Below are positions 1 to 54,874 of a DNA stretch of 54,874 nt, piece by piece. Source of the stretch: Actinomycetota bacterium (GTDB lineage: Bacteria > Actinomycetota > Aquicultoria > JACQXZ01). The number at the start of each line of letters is the position of its first letter. The stretch's first letter is position 1. The stretch covers positions 3,141-58,014 of the forward strand of contig JACQXZ010000012.1 of NCBI GenBank assembly GCA_016208465.1, in the 5' to 3' direction. The position numbers were made by a program, and so were the translations under genes. A model generated the notes under the pieces. That model was not told the DNA's origin. It made no database searches and saw only the letters and a list, made by a program, of their open reading frames with translations.

Positions 1-105
1 TTCTCACCCCTCCTTCAGCCATCAATTACCCCTCTGCAAGTTATCTTAAGCTCCTCCGTTGAAATTTTAAGACTCTGAATCATAAAGACTAAAGCCTAAT
101 ATATT

Positions 106-867
106 TTATTCTATAAAAATTGACAAACATCCTACCAAAATTCCAAATAAAACTGATAAAATTATTTTGTTGTTTTCCCCTTTTGTAATTCCCTCAATCT
201 CATGAGCTTCAGGCAACATATCTGCTACGGCTACATAAAGAAAGGAACCAGCAGTAAAGCCTAACACCAATCCCAAATTTACAGATAGTCCATAAGCAAA
301 ACCATAATAAGTAATTAAAGCTCCCAACGGAGTCATTATAGCAAATAAACTCAGAAGCAAAACAATTATTTTCCTGGAATATTTCTTACACAAAAGAAGA
401 GTGCCAAGACAAAAACCGTCGGGAATTTTATGAGCAATAACAGCAATAGCTACTAAAATTCCTAATTTAAATGAGCTTGCTAATGCCCCGCCGAAAGCTA
501 ATCCATCAATTAAACTATGAATACTTATGCCAGCGAAAGAAAAAAAACCGATGGGTTCAAGACTTTTGCCGTGTTCAGGACAATTATGTTCAGTGGAAGG
601 ACAGAAATGAGTTTTAAAGACCTGCTCAATTACATAAAAGAAAGCAAAACCAACTATTGCCATTATATAAGCATTTTTGCTTTCTGAAACTGCCTCGGGA
701 AGTAAATCAATCAGCCCAATCGAAAGCATAAAACCAGATCCTAATCCCAGCCCAATTTTAAGCCGCAGGGACTTTCCTTCTCCAATCTTGAGGGCAAAAT
801 AACCCCCAATACCGCCCATTAAAAAAACAACAAGAGAAAAGATGAATAAAACAGATTGTTTTCCCAT
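106..867 (-). CDS. ZIP (ZupT/GufA) family metal transporter
   Basis: Multi-TM protein with HSLIDG and AHKIPDG motifs and a His/Cys loop (HFCPSTEHNCPEH). Confidence 0.85.
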   Translation of the reverse strand: MGKQSVLFIFSLVVFLMGGIGGYFALKIGEGKSLRLKIGLGLGSGFMLSIGLIDLLPEAVSESKNAYIMAIVGFAFFYVIEQVFKTHFCPSTEHNCPEHGKSLEPIGFFSFAGISIHSLIDGLAFGGALASSFKLGILVAIAVIAHKIPDGFCLGTLLLCKKYSRKIIVLLLSLFAIMTPLGALITYYGFAYGLSVNLGLVLGFTAGSFLYVAVADMLPEAHEIEGITKGENNKIILSVLFGILVGCLSIFIE

Positions 868-905
868 TTCCTAATCTCCCTCTATCTTCTGTGTTCTGTA
901 TTCTG

Positions 906-1583
906 CTAGGCAATCCAGACAAAAAGCAGCCCAATTATCACCATCAGAGTACCGCTGACTAAATTTATATACGAAGACCAGGTCTGAAGTCTCTCAAATT
1001 TACGAATCGCCCCCGCTGAAACACCAACAAGAAGTAAAGGAATTCCATGACCAAGCGTATAAACAAAAACCAAAGATGCCCCATAAACCAATTTACCTTT
1101 TGCAAATGTTAAAGCAAATATGCCAAGAAGACCCGGTAGACAGCAGGGACAAACAAGCAGCCCAAATACCAGACCCATAATAAAAGTTCCTGTGCCGCCT
1201 CTGTATTTTAGATACAATTTTCTAAAGTTATCAAGTCTTGAAGAGCTGGTTGGTAATCTTAACTTAATTATTTCCGCAAAATGCAATCCAAGCAAAATTA
1301 TTGCAATTCCAATAATATAGTAAAGACATACCCCCATCTGAACCTGATTTGCGGCAAGAAATCCTATTGAACCCATAGCGCTGTAAGAAATAGTGAGTCC
1401 AATTAAAAAAATAAATGCCAGAAAAAAACCTTTTTTTCGGTTGAGGTTTTCTTCAGTCCCCAGATAACTTAACAACATCACAGCCCTGGCGAAAGTGCAC
1501 GGTCCTAAACTAGTTAGAGCTCCCAGAGAAAATGCTGCCAGATAGGCATATAATGGATTTGATAAAATTGATATTTTAAACAT
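906..1583 (-). CDS. ccdA: CcdA/DsbD-like transmembrane thiol-disulfide transporter
   Basis: About 6 TM segments; LGPC in TM1 and VCPCC in TM4; YTLGHGIPLL. Confidence 0.78.
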   Translation of the reverse strand: MFKISILSNPLYAYLAAFSLGALTSLGPCTFARAVMLLSYLGTEENLNRKKGFFLAFIFLIGLTISYSAMGSIGFLAANQVQMGVCLYYIIGIAIILLGLHFAEIIKLRLPTSSSRLDNFRKLYLKYRGGTGTFIMGLVFGLLVCPCCLPGLLGIFALTFAKGKLVYGASLVFVYTLGHGIPLLLVGVSAGAIRKFERLQTWSSYINLVSGTLMVIIGLLFVWIA

Positions 1584-1604
1584 TTACTAAAACAAACCAT
1601 TCCC

Positions 1605-1949
1605 TTATAAATTTCTTGTCCACCAGACAAAAACAATTAAAAAAACAACAATTACAGATATAATTAACAGATTTATCAATCTACCCCCCATCCCCCCTTT
1701 GACAAAGGGGGGCGAGGGGGGATTATTTTCATGGATTTTTAATCCAGAATCTGAAATAAGTTTTCTTATATTATTTTCATCTATTACTTCTTCATCAAAA
1801 GAAACATTTAAAATAAATTCTTTATCATTGAAAGAAACTTTTTTAATTCCCGGTTTATTCAAAAGAACACTTTCCGCTAAATCTCTGGCACAATCAGCGC
1901 AGTGTACTTCGGGCAGATAAACAGCTAACTGCTTCAATTGATTACTCAT
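1605..1949 (-). CDS. Heavy-metal-associated (HMA) domain protein with C-terminal membrane anchor
   Basis: VHCADC motif near the N-terminus; hydrophobic C-terminal helix. Confidence 0.72.
   Translation of the reverse strand: MSNQLKQLAVYLPEVHCADCARDLAESVLLNKPGIKKVSFNDKEFILNVSFDEEVIDENNIRKLISDSGLKIHENNPPSPPFVKGGMGGRLINLLIISVIVVFLIVFVWWTRNL
1684..1722. repeat. GC-rich palindromic repeat inserted in frame in the HMA gene
   Basis: CCCCCCTTT-GAC-AAAGGGGGG hairpin with C/G-run flanks; encodes NPPSPPFVKGGMGG. Confidence 0.75.
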
Positions 1950-2506
1950 CTTGGTTCCCTTTTCTTAAGTTTATCCTCAATTTTTTTAATTCGTTCTTTT
2001 GCTTCAATTTCAGGAAACATTCTTTTAAGTTCTTTTAATTCACTAATTGCTTTTTCAAACCTTCCTGTTCTATCATAAACATTTACCAACATACGGTGTG
2101 ATAATAAATGTTTCTTTTCCAGCTTCAATGATTTTTTAAATAAGCCCTCAGCCAGATAGTATTTTTTCTGTTCGAATAAGATTAATCCAAGATAAAAATA
2201 ATTATCATGTTCTTTGGGGTCAAGTTTGATAGCTTTTTTATAAAGAGAAATTGCTTTATTTTTATCAGAAGATTGATATAAATAAGCGAGAAATGAATAA
2301 TAAGATGCATTGGTGGGATCAAGCAAAACGGCTTTTTTAAAAGCAATTATGCTTTCCTTCTTGTCGTTAAGATGGAGATATTGCTCTCCACGCCATGCAT
2401 TTAAATAAGCAATTATCGGCCTGAAAATTATAATAAAAGCGACAACTGACAAAACTAAAATTATCAAACGATCTCTTTTCGAAATCGCATAATTACTATA
2501 TTCCAT
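1946..2506 (-). CDS. Membrane-anchored TPR protein
   Basis: N-terminal TM; repeated TPR-type motifs (AVLLDP, AIKLDP, YFYLG). Confidence 0.8.
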   Translation of the reverse strand: MEYSNYAISKRDRLIILVLSVVAFIIIFRPIIAYLNAWRGEQYLHLNDKKESIIAFKKAVLLDPTNASYYSFLAYLYQSSDKNKAISLYKKAIKLDPKEHDNYFYLGLILFEQKKYYLAEGLFKKSLKLEKKHLLSHRMLVNVYDRTGRFEKAISELKELKRMFPEIEAKERIKKIEDKLKKREPR

Positions 2507-2551
2507 TTTTCTCCTGTTTTAAAAATACATTATGCTACTGCTAATTAATTA

Positions 2552-3016
2552 TTATTCTATTTCCCAGACAAAAACCCTCTCTGAAACATCAAAGACATTT
2601 TTGATAATAAGCTTGATATACTTTGTCTTCTTTTTGAATCTTGAAAAAGATAAAATACCAGATCTGTGGTGACCACCGGGAGGAGAACCCTGCCATTTTA
2701 GAGGAAAATATTCGTTCCCACTGTCATCTTCCAATATTGATATTTTGGTCAGATCAAAATCCAAAGAACCCTCATGAACATCCACTGCTATCTTAAATTT
2801 AACCGGAAAAGCAGAGTTAAAATCCTTCGGTGTTACTTCTATAGACACATCATTCTCGTTATTTATTTTTGGAGGCAAATCAATACTCTGATTTTTTGAT
2901 GCTGTCTTAATTTCTGATGCGTTCTCAACCTTTAATGCAAGACTAATAGATACAATAGAAATAACAATTAAAGAGAGAATAATTACGGCGTTCCGAATAA
3001 CTTTCATGTTGTTCAC
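2552..3016 (-). CDS. Exported/membrane-anchored hypothetical protein with GGHH motif (putative metal binding)
   Basis: N-terminal hydrophobic segment; DVHEGSLD and PPGGHHRSG motifs; next to a Cu ATPase. Confidence 0.6.
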   Translation of the reverse strand: MNNMKVIRNAVIILSLIVISIVSISLALKVENASEIKTASKNQSIDLPPKINNENDVSIEVTPKDFNSAFPVKFKIAVDVHEGSLDFDLTKISILEDDSGNEYFPLKWQGSPPGGHHRSGILSFSRFKKKTKYIKLIIKNVFDVSERVFVWEIE

Positions 3017-3029
3017 TACAACCCACTCC

Positions 3030-5291
3030 TTATAATTTAACTTTCTTTAACAAAAGAGCATTGGTAACAACAATTATGCTCGAAGCGGCCATTATTAAAG
3101 CTGCCCATTCGGGTTTGAGAACAATCCCAAAAGGAAACAACAAACCTGCCGCGATAGGGATAGCAGCAGCATTGTAAGCGGTTGCCCAAAATAGATTTTG
3201 TTTCATTTTGCTCATAGTCTTATTACTTAATCTGATAAGCTTAGCTATATCTCTCGGATCATTTTTTACCAGAACTATATCAGCCGATTCTACAGCAACA
3301 TCAGTTCCTGCACCAATCGCTATACCTACGTCGGCTTGGGTTAAAGCAGGGGCATCATTAACTCCATCTCCCACCATCGCCACTTTTCCCCCATTTTGTT
3401 GCAGCTCTTTTACCTTGCTTGATTTATCTCCCGGTAAAACTTCTGCAAAATAAGTATCAAGACCAAGCTCGTCTGCCACATATTTTGCCGTAAGTTTATT
3501 GTCGCCGGTCAACATAGCAACTTTTACACCTATATTTTTTAGAGCTTTTACGGTTTCGTATGATTCTTCCCTAATAATATCCGATAGCGCTATCAGACCT
3601 TTGACTTCCTTGTCTGTTGCCACATAAACAACCGTCTTCCCCTGAGAAGAAAGCTTTTCCAGTTGTCTCTTTATTTTCTCTGTATCAAGTTTTAAAAAAT
3701 CCATTAGCGCTTTATTCCCAACATATATTTTCCCTTCTTCTATGTTGGCGCTTGCTCCTTTTCCCGGAATTGCTTCAAACTTCTGGACATTCGACAAAGA
3801 GACATTATTTTCTTTAGCTTTTTTAACAATACCTTTGGCAATGACATGTTCTGAGTTGACTTCCATCGCGGCAGACTTTCTTAAAATCTCATCTTCTTTC
3901 CAATCATTCAAAGACACAAGGTCAGAGACTCCAAATTCTCCTTTTGTAAGAGTGCCTGTTTTATCAAAAACAATAAAATCAATATTCTTTGCTATTTCCA
4001 TTGCCACCATATCCTTGATAAGCATCCCGTTTTTTGCGGCTAGCGTTGTAGAAATTGATGTTACAGTTGGGATAGCTAATCCCAGCGCGTGAGGACAAGC
4101 AATTACAAAAACAGTTATCATAAGCGTTAAAGCAAAAACTATTCCCGCTCCAACGATTACTGCCCAATATATAAATGTCAAAACCCCTACAATTATGGCC
4201 GTAAGCGTAAGATAATGAGCCGCTTTATCTGCCAGTTTCTGAGTTTTTGGTTTAGATGCCTGAGCGTTTTTTACCAGTTCTATAATTTGAGCCAAAGCAG
4301 TGTCTTTGCCTGTTTTTTCAACTTTTATTTTTATTGAACCTGATTCATTTATGGTGCCGCCAATTACTTTATCGCTGATCTTTTTAGATACAGGTTTTGA
4401 TTCCCCGGTAACCATTGATTCATTAATGCTGGTTTCCCCTTCAACAACAATGCCGTCTATGGCAACTTTTTCACCGGGACGAATCAGAATAACATCACTT
4501 ACTTTCAAATCAGCAGTATCAACTTCAACAATACTGCCTTCTTTAACAAGATTTGCTTTGGGAGGAATAAGTTTAACTAACTCATTAAGCGCTCCTGAAG
4601 CTCCCATAACAGCACGCATTTCCATCCAATGGCCAAAAACAAGGAAAAGAACAAGTGTTGAGATTTCCCAATAAAAATCCATAGCCTGAAATAAAAAAGT
4701 AGCTCCGAGACTATATAAATAACCGGAACCAACCGCCAGACTTACCAGCACATTCATGTCTAATATTTTACTTCTAAGAGACCTGACAGCTCCCCTGTAA
4801 AAAGGAGATGCTCCATAAACAGCTATTAAAGAAGAAAAGATAACCAGTAACGCGACATTAAAACCAAAATCCGGAACCGTTAACCCTATCCATTCCTGGA
4901 TGGTTGGAGATAAAAAAAGAACCGGTATCGTAAAAACCAAGGAAATAATCGTCTTTGCTCTAAATTCCTTAACCATCATCGCGTGATGGTTTTTATGTTC
5001 TTCGTGTTTCATTTTCTTGTGTTTCACATGCTCTTTATGTTCCATTTCTTCGTGAGCATCTTTTTTGGCAACCGAGCAATCATAGCCGCATTTTTTCATC
5101 CACTCGATTATTTCTTTTTTAGAAGTCATCCCCTGATGAAAAGTAACTTTCATTGTGTTATCCATTGGGTTAATGTTTACTTCAATTATGTGAGGATTTT
5201 CTTTCTTTAACTTTTCTTCAAGATTACAATGACAGCCGGGCGACATATATTCTTCGATTAACAAATCAACGGTATCGATACTCTTTTCCAT
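3030..5291 (-). CDS. copB: P1B-3 type copper-translocating P-type ATPase
   Basis: TGES, CPH in TM, DKTGT, GDGVNDAP; His/Met-rich N-terminal region. Confidence 0.9.
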   Translation of the reverse strand: MEKSIDTVDLLIEEYMSPGCHCNLEEKLKKENPHIIEVNINPMDNTMKVTFHQGMTSKKEIIEWMKKCGYDCSVAKKDAHEEMEHKEHVKHKKMKHEEHKNHHAMMVKEFRAKTIISLVFTIPVLFLSPTIQEWIGLTVPDFGFNVALLVIFSSLIAVYGASPFYRGAVRSLRSKILDMNVLVSLAVGSGYLYSLGATFLFQAMDFYWEISTLVLFLVFGHWMEMRAVMGASGALNELVKLIPPKANLVKEGSIVEVDTADLKVSDVILIRPGEKVAIDGIVVEGETSINESMVTGESKPVSKKISDKVIGGTINESGSIKIKVEKTGKDTALAQIIELVKNAQASKPKTQKLADKAAHYLTLTAIIVGVLTFIYWAVIVGAGIVFALTLMITVFVIACPHALGLAIPTVTSISTTLAAKNGMLIKDMVAMEIAKNIDFIVFDKTGTLTKGEFGVSDLVSLNDWKEDEILRKSAAMEVNSEHVIAKGIVKKAKENNVSLSNVQKFEAIPGKGASANIEEGKIYVGNKALMDFLKLDTEKIKRQLEKLSSQGKTVVYVATDKEVKGLIALSDIIREESYETVKALKNIGVKVAMLTGDNKLTAKYVADELGLDTYFAEVLPGDKSSKVKELQQNGGKVAMVGDGVNDAPALTQADVGIAIGAGTDVAVESADIVLVKNDPRDIAKLIRLSNKTMSKMKQNLFWATAYNAAAIPIAAGLLFPFGIVLKPEWAALIMAASSIIVVTNALLLKKVKL

Positions 5292-5315
5292 CTTTATCTG
5301 CTTTTGTCCAACATT

Positions 5316-6104
5316 TTAGCCCAAAACCTTTCTGGGAAATTTTTCTGTTTCTGACCTTTCCTCTCCCGGTGTTTTTATAACCACTTCGATATTATCCGAT
5401 CTTATGTTTATAATATTATAAGAAGGCTTTGTGTATCCTCTAGTCCTCCAGGTGCTTACCGTTCCACTATTAATGATTAACATATTCGCGACAGGCCAGA
5501 TATAGGGAACGTGTTTATGGCCAGACAAGACTAAGTCTGTCCCCGCTTTGCGAAGCTCTTCTAATACGTCTCCTGCATCCCAAACAATATTTCTCTCTCT
5601 TCCTGTTCCGGGCGTACTTACCAGGTGGTGATGCAGGACAAAAACTTTAAAATCATTTTCACTTCCAAATTGATCTTTTATCCACTGGTAATGATCACGA
5701 CCAATTTCTCCATCATCCAAATCTGGCTTGTTGGAATCAACAGCAACAATTTTAACTTTTTCCTGAAGCACGCCACCGCAACAGACACAAAAATTAAAGG
5801 TTACCGTTTGATAGCGGGGGCCAATCAATTCCTCAAAGTGAACGAAGCCTACATTTCTACAGTCATGATTGCCGGCGATAACCACTATTTGAGGACATTG
5901 GATTTGGTCAATGTAATCCTTTGCCTCCTCAAATTGCTCGCGATAACCAAAAGCCGTCAGATCACCGGGAACCACTACTAAGTCTGCAACTCTCTCATTT
6001 ATCTCCTCCAAAGCTGTTTGCATAAGCTTTTTATCAAAGCGATCATCTCCGCAGTGAAAATCGGAAAGTTGGATGATGGTAAAAGAATCCTTTGTCTGAG
6101 CCAT
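5316..6104 (-). CDS. Calcineurin-like metallophosphoesterase (CpdA-like)
   Basis: SDFH, GDLT, GNHD, HHH, GHKH motifs. Confidence 0.85.
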   Translation of the reverse strand: MAQTKDSFTIIQLSDFHCGDDRFDKKLMQTALEEINERVADLVVVPGDLTAFGYREQFEEAKDYIDQIQCPQIVVIAGNHDCRNVGFVHFEELIGPRYQTVTFNFCVCCGGVLQEKVKIVAVDSNKPDLDDGEIGRDHYQWIKDQFGSENDFKVFVLHHHLVSTPGTGRERNIVWDAGDVLEELRKAGTDLVLSGHKHVPYIWPVANMLIINSGTVSTWRTRGYTKPSYNIINIRSDNIEVVIKTPGEERSETEKFPRKVLG

Positions 6105-6254
6105 AACGCAAAATCTCCCTTCTAGCCTTCTTTCGCTTCGCTATTTTTCGAAATGCTTTTGAGATATGCCTAACATATAAGGGCTGTTGAAAAATCCTTT
6201 TCCTAATAGACAAGGTTTACTAACCCCGCATTATGGCAGGATGGGAATGTATTG

Positions 6255-7142
6255 CTAAATTTTCTTATTGTTTTTGTTTTTTCTTGGCTTTGATCCTCTT
6301 GGCTTGGTTTTAACGCCCTGTCTGCTTGTCGATAAAAAATATCCGCTGAAAAAGACACTAACAATAGCTATTATGCCAAGAACTATTATTAAGGTATTAT
6401 TGCCTGTTCCACTGCCGGATGCAGCCGCCCCCGGCGCCGAAGTCTGTCCACCCCCGGTTTGATCTTTTTTCTTTTCTACCGAAGGATTGGGATCGCTTTT
6501 TGTATAAGAAACCTTTATGCCAATTGGCTGATCCTTCTTAACAGATTTAAAACCGTAAAGATTAAGTTTAAAGCCAGCCGAATCGGTCGAACTTTCAGTT
6601 GAAGGAGGCTCTAGTTTAAAATTTGTTGACTTAAGCGGTTCCTGAACTTCTACTTTTAAATCATCAATCTCATAAACAGGCTTATAAATAAAATCAAAAG
6701 ACTTATTAGTGTCACCCTTAAGCGGATTATAATAATATTCAAAAAACAGTGTTGGGCGGCTTTGAACAACATAACTCAACTCATCATAATCTCCTTTGTT
6801 TACTCTTTGGGTCGGCTTACAAGTATGTCCGCCTGTTTCGGTAACTTCACAAGCCATTCCAATAAACGCATCTTTAGGAATAAGAAATTTGATTCTAAAA
6901 GGAAATTCATACGGCTGTTTAAGAGTTATGTTGTAAATAACTAAAACTCGTGGATCGTCATACTCAGGCCAGACCGAAAGATCTAACTTGCCTATTTTAA
7001 GGGCTGGCGAAGGCACATCATCTTCAGCGGCCAAAGCTACTCCGCTAAAACTAACAAAAAGCATTGACAGAGAAATGATAAAACTAATTAGTTTAAATAA
7101 TTTCTCCCTTCTAATCGAAACAAAATTTGTCATCTTATTCAC
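6255..7142 (-). CDS. Exported protein with signal peptide and C-terminal membrane anchor
   Basis: Signal peptide ending ALA; WPEYDDP motif; MAC...HTC Cys pair; Gly/Ser linker, TM and basic tail. Confidence 0.6.
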   Translation of the reverse strand: MNKMTNFVSIRREKLFKLISFIISLSMLFVSFSGVALAAEDDVPSPALKIGKLDLSVWPEYDDPRVLVIYNITLKQPYEFPFRIKFLIPKDAFIGMACEVTETGGHTCKPTQRVNKGDYDELSYVVQSRPTLFFEYYYNPLKGDTNKSFDFIYKPVYEIDDLKVEVQEPLKSTNFKLEPPSTESSTDSAGFKLNLYGFKSVKKDQPIGIKVSYTKSDPNPSVEKKKDQTGGGQTSAPGAAASGSGTGNNTLIIVLGIIAIVSVFFSGYFLSTSRQGVKTKPRGSKPRKNKNNKKI

Positions 7143-8191
7143 TCCATTCCTTTTTTCGACCCAAACAAAAATCCCAAGCTTTCGTATTTATTCATCGCAT
7201 ACTGATATACTGGTTTTAGTCTGGTGTATTTAAATAATTGAGTTACCCAAAAATCAGATATACTGCTAAAGGTTGACTGTTTTCTCTCTAAAACATCAAA
7301 ATATCTCCTGTGAGAAACAACAACATTTTTATATTTGCTTAAGCCCTCCTCTAAAGTTAATTTTTTATCAATAATCTCCTGAATAATGTCACCACAGACT
7401 TCGCCAAAATAAATTGCTGTTCTTATTCCTTCCCCTGTAAGCGGCAGACAATGACCGGCAGAATCTCCTGCTAAAAATATCTTGCCTACCACCGGCTCCC
7501 TGAATTCATGAGGGAAAAACCCGCCGTAAACCGAATTAACTTCTAATCCAAATTCATCTAAAAATTTGGCTAATTTTTTCTTTAGGGATGGATTTCTACC
7601 ATAACTTCCTATTCCAAATCTTGCCATTTTACCAACGGGAAAAACCCACGCATATCCATCTTTTATTGTCTTGGAATTATTATAAAAATAAAAATGCATT
7701 TCATCGGTTTTAAAATCAAGAACTGTCTCAATCCCAAAGCTTAATTTGGTTCTGTCAACAAAATTTTTTTCTAATGAACTCGCCAAAACAGCCCGCCATC
7801 CTGTTGCATCAACAATGCAGTCAGACTGAAATTCACCTTTGTCAGTAATAACTTTACCTTCGTTAAAAGTTTTCACTTTTGCTTTAACAAATTCGACCTG
7901 AATCTTCTTAAAAAATGATTCACAAAATTTCTTGTAATCAAAAGTGCAATATAAATTGTTTAAATCAAAATCGATCTCATCCAAAACTGTATGGACCTTT
8001 GCCTTTTCAAAAACCTGAAAAATTACTTCTTCACCGGCTATTCGCTTGACGAGACTGTAGGGAGCAGCGCAGGCAGACGTTTCATTTAATCCCACATCCT
8101 GCTTATCAATCAACAAAATATTCCCTTTAACTCTGCTTGCAACAGCCAAACCCGCAAAGCTGGCTCCTGCAATTATCACATCGTATTTCAT
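7139..8191 (-). CDS. FAD-dependent oxidoreductase, geranylgeranyl-reductase/FixC-like
   Basis: DVIIAGASFAG, DATG, GYAWVFP, AGDSAG...PLTGEGI; start moved to ATG 8191 because the longer ORF begins in a repeat tract. Confidence 0.8.
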   Translation of the reverse strand: MKYDVIIAGASFAGLAVASRVKGNILLIDKQDVGLNETSACAAPYSLVKRIAGEEVIFQVFEKAKVHTVLDEIDFDLNNLYCTFDYKKFCESFFKKIQVEFVKAKVKTFNEGKVITDKGEFQSDCIVDATGWRAVLASSLEKNFVDRTKLSFGIETVLDFKTDEMHFYFYNNSKTIKDGYAWVFPVGKMARFGIGSYGRNPSLKKKLAKFLDEFGLEVNSVYGGFFPHEFREPVVGKIFLAGDSAGHCLPLTGEGIRTAIYFGEVCGDIIQEIIDKKLTLEEGLSKYKNVVVSHRRYFDVLERKQSTFSSISDFWVTQLFKYTRLKPVYQYAMNKYESLGFLFGSKKGME

Positions 8192-8265
8192 ATACCTCTC
8201 GGTCCCCAACCTCTTATCTTCCCAATTTCCTATCTTCCGTTTCTTCCACCTCATATCTCGCGCTT

Positions 8266-9171
8266 CTATTTACCCGGAGAAGGAACAGTTGGTTGAGATT
8301 TTAACGTATTTAACTCGTCAACATACTTTTTAATCTGATTGTATTCCTGACCCCCTTGAGGGACCGCATTTAACGCCTGGTTGTACCACTTTAAAGCCTC
8401 ATCGTAATCCCTCTTAACTCCAGCATAATAAGCGCCTTTCGACCATAAAGCAAAACTATATTTTGGATCTACCCCAAGCGCCTTGTCATAATTTTGTAAT
8501 GCCTCATCATATTTTCCCTGCCCTTCCAACGAAACACCTAAATCAGTGTATCCCTCAGCATCATTAGGGCTCAAAGAAACAATTTTCCTGAAAATTTCTT
8601 CTCCTTTGGCATAATTTTTTGTATTATTATAGCTGTGCCCTAGACCATATAAAGCATTGAGATCATTCGGGTTTGCCTTAACTTTAGCTTCATAGCCTGC
8701 TATATCAGTTGACTGGCTTGAACCAGTTCCAGTAGCGCCTGTGGTTCCAGTGCTTGTTGGACTAATCCTTCCAGCCCAGACCACGATAAGCGCTACTACT
8801 AATACAACACTAACAATCCCGGCAATTACCCCAATTCTTTTGCGAGAATTACCGCTCTCTTCGTATTCCTCATCTTCGTATTCGTCTTCATAATCCTCAT
8901 CTTCTCCATACTCTTCTTCGTCGTATTCATCTTCAGTGTATTCGCTATCTTCTTCGTAATCGTCGTCGTACTCATCACCTTCGTCTTCATAACCCTCTTC
9001 CTCATCTTCTTCTTCAACATATTCATCATCTTCTTCGTATTCTTCTTCATCGTATTCGTCTTCATAGATATCATCTTCATCAGAACTACGGGACTCTATC
9101 ACATCATCATCAGAACCAAATGAATCAAACTGCTCTTTTTCATTTAAATTTTCATCTCGCTCATTTTTCAT
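8266..9171 (-). CDS. TPR protein with very acidic N-terminal domain and single TM
   Basis: About 105 aa D/E/Y-rich segment, TM, Thr/Gly linker, then TPRs. Confidence 0.75.
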   Translation of the reverse strand: MKNERDENLNEKEQFDSFGSDDDVIESRSSDEDDIYEDEYDEEEYEEDDEYVEEEDEEEGYEDEGDEYDDDYEEDSEYTEDEYDEEEYGEDEDYEDEYEDEEYEESGNSRKRIGVIAGIVSVVLVVALIVVWAGRISPTSTGTTGATGTGSSQSTDIAGYEAKVKANPNDLNALYGLGHSYNNTKNYAKGEEIFRKIVSLSPNDAEGYTDLGVSLEGQGKYDEALQNYDKALGVDPKYSFALWSKGAYYAGVKRDYDEALKWYNQALNAVPQGGQEYNQIKKYVDELNTLKSQPTVPSPGK

Positions 9172-9203
9172 TTTTCATTCCCCATTTACTCAAATAATAA
9201 ATT

Positions 9204-9971
9204 TTACTTTTCTGTAAGTCTCAATTTTTTACGCTCAACAAGTAAATCCTTTTTGTAAAATTTAATCAACAAGCAAGAAACTATTATAATTAATACACTT
9301 GCGCCTTGAGCATAAGTTAAAGGTTTTAAAATATATTCACTTGATCTGAATATTTCAACTATAGACCTTACGATAGAATAAAGAATCAGATATATCAAAA
9401 ACAAATGTCCTTCAAACTTTTTCCTGTCCTTCCACTTCCAGATAATAATAAAAACTATCAGATTTAAAACAGCTTCATATATCTGTGTAGGATGACGCTT
9501 CTCGGAAAACCCAATAAACTGAACACCCCATGGAAGCGTAGTAATCTTACCATAACTGTCTCCATTTAAAAAACAACCGATTCTGCCTATCGTTTGACCT
9601 AAAACTAATGATGGCGCAATAATATCAGCTAATTTTCCAAAAGAAATTTTGTGACGACGCGAAAACCAATAACCAACCAAAACCCCGCCTAAAAGCGAAC
9701 CATGAATTGCCAGTCCGCCTTCCTGAATCATAAAAATTCTTAGCGGGTTTTCTTTAAAATATGAAAGATCAAAGATTATGTAAACAAACCTGCCAAATAT
9801 AATTCCTGCTATAAGCAGATAAATTGCCAGATCGGTAATCGCATCTGGTGAAATTTTAGCTCTTATTGCCTCCCGGCGAGCAAGAAACAATCCAACCAGA
9901 AAACCAATCGCAACCATTACTCCCCAGGAATAAACTGAAATTGGACCTATTTCAAACAAAACCGGCCTCAA
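9204..9971 (-). CDS. lgt: Prolipoprotein diacylglyceryl transferase
   Basis: GGLAIHG, GRIGCFLNG, HPTQIYE motifs. Confidence 0.9.
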   Translation of the reverse strand: MRPVLFEIGPISVYSWGVMVAIGFLVGLFLARREAIRAKISPDAITDLAIYLLIAGIIFGRFVYIIFDLSYFKENPLRIFMIQEGGLAIHGSLLGGVLVGYWFSRRHKISFGKLADIIAPSLVLGQTIGRIGCFLNGDSYGKITTLPWGVQFIGFSEKRHPTQIYEAVLNLIVFIIIWKWKDRKKFEGHLFLIYLILYSIVRSIVEIFRSSEYILKPLTYAQGASVLIIIVSCLLIKFYKKDLLVERKKLRLTEK

Positions 9972-10126
9972 TTTAACTTATCCTTTCTCTCGAAAGATTT
10001 AACCTGAGACGCCACTTTATCTTTTGTGTCACAGCAACTGGGTGGTTTATTGCCAAATTCCTTTTTGTTCGCTTCGGCTAATCTCTTTAAAAAATCATTC
10101 CACCATGCCTTGATTCCTTTAAACAT
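9968..10126 (-). CDS. Small 52-aa LDCC-motif-like putative metal-binding protein (missing from ORF track)
   Basis: Manual translation MFKGIKAWWNDFLKRLAEANKKEFGNKPPSCCDTKDKVASQVKSFERKDKLN; GAAGG upstream; stop overlaps lgt start (TTGA). Confidence 0.65.
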   Translation of the reverse strand: MFKGIKAWWNDFLKRLAEANKKEFGNKPPSCCDTKDKVASQVKSFERKDKLN

Positions 10127-10147
10127 AATTAATTACCTTCTTTGAGT

Positions 10148-10432
10148 TTAAACATCCCTTTTCTCTTTCTTCATCTCTATCTCTATCTCTTTCTCTTTCT
10201 TCTCTGTCATCTCTTCCTTGCATTCATTGTGATTGCTATGATCGTGCGACTTGTGACCAAACATCATAAAAACCATCATTAGCGGACAAAGTAAGAAAAA
10301 CAACAAGTTTCCGCCGCTTCTGAAAATTGGGAATCTTGCCAAAAACGTAATCAAAAAAAGCGGAACAAGACAACAGAGAGCCATCATCGCTAAATGATTG
10401 TGTCCTTTTCCTTTATTGTTCTGAGAATTCAC
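10148..10432 (-). CDS. DUF2933-like small Cys/His/Met-rich membrane protein
   Basis: HLAMMALCCLVP, LLCPLMMVFMM, HKSHDHSNH. Confidence 0.7.
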   Translation of the reverse strand: MNSQNNKGKGHNHLAMMALCCLVPLFLITFLARFPIFRSGGNLLFFLLCPLMMVFMMFGHKSHDHSNHNECKEEMTEKKEKEIEIEMKKEKRDV

Positions 10433-10454
10433 AATATTTCAACCCCTTTGTTTA

Positions 10455-11630
10455 TTAATCCAGATCCCTGGCATTTCTCTTAAGATGATGTTTTGGTCTC
10501 AAAGAAACTGGTTTGATTTTCTTGGCAGTTTTAATATCCTCCAGCTTTCTTATCTTGCGTCTTTTTCTTTCACCTCTTTTTAATTTGACTTCATCTTCTA
10601 ATTCTCTTAATTCTCTCTCTAATCTTTTACGGAACTCTGCTTCTTTATTTTTCTCGGCTGCAATTTCTTTCTCTTCTTTCTTAAAATCTGTTTTAAGCTC
10701 ATCAACTTCATCTTCCAGTTCCATCAACTCTTCTTCGAGCTTCCTGCGAAACTCTGCAGTTCTAGCACTTTCAGAAATAATCTCTCCTTCTTCATTTTTA
10801 ACTTTTGAATCGAGCTTTTCAACTTCGCCCTCTAACTTCTCCCATTCTTCCTTTCTGTCTTCTGTCTTCTGTCTTCTGACTTCTGACTCCTTCTCTATTC
10901 CTATTTCTTCTTTCACTGGCGGCTCTGATTTTATCTTTGGCTCAACTCTAAAATCAGCGCCGGTGCTGTCTGAAAAAATCATTCCATCTTTTATCTGAAC
11001 AATCCGTCCTACGTTCTCAAGTGACTCCGGGTTATGGGTAACCATTATAATTGTTTGTCCTTCTTTGTGAAGTTCATGAAACAAACGAAGTACTTCAGCG
11101 CCGGTTTTTGTATCCAGACTGCCAACCGGCTCATCAGCCAGAATAATAGGAGGATTATTAACAAGCGCTCTTGCAATTGCTACCCTGCTTTGCTCGCCGC
11201 CTGAAAGCTCAGAGGGAAGTTTGTTCAGCTTGCTTGAAAGGCCCATCTTTTCTAAAACCTGAATTGCTCTTTCTTCGTGATTCTTTAAATCAGTTACCAC
11301 CAATGGCAGCATTACGTTTTCAAGAGCTGTTAAGTAAGGAACAAGCTGAAGCTGTTGAAATACGAATCCTAAATATTCCCGTCTGAAATCCGCCCGTCTT
11401 TCCTGAGTCAACTTATAAACATCAATTCCATCAACTTCAAGAATTCCATCACTTGGAGGATTCATTGCGCCAAGGATTGAAAGCAATGTGCTCTTGCCAG
11501 ATCCAGAAGGACCAATTATTGCTACAAACTCTCCATGGTTAATTTCAAAACTTACTTTTCTTAGAGCATTTACCCGTCCTTCGCCCTCGCCGTAATGTTT
11601 TGAAATCTCGTTTACACTAATTAAGATCAT
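10455..11630 (-). CDS. ABC transporter ATP-binding protein (LolD/MacB-like) with long charged C-terminal extension
   Basis: [20 protein letters not shown]; about 165 extra charged residues. Confidence 0.9.
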
Positions 11631-11639
11631 TTTGACCCC

Positions 11640-12800
11640 CTATAAGTTCTTCAGCGATTCCGCGGGATCAAGATTCGCGGCTCGCCTTGCTGGAAGAGAA
11701 CTTGAAATCAATCCGATAATTACTGACAATACCACTGAAACTACCAGCAGATAGACATTAAAACTGGCTGCTACTTTGATAGATTTTACAAAAAACGGAA
11801 GCAGTTTTGCCGCGGTAAAACCTGTAAAATAACCAACCCATCCGCCAATAAGACTCAAAATGAATGCCTCAATTAAAATTATTTTTGCAACTTTTGTCTG
11901 GCGATATCCAATCGCTCTAAAAATCCCGATTTCTCTTGTTCTGTCATTTACAGATGATGTCATTGTGGTAAAAACAATCAGCCCGCTGATAAAAATAATC
12001 ACAAAAGTAACCGCTAATCCGAACTTGCCTAATTGCCCCATTGCATCCTCTTTGTATTTAACAGCCTGCTTAACCGATGAAACCTCGGCGTTTGGAAGAG
12101 TTTTATTTACTTCTTCAACAATAGAATCAATGTCTTCCGTGCTTTTCGCCGAGATCTCAATTAAATTAATTTCACTCTTGCGTTTTAGGAAATTCTGAAA
12201 TAGAGAAAGACTTCCGAAAATCAAATCATCATCCTGACTGCCAGTTGTTTTTAAAATTCCTGCTATTTCAAATTTCTTCTCGTGAATCGAAATGCTGTCA
12301 CCGACTTTTAAACCTAATTTTTTGGAGGCATCAGAACCCAATAATAACTGATTAGTATTTACAACCGGCGGTTTACCTTTGATCTGCCACCATTTTTTTA
12401 TAACTAATTCCTGACGTATGTCTATCCCAACCAAAAGCACCTGTTTCTGCTTTACCGTCACCGCGTGAAGTATTTTAGGAGAAATCACTTGTATAAGGTC
12501 TGAGTTCTTGATTGATTTTATCTTTTTTACATCGGAATCACTTAAGGTTCTCACTTTATATGACTGAACACCTGAAATTGTAATTCCGCCATAAGAAAGT
12601 GAAAGATCAGACGATTTTGGATAAACCATTATATTAAAACCATAAGCGTTCAATTCTTCACTAATACTGCTTTGAAATGCCAGCATAATTGAAAGAACAG
12701 AAACAAAAGCTGTAATCCCAACAGCTAATCCTGCTACTACCAGAATCATTTTGCCTTTCCTTCTGTTTATATTTTTAAACGCAATTGTTCTAAGATACAT
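11640..12800 (-). CDS. ABC transporter permease, MacB/FtsX family
   Basis: TM1, large extracytoplasmic domain, RTREIGIFRAIG, PARRAANLDP. Confidence 0.9.
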   Translation of the reverse strand: MYLRTIAFKNINRRKGKMILVVAGLAVGITAFVSVLSIMLAFQSSISEELNAYGFNIMVYPKSSDLSLSYGGITISGVQSYKVRTLSDSDVKKIKSIKNSDLIQVISPKILHAVTVKQKQVLLVGIDIRQELVIKKWWQIKGKPPVVNTNQLLLGSDASKKLGLKVGDSISIHEKKFEIAGILKTTGSQDDDLIFGSLSLFQNFLKRKSEINLIEISAKSTEDIDSIVEEVNKTLPNAEVSSVKQAVKYKEDAMGQLGKFGLAVTFVIIFISGLIVFTTMTSSVNDRTREIGIFRAIGYRQTKVAKIILIEAFILSLIGGWVGYFTGFTAAKLLPFFVKSIKVAASFNVYLLVVSVVLSVIIGLISSSLPARRAANLDPAESLKNL

Positions 12801-12812
12801 TTTCTTGGGCTC

Positions 12813-13970
12813 CTAAACAGCTTCAAGAGCAGTTACCGGATCAAGTTTTGCCGCGGCGATTGCCGGATATAGACTGGAAACAAACGAAAGCAACACTGCT
12901 CCGCCGATTGCAATAATTGCCAGTTGGGCATCAAGTTCAATCGGGACATCAATATTGGCGGAACCTGACGCAATAAATTTCGCTATTCCAAAACCAGCCA
13001 GATAACCAATTGTTCCTGAGACAAAACTCATAAAAACTGATTCAGATAAAATTATCTGGAGTATGTGAGCTCTTCGGTAACCCATAGCTCTGAATATCCC
13101 GATTTCACGCCTGCGTTCCCTGACAGAACTAAGCATATTGGTAAAAACAATCAGCGCCGCTACTACCATCATAATAACCGAAAGAACCACTGCAAAAGTT
13201 ATAAACTGACCAACCAGATTATTACGCGATTTGGCTGCCTGCAAAAGAGCTGATACTTTCGCTCCGGGAATTTTTTCTGAAGTCTGGGCAACAATCTGCT
13301 CAATCGGACAGGTACTGCAAAATGCGGCTACTTCAATTAAACTTAACTGACCAGATTTTTTAAATATGTTCTGAGCCCGTTGTAGATCCATATAAATTAA
13401 ATCATCTTCCTGCGTTCCTACTCTATTGATGATTCCGGAAACTTTATAAGACAAACCTTCCAGTTTAACAGTATCATTAACCTTTAAGCCTAACTTATTA
13501 GAAGCGCTAGCTCCTAATAAAATATCCTGCGAAGTTACAGGCGCTTTTCCTTTTATTTCCCACCATTTCTTAAGACGAAGTTCTTCACCAAAATTAACCC
13601 CGACAATCATAACGCGTTTCCCTTTGATATCCTGAACTCCTAATAATTTTGGCGCCACTATATTTATATTTTCTTTATTCTTAATTGTTCTTATTTTCGC
13701 GGCATCTTCCTCTGTTAAAGTATTCGCTTCATACTGAAGTCCGCCCAGAGTAACCCCGCCGTAAGAAAGCGATAGATTTTTTGATTTCGGAACGATAACC
13801 ATATTGGCGCCAAACGCATCTATTTTATTCGCCAAATCAAGCTGCATTGCCCAAGCAACAAGATATAAAGCAACAACCGTAGTTACGCCAAGCGTTAAAG
13901 CCATCATCAGCAAAGCAACCCTTGGAAGATGTCTGGTTACATTTCTGGTTGTTATTCTTGAGAGTTTCAT
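12813..13970 (-). CDS. ABC transporter permease, MacB/FtsX family, with extracytoplasmic CxxC
   Basis: RRREIGIFRAMG; AAFCSTCPI; start set at ATG 13970 because the GTG at 14000 lies inside a heptamer repeat. Confidence 0.88.
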   Translation of the reverse strand: MKLSRITTRNVTRHLPRVALLMMALTLGVTTVVALYLVAWAMQLDLANKIDAFGANMVIVPKSKNLSLSYGGVTLGGLQYEANTLTEEDAAKIRTIKNKENINIVAPKLLGVQDIKGKRVMIVGVNFGEELRLKKWWEIKGKAPVTSQDILLGASASNKLGLKVNDTVKLEGLSYKVSGIINRVGTQEDDLIYMDLQRAQNIFKKSGQLSLIEVAAFCSTCPIEQIVAQTSEKIPGAKVSALLQAAKSRNNLVGQFITFAVVLSVIMMVVAALIVFTNMLSSVRERRREIGIFRAMGYRRAHILQIILSESVFMSFVSGTIGYLAGFGIAKFIASGSANIDVPIELDAQLAIIAIGGAVLLSFVSSLYPAIAAAKLDPVTALEAV

Positions 13971-14018
13971 TTTAACTCCGGACCCCGTCTTACGTTTCAC
14001 GTTTAACGTCTTACGTCT

Positions 14019-14594
14019 CTATATTTCACTAAACTGGTTATTTCTGTATGATAACTCTTTAACTAGTTCCCCATCTTTATAAATATTACACTGAATATGA
14101 CAACCAAAGTCTTGTGATTTAACAGTAACATTCCTGTCACCATATTTAGTTGCGTAAAAGTCAAGAGCGGCTGCTTCTATTTTTTGAAGCTCCGCAGGAT
14201 TAGTGGCGGCTGCTGATCCGCCTCCACAGCAACCGCCGCCAGAACCACCACTTGAACCACTAGAATTGTTATTTGAAGTTGTAGCAAACTGAACGGGTGT
14301 GCCATTATAACCAGAAGAAAAATTGTCGTTTGCTAAAGACGCTTCATTTTTAGACTGAAAAATAAAAATATTCAAAACTAAAAACAAAACACCTACTGTA
14401 ATTGTTGTTGCCACAATTGTACCTAATTGGCTCTTAAAAACTTTCTTGTAATTTTTGTTTTTATTTTTGCTTTCATAACCAACTTCTGCTAGTTCTCTTT
14501 TTATACGTTTTATTTTCTTCTTAGCCAATTCCAATTCAGACAATAGTTTTGTTGATTTTTCATAACCTTCACTTTCATAATCTTTGTCATTCAT
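14019..14594 (-). CDS. Membrane-anchored Cys-rich hypothetical protein
   Basis: Single TM, then GGGCCGGG and DFGCHIQC motifs. Confidence 0.65.
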   Translation of the reverse strand: MNDKDYESEGYEKSTKLLSELELAKKKIKRIKRELAEVGYESKNKNKNYKKVFKSQLGTIVATTITVGVLFLVLNIFIFQSKNEASLANDNFSSGYNGTPVQFATTSNNNSSGSSGGSGGGCCGGGSAAATNPAELQKIEAAALDFYATKYGDRNVTVKSQDFGCHIQCNIYKDGELVKELSYRNNQFSEI

Positions 14595-14673
14595 ATTTTG
14601 TTCCCTCCTGTATTCTTCGGTATTGTCAAAATCTTTCTAATTGATGCGGAATCCAGTTCTTCTCTTTATTTTC

Positions 14674-14700
14674 CTGGATTCCCGCTTTCGCGGGAATGAC
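14674..14700. repeat. REP-like palindrome GTCATTCCCGCGAAAGCGGGAATCCAG
   Basis: 8-bp stem ATTCCCGC/GCGGGAAT; half copy at 14641-14656; abuts a TCTGTTG heptamer array (14709-14750). Confidence 0.75.
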
Positions 14701-14749
14701 ATTTGTTTTCTGTCTTCTGTTGTCTGTTGTCTGTTGTCTGTTGTCTGTC

Positions 14750-15531
14750 TTATATTCTTGGCTTCCACGATGCAATTCCAGAAGCTTTAATATATATCTT
14801 TCCATCTTTGATTTCGTGTTGGAATTCGTCCGGTGGATATTTCGGACACCCGCCTGAAATACCTTCGAGTGTCTCAAGATTCCACTTAGTTCCACAAGCC
14901 TTACAGGTTAAGGTCTGATCCGCGGAATCTATGTAGAACAATGTCGATTTACAAGGTTCACATAAACTAACACCAGTAACTAATTTACCGGATGGAGCAA
15001 TATAAGCAACCAACGGAAATGGTCGGGCCGCTCCAAAACCAGAAGGAATAGTTACTTTACTGTATTCAAAACCGACAAGTTTATTTTTTTTCACATCATC
15101 AAGAGAAACAACCACACTGTCTCCTGTTTCTTCTGCCTTAACAGGGATCATCTCAATCTTGCCTGTTGTAGAATAGTCTATTGGATCAGAGACCACCGAG
15201 CGTTCAACTTTTATGGCCGGACCTCTCCGACTGGAAAAGAATATTCCTCCAACTACGCCTAAGATAAGCACAAGTACTCCGACTGTTTTAAATATCCCTT
15301 TTGATCCGCTTGATTTGCCGCTGACAAATCTTTCTCTCTTATCTTCAAAATCATTATCTCTATCCCGATATACGGGTCTATCCCTATATGCAGATCTAAT
15401 CTGTCCTCTGTCTTCTGACTTCTGACTTCTGACTTTTCTTCCTAATCTTTCTCTCTCTGGCTCTCATCGTCTCTTAAATATTCTCTATTTGCTTTAGATC
15501 TTGGTAGATCTTCATACCTATCATCTTTCAT
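14750..15531 (-). CDS. DUF2318/FtrD-like membrane-anchored Fe-S protein, apparently frameshifted near 15450
   Basis: CEPC, CKAC, GGCPKYP motifs; strong SD (AGGAGG) precedes ATG 15531, whose frame stops after 29 codons while the main frame is open from about 15460. Confidence 0.7.
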
Positions 15532-15616
15532 TTCAGCAAATCCTCCTTTTATCATTCACGCTTAAATTGATTTTCTTCTAAAGTTTATAAATTCCTGTAT
15601 AAATAATCTTATCTAT

Positions 15617-15633
15617 TACTACCTTCTGTAGTA
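15617..15633. promoter_or_regulatory. BlaI-type operator upstream of the metal/ABC operon
   Basis: Perfect TACTAC-CTTCT-GTAGTA; same motif twice in the repressor promoter. Confidence 0.8.
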
Positions 15634-15659
15634 TTAGAGGGCAAAAAAATTCCTCTTCT

Positions 15660-16577
15660 TTAAAAATGACCAAGATAGTTACTATCGTTGCAATTAAAAC
15701 GATTACCCACTTTAACGCACTGACTTGACGATCTCTCGCTAACAGCCAATGCGGTTGCTGTAAATATGATTACCATTATAAGTGTTGCCAAAACTGCTAT
15801 AACAAAACCTTTCAAAGGTTTTCGAACTTCCTTTTTATCTATTAAGCGGGTAATTCTTTCATGTATTGAGGCTCTGTCGGAAAATGCCGGAGCATAACTT
15901 AAAATCATAGGTGTCTCAACAAAATGCATTTTGGCAACTTTAACCAATGCTCTTGCTAAAACCAATGGATCCTTAGTGACACTAATCGCATAATCATCTG
16001 CCGCTTTCTCTTTTTCCATACAAAATTCTTCAAACAGATAATGGCTGAGCGGCAGGAAAAACATAAAGTCTCTTACAAAAATTCCAAGATTAAGCAAAAT
16101 ATTATCCCGGTGCTTAATGTGAGCGATCTCGTGAATAACAAGAGCCTTAAATTCAGAATCTTCCAGTTTATTTATAATCGAGGAAGCAATATAAATTTGT
16201 GGTTTAAAAATTCCCCAGACAAACGCCAGTGGTATATTGGTATCCAGAATGTTTACTTTATATCCATCAATTAATATACTTTCCCACTGAGTTGCTTTTA
16301 TATGTCTGGCAGTAAGATAAACAATGAAAAGATTTCTGCCTACAGCCCATAAAAACGCGCTAAGTCCTACTAACAGTAAAATAGCAAGAATTGGATTTGA
16401 CATTAAAATCTTTCCAATAGTGTTCTGGGCGTGAGTGCAAAATTCGCGAACTTGGTCAAGGCTAACATATGTACTCATTCCGGCTATTGTTGTAAATAAT
16501 AACCCAACGAGTCCAAGCGCTATCAATAAAGAAACGGATAATCTGGAATTGTGATAAGATTTAAAATTAACCTTCAA
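15660..16577 (-). CDS. M56 family (BlaR1-like) membrane metallopeptidase without penicillin-binding domain
   Basis: HEIAH zincin motif, EKAADD, ERITRL; start overlaps the repressor stop. Confidence 0.88.
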   Translation of the reverse strand: MKVNFKSYHNSRLSVSLLIALGLVGLLFTTIAGMSTYVSLDQVREFCTHAQNTIGKILMSNPILAILLLVGLSAFLWAVGRNLFIVYLTARHIKATQWESILIDGYKVNILDTNIPLAFVWGIFKPQIYIASSIINKLEDSEFKALVIHEIAHIKHRDNILLNLGIFVRDFMFFLPLSHYLFEEFCMEKEKAADDYAISVTKDPLVLARALVKVAKMHFVETPMILSYAPAFSDRASIHERITRLIDKKEVRKPLKGFVIAVLATLIMVIIFTATALAVSERSSSQCVKVGNRFNCNDSNYLGHF

Positions 16578-17029
16578 TTTAAACTATCTCCCTCTGGAGA
16601 ATCTTCGGATTCTTTTAAAATCCGGCGCTCAAGCTCTTCCAGCTTCTTTTTGTCATCGCTTGAAACAGCCTCAACAAAATGAGAAAGAGCAGAAGCGCTT
16701 ATTCCAGTAAACAAACTCTTAAGCACTTCTTCAGCTGTTTTTTTCTGAAAATCCGCTTTGCTAATCGACGGGGAATAAATAAAGGCGTTGCAATTCTTCT
16801 CTCTTACAAGCAACCCCTTTTCAGCAAGACGGCCCATCACGGTCATAACAGTTGTGTAAGCCACTTCGCGACTTTTGTTAATCTGAACAAAAACATCGCG
16901 AACCGAAACTGTGCCACCACACCAAACGCAATCCATAATATCAGCTTCTAGTTCGCCCAAGACTTTTCTTGTCCCGTTTTCAGCAGGATAAAATTTATTG
17001 ATTTTTAGCTTATTTACATATTTCTTCAT
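16574..17029 (-). CDS. blaI: BlaI/MecI family transcriptional repressor
   Basis: LGELEADIM, AYTTVMTVMGRLAEKG winged helix; no C-terminal CxC. Confidence 0.9.
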   Translation of the reverse strand: MKKYVNKLKINKFYPAENGTRKVLGELEADIMDCVWCGGTVSVRDVFVQINKSREVAYTTVMTVMGRLAEKGLLVREKNCNAFIYSPSISKADFQKKTAEEVLKSLFTGISASALSHFVEAVSSDDKKKLEELERRILKESEDSPEGDSLN

Positions 17030-17048
17030 AATTTAAACCTTCTTTAGC

Positions 17049-17090
17049 TACTACTAAACGTAGTATACTACAATATGTCGTAAAAATCAA
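17049..17090 (-). promoter_or_regulatory. Sigma70 promoter overlapped by two tandem BlaI-type operators
   Basis: TTGATT-17-TATACT on minus strand; TACTAC-TAAAC-GTAGTA (17049-17065) and TACTAC-AATAT-GTCGTA (17066-17082). Confidence 0.8.
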
Positions 17091-17241
17091 CCGTAATCTT
17101 TAATTTTTTTAGAATTCTTTTTATTCCAATTTCGGATACGCCCAGCGAGGTTAAATACCATCCTATCAAGAACAAATTTTCAATAATTCGTCGAAAAAGT
17201 CAAAAGAAGGTATTTTCCTTGTAAAAAAGGTTTTTCGACAG

Positions 17242-17298
17242 CTTCAACGCCTGCCTTCAGTAGCGCTTTCTATCGCCCGCTGCAAGGCGTTGTTATCT
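17242..17298 (-). other. Integron attC site (57 bp)
   Basis: AGATAAC-5bp-CTTGCAG...CTGAAG-6bp-GTTGAAG with one extrahelical base; directly after the vapC stop. Confidence 0.75.
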
Positions 17299-17303
17299 GA
17301 CTG

Positions 17304-17666
17304 TTACTTGTTAAAGTCCAAACCCAGCTTTGAAGAAACTTCATCCAGTTTTTTGTCAAGAGTCCATATTGGAACTCCTGTTAATACTGCCGACGCAATC
17401 AGGTGGACATCAATATAGCCTAATCCCTTCCCTATAAGTTTATTACTCTCTATAAATTGCATAACTTCTTCATGTTCTGCCTGGGTCGCCATGGGAAGTG
17501 CTTGAAGAAGTGAAAGTATTTCAGATCTATTACCGAGATTCCCACAAGCCAGTTCACCAACTATAAACGGATGACAAATAACATCTCCATCATTTAATAA
17601 TCCCTCAAGCTTTGTATTGCCCTCCCGCAGATGGGATACCCATACCGAAGTATCAACAATAACCAT
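17304..17666 (-). CDS. vapC: VapC PIN-domain toxin
   Basis: VIVDTSVW, GELACG, GLGYIDVHL, WTLDKKL. Confidence 0.9.
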   Translation of the reverse strand: MVIVDTSVWVSHLREGNTKLEGLLNDGDVICHPFIVGELACGNLGNRSEILSLLQALPMATQAEHEEVMQFIESNKLIGKGLGYIDVHLIASAVLTGVPIWTLDKKLDEVSSKLGLDFNK

Positions 17667-17667
17667 T

Positions 17668-17868
17668 TTATCTATTTTCTGTTCTTCTGCGAGGTATCAT
17701 TCTCAATTTCTTTTCAGTTCCCCCTAATCTGGCAAGTCTCTTACTGCTTTCCCTCGCAATCAAGGCTTCCAGACCACGCTTGACTAAAGTCGTCTTTTCC
17801 TTAATGCCAGTCAATCTTGACGCCTTATCAATCAATTTGTCCTCTATATTTAATGTTGTCCTCATCAT
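17668..17868 (-). CDS. vapB: VapB antitoxin
   Basis: MRTTLNIED...EKTTLVKRGLEALIARES; immediately upstream of the PIN gene. Confidence 0.88.
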   Translation of the reverse strand: MMRTTLNIEDKLIDKASRLTGIKEKTTLVKRGLEALIARESSKRLARLGGTEKKLRMIPRRRTENR

Positions 17869-17953
17869 TTTTCACCTCAACTATATGTAATATTATATGT
17901 ATAAGTATGTCTTAATAAAGCATATTTGTCAAGTAGCATCTGAGTTCGTTTCT

Positions 17954-17985
17954 TCAGATAACCACTAAGCATACTGACCCCGCCC
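17954..17985 (-). other. Putative attI/core site at the cassette 5' boundary
   Basis: GTTATCTGA on minus strand is the exact 9-bp complement of TCAGATAAC at the attC start. Confidence 0.55.
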
Positions 17986-18155
17986 TGCAGTCCATCTCTC
18001 AAATTTATCTATCTGAAAAACTAAGATTTACCAGTAAGTTCCTGCATTTTTAGAGCTTCGCCAATTCTTCTTTACTTAACAAATACTGCGAATCTTGCAG
18101 TCTATCGTGATATCAGCCCGCAGTATATACAGACCAACAAGCCACAGCTTATTAG

Positions 18156-18215
18156 TCAGAGTCGATCCGCAGAGTTGAAAACTCCATGTCCGCTTCGGTT
18201 TAAGACGTGAGTATA
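18156..18215 (-). pseudogene. intI: 3' relic of integron integrase
   Basis: Translates YTHVLNRSGHGVFNSADRL*, matching the IntI C-terminal consensus YTHVLNRGGxGVxSPxD. Confidence 0.65.
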
Positions 18216-18222
18216 ATAAACA

Positions 18223-20064
18223 CTAAAGACATTTTTCTGATTTCCTATAATTAGATAAAAAATAAGCTATAATAGACCACACCAAAAAAATCAGCAATAA
18301 AGCCATCAAGACTATGCCCTGATATTGATATCTGGAGCCACTAATATAAAACAAATCTATTGTAGTTAAAAAGGCATTAAAAACAAAATGGGCTATCATT
18401 GTTGATTCAATCCCATGGGTCAGAAAAAAAACACCCATAACCAAACCAACAACAGTCAATTCAATTCCCCGCAAATACACAGGAAAAACAGGATAACCGG
18501 AATGGCCAAAAGCCCAGAGAAGCGCTGGTAGTAATAGGGCTAGCGGCATCCACTTCAAGTAGCGTTTAGCCAATGGTATGCTAAACCAACGAAACAAAAT
18601 TTCCTCACCTATGGCGGCTTTTAACCCAATACTAAGAGGAATTAACCAAGCCCATTTGACTGATAAAAGAGAACTATAGTTTGGCATTGCAGGAGACCAA
18701 GCATGCAAGTATTTGGTCGCTGCCCAATAAAATAACACAACATATCCCAACATCAACCCAGCCAGACCATAACCTGCCACAGCCACTCTTGAAAAACCCG
18801 AAGTTAATCGCTTGCCAGATGATATATTTAGCAATATTAGCGACTTGGAAGAACCCAAATAACGTTGAGAAGCGGCGCTGGCAGTTAAAAAAGTTACCAC
18901 CTGAGCTCCATACAAAAAAACCACCCCCGCCACAGCAACAGCGATCACGCCAGCCAAATAAACCCCATAAGAAATGTCAGTTGTATAAGAAGAAACCGTA
19001 TATGCAAAACCAGAGATATTTTCAAATATAAAAATTACAACCACTACTAAAGACGCTATCAAAGCATACTTCCAAAACATTTTATATCTTTTAACTGCAA
19101 AATAAACAAAGAAACCAAACATAATCAGTCCCAGAAAACCAGTGATGACCGCAGAGATTAAAGCCATAAGATCACCTACGGACATATCTTTATTAAAACG
19201 GCGGCTCCATTTTTCTGGTGTATATATATATTCATTAAAATATGTAATGGATTCCCCCGAAAGACCTACTTCCATACGACGTTTGGCTCCTTTAATATCA
19301 AAGCGTCGTAACTCCCATTCGAAAATCCAATCAGTGCGTTTTTTTAAACGTTCACTATTCTTGCTCGTTAAACGATAATTTTCCAAAACATAACCGTTGT
19401 CTTTCAAAAAATTCTTAGCGCGGGATAAGGCAACTTTCTGGTTAAGTCGTGCTCCCGGGGCATCTTCTGATAGTGTACGTTCATAATAAAGCAAGCGTCC
19501 GCTAGCAGGATCTATGCTAAGATTAAATTCCTCTTCTGTAAGGTCTTTAAACCAGCGAATATCCCAAGATTGAAAAGGTAGGCCTGAATCAATAATTTTC
19601 TGTGCTTTACGAGAACCTACATTTTGATCTAAGAAGGTAAGAATTTCACCATCATAGGAGAAGGTTGATACTTTACTATAGCCAGGCGGCAGTTTGTGTA
19701 TTTTTAATAAATATTCCGTAGCAAGCTTCTCAGCTTTTGTTTTGTCAAAATTAAGATTGAGTGGTGACTGCCAAAACACTTTCTGGTGGAAGAGAACAAA
19801 AACTACAAAACCGATAATTCCAAAAAGTAACGGTCCCCAAGCTGAGCGCCGGGGCAAAACATAAGAGCTCACCAATTCTTTTTCATCACTGAAAAAACTA
19901 TGTTGTAATTCCTCAATTAGATGCAGTTTGCCATCAGACTTCCATTTAGACAGTTCTTCTTTTCCAATCTCACCATCCAGACCCTCGACTCCATATTGTC
20001 CCGGAGATATTTCATATACTGCTTTTTCATCTTGATTATCTATAAGACTACCAATACGTTTCAT
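18223..20064 (-). CDS. CPBP (Abi/CAAX) family intramembrane metalloprotease with large extracytoplasmic domain
   Basis: GEEILFR, WAFGH, AHFVFN motifs; many TMs. Confidence 0.85.
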   Translation of the reverse strand: MKRIGSLIDNQDEKAVYEISPGQYGVEGLDGEIGKEELSKWKSDGKLHLIEELQHSFFSDEKELVSSYVLPRRSAWGPLLFGIIGFVVFVLFHQKVFWQSPLNLNFDKTKAEKLATEYLLKIHKLPPGYSKVSTFSYDGEILTFLDQNVGSRKAQKIIDSGLPFQSWDIRWFKDLTEEEFNLSIDPASGRLLYYERTLSEDAPGARLNQKVALSRAKNFLKDNGYVLENYRLTSKNSERLKKRTDWIFEWELRRFDIKGAKRRMEVGLSGESITYFNEYIYTPEKWSRRFNKDMSVGDLMALISAVITGFLGLIMFGFFVYFAVKRYKMFWKYALIASLVVVVIFIFENISGFAYTVSSYTTDISYGVYLAGVIAVAVAGVVFLYGAQVVTFLTASAASQRYLGSSKSLILLNISSGKRLTSGFSRVAVAGYGLAGLMLGYVVLFYWAATKYLHAWSPAMPNYSSLLSVKWAWLIPLSIGLKAAIGEEILFRWFSIPLAKRYLKWMPLALLLPALLWAFGHSGYPVFPVYLRGIELTVVGLVMGVFFLTHGIESTMIAHFVFNAFLTTIDLFYISGSRYQYQGIVLMALLLIFLVWSIIAYFLSNYRKSEKCL

Positions 20065-20231
20065 ACCGACTCCGAAATAATTTTATTATTATCCTGCAAG
20101 AAATCTGAATAAAAATCCTTTTTATCTGTTCTTCAAAACATCAACAACTCCTTTTATTTCTCTCTCCGGATGTTTTAGATATTTTTGCATTTCAACAATA
20201 ATTCATTGCGATTTTAATGTTTCCAATTCAA

Positions 20232-22556
20232 TCAGACAACCAGCTTAAATCTTTTAAGCAATGCTGAATTGCTAACTACAGAAAGAGAACTTAAGGCCAT
20301 TGCGGCGGCAGCGATAATAGGATTTAAGAGGCCAAAGGCAGCGATAGGGATACTAATCGTATTATAAAAGAAAGCCCAGAAAAGGTTTTGTTTAATTTTT
20401 CTCATTGTAGCTTTGCTTAATTTAACACCAGCGACTACATCTCTGATATCATCTTTTACAAGGATAATTCCACCAGTTTCTTTAGCGATATCTGAACCTC
20501 CGCCAATAGCAATCCCTATATCAGACTGAGCTAGGGCCGGAGCATCGTTTATTCCATCTCCAACCATACTTACAACTTTGCCTTCTTTTTGAAGCTCTTT
20601 GATTATATTGGCTTTTTCCCACGGTAAAACATTGGCTATTATTCTATCTATTCCAACCTGAGCCGCAATAGCTTTAGCTGTTCGTTCATTATCACCAGTC
20701 AGCATAATTACTTCTATGCCTTCTTTTTTCAATTTTTCCACCGCTTCTTTTGAATGTCCCTTTAGGGTATCCGCTACAGCTATCAATCCGTAAATCTTTT
20801 CACCCTCAGCCAGAATCATTACAGTTTTGCCTTTCTCCTCCAAAGCCGCAATCTTTTCTTCCAAAGATCCAATCTCTATATTAAAATCATTCATTAATTT
20901 GCGATTGCCTAAAAGAATTCTCGAACCATTAATATCTACTTTAACTCCATGCCCCGGAACTGCCTCAAAATGACCAGGTTCAGAAATATTATTTATTTTC
21001 TTTTTCGCTTCCTTTATAATCGCTTCTCCTAAAGGATGTTCGGAGCCCTTTTCCGCGATTGCCGCCATCTTTAAAATTTCATCTTCCTTGGTTCCATTCA
21101 CAGAAATAATATCAGTTACCTCCGGCTCTCCTTTAGTTAAAGTACCCGTTTTATCAAACACTATCGTGGTTAGACTTTGGGCTCTTTCCAGATACTCTCC
21201 GCCTCTTATCAAAATACCATTCTCAGCTCCCTTGCCAACCCCAACCATTAAGGCGGCCGGAGTAGCAATTCCCAGCGCGCAGGGACAGGAAATAACCAGA
21301 ACCGCTACAAACGCGAGAACTGCCTGAGCCAAATTACCGGTCAATGTCCAAATGGTAAAAGAAAGAAAAGCTACTATTAAAACTGCTGGAACAAAATACG
21401 CGCTTGCTTTATCTGCCAGTCGCTGGATAGGCGCGCTTGAGGCTTGCGCCTCTTCAACCATCTTCACAATCTGCATAAGAGTAGTATTTGATCCAACTTT
21501 AGTTGCTTTAAATTTAAGTCTTCCAACCTTATTCAAGGTTGCGCCGATTACCTCATCGCCTGTTTTCTTTTCTACCGGAATGCTTTCACCGGTAATCATT
21601 TTTTCATCCACCGAAGAATGACCGTCTACCACTACTCCATCGGTCGGAATTTTTTCGCCCGGTCTGACTATTACAATATCTCCAACCTGTACATTTTCTG
21701 CCGGTATCTCAATTTCCTCACCGCTTTTTTCTATTCTGGCTATAGTGGGCCTCAGATCAATCAACTTTCTTACTGCCGCGCTGCTTCTCTTTTTAATAAT
21801 TTCTTCCATAAATTTCCCCAGCAAAACAAAAGCAATAATAATTGCCGCTACTTCAAAATAGACATCTTTTTCTTTGACCGGAAGAACTTTTGGAAAGAAA
21901 ACCACAAATACACTGTAGAAATAAGCAGTCAGTGTGCCAATAGAAATTAAAACATCCATATTCGCTCTTTTGTTTTTAAGAGCATTATATGCTCCAGTAT
22001 AAAACCCCCATCCGCCAATGAATTGAATGGGTGTTACAATAATAAACAACCAGACACCCCAGGTAAAATAAGGGAGAGCGGGAATGGGAACCCATGTAAC
22101 CAGCGTTGCTCCTGTCGCCAAACCAAGCATAACAACTACTCTTAAGAAAGCCAGAATCAAAACGCCTGAAAGAGCGACTGTCACTCGTCTTTTCATACTT
22201 CTGAGTTCCAGCTCTGGAGCTTCAAAAGTGCGCGCGCAGCTTTCCATGCAGAAATAATATTCTCTTCCGTCGATTACTCTTTTTATTGATTTATCTTTAT
22301 CTACTATCATTCCGCAGATAGGATCAACTGCTGTGTTTGGTCCTTTTTCTACCGAAGAAGGCATACCTTCATGAGCGCTCATTTTTGTCTGGGTTTTCTT
22401 TATGTTGCCTTCTTCATCAACGTATTCGTCAGGATTTAAATCAAATTTTTCTTTGCACTTAACATTACAGAAGTAATAAGTTTTTCCTTTATATTCACTT
22501 TTACCGGCCGCTTTGTTTTCATCTACGGTCATTCCGCAAATAGGATCAATAGGCAT
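20232..22556 (-). CDS. copA: P1B-1 Cu(I)-translocating P-type ATPase with two YHS/TRASH domains
   Basis: DPICGM...YYFC twice; CPC, DKTGT, YN, MALSS. Confidence 0.92.
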
Positions 22557-22626
22557 TTTAATATCTCTCCTTTTTAGATTTTATCAATAATTTGATGTTC
22601 CCTTTTTATTTTGGAAATCCTTTTAT

Positions 22627-22670
22627 ATACCCCATAAGGGTATCGTATAACGGTTTGTTATCTGTGTCAA
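22627..22670 (-). promoter_or_regulatory. copA promoter with CsoR-type operator
   Basis: TTGACA-17-TACGAT on minus strand; ATACCCCATAAGGGTAT pseudo-palindrome at 22627-22643. Confidence 0.72.
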
Positions 22671-22727
22671 GATATGGCTGATAGGAATTAGGGTTGCGTG
22701 CAGCATTAAACGAAGTCTTGTCTATGT

Positions 22728-23135
22728 CTAAATTTGAAGAGGATCAATTCTTTTAATTTCTTTAATCTGTTTAAAATCGTTATCGGTGCTGATAGTTGTA
22801 TCAATCTTATTATTCAGCATTACCGCTGCATGAATAGCATCTCTGGGTTTAATTTTAGGATACTTTTCCAGAAAGTCTCTAGCTAATAGAAGATCTTTTC
22901 GGTCTACTCTTAAAATTATTGGTATAAGCTTATCAAAATCAGAAAAAACCTGAAATCCTTTATCGAGTTTTCTGATGCTCCAATAACGATAAAGAATTTC
23001 TTGAAGAACCTCTGAATCAGATACTGCATCAATTTCTCCATCACTTATTCTTTTTAAAATATTTAGACAAGGATTTTTATACTTATGTTCCTTACCCGCT
23101 GCATACATAATTATATTGGTATCGATAAAAATCAT
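22728..23135 (-). CDS. vapC: VapC PIN-domain toxin
   Basis: MIFIDTNII, EVLQE, RDAIHAA, STDNDF; ATG 23135 overlaps the antitoxin stop (ATGA). Confidence 0.88.
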   Translation of the reverse strand: MIFIDTNIIMYAAGKEHKYKNPCLNILKRISDGEIDAVSDSEVLQEILYRYWSIRKLDKGFQVFSDFDKLIPIILRVDRKDLLLARDFLEKYPKIKPRDAIHAAVMLNNKIDTTISTDNDFKQIKEIKRIDPLQI

Positions 23136-23389
23136 TTCTTTCTCTTTCCCAAAGCGCCAAGAATAATCTCTTCTTCCATAGACTCCCAATCTGATACAGG
23201 AAGATTCATTTTAGAGAGACGCTTAATAATTTCTTCTTTTTCCTTAGATTCTTTCTTTAAATATTTTTCTTCCACTGCTTCACGAATTAAAGCTCCGACA
23301 GATTTCTTTTTCTTTCGGGCGATTCTTTCTAAAAAAGCATATTTATCTTTGGCAAAGAGTACCTGAGTTCTTTTATTTAGAGTCCCCAT
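23132..23389 (-). CDS. Ribbon-helix-helix (CopG-like) antitoxin
   Basis: KRTQVLF...SVGALIREAVE; coupled to the PIN gene. Confidence 0.8.
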   Translation of the reverse strand: MGTLNKRTQVLFAKDKYAFLERIARKKKKSVGALIREAVEEKYLKKESKEKEEIIKRLSKMNLPVSDWESMEEEIILGALGKRKK

Positions 23390-23402
23390 TGTTCCTCCTT
23401 AA

Positions 23403-23446
23403 TATACACATATTTACAATTATACACATATCAATTATTTCGTCAA
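23403..23446 (-). promoter_or_regulatory. TA promoter with two 11-bp direct repeats (probable autorepression sites)
   Basis: TTGACG-16-TATAAT; TATACACATAT at 23403-23413 and 23421-23431. Confidence 0.6.
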
Positions 23447-23483
23447 GAATAGTTTATTGCCAAACTAAAAACAGAACAAAATA

Positions 23484-23508
23484 TCATGCTGAACTTGTTT
23501 CAGCATCT
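23484..23508. repeat. REP-like palindrome TCATGCTGAACTTGTTTCAGCATCT
   Basis: 8-bp stem ATGCTGAA/TTCAGCAT just downstream of the hsdR stop; may double as a terminator. Confidence 0.6.
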
Positions 23509-23530
23509 AATAGTAAAAGAGATACCTAAC

Positions 23531-26500
23531 TTATTCTTCGCCCTCGTTGAATCGATTATAAATCTTCTTTGTCAGCCATTCCCTTACTTCCTGTTTAAAT
23601 TCTGAATTTTCCATAATCTTTTCAAATATACCCTGATTCGCGTCCATTCTATCTATTAAAGTTTGAATAAATGCTTCTTCAAACGCGTATTTGAAATTTT
23701 CGATTGGATTGTTTTTAGCTCTTACCCTTAGTTCTTCATTTTCATAAAGCGCCTGTTCAATCTGTTCAAAATACAAACGGTCCGCTTCTGTAAAGTCTGT
23801 GCCAAACCTATCATTCAATAATTTAATAATATTTGAAAGTTTTTCTTTTTCATCTTTTGGTTTACTTATCCCGGCTTCCGTGACAGGGTCAAGACCATAC
23901 CCGCCCTGAATCTGAAGAACCAAATCACCTTCAGCGATTTTTTGAAGCCTGTAATATTCCAGAGCTACTTCATTGTCAAGCTTTAATCTTTCTATATAAT
24001 CAGTTTTAGGCAGTTTGGTTAATAAAAACCGTCCGTAAGAATATAGTTTCTCTAATTCAACATCCTGAAACGGCATAATCTGGGACAGGAAAGAATAGAG
24101 ACGGACAAAAGATGTCATCGACTTTTTAAATTCATCCTGTGGTTCTTCTTCCAATTCTTTATACCGATCAACAGCCGGATCTATATACGCGTATAATTTT
24201 GCCTGATCTTTTACTGAAGCATTGCCGGGTTTATAAAATACTTTTGAAAAGGCATCAATTTCTGACTGATAATAAACTTGTGCTTTATCAGTAATTTCCT
24301 TCAAATCATACAAATGATTCGGATCGGTGACATCTGTCATAGTAGTCAGCTCATAATATGGTTGAAATGAATCAATGATCGTCTGGCGATCATTCGCGAA
24401 ATCAAGTACAAACGTATTTTCTTTTCCGGGACAGGTTCTGTTTAATCGCGATAAAGTCTGAACCGCTCTTACTCCTGATAGTTTTTTATCCACGTACATT
24501 GTATGCAGTAAGGGCTGGTCGAAACCATATTGGTATTTATCCGCGACAAGTAAAACCTGATATTCGGGAGTTGAGAATTTTTCGGGTAGTTCCTTTTCCC
24601 CAAACTTGTTTAATTGTGTTTCAGTAACACCTTCAGGAAATATGTCGTCGATCACAGTGCCTGAAAAAGCAACCAAGGGTTTAATGTTGGAATAGCCTTT
24701 TTCTTTAATGTAATCCTTAAATTCCAGATAAAACCGCAAGGCATGTTTGCGGGACGCGGTTACAACCATCGCTTTTGCTTTTCCGCCAATTTTCTTCATC
24801 GTTATCTGTCTGAAATGCTCCACTATCACTTCTGTTTTTTGGGCAAGATTCGTCGGATGCAATGAAGCAAACCTGCCAATGGCTTTTGCTGCTTTTCTTT
24901 TATTCAGTTCCGGATCATCCTCAATAGTTTTACAGAACTGATAATAAGTTTCATAGGTCGTGTAATTCTTGAGAACATCCAGAATAAATCCTTCTTCAAT
25001 AGCCTGCCGCATAGAATACAGATGAAACGGTACTGGTTTGCCTTCGGCGTCTTTCATTCCGAACACTTCCAGTGTCTTTGCTTTGGGTGTTGCCGTAAAA
25101 GCAAAAAGACTGATGTTTTTCTGCGGACCTCTTTTAAGAATAGTTTCCCTGATATAGTCATCTTCATCCGCGACACTGTTCTCAATTTCACTTTCAACTT
25201 TAGCGGATTCTTCCAATGAAACATTTTTACCCACTAATGCTTCCGTCATTTTACGGCTGGCTTCACCGCCCTGACTGCTGTGTGCCTCATCAATAATGAC
25301 CGCGTAACTGCGGTTCGGAGCTTCGGTAAGATGATTTAAAGCAAAAGGAAATTTCTGCAAAGTCGTAATGATAATATTGAGTCCTGATGTTATCGCGTCC
25401 GCCAATTGTCTGGAATCTACATCTATACGCTGAACAACGCCTGTTTTATGTTCAAATTGGTAAATAGTATTCTGCAATTGCTGGTCGAGCACATTTCGGT
25501 CGGTTATGACAATAATTGAATCAAATACCTTTTCGTCTTTTTCGTTATATAGAGACGATAGTCTGTAAGCCAGCCAGGCAATCGAGTTGCTTTTTCCACT
25601 TCCCGCCGAATGCTCTATGAGATACCTTTTACCCGTTCCATTAGTTTTTGAATCCGCGGTTAATTTTCTCACCACATCGAGTTGATGAAAACGGGGAAAC
25701 AAAATGGTTTCTTTATAATACTTTTTTCCATCAACCCGGTATTCATCTTTTTGAAGATGCATAAAACGTCCGATGATTTCAAGCCAACTGTCAACACTGA
25801 GAATTTCCTCCCAGAAATAAGCAGAGCGGTAAGTTGTATAACCTGTGGACGGAGGATTGCCGGCGCCATTGTTAAAACCCTTATTGAAAGGGAAAAATCG
25901 GGTGCCGCTGCCTTCGAGTTTAGTGGTAAAATAAACCTCGTCAGGATCAACCGTAAAATGAACCAACGCCCTTTTTTTGAATTGGAATAATAATTCTCTC
26001 GAGTCGCGGCTGGTTCGGTATTGTTCCATAGCTTCGTCTACCCTTTGCCCGGTAAAATGACTCTTTAGTTCAATCGTTGCTATGGGTAGACCATTTAGAG
26101 AAAGCAAAAGGTCAATGCTTTTATTGTTTTTTGATGAGAAGCGAACCTGCCGTGTGACATACAACCTGTTACAATTGTATTGGGCAAGTGTATCAGGATT
26201 AAGTTTGCTGTCGGGTTTGAAGTAAGCCAGTCTGAATTTTATGCCGCTATCGGTGATGCCGTGACGAATGACATCCAGCGTTCCCCGCAAATCCAGTTCT
26301 TTAAACAAGCGCTGAATGAATTTGTTTTCCGCGTCTTCCTTGTAATATGATTTCAGCTTTTCCCATTCTTTAGACTGAGATTCCTGAATAAATGAGAGAA
26401 CAGCCTTTTTATCCATCGCAAGGTCGGGGCTGAAATCAGAAGCATTGCCTTCTGTCCAGCCATTGGAGCTCAAATGAAACATAGGCAAGCGCAAGCTATC

Positions 26501-27472
26501 TACTGTAGATTTGGCATTATATCGCAGAATCTCTTTTATTAAGTTAATCTTTAGATAATAAAATAAATATTTTCCAATTACTTCTTTAAAATGACTAATC
26601 CTGTAAACTCTTTGATGATAATCAAATTCACCATTGTAATAATGAAATACTTTAGCAACGCCAACTCCATCACCAGCTGTTAAAATTGCTTCTCCTGCAA
26701 ATGAGTAAGAATTTATTCTTTCTATCTCTTGTGACCTTACAAAGAATGGATACATTCCGTCCTCAACTCTATCCTCAGTATTTTTCTCTCCAGTTTTAAT
26801 TTCACTTAGATATTTTAATCTTTTTACTTCCCAATGCGCAGGAATATCGCCCAGCCACTCAATGCCGCTAGATTTAAGTTTTACGTCCGGGTCAATGCCT
26901 TTGGTTACCGCCTGATTGATAATCGTCGTCCGTTCTTCTTTCAAAAGCCCAATCAGCTTTTGCTTGTTGGTAATGAGAGTATCTGTCTGAGAGGTTTTTT
27001 GGTCTAAGTAGTTAGCAATAGCGGTTTGTTCGTCTGGGGACGGCAAAGGCAAATGGTTCTGATAAGCATCTTCTCTATTTAATCCAGGAACTCCTGTATC
27101 TCTTGAAAAGGTGTCCAACCCCAATTGCTGCAATCCATAAAATAGCCATCTGAGATTAGTATTAGTTTTGTCCGAATCAATATAATAGGTGGTATCTATT
27201 GGGAAACACTTTTCGTCAGACCAATTCACCTTGCCAAAAGAACCCTTTCTGCCAACAATAATACATGGGGCCTTTGAAATGGCTGTTAAATGGAAACCTG
27301 TTACGCCATTAGAACCAAATACTGGGAAATCACCAGCTTCCCTGTCATTGACAGACAAAGATTCACCATATTCAAGGCGGCAAATCCACTTCAACCTACT
27401 CTTATCCCAATGCTCTGGAATCTCACCAATCCACTCAACTCCTGAAGGTTTATATTTCTCGTAACGCTCCAT
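23531..27472 (-). CDS. hsdR: Type I RM HsdS-HsdR in-frame fusion
   Basis: About 332 N-terminal aa HsdS-like (SGVEWIGEIPEHW, EQTAIANYLD, SGIEWLGDIPAHW), then HsdR (NGLPIATIELK, HSAGSGKS, DEAH). Confidence 0.85.
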   Translation of the reverse strand: MERYEKYKPSGVEWIGEIPEHWDKSRLKWICRLEYGESLSVNDREAGDFPVFGSNGVTGFHLTAISKAPCIIVGRKGSFGKVNWSDEKCFPIDTTYYIDSDKTNTNLRWLFYGLQQLGLDTFSRDTGVPGLNREDAYQNHLPLPSPDEQTAIANYLDQKTSQTDTLITNKQKLIGLLKEERTTIINQAVTKGIDPDVKLKSSGIEWLGDIPAHWEVKRLKYLSEIKTGEKNTEDRVEDGMYPFFVRSQEIERINSYSFAGEAILTAGDGVGVAKVFHYYNGEFDYHQRVYRISHFKEVIGKYLFYYLKINLIKEILRYNAKSTVDSLRLPMFHLSSNGWTEGNASDFSPDLAMDKKAVLSFIQESQSKEWEKLKSYYKEDAENKFIQRLFKELDLRGTLDVIRHGITDSGIKFRLAYFKPDSKLNPDTLAQYNCNRLYVTRQVRFSSKNNKSIDLLLSLNGLPIATIELKSHFTGQRVDEAMEQYRTSRDSRELLFQFKKRALVHFTVDPDEVYFTTKLEGSGTRFFPFNKGFNNGAGNPPSTGYTTYRSAYFWEEILSVDSWLEIIGRFMHLQKDEYRVDGKKYYKETILFPRFHQLDVVRKLTADSKTNGTGKRYLIEHSAGSGKSNSIAWLAYRLSSLYNEKDEKVFDSIIVITDRNVLDQQLQNTIYQFEHKTGVVQRIDVDSRQLADAITSGLNIIITTLQKFPFALNHLTEAPNRSYAVIIDEAHSSQGGEASRKMTEALVGKNVSLEESAKVESEIENSVADEDDYIRETILKRGPQKNISLFAFTATPKAKTLEVFGMKDAEGKPVPFHLYSMRQAIEEGFILDVLKNYTTYETYYQFCKTIEDDPELNKRKAAKAIGRFASLHPTNLAQKTEVIVEHFRQITMKKIGGKAKAMVVTASRKHALRFYLEFKDYIKEKGYSNIKPLVAFSGTVIDDIFPEGVTETQLNKFGEKELPEKFSTPEYQVLLVADKYQYGFDQPLLHTMYVDKKLSGVRAVQTLSRLNRTCPGKENTFVLDFANDRQTIIDSFQPYYELTTMTDVTDPNHLYDLKEITDKAQVYYQSEIDAFSKVFYKPGNASVKDQAKLYAYIDPAVDRYKELEEEPQDEFKKSMTSFVRLYSFLSQIMPFQDVELEKLYSYGRFLLTKLPKTDYIERLKLDNEVALEYYRLQKIAEGDLVLQIQGGYGLDPVTEAGISKPKDEKEKLSNIIKLLNDRFGTDFTEADRLYFEQIEQALYENEELRVRAKNNPIENFKYAFEEAFIQTLIDRMDANQGIFEKIMENSEFKQEVREWLTKKIYNRFNEGEE

Positions 27473-29247
27473 TATCGAATCACTTCTTTTATCATCCCAT
27501 CAGTTTCAGCTTCCAACGCCAGAATATCTTTGCGTATTTCTCCCAGACTTCTCAGTGGTTTATATTTATAAAAGTATTTGGTAAAGTTAATTTCGTAACC
27601 AACCTTAGTTTTACCGTGATCAATCCAGGCATCCGACAGATGAGGCAAAACTTCGCGTTCAAAGTATTTCTCTGCGTCTTCTTTTGATGGCACATTTTCA
27701 GAATCCCTTAAATCAGAATCAGGCACGGGGTTTCCTTTGTGGTCTTTTTCAATTTCGCCTTGCTCGTTGCGTTTGGGTCGTTCTACTGTTATCCGTTGAG
27801 ATCCAAAATCTTCATTATCAAAAATCTTGCAATAAGGTCCTTCTTCAAAATCGCTGTAAATTTTGGTAATCCGTTTAATGGCTTCTTCGTGTATCTCTTT
27901 TCGTTTATTGCCTAAACTGCGAAGCATTTTGCTATAAAATGGATTGTCTTTATCTTCCTTGTCCGCTCCGGTGACATTAATCAATTGCACCTTTCCTTTT
28001 CGTTCCGGGCTTTTTCTGTCGGTTACTATCCAAATATAAGTAGCAATGCCAGTATTGTAAAACAACTGGTCCGGCATAGCGACAATGGCTTCCAGCATAT
28101 CATTTTCAATAATCCACTTTCGGATATTACTGGGACCGCTTCCCGCGCCGCCGCTAAACAAAGGCGAGCCATTGAAAACAATCGCAATGCGGCTTCCAAC
28201 ATCCCCCTTACCCCCTTCAAAGGGGGATTTTTTTGTATGTTTCATTTTGCTGATCATGTGCTGTAAAAACAGCAATGAACCATCGCTGATTGAAGGCAAT
28301 CCAGCCCCAAAACGTCCGGCAAAGCCTCTGCTTTCGTATTCATCCTTTATGTGCTTCTGGGCTTTTTTCCAGTCCACTCCAAAAGGCGGATTGCTCAACA
28401 TATAATCAAAAGTTTCGTCTTCCAAGCCATCCTGGGTAAAACTGTTGCCAAATTTTATGTTTGCCGGATTTTGACCTTTAATTAACATGTCCGATTTGCA
28501 AATGGCATAGGATTCCGGATTAATTTCCTGTCCGAATAGCTCCAGCCGCGCGCCCTTGTTAAGATCGTGAAGATATTCGTCCGCGATAGAAAGCATACCG
28601 CCAGTACCGCAAGCCGGGTCGTAAAGCGTTTTCACGATACCTTCTTTTCTTAAAATATCTTTATCATCCACGAAAAGCAGATTTACCATCAGGCGGATGA
28701 CTTCTCTTGGGGTAAAATGTTCCCCGGCAGTTTCATTGCTAAGTTCGGCAAATTTTCGGATCAACTCTTCAAAAATGTATCCCATCTCCATGGTATCAAC
28801 ATCTTTAAAAGCGTCACCTTTTTTCGAAAATTCTTTTATGATTAAATACAACAGGTCATATTCGTCCAGTTTTTTAATTTGATCTTCAAAGCTGAAATAA
28901 TCAATTATCTCTTTCGCGCTGATTGAGAAACCATTGATGTAGTTGCGAAGATTCGCGGCGACATTATTATGGTCATTAGCAAGTTCATTAAAATCAAATT
29001 TGCTGCGGTTATAGAATTTAACCTTGGTAACTCCATTTAAAATAGGTTCCAGTACTTCCGGTTTTTTATCCTTGTGTTTTTGATATGCTTTCAGTACCTC
29101 TTTTTTTGTAGGTTCAAGCACCATATCCAGCCTTCTCAGCACCGTAAAAGGCAGGATAACTTTTCCATAATCAGCCTGTTTGTAATGCCCTCGCAGTAAA
29201 TCGGCAATGGACCAGATGAAGTTTGCTTTTTCTCTAAAATTGTTCAT
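27472..29247 (-). CDS. hsdM: Type I RM DNA methyltransferase subunit M
   Basis: GEHFTPRE, DPACGTGG, NPPF; TAATG overlap with the next gene. Confidence 0.95.
   Translation of the reverse strand: MNNFREKANFIWSIADLLRGHYKQADYGKVILPFTVLRRLDMVLEPTKKEVLKAYQKHKDKKPEVLEPILNGVTKVKFYNRSKFDFNELANDHNNVAANLRNYINGFSISAKEIIDYFSFEDQIKKLDEYDLLYLIIKEFSKKGDAFKDVDTMEMGYIFEELIRKFAELSNETAGEHFTPREVIRLMVNLLFVDDKDILRKEGIVKTLYDPACGTGGMLSIADEYLHDLNKGARLELFGQEINPESYAICKSDMLIKGQNPANIKFGNSFTQDGLEDETFDYMLSNPPFGVDWKKAQKHIKDEYESRGFAGRFGAGLPSISDGSLLFLQHMISKMKHTKKSPFEGGKGDVGSRIAIVFNGSPLFSGGAGSGPSNIRKWIIENDMLEAIVAMPDQLFYNTGIATYIWIVTDRKSPERKGKVQLINVTGADKEDKDNPFYSKMLRSLGNKRKEIHEEAIKRITKIYSDFEEGPYCKIFDNEDFGSQRITVERPKRNEQGEIEKDHKGNPVPDSDLRDSENVPSKEDAEKYFEREVLPHLSDAWIDHGKTKVGYEINFTKYFYKYKPLRSLGEIRKDILALEAETDGMIKEVIR
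28201..28230. repeat. GC-rich palindromic repeat in frame in hsdM
   Basis: CCCCCTT-CA-AAGGGGG hairpin plus AAGGGGGAT arm; encodes KSPFEGGKGD. Confidence 0.6.
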
Positions 29248-29249
29248 AT

Positions 29250-31159
29250 TTTCCCGACTTCATCCCTTTTTTGAAAAACTTCTAAAGAGATCCCTTTAAC
29301 AGCAAGGATTTTAACAAGATAAAAGCAAAAACATCAATGTAGTGCCTAGTTAAAAATAATAGTTGACAGATATATTCTTTTATGTTATTGTCTTTTTATG
29401 TTCATTAGAGTTAAAACAACACCAAACAGCCCAAGAAAATCAGTCCAGATTGTTCAGTCTTTAAGAAAAGGGGATAAAGTCAGACAAAAGATTATCCGCT
29501 ATGTTGGCATTGCTATGGATGACAAAGAGTTAGAACAGTTAAAAATGCTGGCAGAATCAATCCGGATTAAATTAGAAGCAGATAATCAGGAACTTTTATT
29601 CAGCCCGGAAGATTTAGCTAAACTTGAAAGAAAAGCCAAAGAGACAAAAAGAGATGAAAAAGAAGAAGATTATAAAGTTAACTTAAAAGATCTTAAAGAA
29701 GAACAACGAATAATTAAAGGAATACACGATGTCTATGGTAAGCTTTTTGATGATTTGGGATATAAGAATATTTTCAAGAATCCTGAAAGACAGAAAGCAA
29801 CGGTAAATACCTTTAAAAATATAGTGCTTGGAAGAACAGCCAATCCTAAGAGCAAGATGGCATCGGTTGATATGTTAGAAGAAGATTTCGGCGTAACACT
29901 TAATCTCAACAGTGTATATAAAATGATGGATAAAATAGATGATAAAGCAATAGAAAAACTAAACGAGATAGCATATAAAAATACACTGACCCTGTTTTTA
30001 GAAAAGATAGACATTATCTTTTTTGATGCTACAACAATATATTTTGAATCTTTTACAGATGATGAATTAAAAAAGATGGGATACAGCAAAGACTTAAAGT
30101 TTAATCAGCCACAGATAATATTGTCATTGCTGGTCACCAAAGAAGGATTACCAATAGGATATAAAATATTTCCCGGCAATACTTATGAAGGACACACTTT
30201 AATTCCTGTCTTAAAAGAACTAAAGTCAAAATACAATCTGGACAAAATAATCTTTGTTGCAGACAGCGCAATGCTTAACACTGATAACCTGAAGGCGCTT
30301 GAAGATAATCAGTTTGAATATATAGTCAGCGCCAGATTAAAAAATATGAATAAAAAAACAGAGAAACAGATACTGGATGAAAGTAATTACAAAGTGCATA
30401 AATCACAAGACACAGATAAACTGAATCAATACAAAATAGCTAAATTTGAAATTGAGAATAAAAGACAACTGATTGTAAGTTATAGTGACAAAAGAGCAAA
30501 AAAAGATAGCGGAGATAGAATGAAAGCCATAGAGCGATTACAGAAAAAGATAGAGAAAACAAAAAATCAAAAAGAGTATTTGTCCAATTATGGCTACAAA
30601 AAGTATCTTAAAATAAATGGTAAAAGCACAATTGAGATAGATCAGGAAAAAATAGAAAAAGATTCTAAGTGGGATGGTTTACACGGAGTTATTACCAATG
30701 CTAAAGACTTATCCAATGAAGAGATATTAAAACAATACCATAACCTCTGGAATGTAGAAAATGCTTTTAGGATAACAAAGCATGATTTAAAAGTACGACC
30801 GGTCTTTCACTGGGTAGAACGCAGAGTAAAAGCCCATCTGGCAATTTCTTTTACTGCCTATGCTTTAGTAAAGCATCTTGAATATAGAGTTAAATTGCAA
30901 TACAAGAAGATGAGCCCGGAAAAAATCAGACAAACATTAATACATGTGCAGACCAGTATCCTTTATGATAAAAAGAAGAAAATACGCTATGGACTGCCTT
31001 CTAAAATATCTATAGAAGCTAATAAAATATATAATTTTATGAAGATAGCTCACAAATTAACTCCTTATATAATAGAGAAAGAAAAATGTAGTGCCCATGA
31101 AAAAATAAAAAGCCTTATTTTACAAGGAGCTACGTGATTTTAGGGATAAAGTCGGGAAA
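29250..31159 (+). mobile_element. IS1634-family insertion sequence
   Basis: Terminal inverted repeats TTTCCCGACTTCATCCCT (29250-29267) and AGGGATAAAGTCGGGAAA (31142-31159), 17/18 match; no TSD seen. Confidence 0.88.
29398..31137 (+). CDS. IS1634-family DDE transposase
   Basis: FFDATTIYFE, GYSKD, VADSAM, LWNVENAFRITK, RPVFH. Confidence 0.93.
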   Translation: MFIRVKTTPNSPRKSVQIVQSLRKGDKVRQKIIRYVGIAMDDKELEQLKMLAESIRIKLEADNQELLFSPEDLAKLERKAKETKRDEKEEDYKVNLKDLKEEQRIIKGIHDVYGKLFDDLGYKNIFKNPERQKATVNTFKNIVLGRTANPKSKMASVDMLEEDFGVTLNLNSVYKMMDKIDDKAIEKLNEIAYKNTLTLFLEKIDIIFFDATTIYFESFTDDELKKMGYSKDLKFNQPQIILSLLVTKEGLPIGYKIFPGNTYEGHTLIPVLKELKSKYNLDKIIFVADSAMLNTDNLKALEDNQFEYIVSARLKNMNKKTEKQILDESNYKVHKSQDTDKLNQYKIAKFEIENKRQLIVSYSDKRAKKDSGDRMKAIERLQKKIEKTKNQKEYLSNYGYKKYLKINGKSTIEIDQEKIEKDSKWDGLHGVITNAKDLSNEEILKQYHNLWNVENAFRITKHDLKVRPVFHWVERRVKAHLAISFTAYALVKHLEYRVKLQYKKMSPEKIRQTLIHVQTSILYDKKKKIRYGLPSKISIEANKIYNFMKIAHKLTPYIIEKEKCSAHEKIKSLILQGAT

Positions 31160-31185
31160 GTTTTATTTAAGAGGGGTGTGGCAGG

Positions 31186-31701
31186 ATGGATAACTATCAA
31201 AAATTCATTAAATTTGCCAGCGATTTTGAGGAAAAAGGCAATAAATTTTATCTTGAGTCAATTGATAGAGTCAAGAACATCTTCTCAAAAAGAATATTAG
31301 AGTTTCTTGCCACGGAGGAACTTAGGCATCTGGCTAAAATAAAATTATTTAGTCAGAGCCTGATGGAAAAAGATGAGTTTGATGTTGACAAAGAAACAGA
31401 AAGTGATTTATTGGAAAGAGTCAAAAGATTTATTCAGGATTTTATGCAGGACAAGGTTAAACAGATTACAGATATCTTGTCGGATATAGAAATTTATGAT
31501 TTTGCTCTTGGAGTAGAAAAAAATGGATATAATGTGTATAAAGAATTTTTTGAAAAATCTGAAGATAAAAAACTTAAAAGATTCGCTGAGTTTTTAATGA
31601 ATGAAGAAAAAATTCATTATGATTTATTGGCTGATTCCAAGAAATATCTGGAAGATCCGTCTTATTATTTTGAAGAAGCCGGTGGTTGGATTTTTGGATA
31701 A
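31186..31701 (+). CDS. Ferritin/rubrerythrin-like diiron protein
   Basis: Duplicated E..G..FY / EExxH motifs (EELRH, EEKIH). Confidence 0.82.
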   Translation: MDNYQKFIKFASDFEEKGNKFYLESIDRVKNIFSKRILEFLATEELRHLAKIKLFSQSLMEKDEFDVDKETESDLLERVKRFIQDFMQDKVKQITDILSDIEIYDFALGVEKNGYNVYKEFFEKSEDKKLKRFAEFLMNEEKIHYDLLADSKKYLEDPSYYFEEAGGWIFG

Positions 31702-31718
31702 AGAATTATTGATAGCTA

Positions 31719-31747
31719 TTGTATGCAAGAGTGTAATTATCTATAAT
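31719..31747 (+). promoter_or_regulatory. Probable tRNA cluster promoter
   Basis: TTGTAT-17-TATAAT, followed by a 13-bp perfect hairpin (31753-31788) in the leader. Confidence 0.6.
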
Positions 31748-31798
31748 ATTTTTAATTAATGGTAGACGCAAGAGCCTACCATTAATTATTTTATACCT

Positions 31799-31875
31799 GC
31801 GCCTGTAGCTCAGCTGGATAGAGCGTCGGACTTCGAATCCGCAGGTCGGGGGTTCGAATCCCTCCAGGCGCGCCA
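31799..31875 (+). tRNA. tRNA-Arg (TCG)
   Basis: Cloverleaf; anticodon loop CTTCGAA; GGTTCGAATCC; encoded CCA. Confidence 0.95.
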
Positions 31876-32045
31876 GAAAATAATTCACAATCAACAATTG
31901 ACAATGCATAATAGAAAAAGATAGAAATGAGAAGCCCCGACCAAAGGGGTTTGGGGAAATTATTTCCCCAAGCTTTCGGGGTACAGGCCGATTTTTGGCC
32001 GTCCTAGGGGCGGAGCCCCTGGAAGGAGCGGAGCGACTAGAGGGC

Positions 32046-32070
32046 GGTTCGAATCCCTCCAGGCGCGCCA
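32046..32070 (+). repeat. Duplicate of the tRNA-Arg 3' end (att-like)
   Basis: 25-bp identity to 31851-31875. Confidence 0.9.
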
Positions 32071-32185
32071 TTTAACGTAAGGCGTAAAACATAGAGGTTA
32101 CAAGTCACAGGTCACAAGACACAAGTAAAGAAAGGATACAAACGAAGAAACTTGTCACCTGTGACTTGTAGCTTGTGACTTTCAT

Positions 32186-32261
32186 GGGCGCTTAGCTCAA
32201 TTGGTAGAGCAACTGACTCTTAATCAGTAGGTCACAGGTTCGATTCCTGTAGCGCCCACCA
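32186..32261 (+). tRNA. tRNA-Lys (CTT)
   Basis: Cloverleaf; loop CTCTTAA; CCA. Confidence 0.95.
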
Positions 32262-32471
32262 TTAAACGGTTAGGCTAAACGAAGAGACGGAGGCATTTTG
32301 GTGAATGAAGCAAATCATTTAGCCAATGTTAGATGCTGTTGTATTTATTTGCCTAACCTAATTGCAAAATGAAGATTGCAAAATGCAAAGTACAAAATTA
32401 AGTCGCTTGTTTTTAATAGTTTTGCATTTTTCAATTTGCATTTTGAATTTTGTATTGAGTATACGTTTAAT

Positions 32472-32556
32472 GCGAGAGTGGCGGAACTGGCAGACGCGCT
32501 GGACTTAGGAGCCAGTGGGTAATACCGTAGGGGTTCAACTCCCCTCTCTCGCACCA
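32472..32556 (+). tRNA. tRNA-Leu (TAG)
   Basis: Long variable arm; loop CTTAGGA; CCA; A-G mismatch at the base of the anticodon stem. Confidence 0.92.
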
Positions 32557-32567
32557 TATATCACATA

Positions 32568-32665
32568 TGTTCCGCCAAAATGATAATGTCCTATTTAACC
32601 AATTTAGAAATGTCCGGTTCCTCTAAAATGTTTTCCTGGGAGGGAAAACATAATGAGAAGGATAA
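32568..32665 (+). mobile_element. Orphan left-end relic of an IS1202/ISNCY- or IS481-like element
   Basis: Starts TGT; two AATGTCC subterminal repeats; then SD GGAGGG and an ATG with no transposase. Confidence 0.4.
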
Positions 32666-32689
32666 TCCCCGGATTTTGATGTAAAATAT

Positions 32690-32765
32690 GCGGATGTGGC
32701 TCAGTTGGTAGAGCATCACCTTGCCAAGGTGAGAGTCGGGGGTTCGAGTCCCGTCATCCGCTCCA
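32690..32765 (+). tRNA. tRNA-Gly (GCC)
   Basis: Cloverleaf; loop TTGCCAA; CCA. Confidence 0.95.
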
Positions 32766-32961
32766 GTTTTAACGTAAGACGTGAGACATAGAGGTCACAA
32801 GTCACAGGTCACAAGACACAAGTAAAAAAAGATAGAATGAGAAACCCCGACCAAAAGGGTTTGGGGAAAAGAATTTTAAAGTTTCAGGCTGCAAGCCACA
32901 AACTATGGGCTACATACGACTTGAAACTTGCAGCTTGTAAATAAAAAAGGAGATAATTATA

Positions 32962-34368
32962 TTGAAGACAGCAGTAGAGAAATTAGAAGGCAATAAAGTT
33001 TTATTAAAAGTAGAAGTATCTGTGGAAAAGTTTGACGAAGCAATCCATGGCGCCTACAAAGAGGTTGGCAATAAAGTCAAAATTCCCGGTTTCAGAAAAG
33101 GAAAAATACCTCAGGAAATTATTAAGACCAGAGTTGGAGAAAATGTTGTTGTTGAAGAAGCGTTGGATAGAAATTTAATCAACTATTATGCTGAGGCCGT
33201 TAATCACGCTGATATACAGCCAATAGATAAGCCTGATTTTAATGTTATTCAGTCCGAAGCAGGCAAGCCTCTTTTATTCGAAGTTAAAGTGGATGTAAGA
33301 CCAGAAGTTAAGTTAGGCGAATATAAAAATCTGGATATTAAAATAGATCCAATTGAGGTTTCTGATGAGGAAGTAGATAAAGAAGTTGAGAATCTGCGCG
33401 ATAAATTTTCAAAACTTGAAATTTCTCCGGATGATACAAAATTAAAAGAAGGAGATTTTGCCCTAATAGATTTCAAAGGCCATTTGAATGATGAGCCTTT
33501 TGAAGGCGGTTCCGCTAGTGATTATTTGCTCGAGATAGGATCGAAAAACTTTGTTCCCGGGTTTGAAGATCAGTTAATTGGCGCGTCAAAAGGAGAAGAA
33601 CGTCAGATTAGTATAACTTTTCCGGAAGATTATGACGCCGCAGAATTAGCTGGAAAAGAAACAAAATTTGATGTTCAGGTGAAAGAAATAAAATATAAAG
33701 TCCTGCCTGAAATAAATGATGACTTTGCAAAAGAAGTAGGCGGTTTTGATGCCCTCGAAGAATTACGAAAAGATATAAAAGAAAAAATTAAAGACATGAA
33801 GACCAAAAACGCAGAACATGAATTACACGGAAAAATTCTGGAAGCAGTCTATAATGGCTCAGAAGTAGAAATTCCTGAAATAATGATTACCAAGCATTCC
33901 AATGATGTAATAAATAATTTTGCTAATTCTCTCAGCGCCCAAGGCATGAATATGGAAGCTTACTTGAATCAGATAAATAAAGATTTTAAAGCATTTGTTG
34001 ACGATGTAAATAAAAATAGTGAACGAGATATAAAAGTTAAGACTATATTGGAAGCAATAGGAAGAGCAGAAGGATTTATTCCCACAGAGGACGAAATAAA
34101 TGAGGAGATAAATTTTTACGCCAGCAAAAACAAGCAAAACTTTGAAGATCTGAAAAATTTTATTATTACTCATGGCGACTTACCTATACTAAAAAGCGAC
34201 ATAATAGTGAATAAAACATTGCATTGGCTTATCGAGAACGAAAAAGAGAAACTTGGCTGGAAAACAGAAAGCGAAAACATTGAAGAGCCAGATACTTCTG
34301 AAGGACTCGATATGTCTGCTATATTTGAAGGAATAGATCAAATAAAAGGCAAGGAGGAAGAAGAATGA
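32962..34368 (+). CDS. tig: Trigger factor
   Basis: IPGFRKGK; FKBP domain [11 protein letters not shown]. Confidence 0.96.
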
Positions 34369-34961
34369 CAGGGGGCTTAATTCCTATTGTTATAGAACAG
34401 ACCAATCGGGGTGAAAGGTCTTTTGATATATACTCAAGACTTTTAAATGAAAGAATTATATTTTTGGGAACAGAAATTAATGATAATGTGGCAAATGTGA
34501 TTATGGCACAACTGCTTCATTTGGAATCTGAAGATCCGGGAAAAGATATTTTTCTCTATATAAATAGTCCGGGCGGAATCATTACTGCCGGACTGGCAAT
34601 TTATGATACGATGCAGTATGTGAAACCAAATGTATCAACTATCTGCATTGGTCAGGCGGCTAGTATGGCGGCAGTGCTTTTGTCTGCTGGCGAAAAAGGT
34701 AAAAGATATTCTTTGCCAAATGCTCGTATCTTAATCCATCAGCCTCATGGCGGAGTAACAGGTCAGGCAGTTGATATTGAAATTCAGGCTAAGGAAATAC
34801 TCCGAACCAGAAAGGTGTTGGATGAAATTTTAGCGTACCACACGGGTCAGACTCTGGATAAAATCACCAAGGATACTGATCGCGATTTTATAATGACATC
34901 CGAAGAAGCAAAAAGTTATGGGATAGTTGACGAGGTCATTGTTCATAGCAAAGAAAAATAG
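34365..34961 (+). CDS. clpP: ATP-dependent Clp protease proteolytic subunit
   Basis: [22 protein letters not shown]. Confidence 0.97.
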
Positions 34962-35028
34962 GTTTAAAATTAAAAATAAAAAATCAAAATTCAAAAATGA
35001 ACTCAAAATAAAGTTCAAACTTGAGATT

Positions 35029-35125
35029 AAGAGGCTATAGGCTAGAGGTGATAGGCTATAGGTGTAGGTTGGATTGAAAGTTTAAATACTTATCCTATTG
35101 CCCCTAACCCCTCGCCTATTGCCCT
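35029..35125. repeat. Inverted pair of GCTATAG-type heptamer arrays nested in AT-rich heptamer arrays (34964-35247)
   Basis: GAGGCTATAGGCTAGAGGTGATAGGCTATAGG ... CCTATTGCCCCTAACCCCTCGCCTATTGCC. Confidence 0.75.
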
Positions 35126-35298
35126 TTTTGTAATTTTGGCTCCAACTCATTTGGGTTAAGCCCCTAATTTCTCTGAAAATTGCAAATATAGATAAGTAAT
35201 CCTTATTTTGCAATTTGCATTTTTCAATTTACAATTTACAATTCAAGTTAGCGAACGAAGTAAGCCTAACTTGTAGAGAATGTTATTTATGAAAGAAG

Positions 35299-36597
35299 GT
35301 GTCTTGGGTGGTAAAGTTTGGCGAGGGAAGCGATCATTTCAAGTGTTCATTTTGTGGTAAAAGCCAGCGTCAGGTTAAAAAACTTATTGCTGGTCCGGGT
35401 GTATACATTTGTGATGAATGTATAGATCTTTGCAATGAAATAATTGATGAAGAATTAGGATCAGAAGTTGAATTAAAATTAGAAAATCTGCCTAAACCAA
35501 AAGAGATATATAAATTTTTAAGCGAGTATGTTATTGGTCAGGAATCAGCCAAAAAAATCCTTTCCGTTGCTGTTTATAATCATTACAAGAGAATTCAACT
35601 TGGCGCTCAGACTGATGACGATGTAGAGCTTCAGAAAAGCAATATTCTTCTTTTGGGACCAACAGGCTGTGGTAAGACGCTTTTAGCCCAGACTCTTGCG
35701 CGAATTCTTAATGTTCCCTTTGCGATTGCTGATGCTACAGCATTAACTGAAGCTGGTTATGTGGGAGAAGACGTAGAAAATATTTTACTAAAGTTAATTC
35801 AGTCAGCGGATTATGATGTTAAGAGAGCAGAAACAGGAATCATTTATATAGATGAAATTGACAAGGTAGCGCGAAAATTAGAGAGCACTTCTATTACAAG
35901 AGATGTTTCGGGAGAGGGCGTTCAGCAGGCGCTGCTTAAAATTCTGGAGGGAACAGAAGCAAGTGTTCCTCCTCAGGGCGGAAGAAAACATCCTCATCAG
36001 GAATTTATTCAGATTGACACCACAAACATTCTTTTTATCTGCGGCGGCGCGTTTACTGATTTGGAAAAAATTATTGAAACAAGAATAGGCAAGAAAGGAA
36101 TTGGTTTTGGAGCTGATATTAAAAAGCGCGAAGAGAAAGAAATAGGACAGATACTTTCTCAGGTTCTCCCGGAAGACTTATTAAAATATGGTTTAATACC
36201 AGAGTTTGTAGGACGATTGCCTGTAGTTTCAGCGGTTCATAATTTGAAGGAAGAAGACTTGGTGCGTATTTTAGTGGAGCCACGAAACGCTTTGATTAAA
36301 CAATACAAAAAGTTCTTTAAATACGACAATATTGAACTTGTTTTTACTCCTGACGCGCTTAAAGCCATTGCGAGAAAGGCTTTAAAAAGAGCGGGAGGAG
36401 CTCGTGGTTTAAGGGCTGTGCTTGAAGGAATTTTATTGGATGTTATGTATGAATTTCCCTCAAGGTCTGATATAATAAAATGTGTTATTACTAAGGAAGC
36501 AGTCGAACAAAACATCGAACCCACTTTAGTAACTTCGCGATCAGAAAAACATATTTCCAGCAAGAATAAAATAGCCAACAAGGAAGAAACCGCCTAA
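35299..36597 (+). CDS. clpX: ATP-dependent Clp protease ATP-binding subunit
   Basis: CSFCGK zinc finger, [15 protein letters not shown] loop; start may be GTG 35308. Confidence 0.97.
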
Positions 36598-36662
36598 CAG
36601 TCTTTACTTGTGACTTTGTGACTTATAACTTGTAGCTTAACGTAAACGGAGTTGTATTTAAA

Positions 36663-38999
36663 TTGAAAAGAAGTAAAAGAGAAGAAATGACATTGCCGCT
36701 GGTTCCTTTAAGGGACATTATTGTTTTTCCTCATATGGTAATTCCTCTTTTTGTCGGAAGGGAAAAATCTATTCGCGCGCTTGAAGAAGCGGCTAAATAT
36801 CAAAATAAAATAATTCTTTCTTCACAGAAGAAGGCAACTATTGAAAATCCGACACCGGAAGATATTTATAACATAGGAACGGTGGCCGAGATTGTTCAAT
36901 TGGGCAAATTACCAGATGGTTCGCTTAAGGTTTTGGTTGAAGGTAAAAACAGAGTAAAAATTGAAGAGTTTTTGACAAGCGATTCTCATTTTATGGTTCA
37001 CGCGTCTAGTTTAGAAATAAAAAAAGATTCTTCGCTAAGAATACAGGCATTTGCAAGAAGCGTAGCAAGAGAATTTGAAAAGTATGTAGGATTAAACAGA
37101 CAGCTTCCGCCTGAAACCGTAATGACAATCACTTCAGTTGCAGAACCTGCTCAACTGGCAGATATTATTTCTTCTCATTTGGTTTTGGGTGTTGAAGAAA
37201 AACAGAAATTACTTGAGGCTTCTTCAGTAGAAGAAAAACTTGAGCAAATTCTGATCGCCCTGAAAAAAGAAAATCAAATTCTGGAAATTGAAAATGAAAT
37301 ACTTACAAAAGCTCAGAGTCATATGGAAAAGGCACAGCGTGAGTTTTTCCTTCGTGAAAAATTAAAGGTTATCAAAGAAGAACTAGGTGGTCCAAGTGAA
37401 GACACCACCGAGGAAGTGGAAGAGTATCGTCAGAAAATAAAAGCTGCAAAATTACAGCCTGTCATAGAAGAGAAATTATTAAAGGAAGTAAACAGGCTGG
37501 AAAAATATCCGCCGATGGCCGCTGAAACAACAGTAGTAAGAAATTATCTTGACTGGATTTTATCATTACCATGGGGGAAACCCGAAGATGAAGATATTGA
37601 TTTGTCAAAGATTGAAGAGATATTTAATGAGGACCATTATGGTTTACAAAAACCCAAAGACAGAATTTTAGAATATATGGCGGTGAAAAAATTAACCGGC
37701 GCTAATCCCGGAACAATACTTTGTCTTATAGGCGCTCCGGGAGTAGGTAAAAGTTCTCTTGCAAGATCAGTCGCGCGGGCTTTAAACAGAAAATTTGTCA
37801 GGATTTCATTGGGCGGAGTAAGGGATGAAGCCGAAATCCGGGGACATCGAAGAACATATATTGGATCAATGCCCGGACGGATGATCTATGCAATGCAGCA
37901 GGCAGGAACAGTAAATCCAGTAATATTGCTGGATGAAATTGATAAAATGAGCAGTGATTTTAGAGGCAACCCTGCCGCCGCGCTTTTAGAAGTTCTTGAT
38001 CCTGAGCAGAATAGCGCGTTCAGAGATCATTATCTGGAGATAGATTATGATCTCTCAAGCGTAATTTTTATCGCTACCGCAAATTCTTCAGGGGCGATTC
38101 CGCCAACTTTGCGTGACAGGCTGGAGGTTATTTTTCTTCCAAGCTACACAGAAGAAGAAAAAATTAAAATTGCTGAGAAATTTTTGTTTCCAAAACAATT
38201 AAAAAAGCACGGTTTGAACGCGGATGATATAAAAATCAGTCATAATATGATTAAGCAGATTATAGGATTTTATACCAGAGAAGCCGGCGTAAGGAATCTG
38301 GAAAGAGAAATAGCTAAAATATGCAGAAAAGCAGCGCGTCAGGTTGTTTCAAAGACAAAAGAGCTTCCAATCAAAGTTACAAATAAGTCTTTGTCTTTTT
38401 ATCTTGGAGTATCCGTGTTTGATGTTAAAAAAAGAGAGAAAAAAGATATTATTGGAGTTGCGACAGGATTAGCATATACAGAGGTTGGAGGAGAAACGTT
38501 ATCCATAGAAGCGCTTGTTTATCCCGGCAAAGGCAAACTTGTCTTAACAGGAAAACTGGGAGATGTAATGCAGGAGTCTGCTCAGGCCGCCTATAGTTAT
38601 TTAAAGTCCCGCGCTTCTGAATTTAATCTTTTAGAAGATTTTCAACAGAAGAATGATGTTCATCTTCATGTTCCCGAAGGCGCGGTTCCAAAGGATGGTC
38701 CGTCAGCGGGATTAGCAATGACCGTAGCTTTAATTTCTGCTTTTACCCGTTATCCGGTAAAAAGTGATATTGCGATGACAGGAGAAATAACCTTAACAGG
38801 ACGGGTTTTAAAAATTGGAGGATTAAAAGAAAAAGTTTTAGCTGCCTACCGCGCGGGTATTTATAAAGTTATTTTGCCCGAGCAGAACCTGAATGAATTA
38901 AAAGAATTGCCTGCGGATGTTGGGAAAAAAATGGAGTTTATCGGTGTAAATAATTTGAGCGATTGTCTGGATACTATTTTGGTTAAAGAAGGGTCGTAG
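36663..38999 (+). CDS. lon: Lon protease
   Basis: LPLVPLRD, GAPGVGKS, PKDGPSAG. Confidence 0.97.
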   Translation: MKRSKREEMTLPLVPLRDIIVFPHMVIPLFVGREKSIRALEEAAKYQNKIILSSQKKATIENPTPEDIYNIGTVAEIVQLGKLPDGSLKVLVEGKNRVKIEEFLTSDSHFMVHASSLEIKKDSSLRIQAFARSVAREFEKYVGLNRQLPPETVMTITSVAEPAQLADIISSHLVLGVEEKQKLLEASSVEEKLEQILIALKKENQILEIENEILTKAQSHMEKAQREFFLREKLKVIKEELGGPSEDTTEEVEEYRQKIKAAKLQPVIEEKLLKEVNRLEKYPPMAAETTVVRNYLDWILSLPWGKPEDEDIDLSKIEEIFNEDHYGLQKPKDRILEYMAVKKLTGANPGTILCLIGAPGVGKSSLARSVARALNRKFVRISLGGVRDEAEIRGHRRTYIGSMPGRMIYAMQQAGTVNPVILLDEIDKMSSDFRGNPAAALLEVLDPEQNSAFRDHYLEIDYDLSSVIFIATANSSGAIPPTLRDRLEVIFLPSYTEEEKIKIAEKFLFPKQLKKHGLNADDIKISHNMIKQIIGFYTREAGVRNLEREIAKICRKAARQVVSKTKELPIKVTNKSLSFYLGVSVFDVKKREKKDIIGVATGLAYTEVGGETLSIEALVYPGKGKLVLTGKLGDVMQESAQAAYSYLKSRASEFNLLEDFQQKNDVHLHVPEGAVPKDGPSAGLAMTVALISAFTRYPVKSDIAMTGEITLTGRVLKIGGLKEKVLAAYRAGIYKVILPEQNLNELKELPADVGKKMEFIGVNNLSDCLDTILVKEGS

Positions 39000-39225
39000 T
39001 TCAAGGTTATTTATACATTGAGTCTTTTTCTCTCCTGAGTTTAACTCTTCTGTTGTTGGAATTCAGTAGTCAGAAAATACTAAGCGCTATTTTTTATTTG
39101 TATTTTTTCTGACTTCTGAATTCTGTATTCTGAATACTTAATACCCCACATTTTACCTTCACATATCATTGACTATCATTTATATCTTAGGCATAATCCT
39201 CTTTGAAAGGCAAAATAATAAATTT

Positions 39226-39405
39226 AACTCAGATTTTGCATTAGATTTCGATGAGAAGCGCAGAAATTTTGCTTTTAGGCAAGGAAGACGAGACTTTTTG
39301 GCGCAGGCGTACTTGAATTGTACGTTGAGCATAAAAAGTCTTGACTGACACAGCATAAAAGCAAAATAACAAGCTTATCGCGAAAGCTATTGCAATATCT
39401 GGGTT
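39226..39405. repeat. 180-bp palindromic MITE-like element
   Basis: 25-bp terminal inverted repeat with 4 mismatches; inner TTTTGCTTTTA/TAAAAGCAAAA, AGACTTTTT/AAAAAGTCT and CGTAC/GTACG pairs. Confidence 0.75.
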
Positions 39406-39431
39406 TGATAAAAAGGTCAGGATTAATCTGA

Positions 39432-40106
39432 ATGAGGATTAATTTGTATCAAATTAAAAATTATAAGTTTAGACTAATTTTTTATTTTTTTATTTCAATA
39501 TTTTTTATTCTTTTGTTTAATGGCTGTGGGAGAGAAACAGAAGATGAATTGGTTACTCAACCCAAAAAATCTGACAATCAGTCCGAGAATATAAAATTAA
39601 AAACCAAATCAGACAGTATAACTTTCTGGAAGACTCATACAAACAAAAGATACAATTATTCAATAAGTTATCCTGATAATTGGAGAATGGATGATGATTC
39701 AAGAAATGACTGGAAGGGACAAGGTTATATATCATCAAGACTCGAACTTCATCGATATGGGGCAAAGCAGGTTTCGCAAGATAGATTTAAAGATGGCGCA
39801 TGGTTAATGATTTATATAGCTGGTAATCCTAATAATCTTGCATTGAATGAATGGGTTAAACAAAAAGGGTTTACGGGCAAACAGGAAGAAATAAAAATTG
39901 GCAGTATAAAGGCGGTTAAGATTTCTAATGAAGTAAGCTTGCCGGACAGTTCGGGTCAAAGTGAAATTAAAAGCACGGCAACAGATGTTTATATTTCATA
40001 TGGTGGAAAAATTTATAATATTTCCTCTCAGACCTTTGGAGAGGATTATCAGAAGTAGAGGGAAATAATAGATCAAATTGTGGCTTCATTCAGGTTTTTA
40101 ATTTAA
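39432..40106 (+). pseudogene. Lipoprotein with PsbP-like domain, internal TAG at 40056
   Basis: Lipobox LFNGC; YSISYPDNW; frame continues REIIDQIVASFRFLI after the TAG. Confidence 0.6.
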
Positions 40107-40118
40107 AGACGGTGAAAA

Positions 40119-40352
40119 GTGAATAGGGCGCATAAGGAATTAGAGGTTTGAGAGGAAAGCATTACCGGAGGTTCTTTGAGTGAGTTGGATACTCAGACCG
40201 AAATAGCTTCAAATCTGAAATACTTAAACAATGAGCAAAGACAAAACTTTGAAACAAGACTTGAGTCTATTGCTAAAAAATTAGCAGGATTAATTTCTCA
40301 TACTTTCCATTCACTTTTAACCATTCACCTTTCACTAATTTATGACCTGTGA
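40119..40352 (+). pseudogene. Four-helix-bundle (23S rRNA IVP-like) gene relic
   Basis: MNRAHKELEV*EESI fused in frame to GSLSELDTQTEIASNLKYL...IAKKLAGLI; flanked by inverted GTGAAAA/TTCACTT heptamers. Confidence 0.75.
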
Positions 40353-40400
40353 CTTACAACTTGTGACTTTCAGTTCCGACTTGTTCGGGTTAGGAAAGAA

Positions 40401-40808
40401 ATGAAATGGGTATTATCAGAAAACAAGGCAATGATGAATAAAAGAAATTTTTTTATTGTTCTGATTTTAGTTTATTTGCTCACAAATCTGTCCACTGTCT
40501 TTGCCGCAAATCCTTCGGAAATTCAAAGCAAAGAATTTTTGAACAATATTTTGCTTACGTTATCTATATTATTTGTTTTTTTGTTTTTTGGTGGAGCAAT
40601 TTTGATAATAATAGCGGCATCGTTACAGACAAGAAAAATTTTATTAAGCTACAAAGATCTTTCAATTGAAAAAATTAAAGAAATAGAAGAGCAGCGCAAG
40701 AAAGCTGTTTTAAAGACTTTAAAAATTTTCACTATTGGTGAATTAATTATTATTTTGATTTTGATTGTTTTATTTGGCATTTTATGGTATTTGAATATTG
40801 AAAGGTGA
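40401..40808 (+). CDS. Hypothetical membrane protein
   Basis: Signal-like segment plus two TMs; start may be 40431. Confidence 0.55.
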   Translation: MKWVLSENKAMMNKRNFFIVLILVYLLTNLSTVFAANPSEIQSKEFLNNILLTLSILFVFLFFGGAILIIIAASLQTRKILLSYKDLSIEKIKEIEEQRKKAVLKTLKIFTIGELIIILILIVLFGILWYLNIER

Positions 40809-40992
40809 GATGCGAGGTCACAAGTCGAAGGTCACAAGACACAAGTAAAGAAAAGACGCAAAAGTTCGAAGTTCTATCTCCTAAGTCATAGAAAAGAGTA
40901 GGTTCTAGAAGGCAGTAAGAATAAATTAGGAGTTTTTTATTTTATGGAGAAACAATAAGAAAAGATGGACGAGGGGAAATTCAGGCGTAAAA

Positions 40993-41601
40993 ATGGATCT
41001 AGAAAAAGCGGAAGCTGAAAAAATTAATTATGTACGATTATTTAGAATCTGCTCGTTTCTTGTTACTGTTTTTGTTTTAATTCTTGTTTTTGGCGCTACT
41101 ACGCCAATTGATTTAGGTGTAAGAGCGGATCCCCAAAAGGCTAATATTCTTGCTAATATGCAGGATAGGTTTACTAATCTTCAGTTAGGCATTAATAGTT
41201 TTGAAGGCATCATAACCAGCGAGGAGGCAACTTCTTACATTGTTTACAATGTAAAGGATTTTCCTCTTGAGAATGTCCAAATAAAATTTGAAGATGAATT
41301 AGTGAAGCTTTCAGGAACTCTGGTAAAACCAATTCGACTGCAGTTGTTTACCAGTTTTAAAATTGTAGCTCAAAATAGCAAACCTGTTTTTGATGGTATC
41401 AAGGAGCTTCAGGTTGGGTATTTGCCGATTCCTGTGTTTTTGATTGAAAAAGCTTTGGAGAATAATCAGGATTTTCAAAGACTAAAAAGCGGCGATGCTT
41501 ATCAGTCTACCATTAAAGTTGAAGAAATTAAGATTGAAGATAATGTATTGAAGTTTAAATTGTTAATTCCTGTTTCTGTTGATCCTGCTTCTTTTAAATA
41601 A
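40993..41601 (+). CDS. Membrane-anchored hypothetical protein
   Basis: Single N-terminal TM; beta-rich C-terminus (LQVGYLPIP). Confidence 0.6.
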   Translation: MDLEKAEAEKINYVRLFRICSFLVTVFVLILVFGATTPIDLGVRADPQKANILANMQDRFTNLQLGINSFEGIITSEEATSYIVYNVKDFPLENVQIKFEDELVKLSGTLVKPIRLQLFTSFKIVAQNSKPVFDGIKELQVGYLPIPVFLIEKALENNQDFQRLKSGDAYQSTIKVEEIKIEDNVLKFKLLIPVSVDPASFK

Positions 41602-41628
41602 TTTGACATAGGTTTGATATTAAGGTAA

Positions 41629-41721
41629 AAGGGCTATAGGCGATAGGCTATAGGTCGCAGGGTCTAGATTGAAAGTTCAAATATACATCCCATTGCCTCT
41701 GACCTCTAGCCTCTTGCCTAT
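41629..41721. repeat. Second copy of the GCTATAG heptamer-pair element
   Basis: Same arms and same core GATTGAAAGTTYAAATA as 35029-35125. Confidence 0.75.
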
Positions 41722-41736
41722 CTTATAATTCAAGAG

Positions 41737-44394
41737 GTGAATTTGTTGTCCGAAGAAATTCTGTCAAAAGTTTACGATCCAAAAGAAACAGAGAATAAAT
41801 GGTATGCTTTCTGGCTCAAGAAGGATTATTTTCACGCAGTGATAGATAAAAATAAAGATCCGTTTTGTATTGTAATTCCTCCGCCCAATGTAACTGGTTC
41901 TTTGCATATGGGTCACGCGCTTAATAATGTTTTACAGGATATTGTTATTCGCCAGAAAAGGATGGAAGGAAAATCAACCTTGTGGCTTCCGGGAACCGAT
42001 CATGCGGGAATTGCGACACAGAATGTGGTTGAACATCAGTTAGCCGCTGAAGGAGTTACCCGTCAGGATTTAGGGCGCGAGAAATTTATTGAAAGAGTAT
42101 GGAAATGGAAAGAGCAGTATGGAAGCACAATCATTAATCAGTTAAAACGATTAGGCTGTTCCTGTGACTGGAAACGTGAAAGATTTACCATGGACGAGGG
42201 TTGTTCGAAAGCGGTTCGTGAGGTTTTTGTCAAGCTCTACGAAGAAGGGTTGATTTATCGAGGCAGTTATATTATCAACTGGTGTCCCAGATGTCATACC
42301 GCTTTATCTGATATTGAGGTTGAACATCAGGAAACAGAAGGCAGTTTGTGGTATATTAAATATCTTTTTAAAGATTCAGATGATTATTTAACTGTAGCCA
42401 CAACCCGTCCCGAGACTCTTCTTGGAGATACGGCTGTCGCGGTTAGTCCAAACGATGAACGTTATAAACACTTGATTGGCAAAACTCTGATTCTTCCTGT
42501 TCTAAAAAAGGAAACCCCACTCATCGCGGATGATTTTGTTGATATGAAATTCGGAACAGGAGTAGTTAAAGTTACTCCGGCTCATGATCCAAATGATTTT
42601 GAAATTGGTCTTCGTCACAATCTTCCTCAAGTAAATATTTTTACTCCCGATGCAAAAATTAATGAAAATGGCGGTAGATATAATGGGCTTGATCGTTATG
42701 AATGCCGTCGGTTGATCATAAAAGATTTAGAAAAGGAAGGGCTGATTGAAAAAATTGATAAGCATATTCATTCGGTTGGCCATTGTTATCGCTGTAATAC
42801 TATTGTTGAACCTTATTTATCTCTTCAGTGGTTTGTTAAAATGAAACCTCTCGCTGAAAAAGCAATTAAAGCGGTTGAAGATAAAAAAACAGTTTTTGTT
42901 CCTTCAAGATGGGAAAAACTTTATTTTGACTGGATGAATAATATTCGTGACTGGTGTATCTCGCGTCAAATCTGGTGGGGTCATCGGATTCCTGTCTGGT
43001 ATTGCGATGATTGTTCCGAGGTGATTGTCAGCACGAAAAATCCGGAAAACTGCGGTAAATGCGAGAGCAAAAATTTAACCCAAGAGACGGATGTTTTAGA
43101 CACATGGTTTAGTTCCGCGCTTTGGCCATTTTCAACTTTAGGCTGGCCCGACGAAACAGAAGATCTTAAATATTTTTACCCAACCTCGCTTCTATCAACC
43201 GGTTTTGATATTATTTTTTTCTGGGTGGCGAGAATGATGATGATGGGTCTTCATTTTTGCGGTGATGTTCCCTTTGAAAAAGTTTATATTCATGCTTTAA
43301 TCAGGGATGCGGAAGGAAAGAAAATGAGCAAGTCCCGCGGAAACGTAATGGATCCACTGGATTTAATTGATGAATATGGGACAGATGCGCTTCGTTTCAC
43401 TCTGGCATCGCTTGCGGTTCCCGGAAGAGATGTTTATTTGTCCGAGGAACGGATAGAGGGTTACAGAAATTTTATCAATAAGATCTGGAATGCCTCAAGG
43501 TTTGTTTTGATGAATCTGAATGATTTTGATAAAGACATAGATATAGATAGACTGGAATATACCTTAGCGGATAAATGGATACTCAGCCGTCTTAATCAAA
43601 CAATTGTAAAAGTAGAAGAATGTCTGGATAAGTTTAATTTTAGCGAAGCGGCTTATTTATTGTATAGTTTTATGTGGAGTGAGTTTTGTGATTGGTATAT
43701 TGAGTTATCTAAATCAAGATTATATTCGAAAGATGATTCTCCGTTTGAAAAACAAACTGCTCAATACATTTTAAATACTGTTTTGGATACTACACTCCGA
43801 CTACTTCATCCTTTAATTCCATTTGTGACAGAAGAAATCTGGCAGAAACTTCCTACAAAAGGCGAGAGTATTATGATGGCTGAGTGGCCCAAAAAGAATA
43901 ATTTATTGATTGATTTAGATGTTGAGAATAAAATGAGTTTAATTCAGGATGTGATAAGCGGAATCAGGAAAGCCCGTTCCGAACTTAACATTCCGCCATC
44001 GCAAAAAGCAAAGGTTGTAGTAAATGCCTTAAAAGATGAAACCAGACAGATATTGAAGAATTATTCAGATTATGTAATTAATCTTGCGAATTTAAGTGAT
44101 TTTAAAGTAGAGAAAAAAATTGAAAGACCAGAAAAATCCATTGTTGTAGTTGAGCATGGAATTGAGATTTTTATCTTGTTAGCTGATTTGATTGATTTTA
44201 ACAAGGAAGCTCAGAGAATTGAAAACGAGATTGCCAAAGTAAAAGATAAACTGGCAAAGATTGAGACTAAACTTTCTGATGGACAATTTATAGAAAAAGC
44301 TCCTTCTTATATTGTTGAAAAAAAGAAACAGGAAAGAGAAATTTTAGAAGATAAATTAAAGAAATTTGAAGATCAAATGAGGCTGATTAAATAA
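41737..44394 (+). CDS. valS: Valine--tRNA ligase
   Basis: HMGH, KMSKS, DWCISRQIWWGH. Confidence 0.98.
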   Translation: MNLLSEEILSKVYDPKETENKWYAFWLKKDYFHAVIDKNKDPFCIVIPPPNVTGSLHMGHALNNVLQDIVIRQKRMEGKSTLWLPGTDHAGIATQNVVEHQLAAEGVTRQDLGREKFIERVWKWKEQYGSTIINQLKRLGCSCDWKRERFTMDEGCSKAVREVFVKLYEEGLIYRGSYIINWCPRCHTALSDIEVEHQETEGSLWYIKYLFKDSDDYLTVATTRPETLLGDTAVAVSPNDERYKHLIGKTLILPVLKKETPLIADDFVDMKFGTGVVKVTPAHDPNDFEIGLRHNLPQVNIFTPDAKINENGGRYNGLDRYECRRLIIKDLEKEGLIEKIDKHIHSVGHCYRCNTIVEPYLSLQWFVKMKPLAEKAIKAVEDKKTVFVPSRWEKLYFDWMNNIRDWCISRQIWWGHRIPVWYCDDCSEVIVSTKNPENCGKCESKNLTQETDVLDTWFSSALWPFSTLGWPDETEDLKYFYPTSLLSTGFDIIFFWVARMMMMGLHFCGDVPFEKVYIHALIRDAEGKKMSKSRGNVMDPLDLIDEYGTDALRFTLASLAVPGRDVYLSEERIEGYRNFINKIWNASRFVLMNLNDFDKDIDIDRLEYTLADKWILSRLNQTIVKVEECLDKFNFSEAAYLLYSFMWSEFCDWYIELSKSRLYSKDDSPFEKQTAQYILNTVLDTTLRLLHPLIPFVTEEIWQKLPTKGESIMMAEWPKKNNLLIDLDVENKMSLIQDVISGIRKARSELNIPPSQKAKVVVNALKDETRQILKNYSDYVINLANLSDFKVEKKIERPEKSIVVVEHGIEIFILLADLIDFNKEAQRIENEIAKVKDKLAKIETKLSDGQFIEKAPSYIVEKKKQEREILEDKLKKFEDQMRLIK

Positions 44395-45771
44395 TTGGAT
44401 TTTAAAGAAGCCATTCAGTATCTTGAATCAACAATTAAATATGGAATTAATCCAAGTCTTAGCAGAATTATTGATTTATGCAACAGACTGGGGAATCCAG
44501 AGCGCAAATTTAAAGTAATTCATATTACAGGAACAAACGGCAAAACATCCACAACAAAAATTATTTCCTCTATTCTTAATCAAATGGGATTCACCGTTGG
44601 GGCTTATACTTCTCCTCACCTTGAAACAGTAAGAGAAAGAATTGTTGTCAATAATCGGATGATTTCAGAAAGAGATTTTGCGGAATGTATTTCGAAAATA
44701 AAGCCCATGGTTGAAGAAGTAAACAAAAAACACAAGGAGCACCTAACCTATTTTGAAATTTTAACCGCGCTTGCTTTTGTATATTTTGCGGAAAAAGAGG
44801 TAGATTGTGCTGTAATTGAAGTTGGCATGGGCGGGAGATGGGATGCCACAAATATTGTTGTGCCCGATGTTGCGGTAGTGCTTAAAATCAGGTTAGATCA
44901 TACTGATTTATTGGGCAACACTATTGTTGAGATTGCAAAAGAGAAGTCTAAAATAGTTAAGAAAGGCTGTAAAGCAATAACCTCCGAATCGCAAAAAGAT
45001 GTTTTAAGGATTATCAGGGAACGCTGCAGGCGCGAGAAAGTTGAATTAAAAGTTTATGAAGATAACCCCCCTCTGTCCCCCCTTGGTAAGGGGGCTCACC
45101 CCCCTCTGTCCCCCCTTGGTAAGGGGGGAATTAAAGGGGGGTTATCAGACGAAAAAGGTTTTTCCTCTATTATAAAATCAAAGAAAGACGGCAATTGGTT
45201 AATTGATATTAAAGGAATTTATTCTGCCTATAAAAATTTAAAGCTTCCTCTGATTGGAAGGCATCAGATTGACAATTGTGCGGCGGCTGTAGCGGCAGTA
45301 GAACTATTTTACGGGAAAGCTTTGCCTGTCGAGAAGCTAAAGAAAGCGCTTGCCAAAGTAAAATGTTTTGGGCGGCTTGAATTAGTTAGCGAGAATCCTC
45401 TTATTGTTTTGGATGGAGCTCATAATCCTGATGGCGCGACGGCTCTTTCAAGAGCGCTTAGAGACGAGTTTGATTACGAACATCTTATTTTAATTATAGC
45501 GGTTCTTTACGACAAAGATGTGGAAAGTATTTTTAATGAACTGATTCCCCTTGCTTCAATGGTAGTAGTTACCCAGAATTCAAATAACCGTTGCGCGCCA
45601 GTGGAATTTTTGAAGGAAATAGTGGCTGGATTTAATTGTGATTTTATGGTTGAACCAAAACTTTCCTCGGCAATAAAAGCAGGATTAGATTATTCGGGCA
45701 AGGATGACTTAATCTGTATTACAGGTTCTTTATATACAGTAGGCGAGGCAAGAGAAATATTAGTAAAATAA
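44395..45771 (+). CDS. folC: Folylpolyglutamate synthase/dihydrofolate synthase
   Basis: ITGTNGKTS, YTSPHL, EVGMGGRWDATN, LDGAHN. Confidence 0.96.
   Translation: MDFKEAIQYLESTIKYGINPSLSRIIDLCNRLGNPERKFKVIHITGTNGKTSTTKIISSILNQMGFTVGAYTSPHLETVRERIVVNNRMISERDFAECISKIKPMVEEVNKKHKEHLTYFEILTALAFVYFAEKEVDCAVIEVGMGGRWDATNIVVPDVAVVLKIRLDHTDLLGNTIVEIAKEKSKIVKKGCKAITSESQKDVLRIIRERCRREKVELKVYEDNPPLSPLGKGAHPPLSPLGKGGIKGGLSDEKGFSSIIKSKKDGNWLIDIKGIYSAYKNLKLPLIGRHQIDNCAAAVAAVELFYGKALPVEKLKKALAKVKCFGRLELVSENPLIVLDGAHNPDGATALSRALRDEFDYEHLILIIAVLYDKDVESIFNELIPLASMVVVTQNSNNRCAPVEFLKEIVAGFNCDFMVEPKLSSAIKAGLDYSGKDDLICITGSLYTVGEAREILVK
45061..45146. repeat. Tandem GC-rich palindromic insertion in frame in folC
   Basis: Two CCCCCTTGGTAAGGGGG hairpins (33-bp period) bounded by GATAACCCCCC/GGGGGGTTATC. 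Confidence 0.85.
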
Positions 45772-45881
45772 TAAAAAATAAAATCTAGGAATTTAAGGAA
45801 GCAAGAAGAAAATATAATAAATTAGATATTAGTTTCTTAGTCGTCAAATTCTTGCTTTTTTTGGCAGAGCGTATAAGATGG

Positions 45882-46009
45882 GTCACAAAGTCACAAGGAC
45901 ACATGTTTAGAAGACAGATTACGGAAGTCAGAAAACAGATTTTTTGAAAACTCCACTTTTATTTAGTCTGTCCTCTGAACTTGCGACCTGTGACTTGCAA
46001 CTTGTGACT
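45882..46009. repeat. Nested heptamer pairs (outer GTCACAA, inner AGACAGA type)
   Basis: GTCACAAAGTCACAAGGACAC...AGAAGACAGA...TCTGTCCTCTG...ACTTGCGACCTGTGACTTGCAACTTGTGAC. Confidence 0.7.
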
Positions 46010-46038
46010 TTTAATTCCGACTATAGACAGGAGAAACA

Positions 46039-46309
46039 TTGAATGCTTTTGAATCGATAGTTTCATTTTTTCAGTCGCCAATTTTTAAATTTACAATCAG
46101 GTTTACAATTTGGTTTATGTTTATTCTCTGGATAAGTCTGGTTTTCTGGACATTCAGAGACGTTTTGCCCGAATTGCAGTAAATTAGTTGAAAAAGATTT
46201 TTTAATTTGCCCCTATTGTGAGGAAAAACTTAAAATAGAATGCCCCGGTTGCAATAGCCCGCTTGAGAAAGACTGGAAAGCCTGTCCTTATTGTAAGAAA
46301 ATTCTCTAA
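46039..46309 (+). pseudogene. Membrane double-zinc-ribbon protein with internal deletion and frameshift
   Basis: SD AGGAG and TTG start; TM ending WTFRD; second frame CPNC..CPYC..CPGC..CPYC. Confidence 0.7.
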
Positions 46310-46317
46310 GAAAAGAT

Positions 46318-46424
46318 GTCACAAGTCACAGGTCACAAAGTCACAAGTAGCAAAGGATGGAAAAAGAAGGTTCAAAAGATTGATTGTTTAAAGCTTTCAA
46401 CTTATGACTTAAAACTTATGACTT
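46318..46424. repeat. Inverted GTCACAA heptamer pair
   Basis: GTCACAAGTCACAGGTCACAAAGTCACAAGT ... ACTTATGACTTAAAACTTATGAC. Confidence 0.7.
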
Positions 46425-46439
46425 AAAGGAGGAATTATT

Positions 46440-46853
46440 TTGCAGAAAACTTTTGTAATGATTAAACCGGATGGGGTAAAAAAGAATATAATCGGAGAGG
46501 TAATTAAACGTTTTGAAGCAAAAGGATTAAAAGTTATTGGTTTAAAACTGCTTCAGCTTTCGAAAGAAAAAGCGGAGGAACTTTATTCAATCCATCGCGA
46601 AAGGCCATTTTTTGAGAGTCTGGTTAATTTTGTTACTTCAGGACCAGTGGTAGTTATGGTTTTAACCGGAGATGATGTTGTCAGGATTGTAAGAGAAACA
46701 ATGGGAGCAACTAATCCTAAAGAGGCTGATCCGGGAACAATCAGGGCTGATTTCGCGGAAGAAATTGAAGAGAACATCGTTCATGGTTCCGATTCTGAAG
46801 AAAGCGCTTCAAGAGAAATTCCAATATTTTTTAGCCAGAATGAGTTATGTTAG
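46440..46853 (+). CDS. ndk: Nucleoside diphosphate kinase
   Basis: IKPDGV, PGTIR, NIVHGSDS. Confidence 0.97.
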   Translation: MQKTFVMIKPDGVKKNIIGEVIKRFEAKGLKVIGLKLLQLSKEKAEELYSIHRERPFFESLVNFVTSGPVVVMVLTGDDVVRIVRETMGATNPKEADPGTIRADFAEEIEENIVHGSDSEESASREIPIFFSQNELC

Positions 46854-46867
46854 TTTAAGGATTAAAA

Positions 46868-47431
46868 TTGAATAAATTAATTGCTCTAAATAACGTTAAC
46901 CAAAAATTTATTCATCAGGTTGAAAGTATAAGCAAACAAAAGGTCTCAAATTGTTATCAGTGCGGAAAATGCACTGCAAGTTGCCCTGCCGATTTTCTGA
47001 TGGATATTTCTCCTAATCAGATAATGCATCTTATTCAGATAGGTCAGAAAGATGAAATTTTAAATTCTGACTCAATATGGGTTTGCTTATCCTGTATTAC
47101 CTGCACTGCCCGTTGTCCCCGTGAGATTGATATTACTTCAGTTTTTAATGCTTTGAGAATCATCTCGAGAAAAGAAAAAAGACCAGTTTCAATAAGAAAC
47201 GTAAAATTATTTTTTGATATTGTTTTAAGTTCAATAAAAAATCAGGGGCGATTGAACGAAGTACCTTTGCTCCTAAAATATAATTTATGGTCAGGAATGT
47301 TATTGAATGATGCTGATTTGGCTCCAAGCCTTCTTGGCAGGGGAAAACTTCATTTTATCAGGAGACACAAAGTAAAGGAAATTAAAGAAATTCGTCAGAT
47401 ATTTAGCAGAAGTAGAATTTCTGATTCATAA
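46868..47431 (+). CDS. hdrC: Heterodisulfide reductase subunit C
   Basis: CYQCGKCTASCP, CLSCITCTARCP. Confidence 0.9.
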   Translation: MNKLIALNNVNQKFIHQVESISKQKVSNCYQCGKCTASCPADFLMDISPNQIMHLIQIGQKDEILNSDSIWVCLSCITCTARCPREIDITSVFNALRIISRKEKRPVSIRNVKLFFDIVLSSIKNQGRLNEVPLLLKYNLWSGMLLNDADLAPSLLGRGKLHFIRRHKVKEIKEIRQIFSRSRISDS

Positions 47432-47485
47432 GTTTCAGCGTGTTGTATTAAGATTATTTCGTAAAAAAGTTGATCGTTTTAGACT

Positions 47486-47686
47486 AAATTAAAAATAAAA
47501 AATCAAATATCAAAATGACAAATCAAAATTCAAAAATAAGCTTAAAAAGCTGTAAGCTTTTTAAGAAAAACGAAAAAGATAACTAAATAATTAACTTTTC
47601 GCATATTTACTTTGAAAAGCTGGAAATAATTTTTTTATTTTAATATGTATTTTTGATTTTTTATCTTTGATTTTTGATTTATTTTT
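47486..47686. repeat. Inverted AT-rich (ATCAAAA-type) heptamer pair between hdrC and hdrB
   Basis: AAAAATCAAATATCAAAATGACAAATCAAAATTCAAAAAT ... ATTTTTGATTTTTTATCTTTGATTTTTGATTT. Confidence 0.65.
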
Positions 47687-47749
47687 CATCTTTAAGCTTT
47701 GTTATTTGGAATTTCTAACTGCACTACTTGTTTTACAGAAGGGGATATA

Positions 47750-48628
47750 ATGTCTCAATACGCATATTATCCGGGTTGCTCGCTTGAAGGCACAGGGATT
47801 GAATTTGACCAGTCAAGTCGGGCAATCGCGAAAGCTCTGGGAATTAAATTGAAAGAACTTCCAGACTGGAATTGTTGCGGCGCCTCACAGATGCATAAGA
47901 TAGATCCAGTTTTGGCGGTTGCTGTTCCAGCGAGGAATTTAGCCATGGCTGAAAAATTAAAACTGGACATTACTGCGCCTTGTCCTGCTTGTTCAATTCG
48001 TTTAAAAACCGCAAACTATAAGATGGAGCGAGATGAAAAGCTTAAAGAAAAAGTTAATAGTCTGCTCCCCCATCCTTACAACCTGACTGTTAAAGCTCAG
48101 TCTTTTTTAGAAACAGTTTATAAAGAAAATTCAGCAGAGCGTATTCGTGAAATTAAAAAATATTCTCTTGATAAATTTAAAATCGCACCCTATTATGGAT
48201 GTTTAGTGGTAAGACCAAAGGAGATAGCTCAATTTGATGATGACGAGAATCCAACTTCAATGGATGAGTTATTGGCTGCTTGCGGAGCTGAAATAATTGA
48301 TTATCCTTTCAAAACAGAATGCTGTGGCGCTTCATATGGTTTAACTAAAAAAGAAATGGTTTTAAAATTAACGGCTGATTTGCTTGAGCAGGCTGTTAAG
48401 CGGGGAGCAAATGCGGTTGCAGTTGCCTGTCCGTTATGTCATCAGAATCTTGATGTAAGACAGAAACAAATTAATTCCAAATTAAAAATGAATTTAAATA
48501 TTCCTGTTTATTATTTTACAGAATTAATCGGACTCGCTCTTGGTTTTAATGTTAAAAGATTAGGTATTGATAAGCACGGTGTTAGTTCTGTTCGGCAGGT
48601 GGAAAGATTGTTAGGTTATAAGTTGTAA
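47750..48628 (+). CDS. hdrB: Heterodisulfide reductase subunit B
   Basis: YYPGC, two CCG domains, ACPLC; start ATG 47750 after GAAGGGG. Confidence 0.92.
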   Translation: MSQYAYYPGCSLEGTGIEFDQSSRAIAKALGIKLKELPDWNCCGASQMHKIDPVLAVAVPARNLAMAEKLKLDITAPCPACSIRLKTANYKMERDEKLKEKVNSLLPHPYNLTVKAQSFLETVYKENSAERIREIKKYSLDKFKIAPYYGCLVVRPKEIAQFDDDENPTSMDELLAACGAEIIDYPFKTECCGASYGLTKKEMVLKLTADLLEQAVKRGANAVAVACPLCHQNLDVRQKQINSKLKMNLNIPVYYFTELIGLALGFNVKRLGIDKHGVSSVRQVERLLGYKL

Positions 48629-48657
48629 GGTCACAAGGATACAAGTCACAAGTAAAT

Positions 48658-49160
48658 AAATTTGGTTCTTTCTCAAATCGAGTGGGTAATGCGTTAAATC
48701 CTCCCCTTAACAAGGGGAGGAAAGGAGGGGTTTACGATAAAGGTATTTAATAAAACAGAGCAAAAAATAAAGAGAAAGACATTGAGGAATAATATGCCTC
48801 TGGCAGAGGTCATCTTATGGAGCAGATTAAAAAGCAGACAACTTGGAGGCTATAAATTCAGGAGACAATATAGCGTTGAATATTTTGTGATAGATTTTTA
48901 TTGTCCTGAGTTAAAATTAGCCATAGAAGTTGATGGGGATTCCCACTATACAGAAAAAGCAGGTTCATCAGATAAGGATAGACAAATTAAGATTGAAAGT
49001 TTTGGCATTAAGATTTTGAGATTTAATAATAAGGAGATATATAAAAATTTAGATGGGGTATTATTAAAAATATTGGAACAGATTAAACAAATAACCACCC
49101 CTGCCCCTCCTTGCTAAGGAGGGGATTTACCCGCTCGGAATGAGAAAGAACCATAAATTT
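48658..49160. mobile_element. Inverted-repeat-bounded DUF559 cassette
   Basis: Outer IR 48658-48689 / 49127-49160; inner GC hairpins at 48700-48720 and 49104-49124; all nested in a GTCACAA heptamer pair. Confidence 0.7.
48734..49117 (+). CDS. DUF559 (Vsr-like PD-(D/E)xK) endonuclease
   Basis: KFRRQ, IDFYC, IEVDGDSH, LRFNN; frame extends upstream to an ACG at 48734 after GGAGGGG (start possibly mutated). Confidence 0.85.
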   Translation, partial: TIKVFNKTEQKIKRKTLRNNMPLAEVILWSRLKSRQLGGYKFRRQYSVEYFVIDFYCPELKLAIEVDGDSHYTEKAGSSDKDRQIKIESFGIKILRFNNKEIYKNLDGVLLKILEQIKQITTPAPPC

Positions 49161-49251
49161 TAACTTACAACCTGTGACTTTTATGTGAGTCAATTTGACA
49201 ATAAAGTTTCTTTTATAAAGAATAAATATTTTTAAAGTAAAGGGATATGTA

Positions 49252-51225
49252 ATGCGAATAGGATTTTTTATCTGTCATTGTGGAAGTAATATCGCAGGCA
49301 CTGTTGATGTTGTCCAAGTGGCTGAATACGTATCGAAATTACCTAATGTTGTTCATTCGGTTCATTTAATGTATACCTGCTCTCAGCCCGGGCAAAAAGA
49401 AATTGTTGATGCGATAAAAGAAAAAAGATTAACCCGTATTGTAATCGCGGCTTGTTCTCCTAAGATGCATGAAGTAACTTTCAGGAGGGCAATCGAGCGG
49501 ACCGGTCTTAATCCCTATCTCTTTGAAATGGCAAATATACGCGAGCATTGTTCATGGATTCATGATGACAGAGAACTGGCAACCCAAAAAGCAATTGAAC
49601 TGGTTGAGATGACTATAGCTAAAGTTGCCAGACACGAATCTCTTTTTAGCAATAAGGTAGATGTAAATAAAAAAGTTTTAATTATCGGAGGAGGAATAGC
49701 AGGAATTCAGGCGGCTCTTGATATGGCTGACGGAGGATTTGAGGTAGTATTGGTTGAGCGGGAGCCAACAATTGGCGGTAAAATGGCTCAGCTTGATAAC
49801 ACTTTTCCGACAATTGACTGTTCTTCCTGTATTTTAACTCCAAAAATGGTAGATGCCGGTCAGCATGAAAAAATTAAATTAATTACCTACGCTGAAATTG
49901 AAAGTGTGTCAGGATACGTCGGAAACTTCGAAGTAAAAGTTCATAAAAAACCGCCTTATGTTAATTATGAAAAATGTATTGGATGCGGGATTTGTGAACG
50001 TAAATGTCCGGCTAAGGCGCCCAATAGATTTAATCTTGGGATAGGCGAAGGAAAAGCAATTTACATTCCATTCCCTCAAGCAGTTCCAAAAGTTGCGACA
50101 ATTACAAAAGAACATTGCATTTATTTTAAATCTTTAGCGGAAGGCAAACTAAACAGATGCAAGATATGCCAGAAAGTTTGTCATGTAAGCGCAGTTGATT
50201 TTGAGATTAAAGATGAATATATAAACGAGAAAGTTGGGGCGATTATTACAGCAGTTGGATTTGATCTTTTCAACCATTCAGTTTATCAGGAATATGGAGG
50301 CGGGCGTTACCCGGATGTAATCAGCTCACTTCAGTATGAACGGCTTCTTTCTGCATCGGGTCCAACAGAGGGAAAAATTAAAAGGCCATCGGACGGAAAG
50401 GAACCTGAAACAGTAGTTTTTATTAGTTGTGTTGGTTCGCGGGATGATTCTGTTGGGCGTCCCTATTGCTCAGGTATTTGTTGTATGTATATGGCAAAAC
50501 AGGCAATTTTAACTAAGGATCATCTTCCTGAGTCAAAAACATTTATTTTTTATATAGATATAAGAGCGGGTAGTAAAGCTTATGAAGAATTTGTTAAACG
50601 GGCGCAGGTTGAAGCAGGCGCTCAATATATTCGGGGAAGAGTGGCAAAGATATATCCTGAAAATGGCGGATTAATAGTTCGGGGAGTGGATACTTTATTA
50701 GGCCAACAGGTTGAAGTGATGGCTGATTTGGTTGTTCTTGCAAATGGTGTTATCTCGTCCAGAGGTTCAAACGAACTTGCTCAGAAACTTCGAATTCCTT
50801 ATGACCAGTATGGATTTTTAAGCGAAGGACATCCAAAGTTAAAACCGGTTGAGACAAACACAGCAGGAATTTTTTTAGCAGGCGCTTGTCAGGGACCCAA
50901 GGATATTCCTTCTTCGGTTGCGCAGGGATCGGCTACAGCAGGAAAAGTTCAGGGATTGCTTTCTAAAGATCAGCTCGAAACCAGTCCATTGGTTGCTTTA
51001 GTTGAATGCAGCCGCTGTATTGGTTGTTTTAAGTGTTTAAAAGTATGTCCTTATAATGCTATAGAAAGAATAACTTTAAAAGATGGTTCTTTAGTGGCGA
51101 GCGTTATTCCAACGGTTTGTCAGGGATGTGGTCTTTGTGTGGCAACCTGTCCATCAGCATCAATAACACTTAAAGGGTTTACCGACGATCAGTTAATCGC
51201 TGAAGTGGAAGCGTTGTGTCGGTGA
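49252..51225 (+). CDS. hdrA: Heterodisulfide reductase subunit A
   Basis: CHCGSNI, AACSP, GGGIAG, FPTIDCSSC, ferredoxin motifs. Confidence 0.96.
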   Translation: MRIGFFICHCGSNIAGTVDVVQVAEYVSKLPNVVHSVHLMYTCSQPGQKEIVDAIKEKRLTRIVIAACSPKMHEVTFRRAIERTGLNPYLFEMANIREHCSWIHDDRELATQKAIELVEMTIAKVARHESLFSNKVDVNKKVLIIGGGIAGIQAALDMADGGFEVVLVEREPTIGGKMAQLDNTFPTIDCSSCILTPKMVDAGQHEKIKLITYAEIESVSGYVGNFEVKVHKKPPYVNYEKCIGCGICERKCPAKAPNRFNLGIGEGKAIYIPFPQAVPKVATITKEHCIYFKSLAEGKLNRCKICQKVCHVSAVDFEIKDEYINEKVGAIITAVGFDLFNHSVYQEYGGGRYPDVISSLQYERLLSASGPTEGKIKRPSDGKEPETVVFISCVGSRDDSVGRPYCSGICCMYMAKQAILTKDHLPESKTFIFYIDIRAGSKAYEEFVKRAQVEAGAQYIRGRVAKIYPENGGLIVRGVDTLLGQQVEVMADLVVLANGVISSRGSNELAQKLRIPYDQYGFLSEGHPKLKPVETNTAGIFLAGACQGPKDIPSSVAQGSATAGKVQGLLSKDQLETSPLVALVECSRCIGCFKCLKVCPYNAIERITLKDGSLVASVIPTVCQGCGLCVATCPSASITLKGFTDDQLIAEVEALCR

Positions 51226-51316
51226 TAGGTAAGAGGCTAGAGGCAATAGGCAAGAATTTTAACCCATGGCCCCTAGCTCGTATTAAAGTTATGAAAGGAA
51301 AAGTTTTAATATAAAA

Positions 51317-51757
51317 ATGTCAGATATTCAGAAAGATATTCAAAACAATGATTCCAATATTAAAATTATTGCTTTTTTGTGCAACTGGTGTTCTTACGGT
51401 GGCGCTGATACGGCCGGAACAAGTCGTCTCAAACAGCCGTCTGAAGTAAGAATCATCAGGATTCCGTGCACCGGCAGAGTGAACCCGCTTTTTCCTATGA
51501 AGGCATTTATCGATGGCGCTGACGGTGTTCTTATTTCTGGTTGTCACCCCAACGATTGTCATTATATTGAAGGAAATTTTTACGCGCGGAGAAGACTAGA
51601 AGTATTAAAATATTTTATCGACTTTATGGGAATAGAAAAGGAACGTTTCGATTATCAATGGGTTTCAGCTTCAGAGGGCCAAAGATGGCAGCAGTTAATT
51701 ATAGATTTTGTTGAACGGATTAAAAAACTGGGACCGATTGGGAAGTGTGAGACGTAG
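51317..51757 (+). CDS. mvhD: MvhD/FlxD [2Fe-2S] subunit
   Basis: FLCNWCSY, PCTGR, GCHPNDCHY, WVSASEG. Confidence 0.93.
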   Translation: MSDIQKDIQNNDSNIKIIAFLCNWCSYGGADTAGTSRLKQPSEVRIIRIPCTGRVNPLFPMKAFIDGADGVLISGCHPNDCHYIEGNFYARRRLEVLKYFIDFMGIEKERFDYQWVSASEGQRWQQLIIDFVERIKKLGPIGKCET

Positions 51758-51778
51758 CGTTGGGGCTTGTCCCCAACG
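51754..51778 (+). repeat. GTAG-family REP
   Basis: GTAG followed by perfect CGTTGGGG-CTTGT-CCCCAACG. Confidence 0.7.
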
Positions 51779-51822
51779 AAGGAAGTTAGGAAGATGAGAA
51801 GGTAGGAAGATAGGAGAACAAG

Positions 51823-52791
51823 ATGGATCGCCTTGATATATTAAAAGAAAAAGTAAAAGAGATTCTGCCAGAAGTTGATTTTGTAATTGGTTATAGTAAA
51901 GGTTTTGATATTCTGCATCCGTCTCCTTATTTTGTCAGTGAAGAAAGGCAAATTAGAAATTTAATCTGGGATGAATTTTGCATAAATAATTTCGCGAATT
52001 ATCTGCCTCCCCCAAAAAGAGTTCCTAATGGCTTGTTTAAACAGGATGAAAAAATTGGTCTGGTGGTGAAAGGCTGTGATTCCCGTTCAATTATTCAGCT
52101 TTTGCAGGAGGAAATAATTTTCCGTGATACTTTTATAATTCTTGGAATGCCCTGTGAGATGAAAATAGATTTAAAAAAGTTAAGAGAAAAGATTGATATA
52201 GATTATATTCAGTCATTTAATGTTTCAGGCGATAAAGCTGAGGTTAAAACTTTACTTGAAAAGAAAACAATTAATCTGGATGAAATTCTTTATGATAAAT
52301 GCCTTTATTGTAAATATCCCAATCCTTTGATTTATGATTATTTAATCGGGGATAAAGTCAACCCTCGGTCACGTGAAGGGTTTTACAAAGATGTTGACGA
52401 GTTTGAAATGATCTCAAATGAAGAAAAGATTAGTTGCTGGGAAAAAGAGTTTGACAGATGCATCAGGTGCTATGCCTGTCGGGAAGCTTGTCCCAATTGT
52501 TATTGTCAATATCAGTGTATTGCTCAGACAAGAAGACCTCATTGGATAAGTCAAAGCACTGAGACAATTGATAAAAAATTTTTTCAGATGTTTCGGGCTT
52601 TTCATAATGCGGGACGCTGTACTGATTGCGGAGAGTGCGACAGAGTTTGTCCGGTTGGAATACCAATCAGTAAGATTATGAAAAAATTAACCAAAGAAGT
52701 TTTAAGATTGTTTAATTATGAGGCAGGAGTGGATGAAAAATTAATTCCTCCTCTTATGACGTATAAAAGAGAAGAAGATAATATTGGGTAG
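51823..52791 (+). CDS. flxC: FlxC-like 4Fe-4S dicluster protein
   Basis: KGCDSRS, CIRCYACREACP, HNAGRCTDCGECDRVCP; position in operon. Confidence 0.8.
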   Translation: MDRLDILKEKVKEILPEVDFVIGYSKGFDILHPSPYFVSEERQIRNLIWDEFCINNFANYLPPPKRVPNGLFKQDEKIGLVVKGCDSRSIIQLLQEEIIFRDTFIILGMPCEMKIDLKKLREKIDIDYIQSFNVSGDKAEVKTLLEKKTINLDEILYDKCLYCKYPNPLIYDYLIGDKVNPRSREGFYKDVDEFEMISNEEKISCWEKEFDRCIRCYACREACPNCYCQYQCIAQTRRPHWISQSTETIDKKFFQMFRAFHNAGRCTDCGECDRVCPVGIPISKIMKKLTKEVLRLFNYEAGVDEKLIPPLMTYKREEDNIG

Positions 52792-52817
52792 GCACCTGAA
52801 TTTATTGCGAGGATAAA

Positions 52818-53852
52818 ATGATCAAAAAGATTCCATTAAATAAAGTTAAAAATTTATTAGATGATTTAAGCGGAGATTATAAGGTTTTTGCGCCGGTTAA
52901 AAACGGCAGAAGCATTATCTTCGATGAATATAGAAGCGATAAAGAAGTAAACCTTGAAAAATTTTCTGTTACTTCAATTAAAGAAGCGCTTTTCCCGTCT
53001 CACGAAGCAATGATAAAATATGATTACAAGAAGGATCCGTCTGATTTAAGTAAAACATCTTTGTCTCTTAAGTCTGAAGTTAATTTTGATAAAACGGTTA
53101 TTTTTGGAGTTCATCCCTGTGATGCGCGTGGATTTTTTACCTTTGACAAAGTTTATGCCGGCAATGGTTACAGGGATGTTTATTACAAAACCAAAAGAGA
53201 TGCCACAGCAATTGTTGCCATTACCTGCGCTAATCCACTGGCAACATGTTTTTGTACCACTGTTGGCGGCTCTCCGGCCGATTCAGAAGGAACAGATGTT
53301 TTGCTTACTAAAGTTGATGAATTTTATTATGCTGAAAGTTATTCGGAAAAAGGAGAACTACTGCTTAAGAATTCAAATTTCTCATCCCCCCAAGGAGGGG
53401 TCGATAACGAGCAGGTTCTAAAAATAAAAGAAGAAGCTGTTCAAAAGTTAGATAAAAATTTTTCCACTGAAGGCATTGAGAATAAACTGCTAAAAATATT
53501 TTCTGATTCCGACTACTGGAAAAACGCGACAAGTAAATGCTTAAGCTGTGGAATTTGCACTTATGTTTGTCCAACTTGTTATTGTTTTAATATTACCGAC
53601 GAAGGCGTTATGGGCCGCGGGGAAAGAATTAGAAGCTGGGATTCCTGTATGTTTCCTCTTTTTACTCTTGAGGCGAGCGGACATAATCCACGCGCCCGGA
53701 AATTTGAGCGTTATCGGAATCGAATCAACCATAAATTTAGTTATCTGGTAATTCGCAATAATATAATCGGATGTGTTGGCTGTGGACGTTGCATCAGGCA
53801 TTGTCCTGTTTCGCTGGATATTAGAGAGGTTGTTAAAGGAGTGATTGATTAA
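52818..53852 (+). CDS. flxB: FlxB (AsrA-like) 4Fe-4S protein
   Basis: GVHPCD, CFC, CLSCGICTYVCPTCYCF, CVGCGRCIRHCP. Confidence 0.82.
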   Translation: MIKKIPLNKVKNLLDDLSGDYKVFAPVKNGRSIIFDEYRSDKEVNLEKFSVTSIKEALFPSHEAMIKYDYKKDPSDLSKTSLSLKSEVNFDKTVIFGVHPCDARGFFTFDKVYAGNGYRDVYYKTKRDATAIVAITCANPLATCFCTTVGGSPADSEGTDVLLTKVDEFYYAESYSEKGELLLKNSNFSSPQGGVDNEQVLKIKEEAVQKLDKNFSTEGIENKLLKIFSDSDYWKNATSKCLSCGICTYVCPTCYCFNITDEGVMGRGERIRSWDSCMFPLFTLEASGHNPRARKFERYRNRINHKFSYLVIRNNIIGCVGCGRCIRHCPVSLDIREVVKGVID

Positions 53853-54719
53853 ATGTCTGAATTTACAACGATTGTTACTTCAGACAAGGATGCGACCAAT
53901 CCTTATCTGCCTGAAATAGGAATAATTAAAAAAGTTGTCAAAGAAACAGCGGGCATAAAATCTTTTCAGGTTGTTTTAAAAGATGAAGAAAAGATGAAGA
54001 GGTTTAAATTTAAACCGGGACAAGTCGCTCAGCTTTCAGTTTTTGGGGCGGGAGAATCAACTTTTGCAATTAGTTCTTCTCCAACGCGTCCTGAATATTT
54101 TCAGTTTAGCGTAATGATGACAGGTGAAAATACGTCTGCTTTGCATGAACTGTTAGAAGGTGACGAAATTGGTGTCAGGGCTCCGCTTGGAAACTGGTTT
54201 GATTATGAAATGATGAAAGGAAAAAACATTGTTTTTGTTGGCGGAGGGATTGGAGTGGCGCCTCTTAGATCCTTGATTTTATTTATGCTGGATAACCGTT
54301 CGGATTATGGAGATTTAAAAGTTATTTATGGCGCCCGGACCCCAAATGATCTTTGTTTTTCTCTTGATTTAAAAGACTGGCAGCGAAGAGAAGATATAGA
54401 TTTGATTCTAACAGTTGATACAGACTTTCCGGGATGGGAAGGAAAAGTTGGTTTTGTTCCTGTGGTTTTAGGTGAAGAAGACCCTTCGCCCAAGAATACA
54501 ATTGCAATCACCTGCGGTCCTCCAATAATGATAAAGTTTGTTTTGCACGAGCTGGAAAGGATTGGTTTTGGAGATAAACAGGTAATTACTACTCTTGAAC
54601 GCAGAATGAAATGCGGCATTGGAATTTGCGGACGCTGCAATATTGGTTACAAATATATTTGTGTAGATGGACCTGTTTTTACTATGGAAGAACTCAAGGA
54701 ACTGCCGAATGAGATGTGA
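53853..54719 (+). CDS. flxA: FlxA (AsrB/PyrK-like) FAD/NAD-binding [2Fe-2S] subunit
   Basis: GGGIGVAP, CGPP, MKCGIGICGRC, CVDGPVF. Confidence 0.85.
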   Translation: MSEFTTIVTSDKDATNPYLPEIGIIKKVVKETAGIKSFQVVLKDEEKMKRFKFKPGQVAQLSVFGAGESTFAISSSPTRPEYFQFSVMMTGENTSALHELLEGDEIGVRAPLGNWFDYEMMKGKNIVFVGGGIGVAPLRSLILFMLDNRSDYGDLKVIYGARTPNDLCFSLDLKDWQRREDIDLILTVDTDFPGWEGKVGFVPVVLGEEDPSPKNTIAITCGPPIMIKFVLHELERIGFGDKQVITTLERRMKCGIGICGRCNIGYKYICVDGPVFTMEELKELPNEM

Positions 54720-54744
54720 CGGGAAGACGTGAGATGTAAGACGT

Positions 54745-54874
54745 GTGCGCCGAGTAAGCTTATTAACTCTTATCAGTGCAAGTCTGGTCTGGGCAAAGGT
54801 TAGCCACCAGCCCAGCATTGAATCTCACGCATAGGGAGGTAACGAACTATGTGAAGCTGAGAGGAGAGAGGTAT
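54745..54874 (+). mobile_element. 5' end (domain I) of a group II intron, truncated by the window edge
   Basis: GTGCG start, then GTGCAAGTC and GGAGGTAACGAA...TGAAGC domain-I-like hairpins. Confidence 0.62.

Follow-up and report, generated by a model that had tools for sequence, protein, structure and literature searches.

Twenty genes for copper, thiol and haem-protein handling that seem to be switched on by a protease destroying a BlaI-family repressor in an uncultured groundwater actinobacterium

The cyanobacterial pair PetR/PetP, a copper-triggered BlaI/BlaR pair without a sensor domain, is the closest precedent for the locus analysed here. The accessible part of bioRxiv 10.1101/2020.07.31.226407 reports copper-dependent degradation of the repressor by a sensorless M48/M56 protease, a PetR protein without the cysteines of CopY, and a GAC-N5-GTC site located between the -35 and -10 elements. 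With PetP compared by that description only, its proposed ligands are methionines and not cysteines, a point against a PetR/PetP-type reading of the present locus. A copper-responsive BlaI/M56 pair is already established, a point on which a preliminary description of this DNA needs correction. So far, the protease-gated control logic has been demonstrated only in cyanobacteria. Sensorless BlaR proteins are the rule, since the CenIR paper, in its accessible part, gives a beta-lactam-binding domain for only about 6% of roughly 15,000 BlaIR systems. Moreover, the available portion of PMC4938975 counts DUF2318 proteins among the members of a CsoR copper meta-regulon found in gut Firmicutes, and c-type cytochrome assembly is reported as a target of copper in the parts accessible of PMC4600104 and bioRxiv 10.64898/2026.10.17.759849.

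The window, i.e. the whole analysed stretch of 54,874 nt, originates from an uncultured groundwater actinobacterium with a genome of 1.75 Mb, and the public sequencing runs holding the stretch are of groundwater DNA only. In the ORF listing, 20 co-oriented genes extend on the minus strand from position 17029 to 106; co-orientation and tight spacing were confirmed as previously described, and the gene count was raised from 19 to 20. The intergenic gaps are between -4 and 45 nt with three exceptions, namely 128 nt between the M56 and DUF2318 genes (measured to the ATG at 15531), 155 nt between the DUF2318 gene and the following gene for a 191-aa protein, and 150 nt between the genes for a 295-aa protein and a phosphoesterase. 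The family names given earlier were borne out by Pfam and NCBIfam profile matches, and the quoted motifs (GGGCCGGG as well as GCH, CSTCP, PSCCD, CPH and GGHH) were all present in the translations. The best explanation of this arrangement is a PetR/PetP-type proteolytic switch ahead of a long envelope operon, to which we assign a probability of roughly 0.55.

The first gene (16574..17029) encodes a 151-aa repressor of the BlaI/MecI/CopY family (PF03965, E 6.8e-28), which lacks the CopY CxC motif as noted before: no cysteine follows residue 89, and the CopY_TcrY model scored 57 bits against a cut-off of 121.95. The repressor was aligned to S. aureus BlaI (1sd4), which placed H117-F118 opposite N101-F102, the residues that we take to be the cleavage site of the staphylococcal protein. 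Translationally coupled to the repressor gene is that of a 305-aa M56 membrane metalloprotease (15660..16577; PF05569, 56.8 bits), which aligns to BlaR1 (8exp) including the HEXXH motif (HEIAH at 148-152) and contains three membrane helices. The protein stops 27 residues past the last membrane helix and therefore carries no sensor domain; the reported lack of a penicillin-binding domain was correct, and its reading as an oddity was abandoned in view of the BlaIR survey cited above. Extracytoplasmic cysteine and histidine residues are located in a loop (C47/H49) and in the tail (C286, C295, H304). The outer loop carries two cysteines in 20 of 22 M56 homologues and the outer tail three or more in 19 of the 22. 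Counting against a switch of this kind, the protein of the window is a reduced variant with one loop and two tail cysteines, compared with two and four in most relatives.

A 17-bp palindrome, TACTAY-N5-RTAGTA, is new here and occurs at the repressor promoter and before the DUF2318 gene, in total three times in the window versus 0.03 times expected (at least three in 0 of 100 shuffles); the 1.75-Mb genome contains no other exact copy. Two abutting operators (17049..17082, unstranded; TACTAC-N5-GTAGTA and TACGAC-N5-GTAGTA on the gene strand) cover the spacer and the -10 element of a predicted sigma-70-like blaI-M56 promoter on the minus strand (17062..17090; TTGATT-17-TATACT, a consensus match only, at 9 of 12 positions). 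The third, TACTAC-N5-GTAGTA (15617..15633, unstranded), is separated by 27 nt from the preceding M56 stop codon and by 86 nt from the downstream ATG at 15531, a position conserved in related loci; the promoter scan called none at this box, which counts against the switch reading. In the remaining intergenic gaps of the window no box-like site was found, the best candidate having 4 mismatches. In 115 de-duplicated related loci (1.14 Mb) 58 boxes were detected versus 0.2 expected, and 55 of these are followed within 650 nt by a homologue of one of the listed cluster genes or by an RseC-like gene (blaI 21, DUF2318 18, 295-aa gene 13, p52, TPR186 and RseC one each). The two-box layout with sites at the repressor promoter and before DUF2318 recurs in related loci. 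Control by the repressor via these predicted boxes is well supported by the sites in the window and by the placement of 55 of the 58 boxes in the related loci. Because the boxes here are confined to two promoter regions, with none before the distal genes, we infer, rather than read directly, control of all 18 downstream genes.

In the proposed mechanism the repressor would bind the palindromes, and the M56 protease would sense an extracytoplasmic thiol-reactive signal, most likely copper, via its cysteine-bearing outer loop and tail. It would then cut the repressor at the conserved H117-F118 and thereby open both promoters. The proteolysis-gated system proposed earlier is supported in part, through the placement of the likely operator at the blaI promoter and directly before DUF2318. 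Released first would be a Fet-like module, comprising the DUF2318 cysteine protein, the Cys-His anchored protein and the MacB-type ABC transporter, next the small cysteine proteins and a second Lgt followed by the 295-aa ectoprotein, and last a CopB-type copper ATPase, the thiol-reductant unit of TPR, HMA and CcdA proteins and a ZIP importer. The proposed role would be to keep extracytoplasmic thiol-dependent cofactor assembly, chiefly cytochrome c maturation (Ccm), working during copper export. Copper-type ATPases in or beside the cluster, here and in related loci, speak for the link to copper, as do the CopZ-CopA operons of L033, L034 and L038 described below and the DUF2318 proteins reported for the CsoR meta-regulon. 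Cytoplasmic copper would have a sensor of its own, CsoR, with the neighbouring CopA as its target; immediately upstream of the cluster, the copper exporter (20232-22556) has a CsoR-type box instead of the palindrome.

The proximal module starts with a DUF2318/FtrD-like membrane-anchored protein (14750..15555; PF10080, 67.9 bits) with five cysteines invariant in 11 aligned sequences. Its FtrD-like family was recognized correctly, and the designation 'Fe-S protein' used earlier goes back to the Pfam name only. The following 191-aa anchored GCH protein (14019..14594; no Pfam family) consists of a membrane helix, a Gly/Cys-rich linker containing GGGCCGGG and a small domain of a helix and four strands; C165-H166 in this domain is invariant in 14 aligned sequences, and the C-terminal domain, predicted with pLDDT >90, found no match in a PDB search. 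Pfam and NCBIfam profiles identified two MacB/FtsX-type ABC permeases (A, 12813..14000; B, 11640..12800) and a MacB/LolD-like ABC ATPase (10455..11630). The outer domain of permease A contains an invariant CxxCP motif (C228 and C231, 11 sequences aligned), and the ATPase is extended at its C-terminus by about 160 residues rich in Lys and Glu, homologues matching only residues 1 to ~235. Among 20 M56 loci from class-level relatives, BlaI is encoded upstream in 17, DUF2318 next in 10, and a P1B ATPase within the examined stretch in 9. In a set of 35 DUF2318-anchored loci, the BlaI-M56 pair is the immediate upstream neighbour of DUF2318 in 14 and FtsX permeases follow downstream in 23, so the genes for which a neighbourhood search had been suggested are co-conserved. 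These neighbourhoods show a conserved core of BlaI, M56, DUF2318 and the MacB-type ABC transporter in Actinomycetota as well as in some MAGs of Bacillota.

The genes after this module encode a small DUF2933-like membrane protein that carries CC and His-rich motifs (10148..10432; PF11666, 25.5 bits); p52, a 52-aa protein with a PSCCD motif in its translation (9968..10126), the SCCD of which is retained by the homologues in loci L032, encoded after ccmD, and L035, preceded by a separate box; and the prolipoprotein diacylglyceryl transferase Lgt (9204..9971; 237.8 bits), a second copy besides that on contig C9 of the same genome. They are followed by a protein that combines an acidic N-terminus with a single membrane helix and outer TPR repeats (8266..9171; translation and profile search), a geranylgeranyl-reductase-like flavoprotein (7139..8254; TIGR02032, 96.7 bits, below cut-off) and the 295-aa exported, C-terminally anchored protein with two predicted beta-sandwiches (6255..7142; pLDDT 77), in which C-x7-H-x-C (C98, H106, C108) is invariant in 10 aligned sequences. 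A metallophosphoesterase (5316..6104; profile search), whose 56-61% identical homologues directly follow the copper ATPase in Aquicultor-type loci, precedes a CopB-like P1B ATPase of the copper type, which contains a CPH motif and has a His-rich N-terminus (3030..5291; TIGR01511, 604 bits). The last genes encode an anchored protein of 154 aa in which an HHR(S/T)G motif is conserved (2552..3016; weak DUF5643 match; homologues in the vicinity of the 295-aa family in 6 of 80 loci), the membrane-anchored TPR protein TPR186 (1946..2506; PF23914, CcmH/CycH TPR, 34.4 bits against a cut-off of 42), a tail-anchored protein with an HMA domain and a CxxC motif (1605..1949; PF00403), a CcdA/DsbD-type membrane thiol-disulfide transporter (906..1583; PF02683, 84.6 bits) and a ZIP-family metal importer (106..867; PF02535, 122 bits).

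The occurrence of this regulon beside or inside Ccm clusters in other genomes is unexpected. The 295-aa protein belongs, by sequence, to an unnamed, Ccm-linked family: of the 47 loci with at least 1.5 kb of downstream sequence, 25 encode CcmE, CcmF or CcmH within the next 3 kb, and 5 of 108 members are fused to cytochrome c domains (P0095 was checked). Boxes are also present in front of operons in which the 295-aa gene comes first and ccm genes follow. BlaI-M56-DUF2318 adjoins ccm genes in four loci (L055, L060, L062, L158) and DUF2318 alone in six others (L047, L048, L057, L061, L064, L084), and the ccm cluster of the own genome, on contig C3, contains neither CcdA nor CcmH. Of the metal delivery or metalloprotein maturation suggested in the preliminary description, maturation gains support from this linkage. 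A possible, though less probable, explanation is accordingly a regulon primarily for cytochrome c and envelope thiol maturation, in which the M56 cysteines sense extracytoplasmic thiol oxidation, haem or apocytochrome load, the signal is not copper and the copper ATPase is an accessory. The outer cysteines, in most M56 homologues six and hence even in number, also favour it, and such cysteine-rich segments are compatible with redox sensing as well as metal sensing. However, the cluster in the window has no core ccm gene, BlaI-M56 pairs in L033, L034 and L038 stand at the head of plain CopZ-CopA operons (CcdA, a DsbD_2-cupredoxin protein, CopZ, CopA) that contain no ccm genes, and copper ATPases are commoner neighbours in DUF2318-anchored loci (15/35) than ccm genes (9/35). 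The copper-switch and maturation readings are not mutually exclusive.

Somewhat more doubtful is a mosaic, in which the repressor controls only itself and the genes from DUF2318 to the ABC ATPase, and the genes from Lgt to ZIP form separate units. It agrees with the restriction of boxes to two promoter regions and with the gaps of 150-155 nt (14595-14749 and 6105-6254), which could be sites of unregulated promoters, and with a promoter-like site at 6258-6230 in the window scan; the lack of distal boxes and these gaps count against the switch. Furthermore, co-conservation does not extend to the whole cluster: the flavoprotein and ZIP genes have a homologue in none of the related loci, and the acidic TPR protein gave one weak hit (L068) and DUF2933 two (L088, L094). 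The copper ATPase has its own CsoR gene in L035, and a divergent CsoR homologue lies between the ABC genes and the ATPase in five Aquicultor-type loci, so that copper export in these relatives may sit outside the BlaI regulon, again against the switch reading. On the other hand, the 18 genes share one strand with gaps mostly below 45 nt and three stop-start overlaps (Lgt, 295-aa and HMA genes), and the window scan found no terminator-like site on this strand in any intergenic gap. In addition, L035 has separate boxes upstream of p52, of TPR186-HMA-CcdA and of the 295-aa gene, which puts the distal half of the cluster in the same regulon there; together with a box upstream of the 295-aa gene in L032, this indicates that these genes are under the same repressor type when split up.

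An accessory to iron uptake resembling FetABCD of Campylobacter, aiding an FTR1- or ZIP-type importer under iron limitation, is improbable. DUF2318, two FtsX permeases and an ABC ATPase do form the FetA/FetBCD gene set, which the accessible part of PMC10783030 describes as required for low-iron growth, and the cluster ends in a ZIP importer; but the profile search detected neither FTR1 nor P19 nor thioredoxin among the cluster genes, contig C80 of this genome encodes a separate FTR1-DUF2318 fusion with an FtsX gene behind it that is a better Fet fit, copper ATPases, CsoR, CopZ and ccm genes are what neighbours the module in different lineages, and the control sites noted here, of BlaI and CsoR type, include none of the Fur type. 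A response to beta-lactams or cell-wall stress of the classical kind, suggested by the family names only, is very improbable, as M56 has no transpeptidase-like sensor domain (blaR1_generic 34.5 bits against a 400-bit cut-off) and the cluster was free of beta-lactamase and PBP genes in the profile search.

At its 5' end the DUF2318 gene is disrupted by a frame break near 15444-15466 that coincides with a high-copy repeat where public contigs end. The codons for the membrane helix precede the first canonical start, and a different frame of this 5' end contains a 29-codon ORF whose ribosome site is strong. A 332-aa homologue, 88% identical to the DUF2318 protein, is intact through the break region.

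The window was taken from contig C90 (positions 3141-58014) of a metagenome-assembled genome (MAG) of 105 contigs and 1.75 Mb. The content of the cluster was established by listing of open reading frames and by family searches. The preliminary description had reported 19 co-oriented genes; the families that it named and the common orientation were borne out, but the number of genes is 20, all on the minus strand. The first gene, which starts at 17029, encodes a BlaI-family repressor of 151 aa and is followed in this order by genes for an M56 metalloprotease without sensor domain, a DUF2318/FtrD-like protein, a 191-aa anchored protein with GGGCCGGG and GCH, two MacB/FtsX permeases (CSTCP in the first), an ABC ATPase (10455-11630), a DUF2933-like protein, a PSCCD peptide of 52 aa (p52), Lgt, an acidic TPR protein (8266-9171), a geranylgeranyl-reductase-like flavoprotein, an exported 295-aa protein without any family (6255-7142), a metallophosphoesterase, a copper ATPase of the CPH type, a GGHH protein of 154 aa, a TPR protein, a tail-anchored HMA protein, CcdA and, as the last gene with its end at 106, a ZIP importer. 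The family searches revealed no FTR1-type permease, P19 or thioredoxin among the 20 genes, and a thioredoxin-fold partner for CcdA was not found in the cluster. Directly 3′ of the ZIP gene and on the same strand, a small YHS/TRASH-domain protein is encoded at C90:2941-3165, just before window positions 1 to 25; it is partly N-masked and may be the 21st gene of the run. Beyond it lie genes for a winged-helix protein and a 2Fe-2S/ASKHA-type, corrinoid-activation-like protein.

Reading of the two intergenic regions flanking blaI-M56 led to a 17-bp palindrome as the putative operator of the repressor (hereafter the box). The motif TACNAC-N5-GTNGTA matched three times in the window compared to 0.03 matches expected, a number reached in 0 of 100 shuffles, and no further window matches were added when one mismatch was allowed. 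Apart from these three boxes, the genome contains no exact copy. Two of them abut at 17049-17082 and cover the spacer and the -10 region of a promoter-like site (TTGATT-17-TATACT) upstream of blaI, a putative own-promoter palindrome of the kind that characterizes the BlaI/MecI/CopY family. The third box (15617-15633) is located 27 nt past the M56 stop codon and 86 nt ahead of an ATG at 15531, while in the other intergenic gaps of the cluster the best box-like site is at least four mismatches away. A BlaI motif of mycobacteria may have a 5-nt spacer. The classical cop/bla box TACAnnTGTA was rejected as operator, as its single match in the window (26170) lies inside a restriction gene and a match was seen in 31 of 100 shuffles. 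A search of the window with Rfam did not reveal a riboswitch and yielded four tRNAs only.

In related loci from other genomes and metagenomes (L-numbers), a refined motif, TACTAY-N5-RTAGTA, was found at both equivalent positions. In 115 de-duplicated loci comprising 1.14 Mb, 58 boxes were counted against 0.2 expected, and for all except three of them a homologue of one of six genes begins no more than 650 nt downstream, namely blaI (21), the DUF2318 gene (18), the 295-aa gene (13) and, once each, the genes for p52, the membrane-anchored TPR protein TPR186 and an RseC-like protein. L032, whose source belongs to the same taxonomic order as the window's genome, carries three boxes, ahead of blaI, the DUF2318 gene and the 295-aa gene, and L035 carries four, ahead of blaI, p52, TPR186-HMA-CcdA and the 295-aa gene. 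The fact that each unit retains a box in relatives with split-up genes is the best argument for including the distal window genes in the regulon. Sequence and comparison strongly support both control of two promoters of the cluster by the BlaI-type repressor and membership in a conserved regulon; transcription would, as we infer, reach as far as the ZIP gene. The stretch was present in groundwater metagenome runs only (four DNA runs of one study), and no RNA run was listed among them.

The repressor scored 97.8 bits with PF03965 (cut-off 22.6), has the winged-helix Penicillinase_R domain and aligned to 1sd4 (BlaI of S. aureus), 1okr and 2g9w (E-value of 7e-12 for 2g9w), the latter of which we take to be BlaI of M. 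tuberculosis. Its residues H117-F118 were aligned with N101-F102 of S. aureus BlaI, presumably the site at which BlaI is cleaved by BlaR1. The absence of the CopY CxC, remarked on in the preliminary description, was confirmed by the lack of any Cys past residue 89 and by a TIGR02698 score of 57 bits against a cut-off of 121.95; moreover, a C-terminal CxCx4CxC or CxC metal site was found in 0 of 22 aligned homologues. The gene for the M56 protein (PF05569, 56.8 bits against 31) overlaps blaI by 4 nt, and its HEIAH motif could be aligned with the S. aureus BlaR1 protease (8exp). The protein ends 27 residues past its last helix and scored 34.5 bits with blaR1_generic compared to a cut-off of 400, and thus indeed lacks a penicillin-binding sensor. 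Three membrane helices are predicted from the sequence and the alignment, the second and third of which enclose the HEIAH domain. The loop 34-60 and the tail of 27 residues are placed outside on the basis of the positive-inside rule and of BlaR1 and PetP as analogues. Two Cys are present in the outer loop in 20 of the 22 aligned M56 homologues and at least three Cys in the tail in 19 of the 22, the usual outer pattern being C-x6-8-C followed by a CC pair; conservation of Met and His in the outer loop was not found among these 22. In the window's M56, the loop contains C47 and H49, and the tail contains C286, C295 and H304. Judged by homology, the repressor would be cleaved by the M56 protease.

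The preliminary description had pointed to the missing penicillin-binding domain of the M56 partner and to beta-lactam responses as the usual role of BlaI/BlaR1 pairs. Such a partner is not unusual. A beta-lactam-binding domain is reported for only about 6% of roughly 15,000 BlaIR systems in the CenIR paper (PMC13492132), so that a BlaR partner without sensor is the norm. According to the same source, the signals and regulons of most BlaI/BlaR-type systems without beta-lactam sensor are not known. Among the systems without such a sensor are CenIR of C. difficile and Rv1846c/Rv1845c of M. tuberculosis, which resemble the present pair in combining a repressor with a membrane metalloprotease that has no transpeptidase sensor. 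The CenIR regulon is described as consisting of cell-envelope hydrolase genes and the sensor tail as long and disordered (PMC13492132); in both respects CenIR differs from the present pair. CopY and TcrY, reported to regulate copper P1B ATPases in Lactobacillales (Chem Rev PMC11672702), share the repressor family and the winged-helix domain. In contrast to the window's repressor, which has no C-terminal Cys, CopY itself senses copper via a C-terminal CxCx4CxC and has no protease partner.

Among systems that have been worked out, PetR/PetP of Synechocystis sp. PCC 6803 comes closest (bioRxiv 10.1101/2020.07.31.226407), a copper-dependent cytochrome c6/plastocyanin switch. There, PetR is reported to lack the CopY Cys motif and to be encoded by a gene overlapping that of the M48/M56 protease PetP; its degradation requires PetP and copper. 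The site GAC-N5-GTC is located between the -35 and -10 regions of the repressed promoter, the PetRP regulon is given as petE, petJ, slr0601 and slr0602, and two conserved Met in the outer loop of PetP (slr0241) are proposed as ligands. Likened by description, both pairs consist of a BlaI/CopY-family repressor without the CopY Cys and an overlapping, sensorless M48/M56 protease, and both have a palindrome with a 5-nt spacer between -35 and -10, which in the window reads TAC(T/G)AC-N5-GT(A/C)GTA. Unlike PetP, the window's M56 has a Cys-rich outer loop and tail, and Met is not conserved in the loop of the 22 homologues. The phylum is another one, and the putative targets comprise a Fet-like ABC module, CcdA, a copper ATPase and genes linked to Ccm (cytochrome c maturation, System I). 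The two pairs agree in architecture and operator geometry. As the signal, copper would come first and thiol oxidation second. In the open-access literature and preprints, no report was found that assigns control of DUF2318, Fet-like or ccm genes to a BlaI/M56 pair.

Out of 41 genomes that were searched, 27 encode an M56 homologue, the window's own included. The best 20 M56 loci were fetched, several of these stretches being truncated by contig ends; in this set, BlaI is encoded upstream on the same strand in 17 loci, DUF2318 directly downstream in 10 and a P1B ATPase within the fetched stretch in 9. Additionally, a DUF2318 profile scan with one genome per species resulted in 35 loci, from Actinomycetota and from MAGs labelled Bacillota, Syntrophaceae, Bacteroidota and Anaerolineae. 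BlaI and M56 genes are located directly upstream of DUF2318 in 14 of the 35 loci, 28 of which could be judged, and blaI alone in one more; FtsX permeases follow downstream in 23 of the 35 (31 with enough downstream sequence). Copper-type ATPases were found in 15, ccm genes in 9, either of the two in 22 and a CsoR homologue in 8 of the 35 loci. Regarding the co-conservation expected for the cluster, BlaI, M56, DUF2318 and FtsX recur, but the flavoprotein and the ZIP importer had no match in any related locus, and a metagenome scan with the flavoprotein gave no relative. Only weak matches were obtained for the acidic TPR gene (one, in L068, 31%) and for DUF2933 (two, in L088 and L094). In view of these few or missing matches, the flavoprotein, ZIP, acidic TPR and DUF2933 genes look like lineage-specific passengers.

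The connection to copper was examined at the ATPase of the cluster, which contains ACPHALG (CPH) and a His-rich stretch at about residues 80-105 and scored 604 bits with TIGR01511 (cut-off 397). CPH in the metal-binding helix and a His-rich N-terminus are marks of the P1B-3 (CopB-type) subclass, and in relatives the cluster's ATPase resembles the window's other, CPC-type ATPase more closely. In L033, L034 and L038, BlaI-M56 heads genes for CcdA, a DsbD_2-cupredoxin protein, CopZ and CopA. ScsABCD and thiol reductant systems of the DsbD/CcdA type are linked to copper tolerance, and the cluster resembles them in the co-location of a CcdA/DsbD-type membrane protein with copper genes; unlike ScsABCD, it has no thioredoxin-fold partner and another regulator. 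A CsoR-type palindrome, ATACCCTTATGGGGTAT, is located at 22627-22643 in the promoter region of the YHS-CopA gene (20232-22556). Its core TACCC-N5-GGGTA has one further copy in the genome, on contig C32, and the only CsoR homologue of the genome is encoded by a lone gene on C76 (6725-6988) without adjoining copper gene. From these sequence features, cytoplasmic copper control in the window's genome looks separate from the BlaI regulon. In Aquicultor-type loci (L025-L031, L063, L066, L068, L071, L073, L075 and L079), a CsoR-like box, TACCCCCTACCGGTA, was observed 10-40 nt upstream of a CcdA gene diverging from blaI, and in most of these loci the genes of the ABC ATPase and the copper ATPase are separated by that of a CsoR homologue, which is encoded on the opposite strand.

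For the 295-aa family, a metagenome scan yielded 133 relatives, of which 80 loci were kept. At least 1.5 kb of downstream sequence is available in 47 loci, and 25 of these encode CcmE, CcmF or CcmH no more than 3 kb downstream of the 295-aa gene; a box is present no more than 450 nt upstream in 11 of 63 loci; both counts include some near-duplicate contigs, unlike the tally in the 115 loci. L158 has the order Lgt, 295-aa, box, 295-aa, u168, CcmE-F-H, ABC, CcmB-C, box, BlaI, M56, box, DUF2318, and L084 the order box, box, 295-aa, 238-aa, CcmF, CcmH, DUF2318, FtsX, FtsX, ABC, GGHH-like, 261-aa, Lgt. L032 reads BlaI, M56, DUF2318, FtsX, ABC, box, 295-aa, u168, CcmE-F-H, GGHH, CcdA and continues with an ABC ATPase, CcmB-C, a 54-aa ORF and p52. 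On this evidence the 295-aa family is a likely player in cytochrome c maturation. Cytochrome c domains were found in 5 of 108 members (P0095 was checked). The family comprises at least 665 representatives at E-values up to 1e-30 in a library clustered at 50% identity, named only 'zinc ribbon domain-containing' or 'hypothetical', and its outer domain has no Pfam model. Members often have a cytoplasmic zinc ribbon and are usually encoded directly upstream of ccmE, ccmF or ccmH. The structure model of the window's protein predicts with confidence an ectodomain of two beta-sandwiches, for which Foldseek returned generic beta-sandwiches only (OST subunit, M1 aminopeptidase N-domains; TM about 0.4) and the ESM Atlas unnamed clusters only.

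Of the core genes ccmE, ccmF, ccmH and ccmABC, none is present in the window's cluster, which holds accessory-like genes only (295-aa, CcdA, TPR). In the window's genome, ccmE, F, A, B and C are located on contig C3 next to the gene of a 1044-aa multihaem cytochrome, and since neither CcdA nor CcmH is encoded there, CcdA and the TPR protein of the cluster could serve the C3 system. Copper is reported to target the assembly of c-type cytochromes (PMC4600104; bioRxiv 10.64898/2026.10.17.759849), which would give a reason for copper and ccm genes in one regulon. The conserved u168, a protein of about 168 aa without Pfam family, adjoins ccm genes in L032, L055, L057, L060, L061, L062, L080, L084, L086, L090, L096, L104, L114, L120, L123 and L158, mostly between the 295-aa gene and ccmE or ccmF and, in L060, after ccmC; a weak homologue is encoded on contig C51 of the window's genome. 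The second Lgt gene of the genome, at C9:23978-24637, encodes a 39% identical protein, so that the Lgt of the cluster is an extra copy; in 4 of 45 metagenome loci Lgt is located directly upstream of the 295-aa family.

FetA/FetBCD of Campylobacter jejuni is resembled by the DUF2318 protein, whose five Cys include two CxxC motifs, together with the two FtsX permeases and the ABC ATPase encoded downstream of it. For FetA, a YHS domain and eight membrane helices are reported (PMC10783030), whereas the cluster's DUF2318 has one helix and no YHS. Compared to fetMP-fetABCDEF, FetM, FetP and the thioredoxins FetE and FetF are missing and CcdA is present instead, and control is predicted to be exerted by the BlaI/M56 pair and not by Fur and iron as reported for Fet (PMC10783030). 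According to the same source, every one of the FetA/FetBCD genes is required when iron is low, and the biochemistry of FetABCD is not established. Elsewhere, fet clusters are reportedly listed for 33 species (PMC6083913). DUF2318 and HMA-DsbD_2-DUF2318 proteins are reported as members of the copper meta-regulon of CsoR in gut Firmicutes (PMC4938975). A second DUF2318 of the window's genome, fused to an FTR1 iron permease (C80:9073-10848, L003, 431 aa), has an FtsX permease encoded next to it, where the contig ends. Judging from its sequence, this copy is the better Fet counterpart and forms a Fet-like iron module apart from the cluster.

A search for longer fused DUF2318 returned one protein, which is weak evidence, and a predicted complex of both permeases with the DUF2318 ectodomain scored 0.00 in a run without controls, a value that speaks neither for nor against binding. 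For DUF2318, the 295-aa family and the GCH family, PDB sequence profiles turned up nothing beyond noise from zinc ribbons or Gly linkers, and neither the 191-aa GCH protein in the ESM Atlas nor its model in Foldseek had a match. The metagenome contigs have high-copy repeats at about 14591-14772 and 15319-15500 and ends near 15456-15464; no indel was called at the putative DUF2318 frame break. The short repeats flanking DUF2318 consist of GTCATTCCCGCGAAAGCGGGAATCC and low-complexity runs of the CAGAAGT/GACAACA type, at which contigs break and contig depths are in the thousands. An 89-aa ORF at 14626-14895 was rejected as a gene, as it is a reading of the repeat.

Judged from the sequences compared here, the switch is of a known kind; the new elements are a coherent regulon and, as a side result, the Ccm-linked 295-aa family, a sizeable unnamed one. 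The case offers a defined putative operator, a conserved regulon that can be read from genomes and, in the outer Cys, a candidate sensor motif; the physiological theme of the cluster is copper, thiols and cytochrome c assembly. PetR/PetP logic would thereby be carried beyond cyanobacteria, and a FetABCD-type module be tied to copper ATPases and Ccm genes. As a broader and tentative reading, to which we give roughly three chances in ten, the BlaI/M56 switch with its Cys sensor may be a dedicated regulator of extracytoplasmic cofactor assembly in monoderm users of System I, coupling ccm genes, the Fet-like DUF2318/MacB-type ABC module and copper export as a 'thiol-metal proofreading' regulon. 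If so, the 295-aa ectoprotein with its C-x7-H-x-C would be a missing Ccm accessory factor, and FetABCD, whose role in Campylobacter iron uptake is so far unexplained, would obtain a first functional context.

Three proteins of the cluster have long, charged low-complexity extensions that are missing or variable in homologues, namely a Lys/Glu-rich tail of 160 aa in the ABC ATPase (10455-11630), an Asp/Glu-rich head of 105 aa in the acidic TPR protein (8266-9171) and an Arg/Glu-rich head at the N-terminus of DUF2318. The surroundings of the cluster look island-like (17304-17868, 22728-23189, 23531-29247, 29398-31137 and 31799-32765), with a VapBC pair, another PIN protein, a type I restriction system, an IS-type DDE transposase and four tRNA genes. 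The 1313-aa restriction protein combines Methylase_S (specificity) and HsdR domains and adjoins HsdM.

Follow-up and report, generated by a model that had tools for sequence, protein, structure and literature searches.

The DNA analysed here (the window) is a 54,874-nt stretch of an Actinomycetota genome that is available as an 89.5%-complete, 1.75-Mb bin split over 105 contigs; the copy numbers given below are therefore approximations. Many of its intergenic gaps had been predicted to hold tandem heptamer arrays followed by their reverse complements, and every array listed was recovered at, or a few bases from, its predicted position using TRF, inverted repeats and the sequence itself. All features from bp 32096 onwards are on the plus strand. 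Between a tRNA-Arg 3' duplicate and tRNA-Lys lies an empty GTCACAA hairpin (32096..32181; 5' arm 32096-32126, loop 32127-32149, 3' arm 32150-32181) with a predicted RNA fold of -34.7 kcal/mol (z -5.5), whose 5' flank and arm recur at 32766-32826 and on contigs C18, C25 and C96. An empty TGCAAAA hairpin (32360..32456; arms 32360-32398 and 32420-32456; z -2.05, weak) separates tRNA-Lys from tRNA-Leu and, among the matches listed, has similar copies of approximately 90 nt on at least nine other contigs. A composite recognized from its sequence, 3' of tRNA-Gly (32794..32941), has a GTCACAA 5' arm (32794-32826) and continues through a short dispersed element (32827-32872) to a small hairpin of the TTGCAAG type (32878-32941). 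Three shells in the window are preceded by a tRNA CCA end.

The gap between clpP and clpX is filled by nested shells (34964..35245), with an outer A-rich arm of the ATCAAAA type at 34964-35001, an outer T-rich arm at 35200-35245 and an inner GCTATAG hairpin (arms 35029-35068 and 35095-35131; z -3.4). Right after the clpX stop codon is a lone 3'-type GTCACAA arm of TTGTGAC units (36604..36636); the 65-nt gap that holds it yielded no partner. The empty hairpin after lon (39059..39137) is 95% complementary (z -5.3); its presence was correctly predicted, but its unit is better described as AATTCAG/AGTCAGA than as AGACAGA. A lone 3'-type (40338..40368) and a lone 5'-type GTCACAA arm (40817..40849) are complementary to each other (39 nt, 72%) across a 135-aa ORF (40401-40808) that has no Pfam match and belongs to no known family. 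Upstream of valS, an empty GCTATAG hairpin (41629..41722; z -2.9) is matched by eight further copies (86-103 nt), including one at 35040-35135 of the window. A nested empty shell (45882..46010), in which GTCACAA arms (45882-45903 and 45979-46010) enclose an inner hairpin (45905-45975), gives a predicted fold of -47.1 kcal/mol (z -5.4). The GTCACAA-type hairpin upstream of ndk (46318..46427) has a 3' arm decayed to TTATGAC units and, like only the TGCAAAA hairpin among the seven folded, a weak score (z -1.4). For several shells of the window, full-length paralogues occur at other places in the genome; those of the nested shell are on C72 (92.8% over 138 nt), C75, C31, C51 and C6. The ndk hairpin has paralogues on C89, C42 and C96. 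Two arrays overlap stop codons, namely a GCTATAG-type 5' arm at the end of hdrA (51225..51255) and an AAGACGT-type array at a gene ending at 54719 (54713..54745). A second AAGACGT-type array is on the minus strand (13986..14018) in the half of the window with minus-strand genes, which has further arrays at 10853-10885, 14704-14748 and 15407-15435.

Two shells in the window were thought to retain cargo, and both coding sequences were detected. One is a relic of a four-helix-bundle cassette (40095..40335) with GGTGAAA-type arms (40108-40128 and 40309-40335) and an ORF carrying an internal deletion; its PF05635 match (40155-40286, E-value: 7e-6) falls under Pfam's cut-off. Over its length the relic matches a full cassette on C104, relative to which it has a clean internal deletion of 162 nt, a 3' deletion of 35 nt and repeat units gained or lost in the arms. 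It is a deletion derivative of a C104-type cassette. The other is a DUF559 ORF (48782-49117; profile match E-value: 4e-29) within a GTCACAA shell between hdrB and hdrA (48629..49178; arms 48629-48655 and 49160-49178). Here the shell surrounds an element with its own outer inverted repeats (48660-48689 and 49127-49156) and GC-rich mini-hairpins (48700-48731 and 49094-49125). GC-rich inverted repeats of their own accompany all seven DUF559 copies in the genome, whereas heptamer arms are present on both sides of the window copy only, one further copy having arrays upstream only. A role for DUF559 as heptamer-shell cargo is therefore not supported; the window copy belongs to a second, unrelated inverted-repeat element that landed in the loop of one shell.

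PF05635 (S23p/Avd-like) has ten matches in the genome, nine of them within approximately 20-110 nt of inverted repeat arrays. These arrays are built of 7-, 8- or 10-mers and represent eight different repeat families; the tenth copy, on C62, has arrays on both sides that the aligner did not pair. All ten copies lie between protein-coding genes or tRNAs and never in 23S rRNA helices, and each of the eight full genes shares the orientation of the gene upstream. Among relatives of the same class, a strict test detected inverted arms at 13 of 28 PF05635 loci. The closest relatives, drawn from many phyla, have inverted arms in 61 of 75 cases (39 of period 7 and 16 of period 8). The resulting 55 of 75 with periodic arms compare with 0 of 70-75 shifted pseudo-gene controls at the same loci, where inverted arms occurred in only 0-2. 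On cyanobacterial plasmids, including those of Nostoc, Calothrix and Anabaena, four-helix-bundle genes lie between inverted arrays of heptamers (5 of 8) or 8/9-mers (1 of 8). The expectation that heptamer arrays are arms of hairpin-bounded cassettes, with a four-helix-bundle gene as their usual cargo, thus holds both in this genome and in its relatives.

The arm unit follows the protein. Mean arm-unit distance is 1.68 of 7 positions at a protein identity of at least 60% and 2.8-3.8 for more distant pairs (Spearman -0.20; 0 of 2000 permutations as low). The nearest relatives, at 77% identity, come from other phyla; many of the relatives' copies are fragments or are interrupted by stop codons. 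These comparisons show that the arms and the gene pass on together, by inheritance and by transfer, as a single unit. Palindromic heptamer-armed elements are present in many bacterial phyla and have become numerous in this genome by multiplication.

In the ATCAAAA family, 39 unique copies show matches to the two ends of its sole full cassette (C11:35370-35980); one of them is full and 38 are gene-less. Two coherent gene-less subfamilies can be told apart: the centre measures 112-124 nt in subfamily A (mean identity 0.77) and 123-152 nt in the other (0.70). The window member, which belongs to subfamily A, lies between hdrC and hdrB (47451..47715; arms 47486-47539 and 47631-47680). It matches the full cassette at positions 62-159 and 416-540, its centre (47540-47630) retains the 3' end of a four-helix-bundle ORF, and its outer flanks are also common to other copies. 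By our tally of the copies listed in co-directional contexts, 19 of 22 point with transcription; inspection by eye of dispersed copies revealed no target-site duplication. Cargo loss leaving relics and empty shells had been predicted, and the C104-derived relic and the gene-less ATCAAAA copies agree with it. Cassettes shed the gene through internal deletion, their gene-less derivatives have spread to dozens of dispersed copies in the fashion of MITEs, and repeat units are gained and lost in the arms. The elements are also found inside one another: as predicted, multilayer shells occur both in the window and among the dispersed copies.

Across the genome, period 7 accounts for 717 of 2194 TRF rows. 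Our own scanner found 219 period-7 arrays, compared with 0-30 at each of the other periods from 4 to 12 and 0-3 in shuffled sequence; 185 of the 219 are intergenic. This catalogue of arms includes 68 arrays with an inverted partner (at most 700 nt away, score at least 12) versus 15 in a complement-only control, so the arms are not unpaired genome-wide. Inverted pairing is real but not universal, and for most single arrays a cassette origin is assumed. At least one array is present in 135 co-directional gaps (747 such gaps measure at least 60 nt). Shells had been expected to begin right after a stop codon or CCA, and for stop codons this is borne out: 44 of 161 arrays in co-directional gaps start no more than 3 nt downstream of one, compared with 7 under random placement. 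The description of gaps as filled is accurate for clpP-clpX but overstated genome-wide, where arrays under the strict scanner make up 5,422 of 231,807 intergenic bases. Stem mismatches were also compared for a sense-strand wobble signature, which was absent (G:U versus A:C, 16 versus 20 in this genome and 98 versus 102 elsewhere); this makes strong selection on the sense RNA less likely and is consistent with DNA-level copying or young age.

Comparison of orthologous gaps shows that tight ancestral operon gaps have been filled here. The clpP-clpX gap, 337 nt in this genome, is 0-78 nt and without an array in 28 of 28 relatives. On the 3' side of clpX, relatives have ordinary GC-rich terminators. 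In most distant operons the hdrC-hdrB and hdrB-hdrA gaps measure -8 to 18 nt. In the closest relatives the hdrC-hdrB gap holds different, unrelated hairpins, a pattern that might reflect some conserved function for the host instead of repeated insertion. The nearest genome belongs to another family, and among metagenome relatives the best shows 44% identity.

The closest known counterpart of these cassettes is the 23S rRNA intervening sequence (IVS). The proposal of an undescribed class of element is not supported, as an IVS of matching architecture has been published from Coxiella: two to three tandem GACAGAT units precede the S23p ORF, the terminal stem is 28 bp and an RNase III site lies at the first repeat, according to PMC4990558. 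That source regards rRNA IVSs as selfish, horizontally moving elements with a deletion-prone ORF and a mobility mechanism that is not known. As in S23p-type IVSs of Leptospira, Coxiella and others, the ORF here belongs to PF05635/TIGR02436 (a relative of PDB 2gsc), is enclosed by a stem of terminal inverted repeats and follows a 5' arm of tandem heptamers variable in copy number (the latter two features as described in PMC4990558). Unlike IVSs, the elements in this genome lie outside 23S rRNA, are nested and multi-copy and include families in which dozens of copies lack the gene. Processing by RNase III has been shown for the rRNA IVS and is predicted for the present cassettes. Like MITEs, they are small (approximately 150-280 bp), have inverted ends, exist in dozens of dispersed copies and derive by internal deletion from a longer coding element. 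They differ from MITEs in that the full-length element has no recognizable transposase, inspection by eye revealed no target-site duplication, and the ends consist of several nested layers of tandem-repeat arrays. With the RAYT-associated REP/REPIN elements they share a high copy number of extragenic palindromes 3' of genes; however, their many unrelated arm sequences contrast with a single REP consensus, and the Y1-like genes examined are unlinked.

The STRR heptamers of heterocystous cyanobacteria, which Mazel reportedly described in 1990 with their unit sequences, are direct tandem repeats of unknown role. STRRs and heptamer long simple sequence repeats are likewise intergenic and of many sequence families per genome, whereas the arrays described here pair up as cassette arms around a defined cargo; the plasmid cassettes noted above are from STRR-bearing taxa. 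The Nostoc SDRs, said to have been reported by Elhai et al. in 2008 as very small and embedded in heptamer arrays and in their own copies, similarly recall the nesting seen here. The TAACTGA repeats of Beggiatoaceae, Cyanobacteria and Bacteroidetes (MacGregor 2015, PMC4679880) are also intergenic heptamer arrays in distant phyla with suspected horizontal spread. They are direct repeats that for the most part lie just upstream of start codons, and unlike the cassettes here only a single inverted pair was reported; S23, four-helix and intervening-sequence genes do not come up in that paper.

We consider it probable that the heptamer arrays form the stem arms in small palindromic cassettes of the S23p-type 23S rRNA IVS kind. 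A rather unlikely alternative is that the hairpins are REP-like extragenic elements serving the host as terminators, processing sites or mRNA stabilizers, grown in place by slippage, with four-helix-bundle genes merely preferring their loops for insertion. Array starts that coincide with stop codons, short T runs terminating 3' arms, the orientation of the ATCAAAA copies, the unrelated hairpins in the relatives' hdrC-hdrB gap and a small conserved motif, resembling a ribosome-binding site at its end, downstream of several shells would all suit such a role, as would the substitution by rRNA IVSs of the loops of pre-existing helices (PMC4990558). In-place slippage, however, could not make composite shells recur whole, centres included, at many loci, nor does this account fit arms that co-vary with the enclosed gene across phyla, the relatives' empty clpP-clpX gaps and ordinary terminators, or the lack of a G:U excess on the sense strand. 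It is extremely improbable that the arrays are simple period-7 microsatellites paired by chance. In many prokaryotes, heptamers have been reported to outnumber all other long simple repeats (Mrazek 2007, cited in PMC4679880), and unit number does vary, both between paralogous arms and between Coxiella strains (PMC4990558). This plain slippage reading is contradicted by the excess of inverted partners over the control, the empty controls for four-helix-bundle genes, the intergenic bias and non-random starts at stop codons, and the conserved non-repetitive centres of dispersed families, since multi-copy gene-less families cannot be produced by slippage alone.

Trans-mobilization of REPIN-like shells by a REP-associated tyrosine (Y1) or other host transposase, with the four-helix-bundle gene as a passenger, is very unlikely. 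The elements are palindromic, extragenic and multi-copy, as REPINs are (PMC3116915), and the genome has five Y1_Tnp matches. Nevertheless, neither the three Y1-like genes examined nor the only reverse transcriptase has a period-7 array within 600 nt, the many unrelated arm families are not what a single sequence-specific transposase would account for, and the PF05635 association persists across phyla. Distinctly unlikely, too, is that the four-helix-bundle protein acts as a specificity factor, binding the heptamer arrays of its own cassette as a pentameric ring and either driving or guarding the copying of that cassette. The single full copy per multi-copy family, as in ATCAAAA, and the co-variation of arm units with protein sequence would fit such a factor, as would the five chains in the entry of the structural relative 2gsc (a homopentamer per PMC4990558), the nucleic-acid machinery with which Avd relatives work (PMC10053308) and the mobility role proposed for the ORF by Ralph and McClelland (cited in PMC4990558). 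Conversely, the co-variation could be plain co-inheritance, Coxiella S23p has been argued to be probably unexpressed and decaying (PMC4990558), and there are the many broken copies in relatives.

Under the IVS-type cassette reading, two inverted arrays of tandem 7-mers (sometimes 8-mers) enclose a short leader, a four-helix-bundle gene of approximately 120 codons (PF05635/TIGR02436, Avd-like) and a short trailer. In this genome such cassettes are located outside rRNA, oriented like the host genes, and immediately follow either a stop codon within an operon or the 3' end of a tRNA. Hairpin loops, including those of older shells, may be favoured targets. No plausible candidate for the mobilizing enzyme was found in the genome. 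Read-through would transcribe the element and, by analogy with rRNA, the arms may pair into a long stem that is cut by RNase III, so that insertion inside a transcription unit would be tolerated. An RNase III gene is present in this genome.

The window lies within a 58-kb contig of a genome bin of 1.75 Mb (37% G+C, 105 contigs, 89.5% complete). The right half of the window is occupied by plus-strand housekeeping genes: four tRNAs, tig, clpP, clpX, lon, three ORFs without a known family, valS, a folC-like Mur ligase gene, ndk, hdrC, hdrB, hdrA, mvhD and genes for Fe-S proteins, in that order. The heptamer arrays named in the original prediction sit in the gaps between these genes, and as an observation the prediction was confirmed as a whole. 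When seven of the window hairpins were folded as RNA, five were far more stable than shuffled sequences (z -2.9 to -5.5) and two were weak (z -2.05 and -1.4). Period 7 accounts for 717 of the 2194 TRF rows genome-wide, with the next periods reaching 236, 217 and 204 rows. A stricter scanner returned 219 period-7 arrays, compared with 0-30 for the other periods from 4-12 and 0-3 in shuffled sequences, and 185 of the 219 are intergenic although ORFs make up 87% of the genome. The 693 period-7 TRF rows with a 7-nt consensus comprise 148 canonical units, the commonest being GTCACAA (93 rows) followed by ATCAAAA (47 rows). That the gaps are "filled" with arrays fits the window and fits the genome less well, where arrays found with the strict scanner represent 2.3% of intergenic bases.

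Pairing of these arrays as inverted arms is not limited to the window. An inverted partner within 700 nt was found for 68 of the 219 arrays at a score of at least 12, compared with 15 in a complement-only control, and for 27 arrays compared with 1 at a score of at least 16. Arm pairing is therefore real, yet most arrays are single by this test. Gaps between co-directional genes contain 161 of the 185 intergenic arrays. Arrays had also been predicted to begin at stop codons: 44 of these 161 start within 3 nt of one, compared with 7 under random placement, and at several of the window's arrays the first repeat unit includes the stop codon itself.

A profile search of the genome gave 10 matches to PF05635, the family of four-helix-bundle or 23S rRNA intervening-sequence proteins, nine of them above the cut-off. 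The proteins score 113 and 96 bits against TIGR02436 (cut-off 24) and match a solved structure, PDB 2gsc, at an E-value of 1e-18. Inverted tandem arrays flank nine of the ten loci, starting approximately 20-110 nt from the matched region, and tandem heptamers are present in the arm upstream of the ORF. The arms at these nine loci belong to several families: GACAACA, GGTGAAA (twice), GTCACAA (twice), a 10-mer, ATCAAAA, GTTCAAA and an 8-mer. At the tenth locus, which is situated between tRNAs, there are TTGCAAG-type arrays on either side that the aligner used did not pair. All eight full four-helix-bundle genes are oriented in the same direction as the gene upstream.

Most copies of the ATCAAAA cassette carry little or none of the gene. 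Only one full ATCAAAA cassette was found (contig C11 of the same bin, bp 35370-35980), while 38 more unique copies match both of its ends and lack most or all of the gene. Of the gene-less copies, 29 are 150-280 bp in length, can be aligned end to end and fall into two subfamilies. Subfamily A (approximately 10 copies, including window positions 47451-47715) keeps the 3' end of the ORF in its centre, whereas subfamily B (approximately 13 copies) has an inner heptamer hairpin in place of the gene. Centres of subfamily A are 112-124 nt long with a mean pairwise identity of 0.77, those of subfamily B are 123-152 nt long with a mean of 0.70, and identity between the subfamilies is 0.57. This coherence indicates that each gene-less form arose once and then spread. 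Exact deletion junctions were also sought, but global alignments were scattered across the AT-rich sequence and disagreed on the breakpoints; what can be said is that the copies of each subfamily are collinear and nearly constant in length, and no common junction base is claimed. Further inverted layers lie outside the ATCAAAA arms, and elements are nested.

Other window hairpins are repetitive as well. The gene-less pair of arms (shell) at 45875-46015 has a full-length paralogue on contig C72 (92.8% identity over 138 nt) and others on four more contigs, the shell at 46310-46432 has three further full-length paralogues, the GCTATAG hairpin has eight, and the TGCAAAA hairpin matches at least nine other contigs. 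Loss of cargo, as originally proposed, can be followed at 40095-40335, where a relic aligns with the full cassette of contig C104 except for a clean internal deletion of 162 nt and a 3' deletion of 35 nt. One arm of this relic is short by one heptamer unit and the other has extra units; slippage thus acts, but within the arms of an element. In contig C96 (bp 4693-5030), six successive matches to the GTCACAA 5' arm module lie side by side, so that the locus is a tandem repeat of arm modules and not one arm.

By our own tally, 19 of 22 ATCAAAA copies in co-directional contexts point with transcription. In the window, gene orientation and GC skew switch sign at approximately 29250-29400, between genes on opposite strands (minus-strand gene ending at 29247, plus-strand gene from 29398), a region that could be a replication origin or merely a divergent promoter region. 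Because both switch together, the directions of transcription and replication are inseparable as correlates of the orientation bias.

This genome is alone in its family, and a metagenome scan with HdrB returned nothing above 44% identity, so empty, shell and full states of orthologous gaps can be compared only at class distance. The comparison proposed with the original prediction was run at that distance. The clpP-clpX gap is 337 nt here, compared with 0-78 nt, array-free, in 28 of 28 class relatives with a ClpX 75-83% identical; the same 28 relatives have ordinary GC-rich terminators after clpX. The hdrC-hdrB and hdrB-hdrA gaps are 268 and 624 nt here, compared with mostly -8 to 18 nt in distant operons. 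In the closest metagenome relatives (42-44% identity), the hdrC-hdrB gap contains different heptamer hairpins, one of them nested, a pattern compatible both with repeated insertion and with a conserved requirement for a hairpin there. Six DNA sequencing runs from two studies are listed for the genome, one of them containing at least half of the sampled words, and no RNA run is listed.

Arms and gene also occur together in other genomes. PF05635 matches were found in 25 of 48 genomes of the same class, often as several copies, as fragments or with internal stop codons. Of 28 class loci fetched, 13 pass a strict test (inverted-repeat score of at least 11 and period-7 agreement of at least 0.6 in both arms), a count that supersedes a looser one of approximately 17 loci with periodic arms. 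A scan using one genome per species gave 597 relatives, of which the best 80 were retained. The nearest among these best 80 of 597 (77% identity) are in bins labelled Planctomycetia, Omnitrophota and WOR-3, and the others include Elusimicrobia, Acidobacteriota, Chloroflexota, Bacteroidota, several candidate-phyla-radiation groups, Gemmatimonadales and Proteobacteria. Among the 75 of these best 80 with full flanks, 61 have inverted arms, with period 7 in 39 (an earlier count was 41 of 77) and period 8 in 16. For control pseudo-genes shifted by 700 or 900 nt, inverted arms were found in 0-2 of 70-75, none of them periodic. Across the 61 cassettes, arm units differ by a mean of 1.68 of 7 positions at a protein identity of at least 60%, compared with 2.8-3.8 for more distant pairs, and arm-unit distance correlates with protein identity (Spearman -0.20, reached by 0 of 2000 permutations). 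As this sample consists of relatives of one query, and its members are kin, the correlation demonstrates co-inheritance of arms and gene, also across phyla, rather than functional co-evolution.

A plasmid collection yielded 26 matching records, mainly from Nostocales. Eight of these plasmid loci were examined: five have inverted heptamer arms, one has 8/9-mer arms and two have none. The cassettes separate cas6 from cas4, cas10 from cmr3, and the two ribonucleotide reductase subunit genes from each other, leaving approximately 35-45 nt to the neighbouring gene on either side. Cassettes in such CRISPR-Cas operons or between ribonucleotide reductase genes occur on plasmids of Anabaena sp. 90 (locus L220), Picosynechococcus PCC 7003 (L223) and Nostoc edaphicum (L221).

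Several known kinds of repeat resemble these elements in part. Direct tandem repetition of a 7-nt unit, largely in intergenic DNA, is seen here as it is in microsatellites of the LSSR and STRR type, but a simple microsatellite arising in place at each locus is contradicted by the non-repetitive centres and flanks common to several loci; for the same reason the arrays do not behave as products of simple slippage. The ATCAAAA family has much in common with MITEs in being short, multi-copy, inverted at its ends and derived from a longer element. The only ORF of the parent cassette is the four-helix-bundle gene, however, with no recognisable transposase gene. No target-site duplication was seen by eye in the flank alignments, where the layering of repeats in the arms blurs the ends of the elements. 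In REP/REPIN-RAYT systems the repeats flank a Y1 gene; at the three of five Y1_Tnp matches examined here, no period-7 arrays within 600 nt were found. A review (PMC10053308) describes PF05635 as resembling Avd of diversity-generating retroelements (DGRs), and the four-helix-bundle proteins match Avd weakly (NF033474, 36 bits versus a cut-off of 80). Avd is encoded beside a reverse transcriptase and template/variable repeats, whereas the single RVT_1 match in this genome, which by eye looks like a group II intron type, is on contig C14, with no PF05635 match on that contig and no array nearby.

The closest parallel is the intervening sequence (IVS) of 23S rRNA genes. As described in PMC4990558, the Coxiella IVS is a 428-nt selfish element in helix 45 of 23S rRNA that contains an S23p ORF, forms a 28-bp stem from terminal inverted repeats and has two to three tandem GACAGAT heptamers upstream of the ORF, their number depending on the strain. 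In vitro it is cut by RNase III, on the 5' side at the first repeat, and one strain has a large deletion in the ORF; the same paper describes it as horizontally acquired, with no mobility mechanism known (PMC4990558). Judged against that account, the architecture here is the same while location and copy number differ. The ORF family, the stem enclosing the ORF and the heptamers in the upstream arm are alike; the site in a 23S (or 16S) rRNA helix is not shared, since the flanks of all ten PF05635 copies are protein-coding genes or tRNAs. Our literature search, which covered few subscription journals, found no paper tying four-helix-bundle genes outside rRNA to flanking heptamer arrays: a paper on Beggiatoaceae heptamers (PMC4679880) does not mention such a gene, and a Geobacter genome paper lists heptanucleotide elements without this link. 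Based on these results, the elements are S23p-type IVSs outside rRNA that are multi-copy, nested, MITE-forming and phylum-spanning. The original interpretation holds in that the arrays belong to a mobile hairpin cassette, present both as footprints and as live copies, but not in calling this an undescribed class, as the kind is not new.

By analogy with the rRNA precedent, a cassette would be transcribed by read-through, its arms would pair in the transcript and RNase III, the gene for which is present in this genome, would cut the paired arms. In rRNA, RNase III excises such an IVS and the ends are not re-ligated. Comparable processing here would explain why insertions in operons and tRNA clusters are tolerated. 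A purely RNA-level constraint, with selection on the sense RNA, was considered and is not supported, as stem mismatches on the sense strand are symmetric (20 A:C versus 16 G:U here, 102 versus 98 elsewhere). This symmetry suggests that complementarity may be renewed by copying at the DNA level, or that the copies are young.

S23p-containing IVSs were recognised in rRNA genes about thirty years ago, and we know of no account of where they come from or how they move. Strain typing has made use of intergenic heptamer arrays (STRRs, long simple repeats) for about as long, again with no source known to us; Elhai et al. reportedly described small dispersed repeats in heptamer arrays in 2008. The two puzzles may share one answer. 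Our data join them in that periodic arrays are the arms of S23p-type cassettes, which are mostly outside rRNA, cross phyla with their arms, multiply without the gene and fill gaps in operons. This provides test systems in harmless strains that can be cultured, such as Nostoc punctiforme (PCC 73102) and Anabaena PCC 7120, in which cassettes lie within cas and ribonucleotide reductase operons. For annotation, shells make up a large share of the unusual intergenic sequence found in the small genomes of bacteria that have not been cultivated. A much broader reading, which we consider improbable as a whole, is that a superfamily of hairpin cassettes with protein-repeat recognition extends throughout the bacteria, S23p IVSs being only its tip in rRNA. 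An Avd-like pentameric four-helix-bundle protein would recognise its own heptamer or octamer arrays, about one unit per protomer, and would promote the copying of whatever DNA or RNA lies between matching arms, which would allow gene-less shells to be mobilised in trans. If this were true, its footprints would be the puzzling heptamer arrays between genes in many phyla, cyanobacterial STRRs among them, and there would be a protein-repeat recognition code together with a transposition chemistry, possibly RNA-mediated, to describe.

A second type of gene, DUF559, has seven matches in the genome. GC-rich mini-hairpins bound all seven, some with an additional outer inverted repeat of 30 nt, and only the window copy has heptamer arms on both sides. 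The copy on contig C56 (bp 10764-11081) and its GC-rich flanks are enclosed by an open frame of 315 aa. By eye, the sequence around them resembles a type I restriction specificity subunit, suggesting that the element inserted in frame into a coding gene. In the window, the folC-like Mur ligase gene (44395-45771) contains a perfect in-frame tandem duplication of 33 nt (45065-45127) that produces a repeated PPLSPLGKG peptide. As a GC-rich mini-hairpin, the 33-nt unit belongs to the same type as the inner inverted repeats found in DUF559 elements.

A second copy of the final 25 nt of tRNA-Arg (31799-31875) lies at 32046-32070, approximately 170 nt downstream, as though an integration into the tRNA 3' end had left a scar; the intervening stretch contains an element of approximately 45 nt that recurs at 32827-32872 and on contig C18. 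Between two shells, at 46039-46310, there is a small gene in two frames, probably through a frameshift: its N-terminal part (46039-46182) is membrane-like, and its C-terminal part, which ends at 46310, is a double zinc ribbon. Behind several shells, just before the next start codon, there is a conserved motif of approximately 21 nt (40370-40392 in the window, and on contigs C83, C12, C9 and C10). This motif is a small hairpin ending in a purine-rich stretch, and it may restore a ribosome-binding site for the downstream gene. An 8-nt array (AGGAAGAT, approximately 4.5 copies) at 51780-51815, directly upstream of a start codon at 51823, is similarly purine-rich and resembles repeated ribosome-binding sites.
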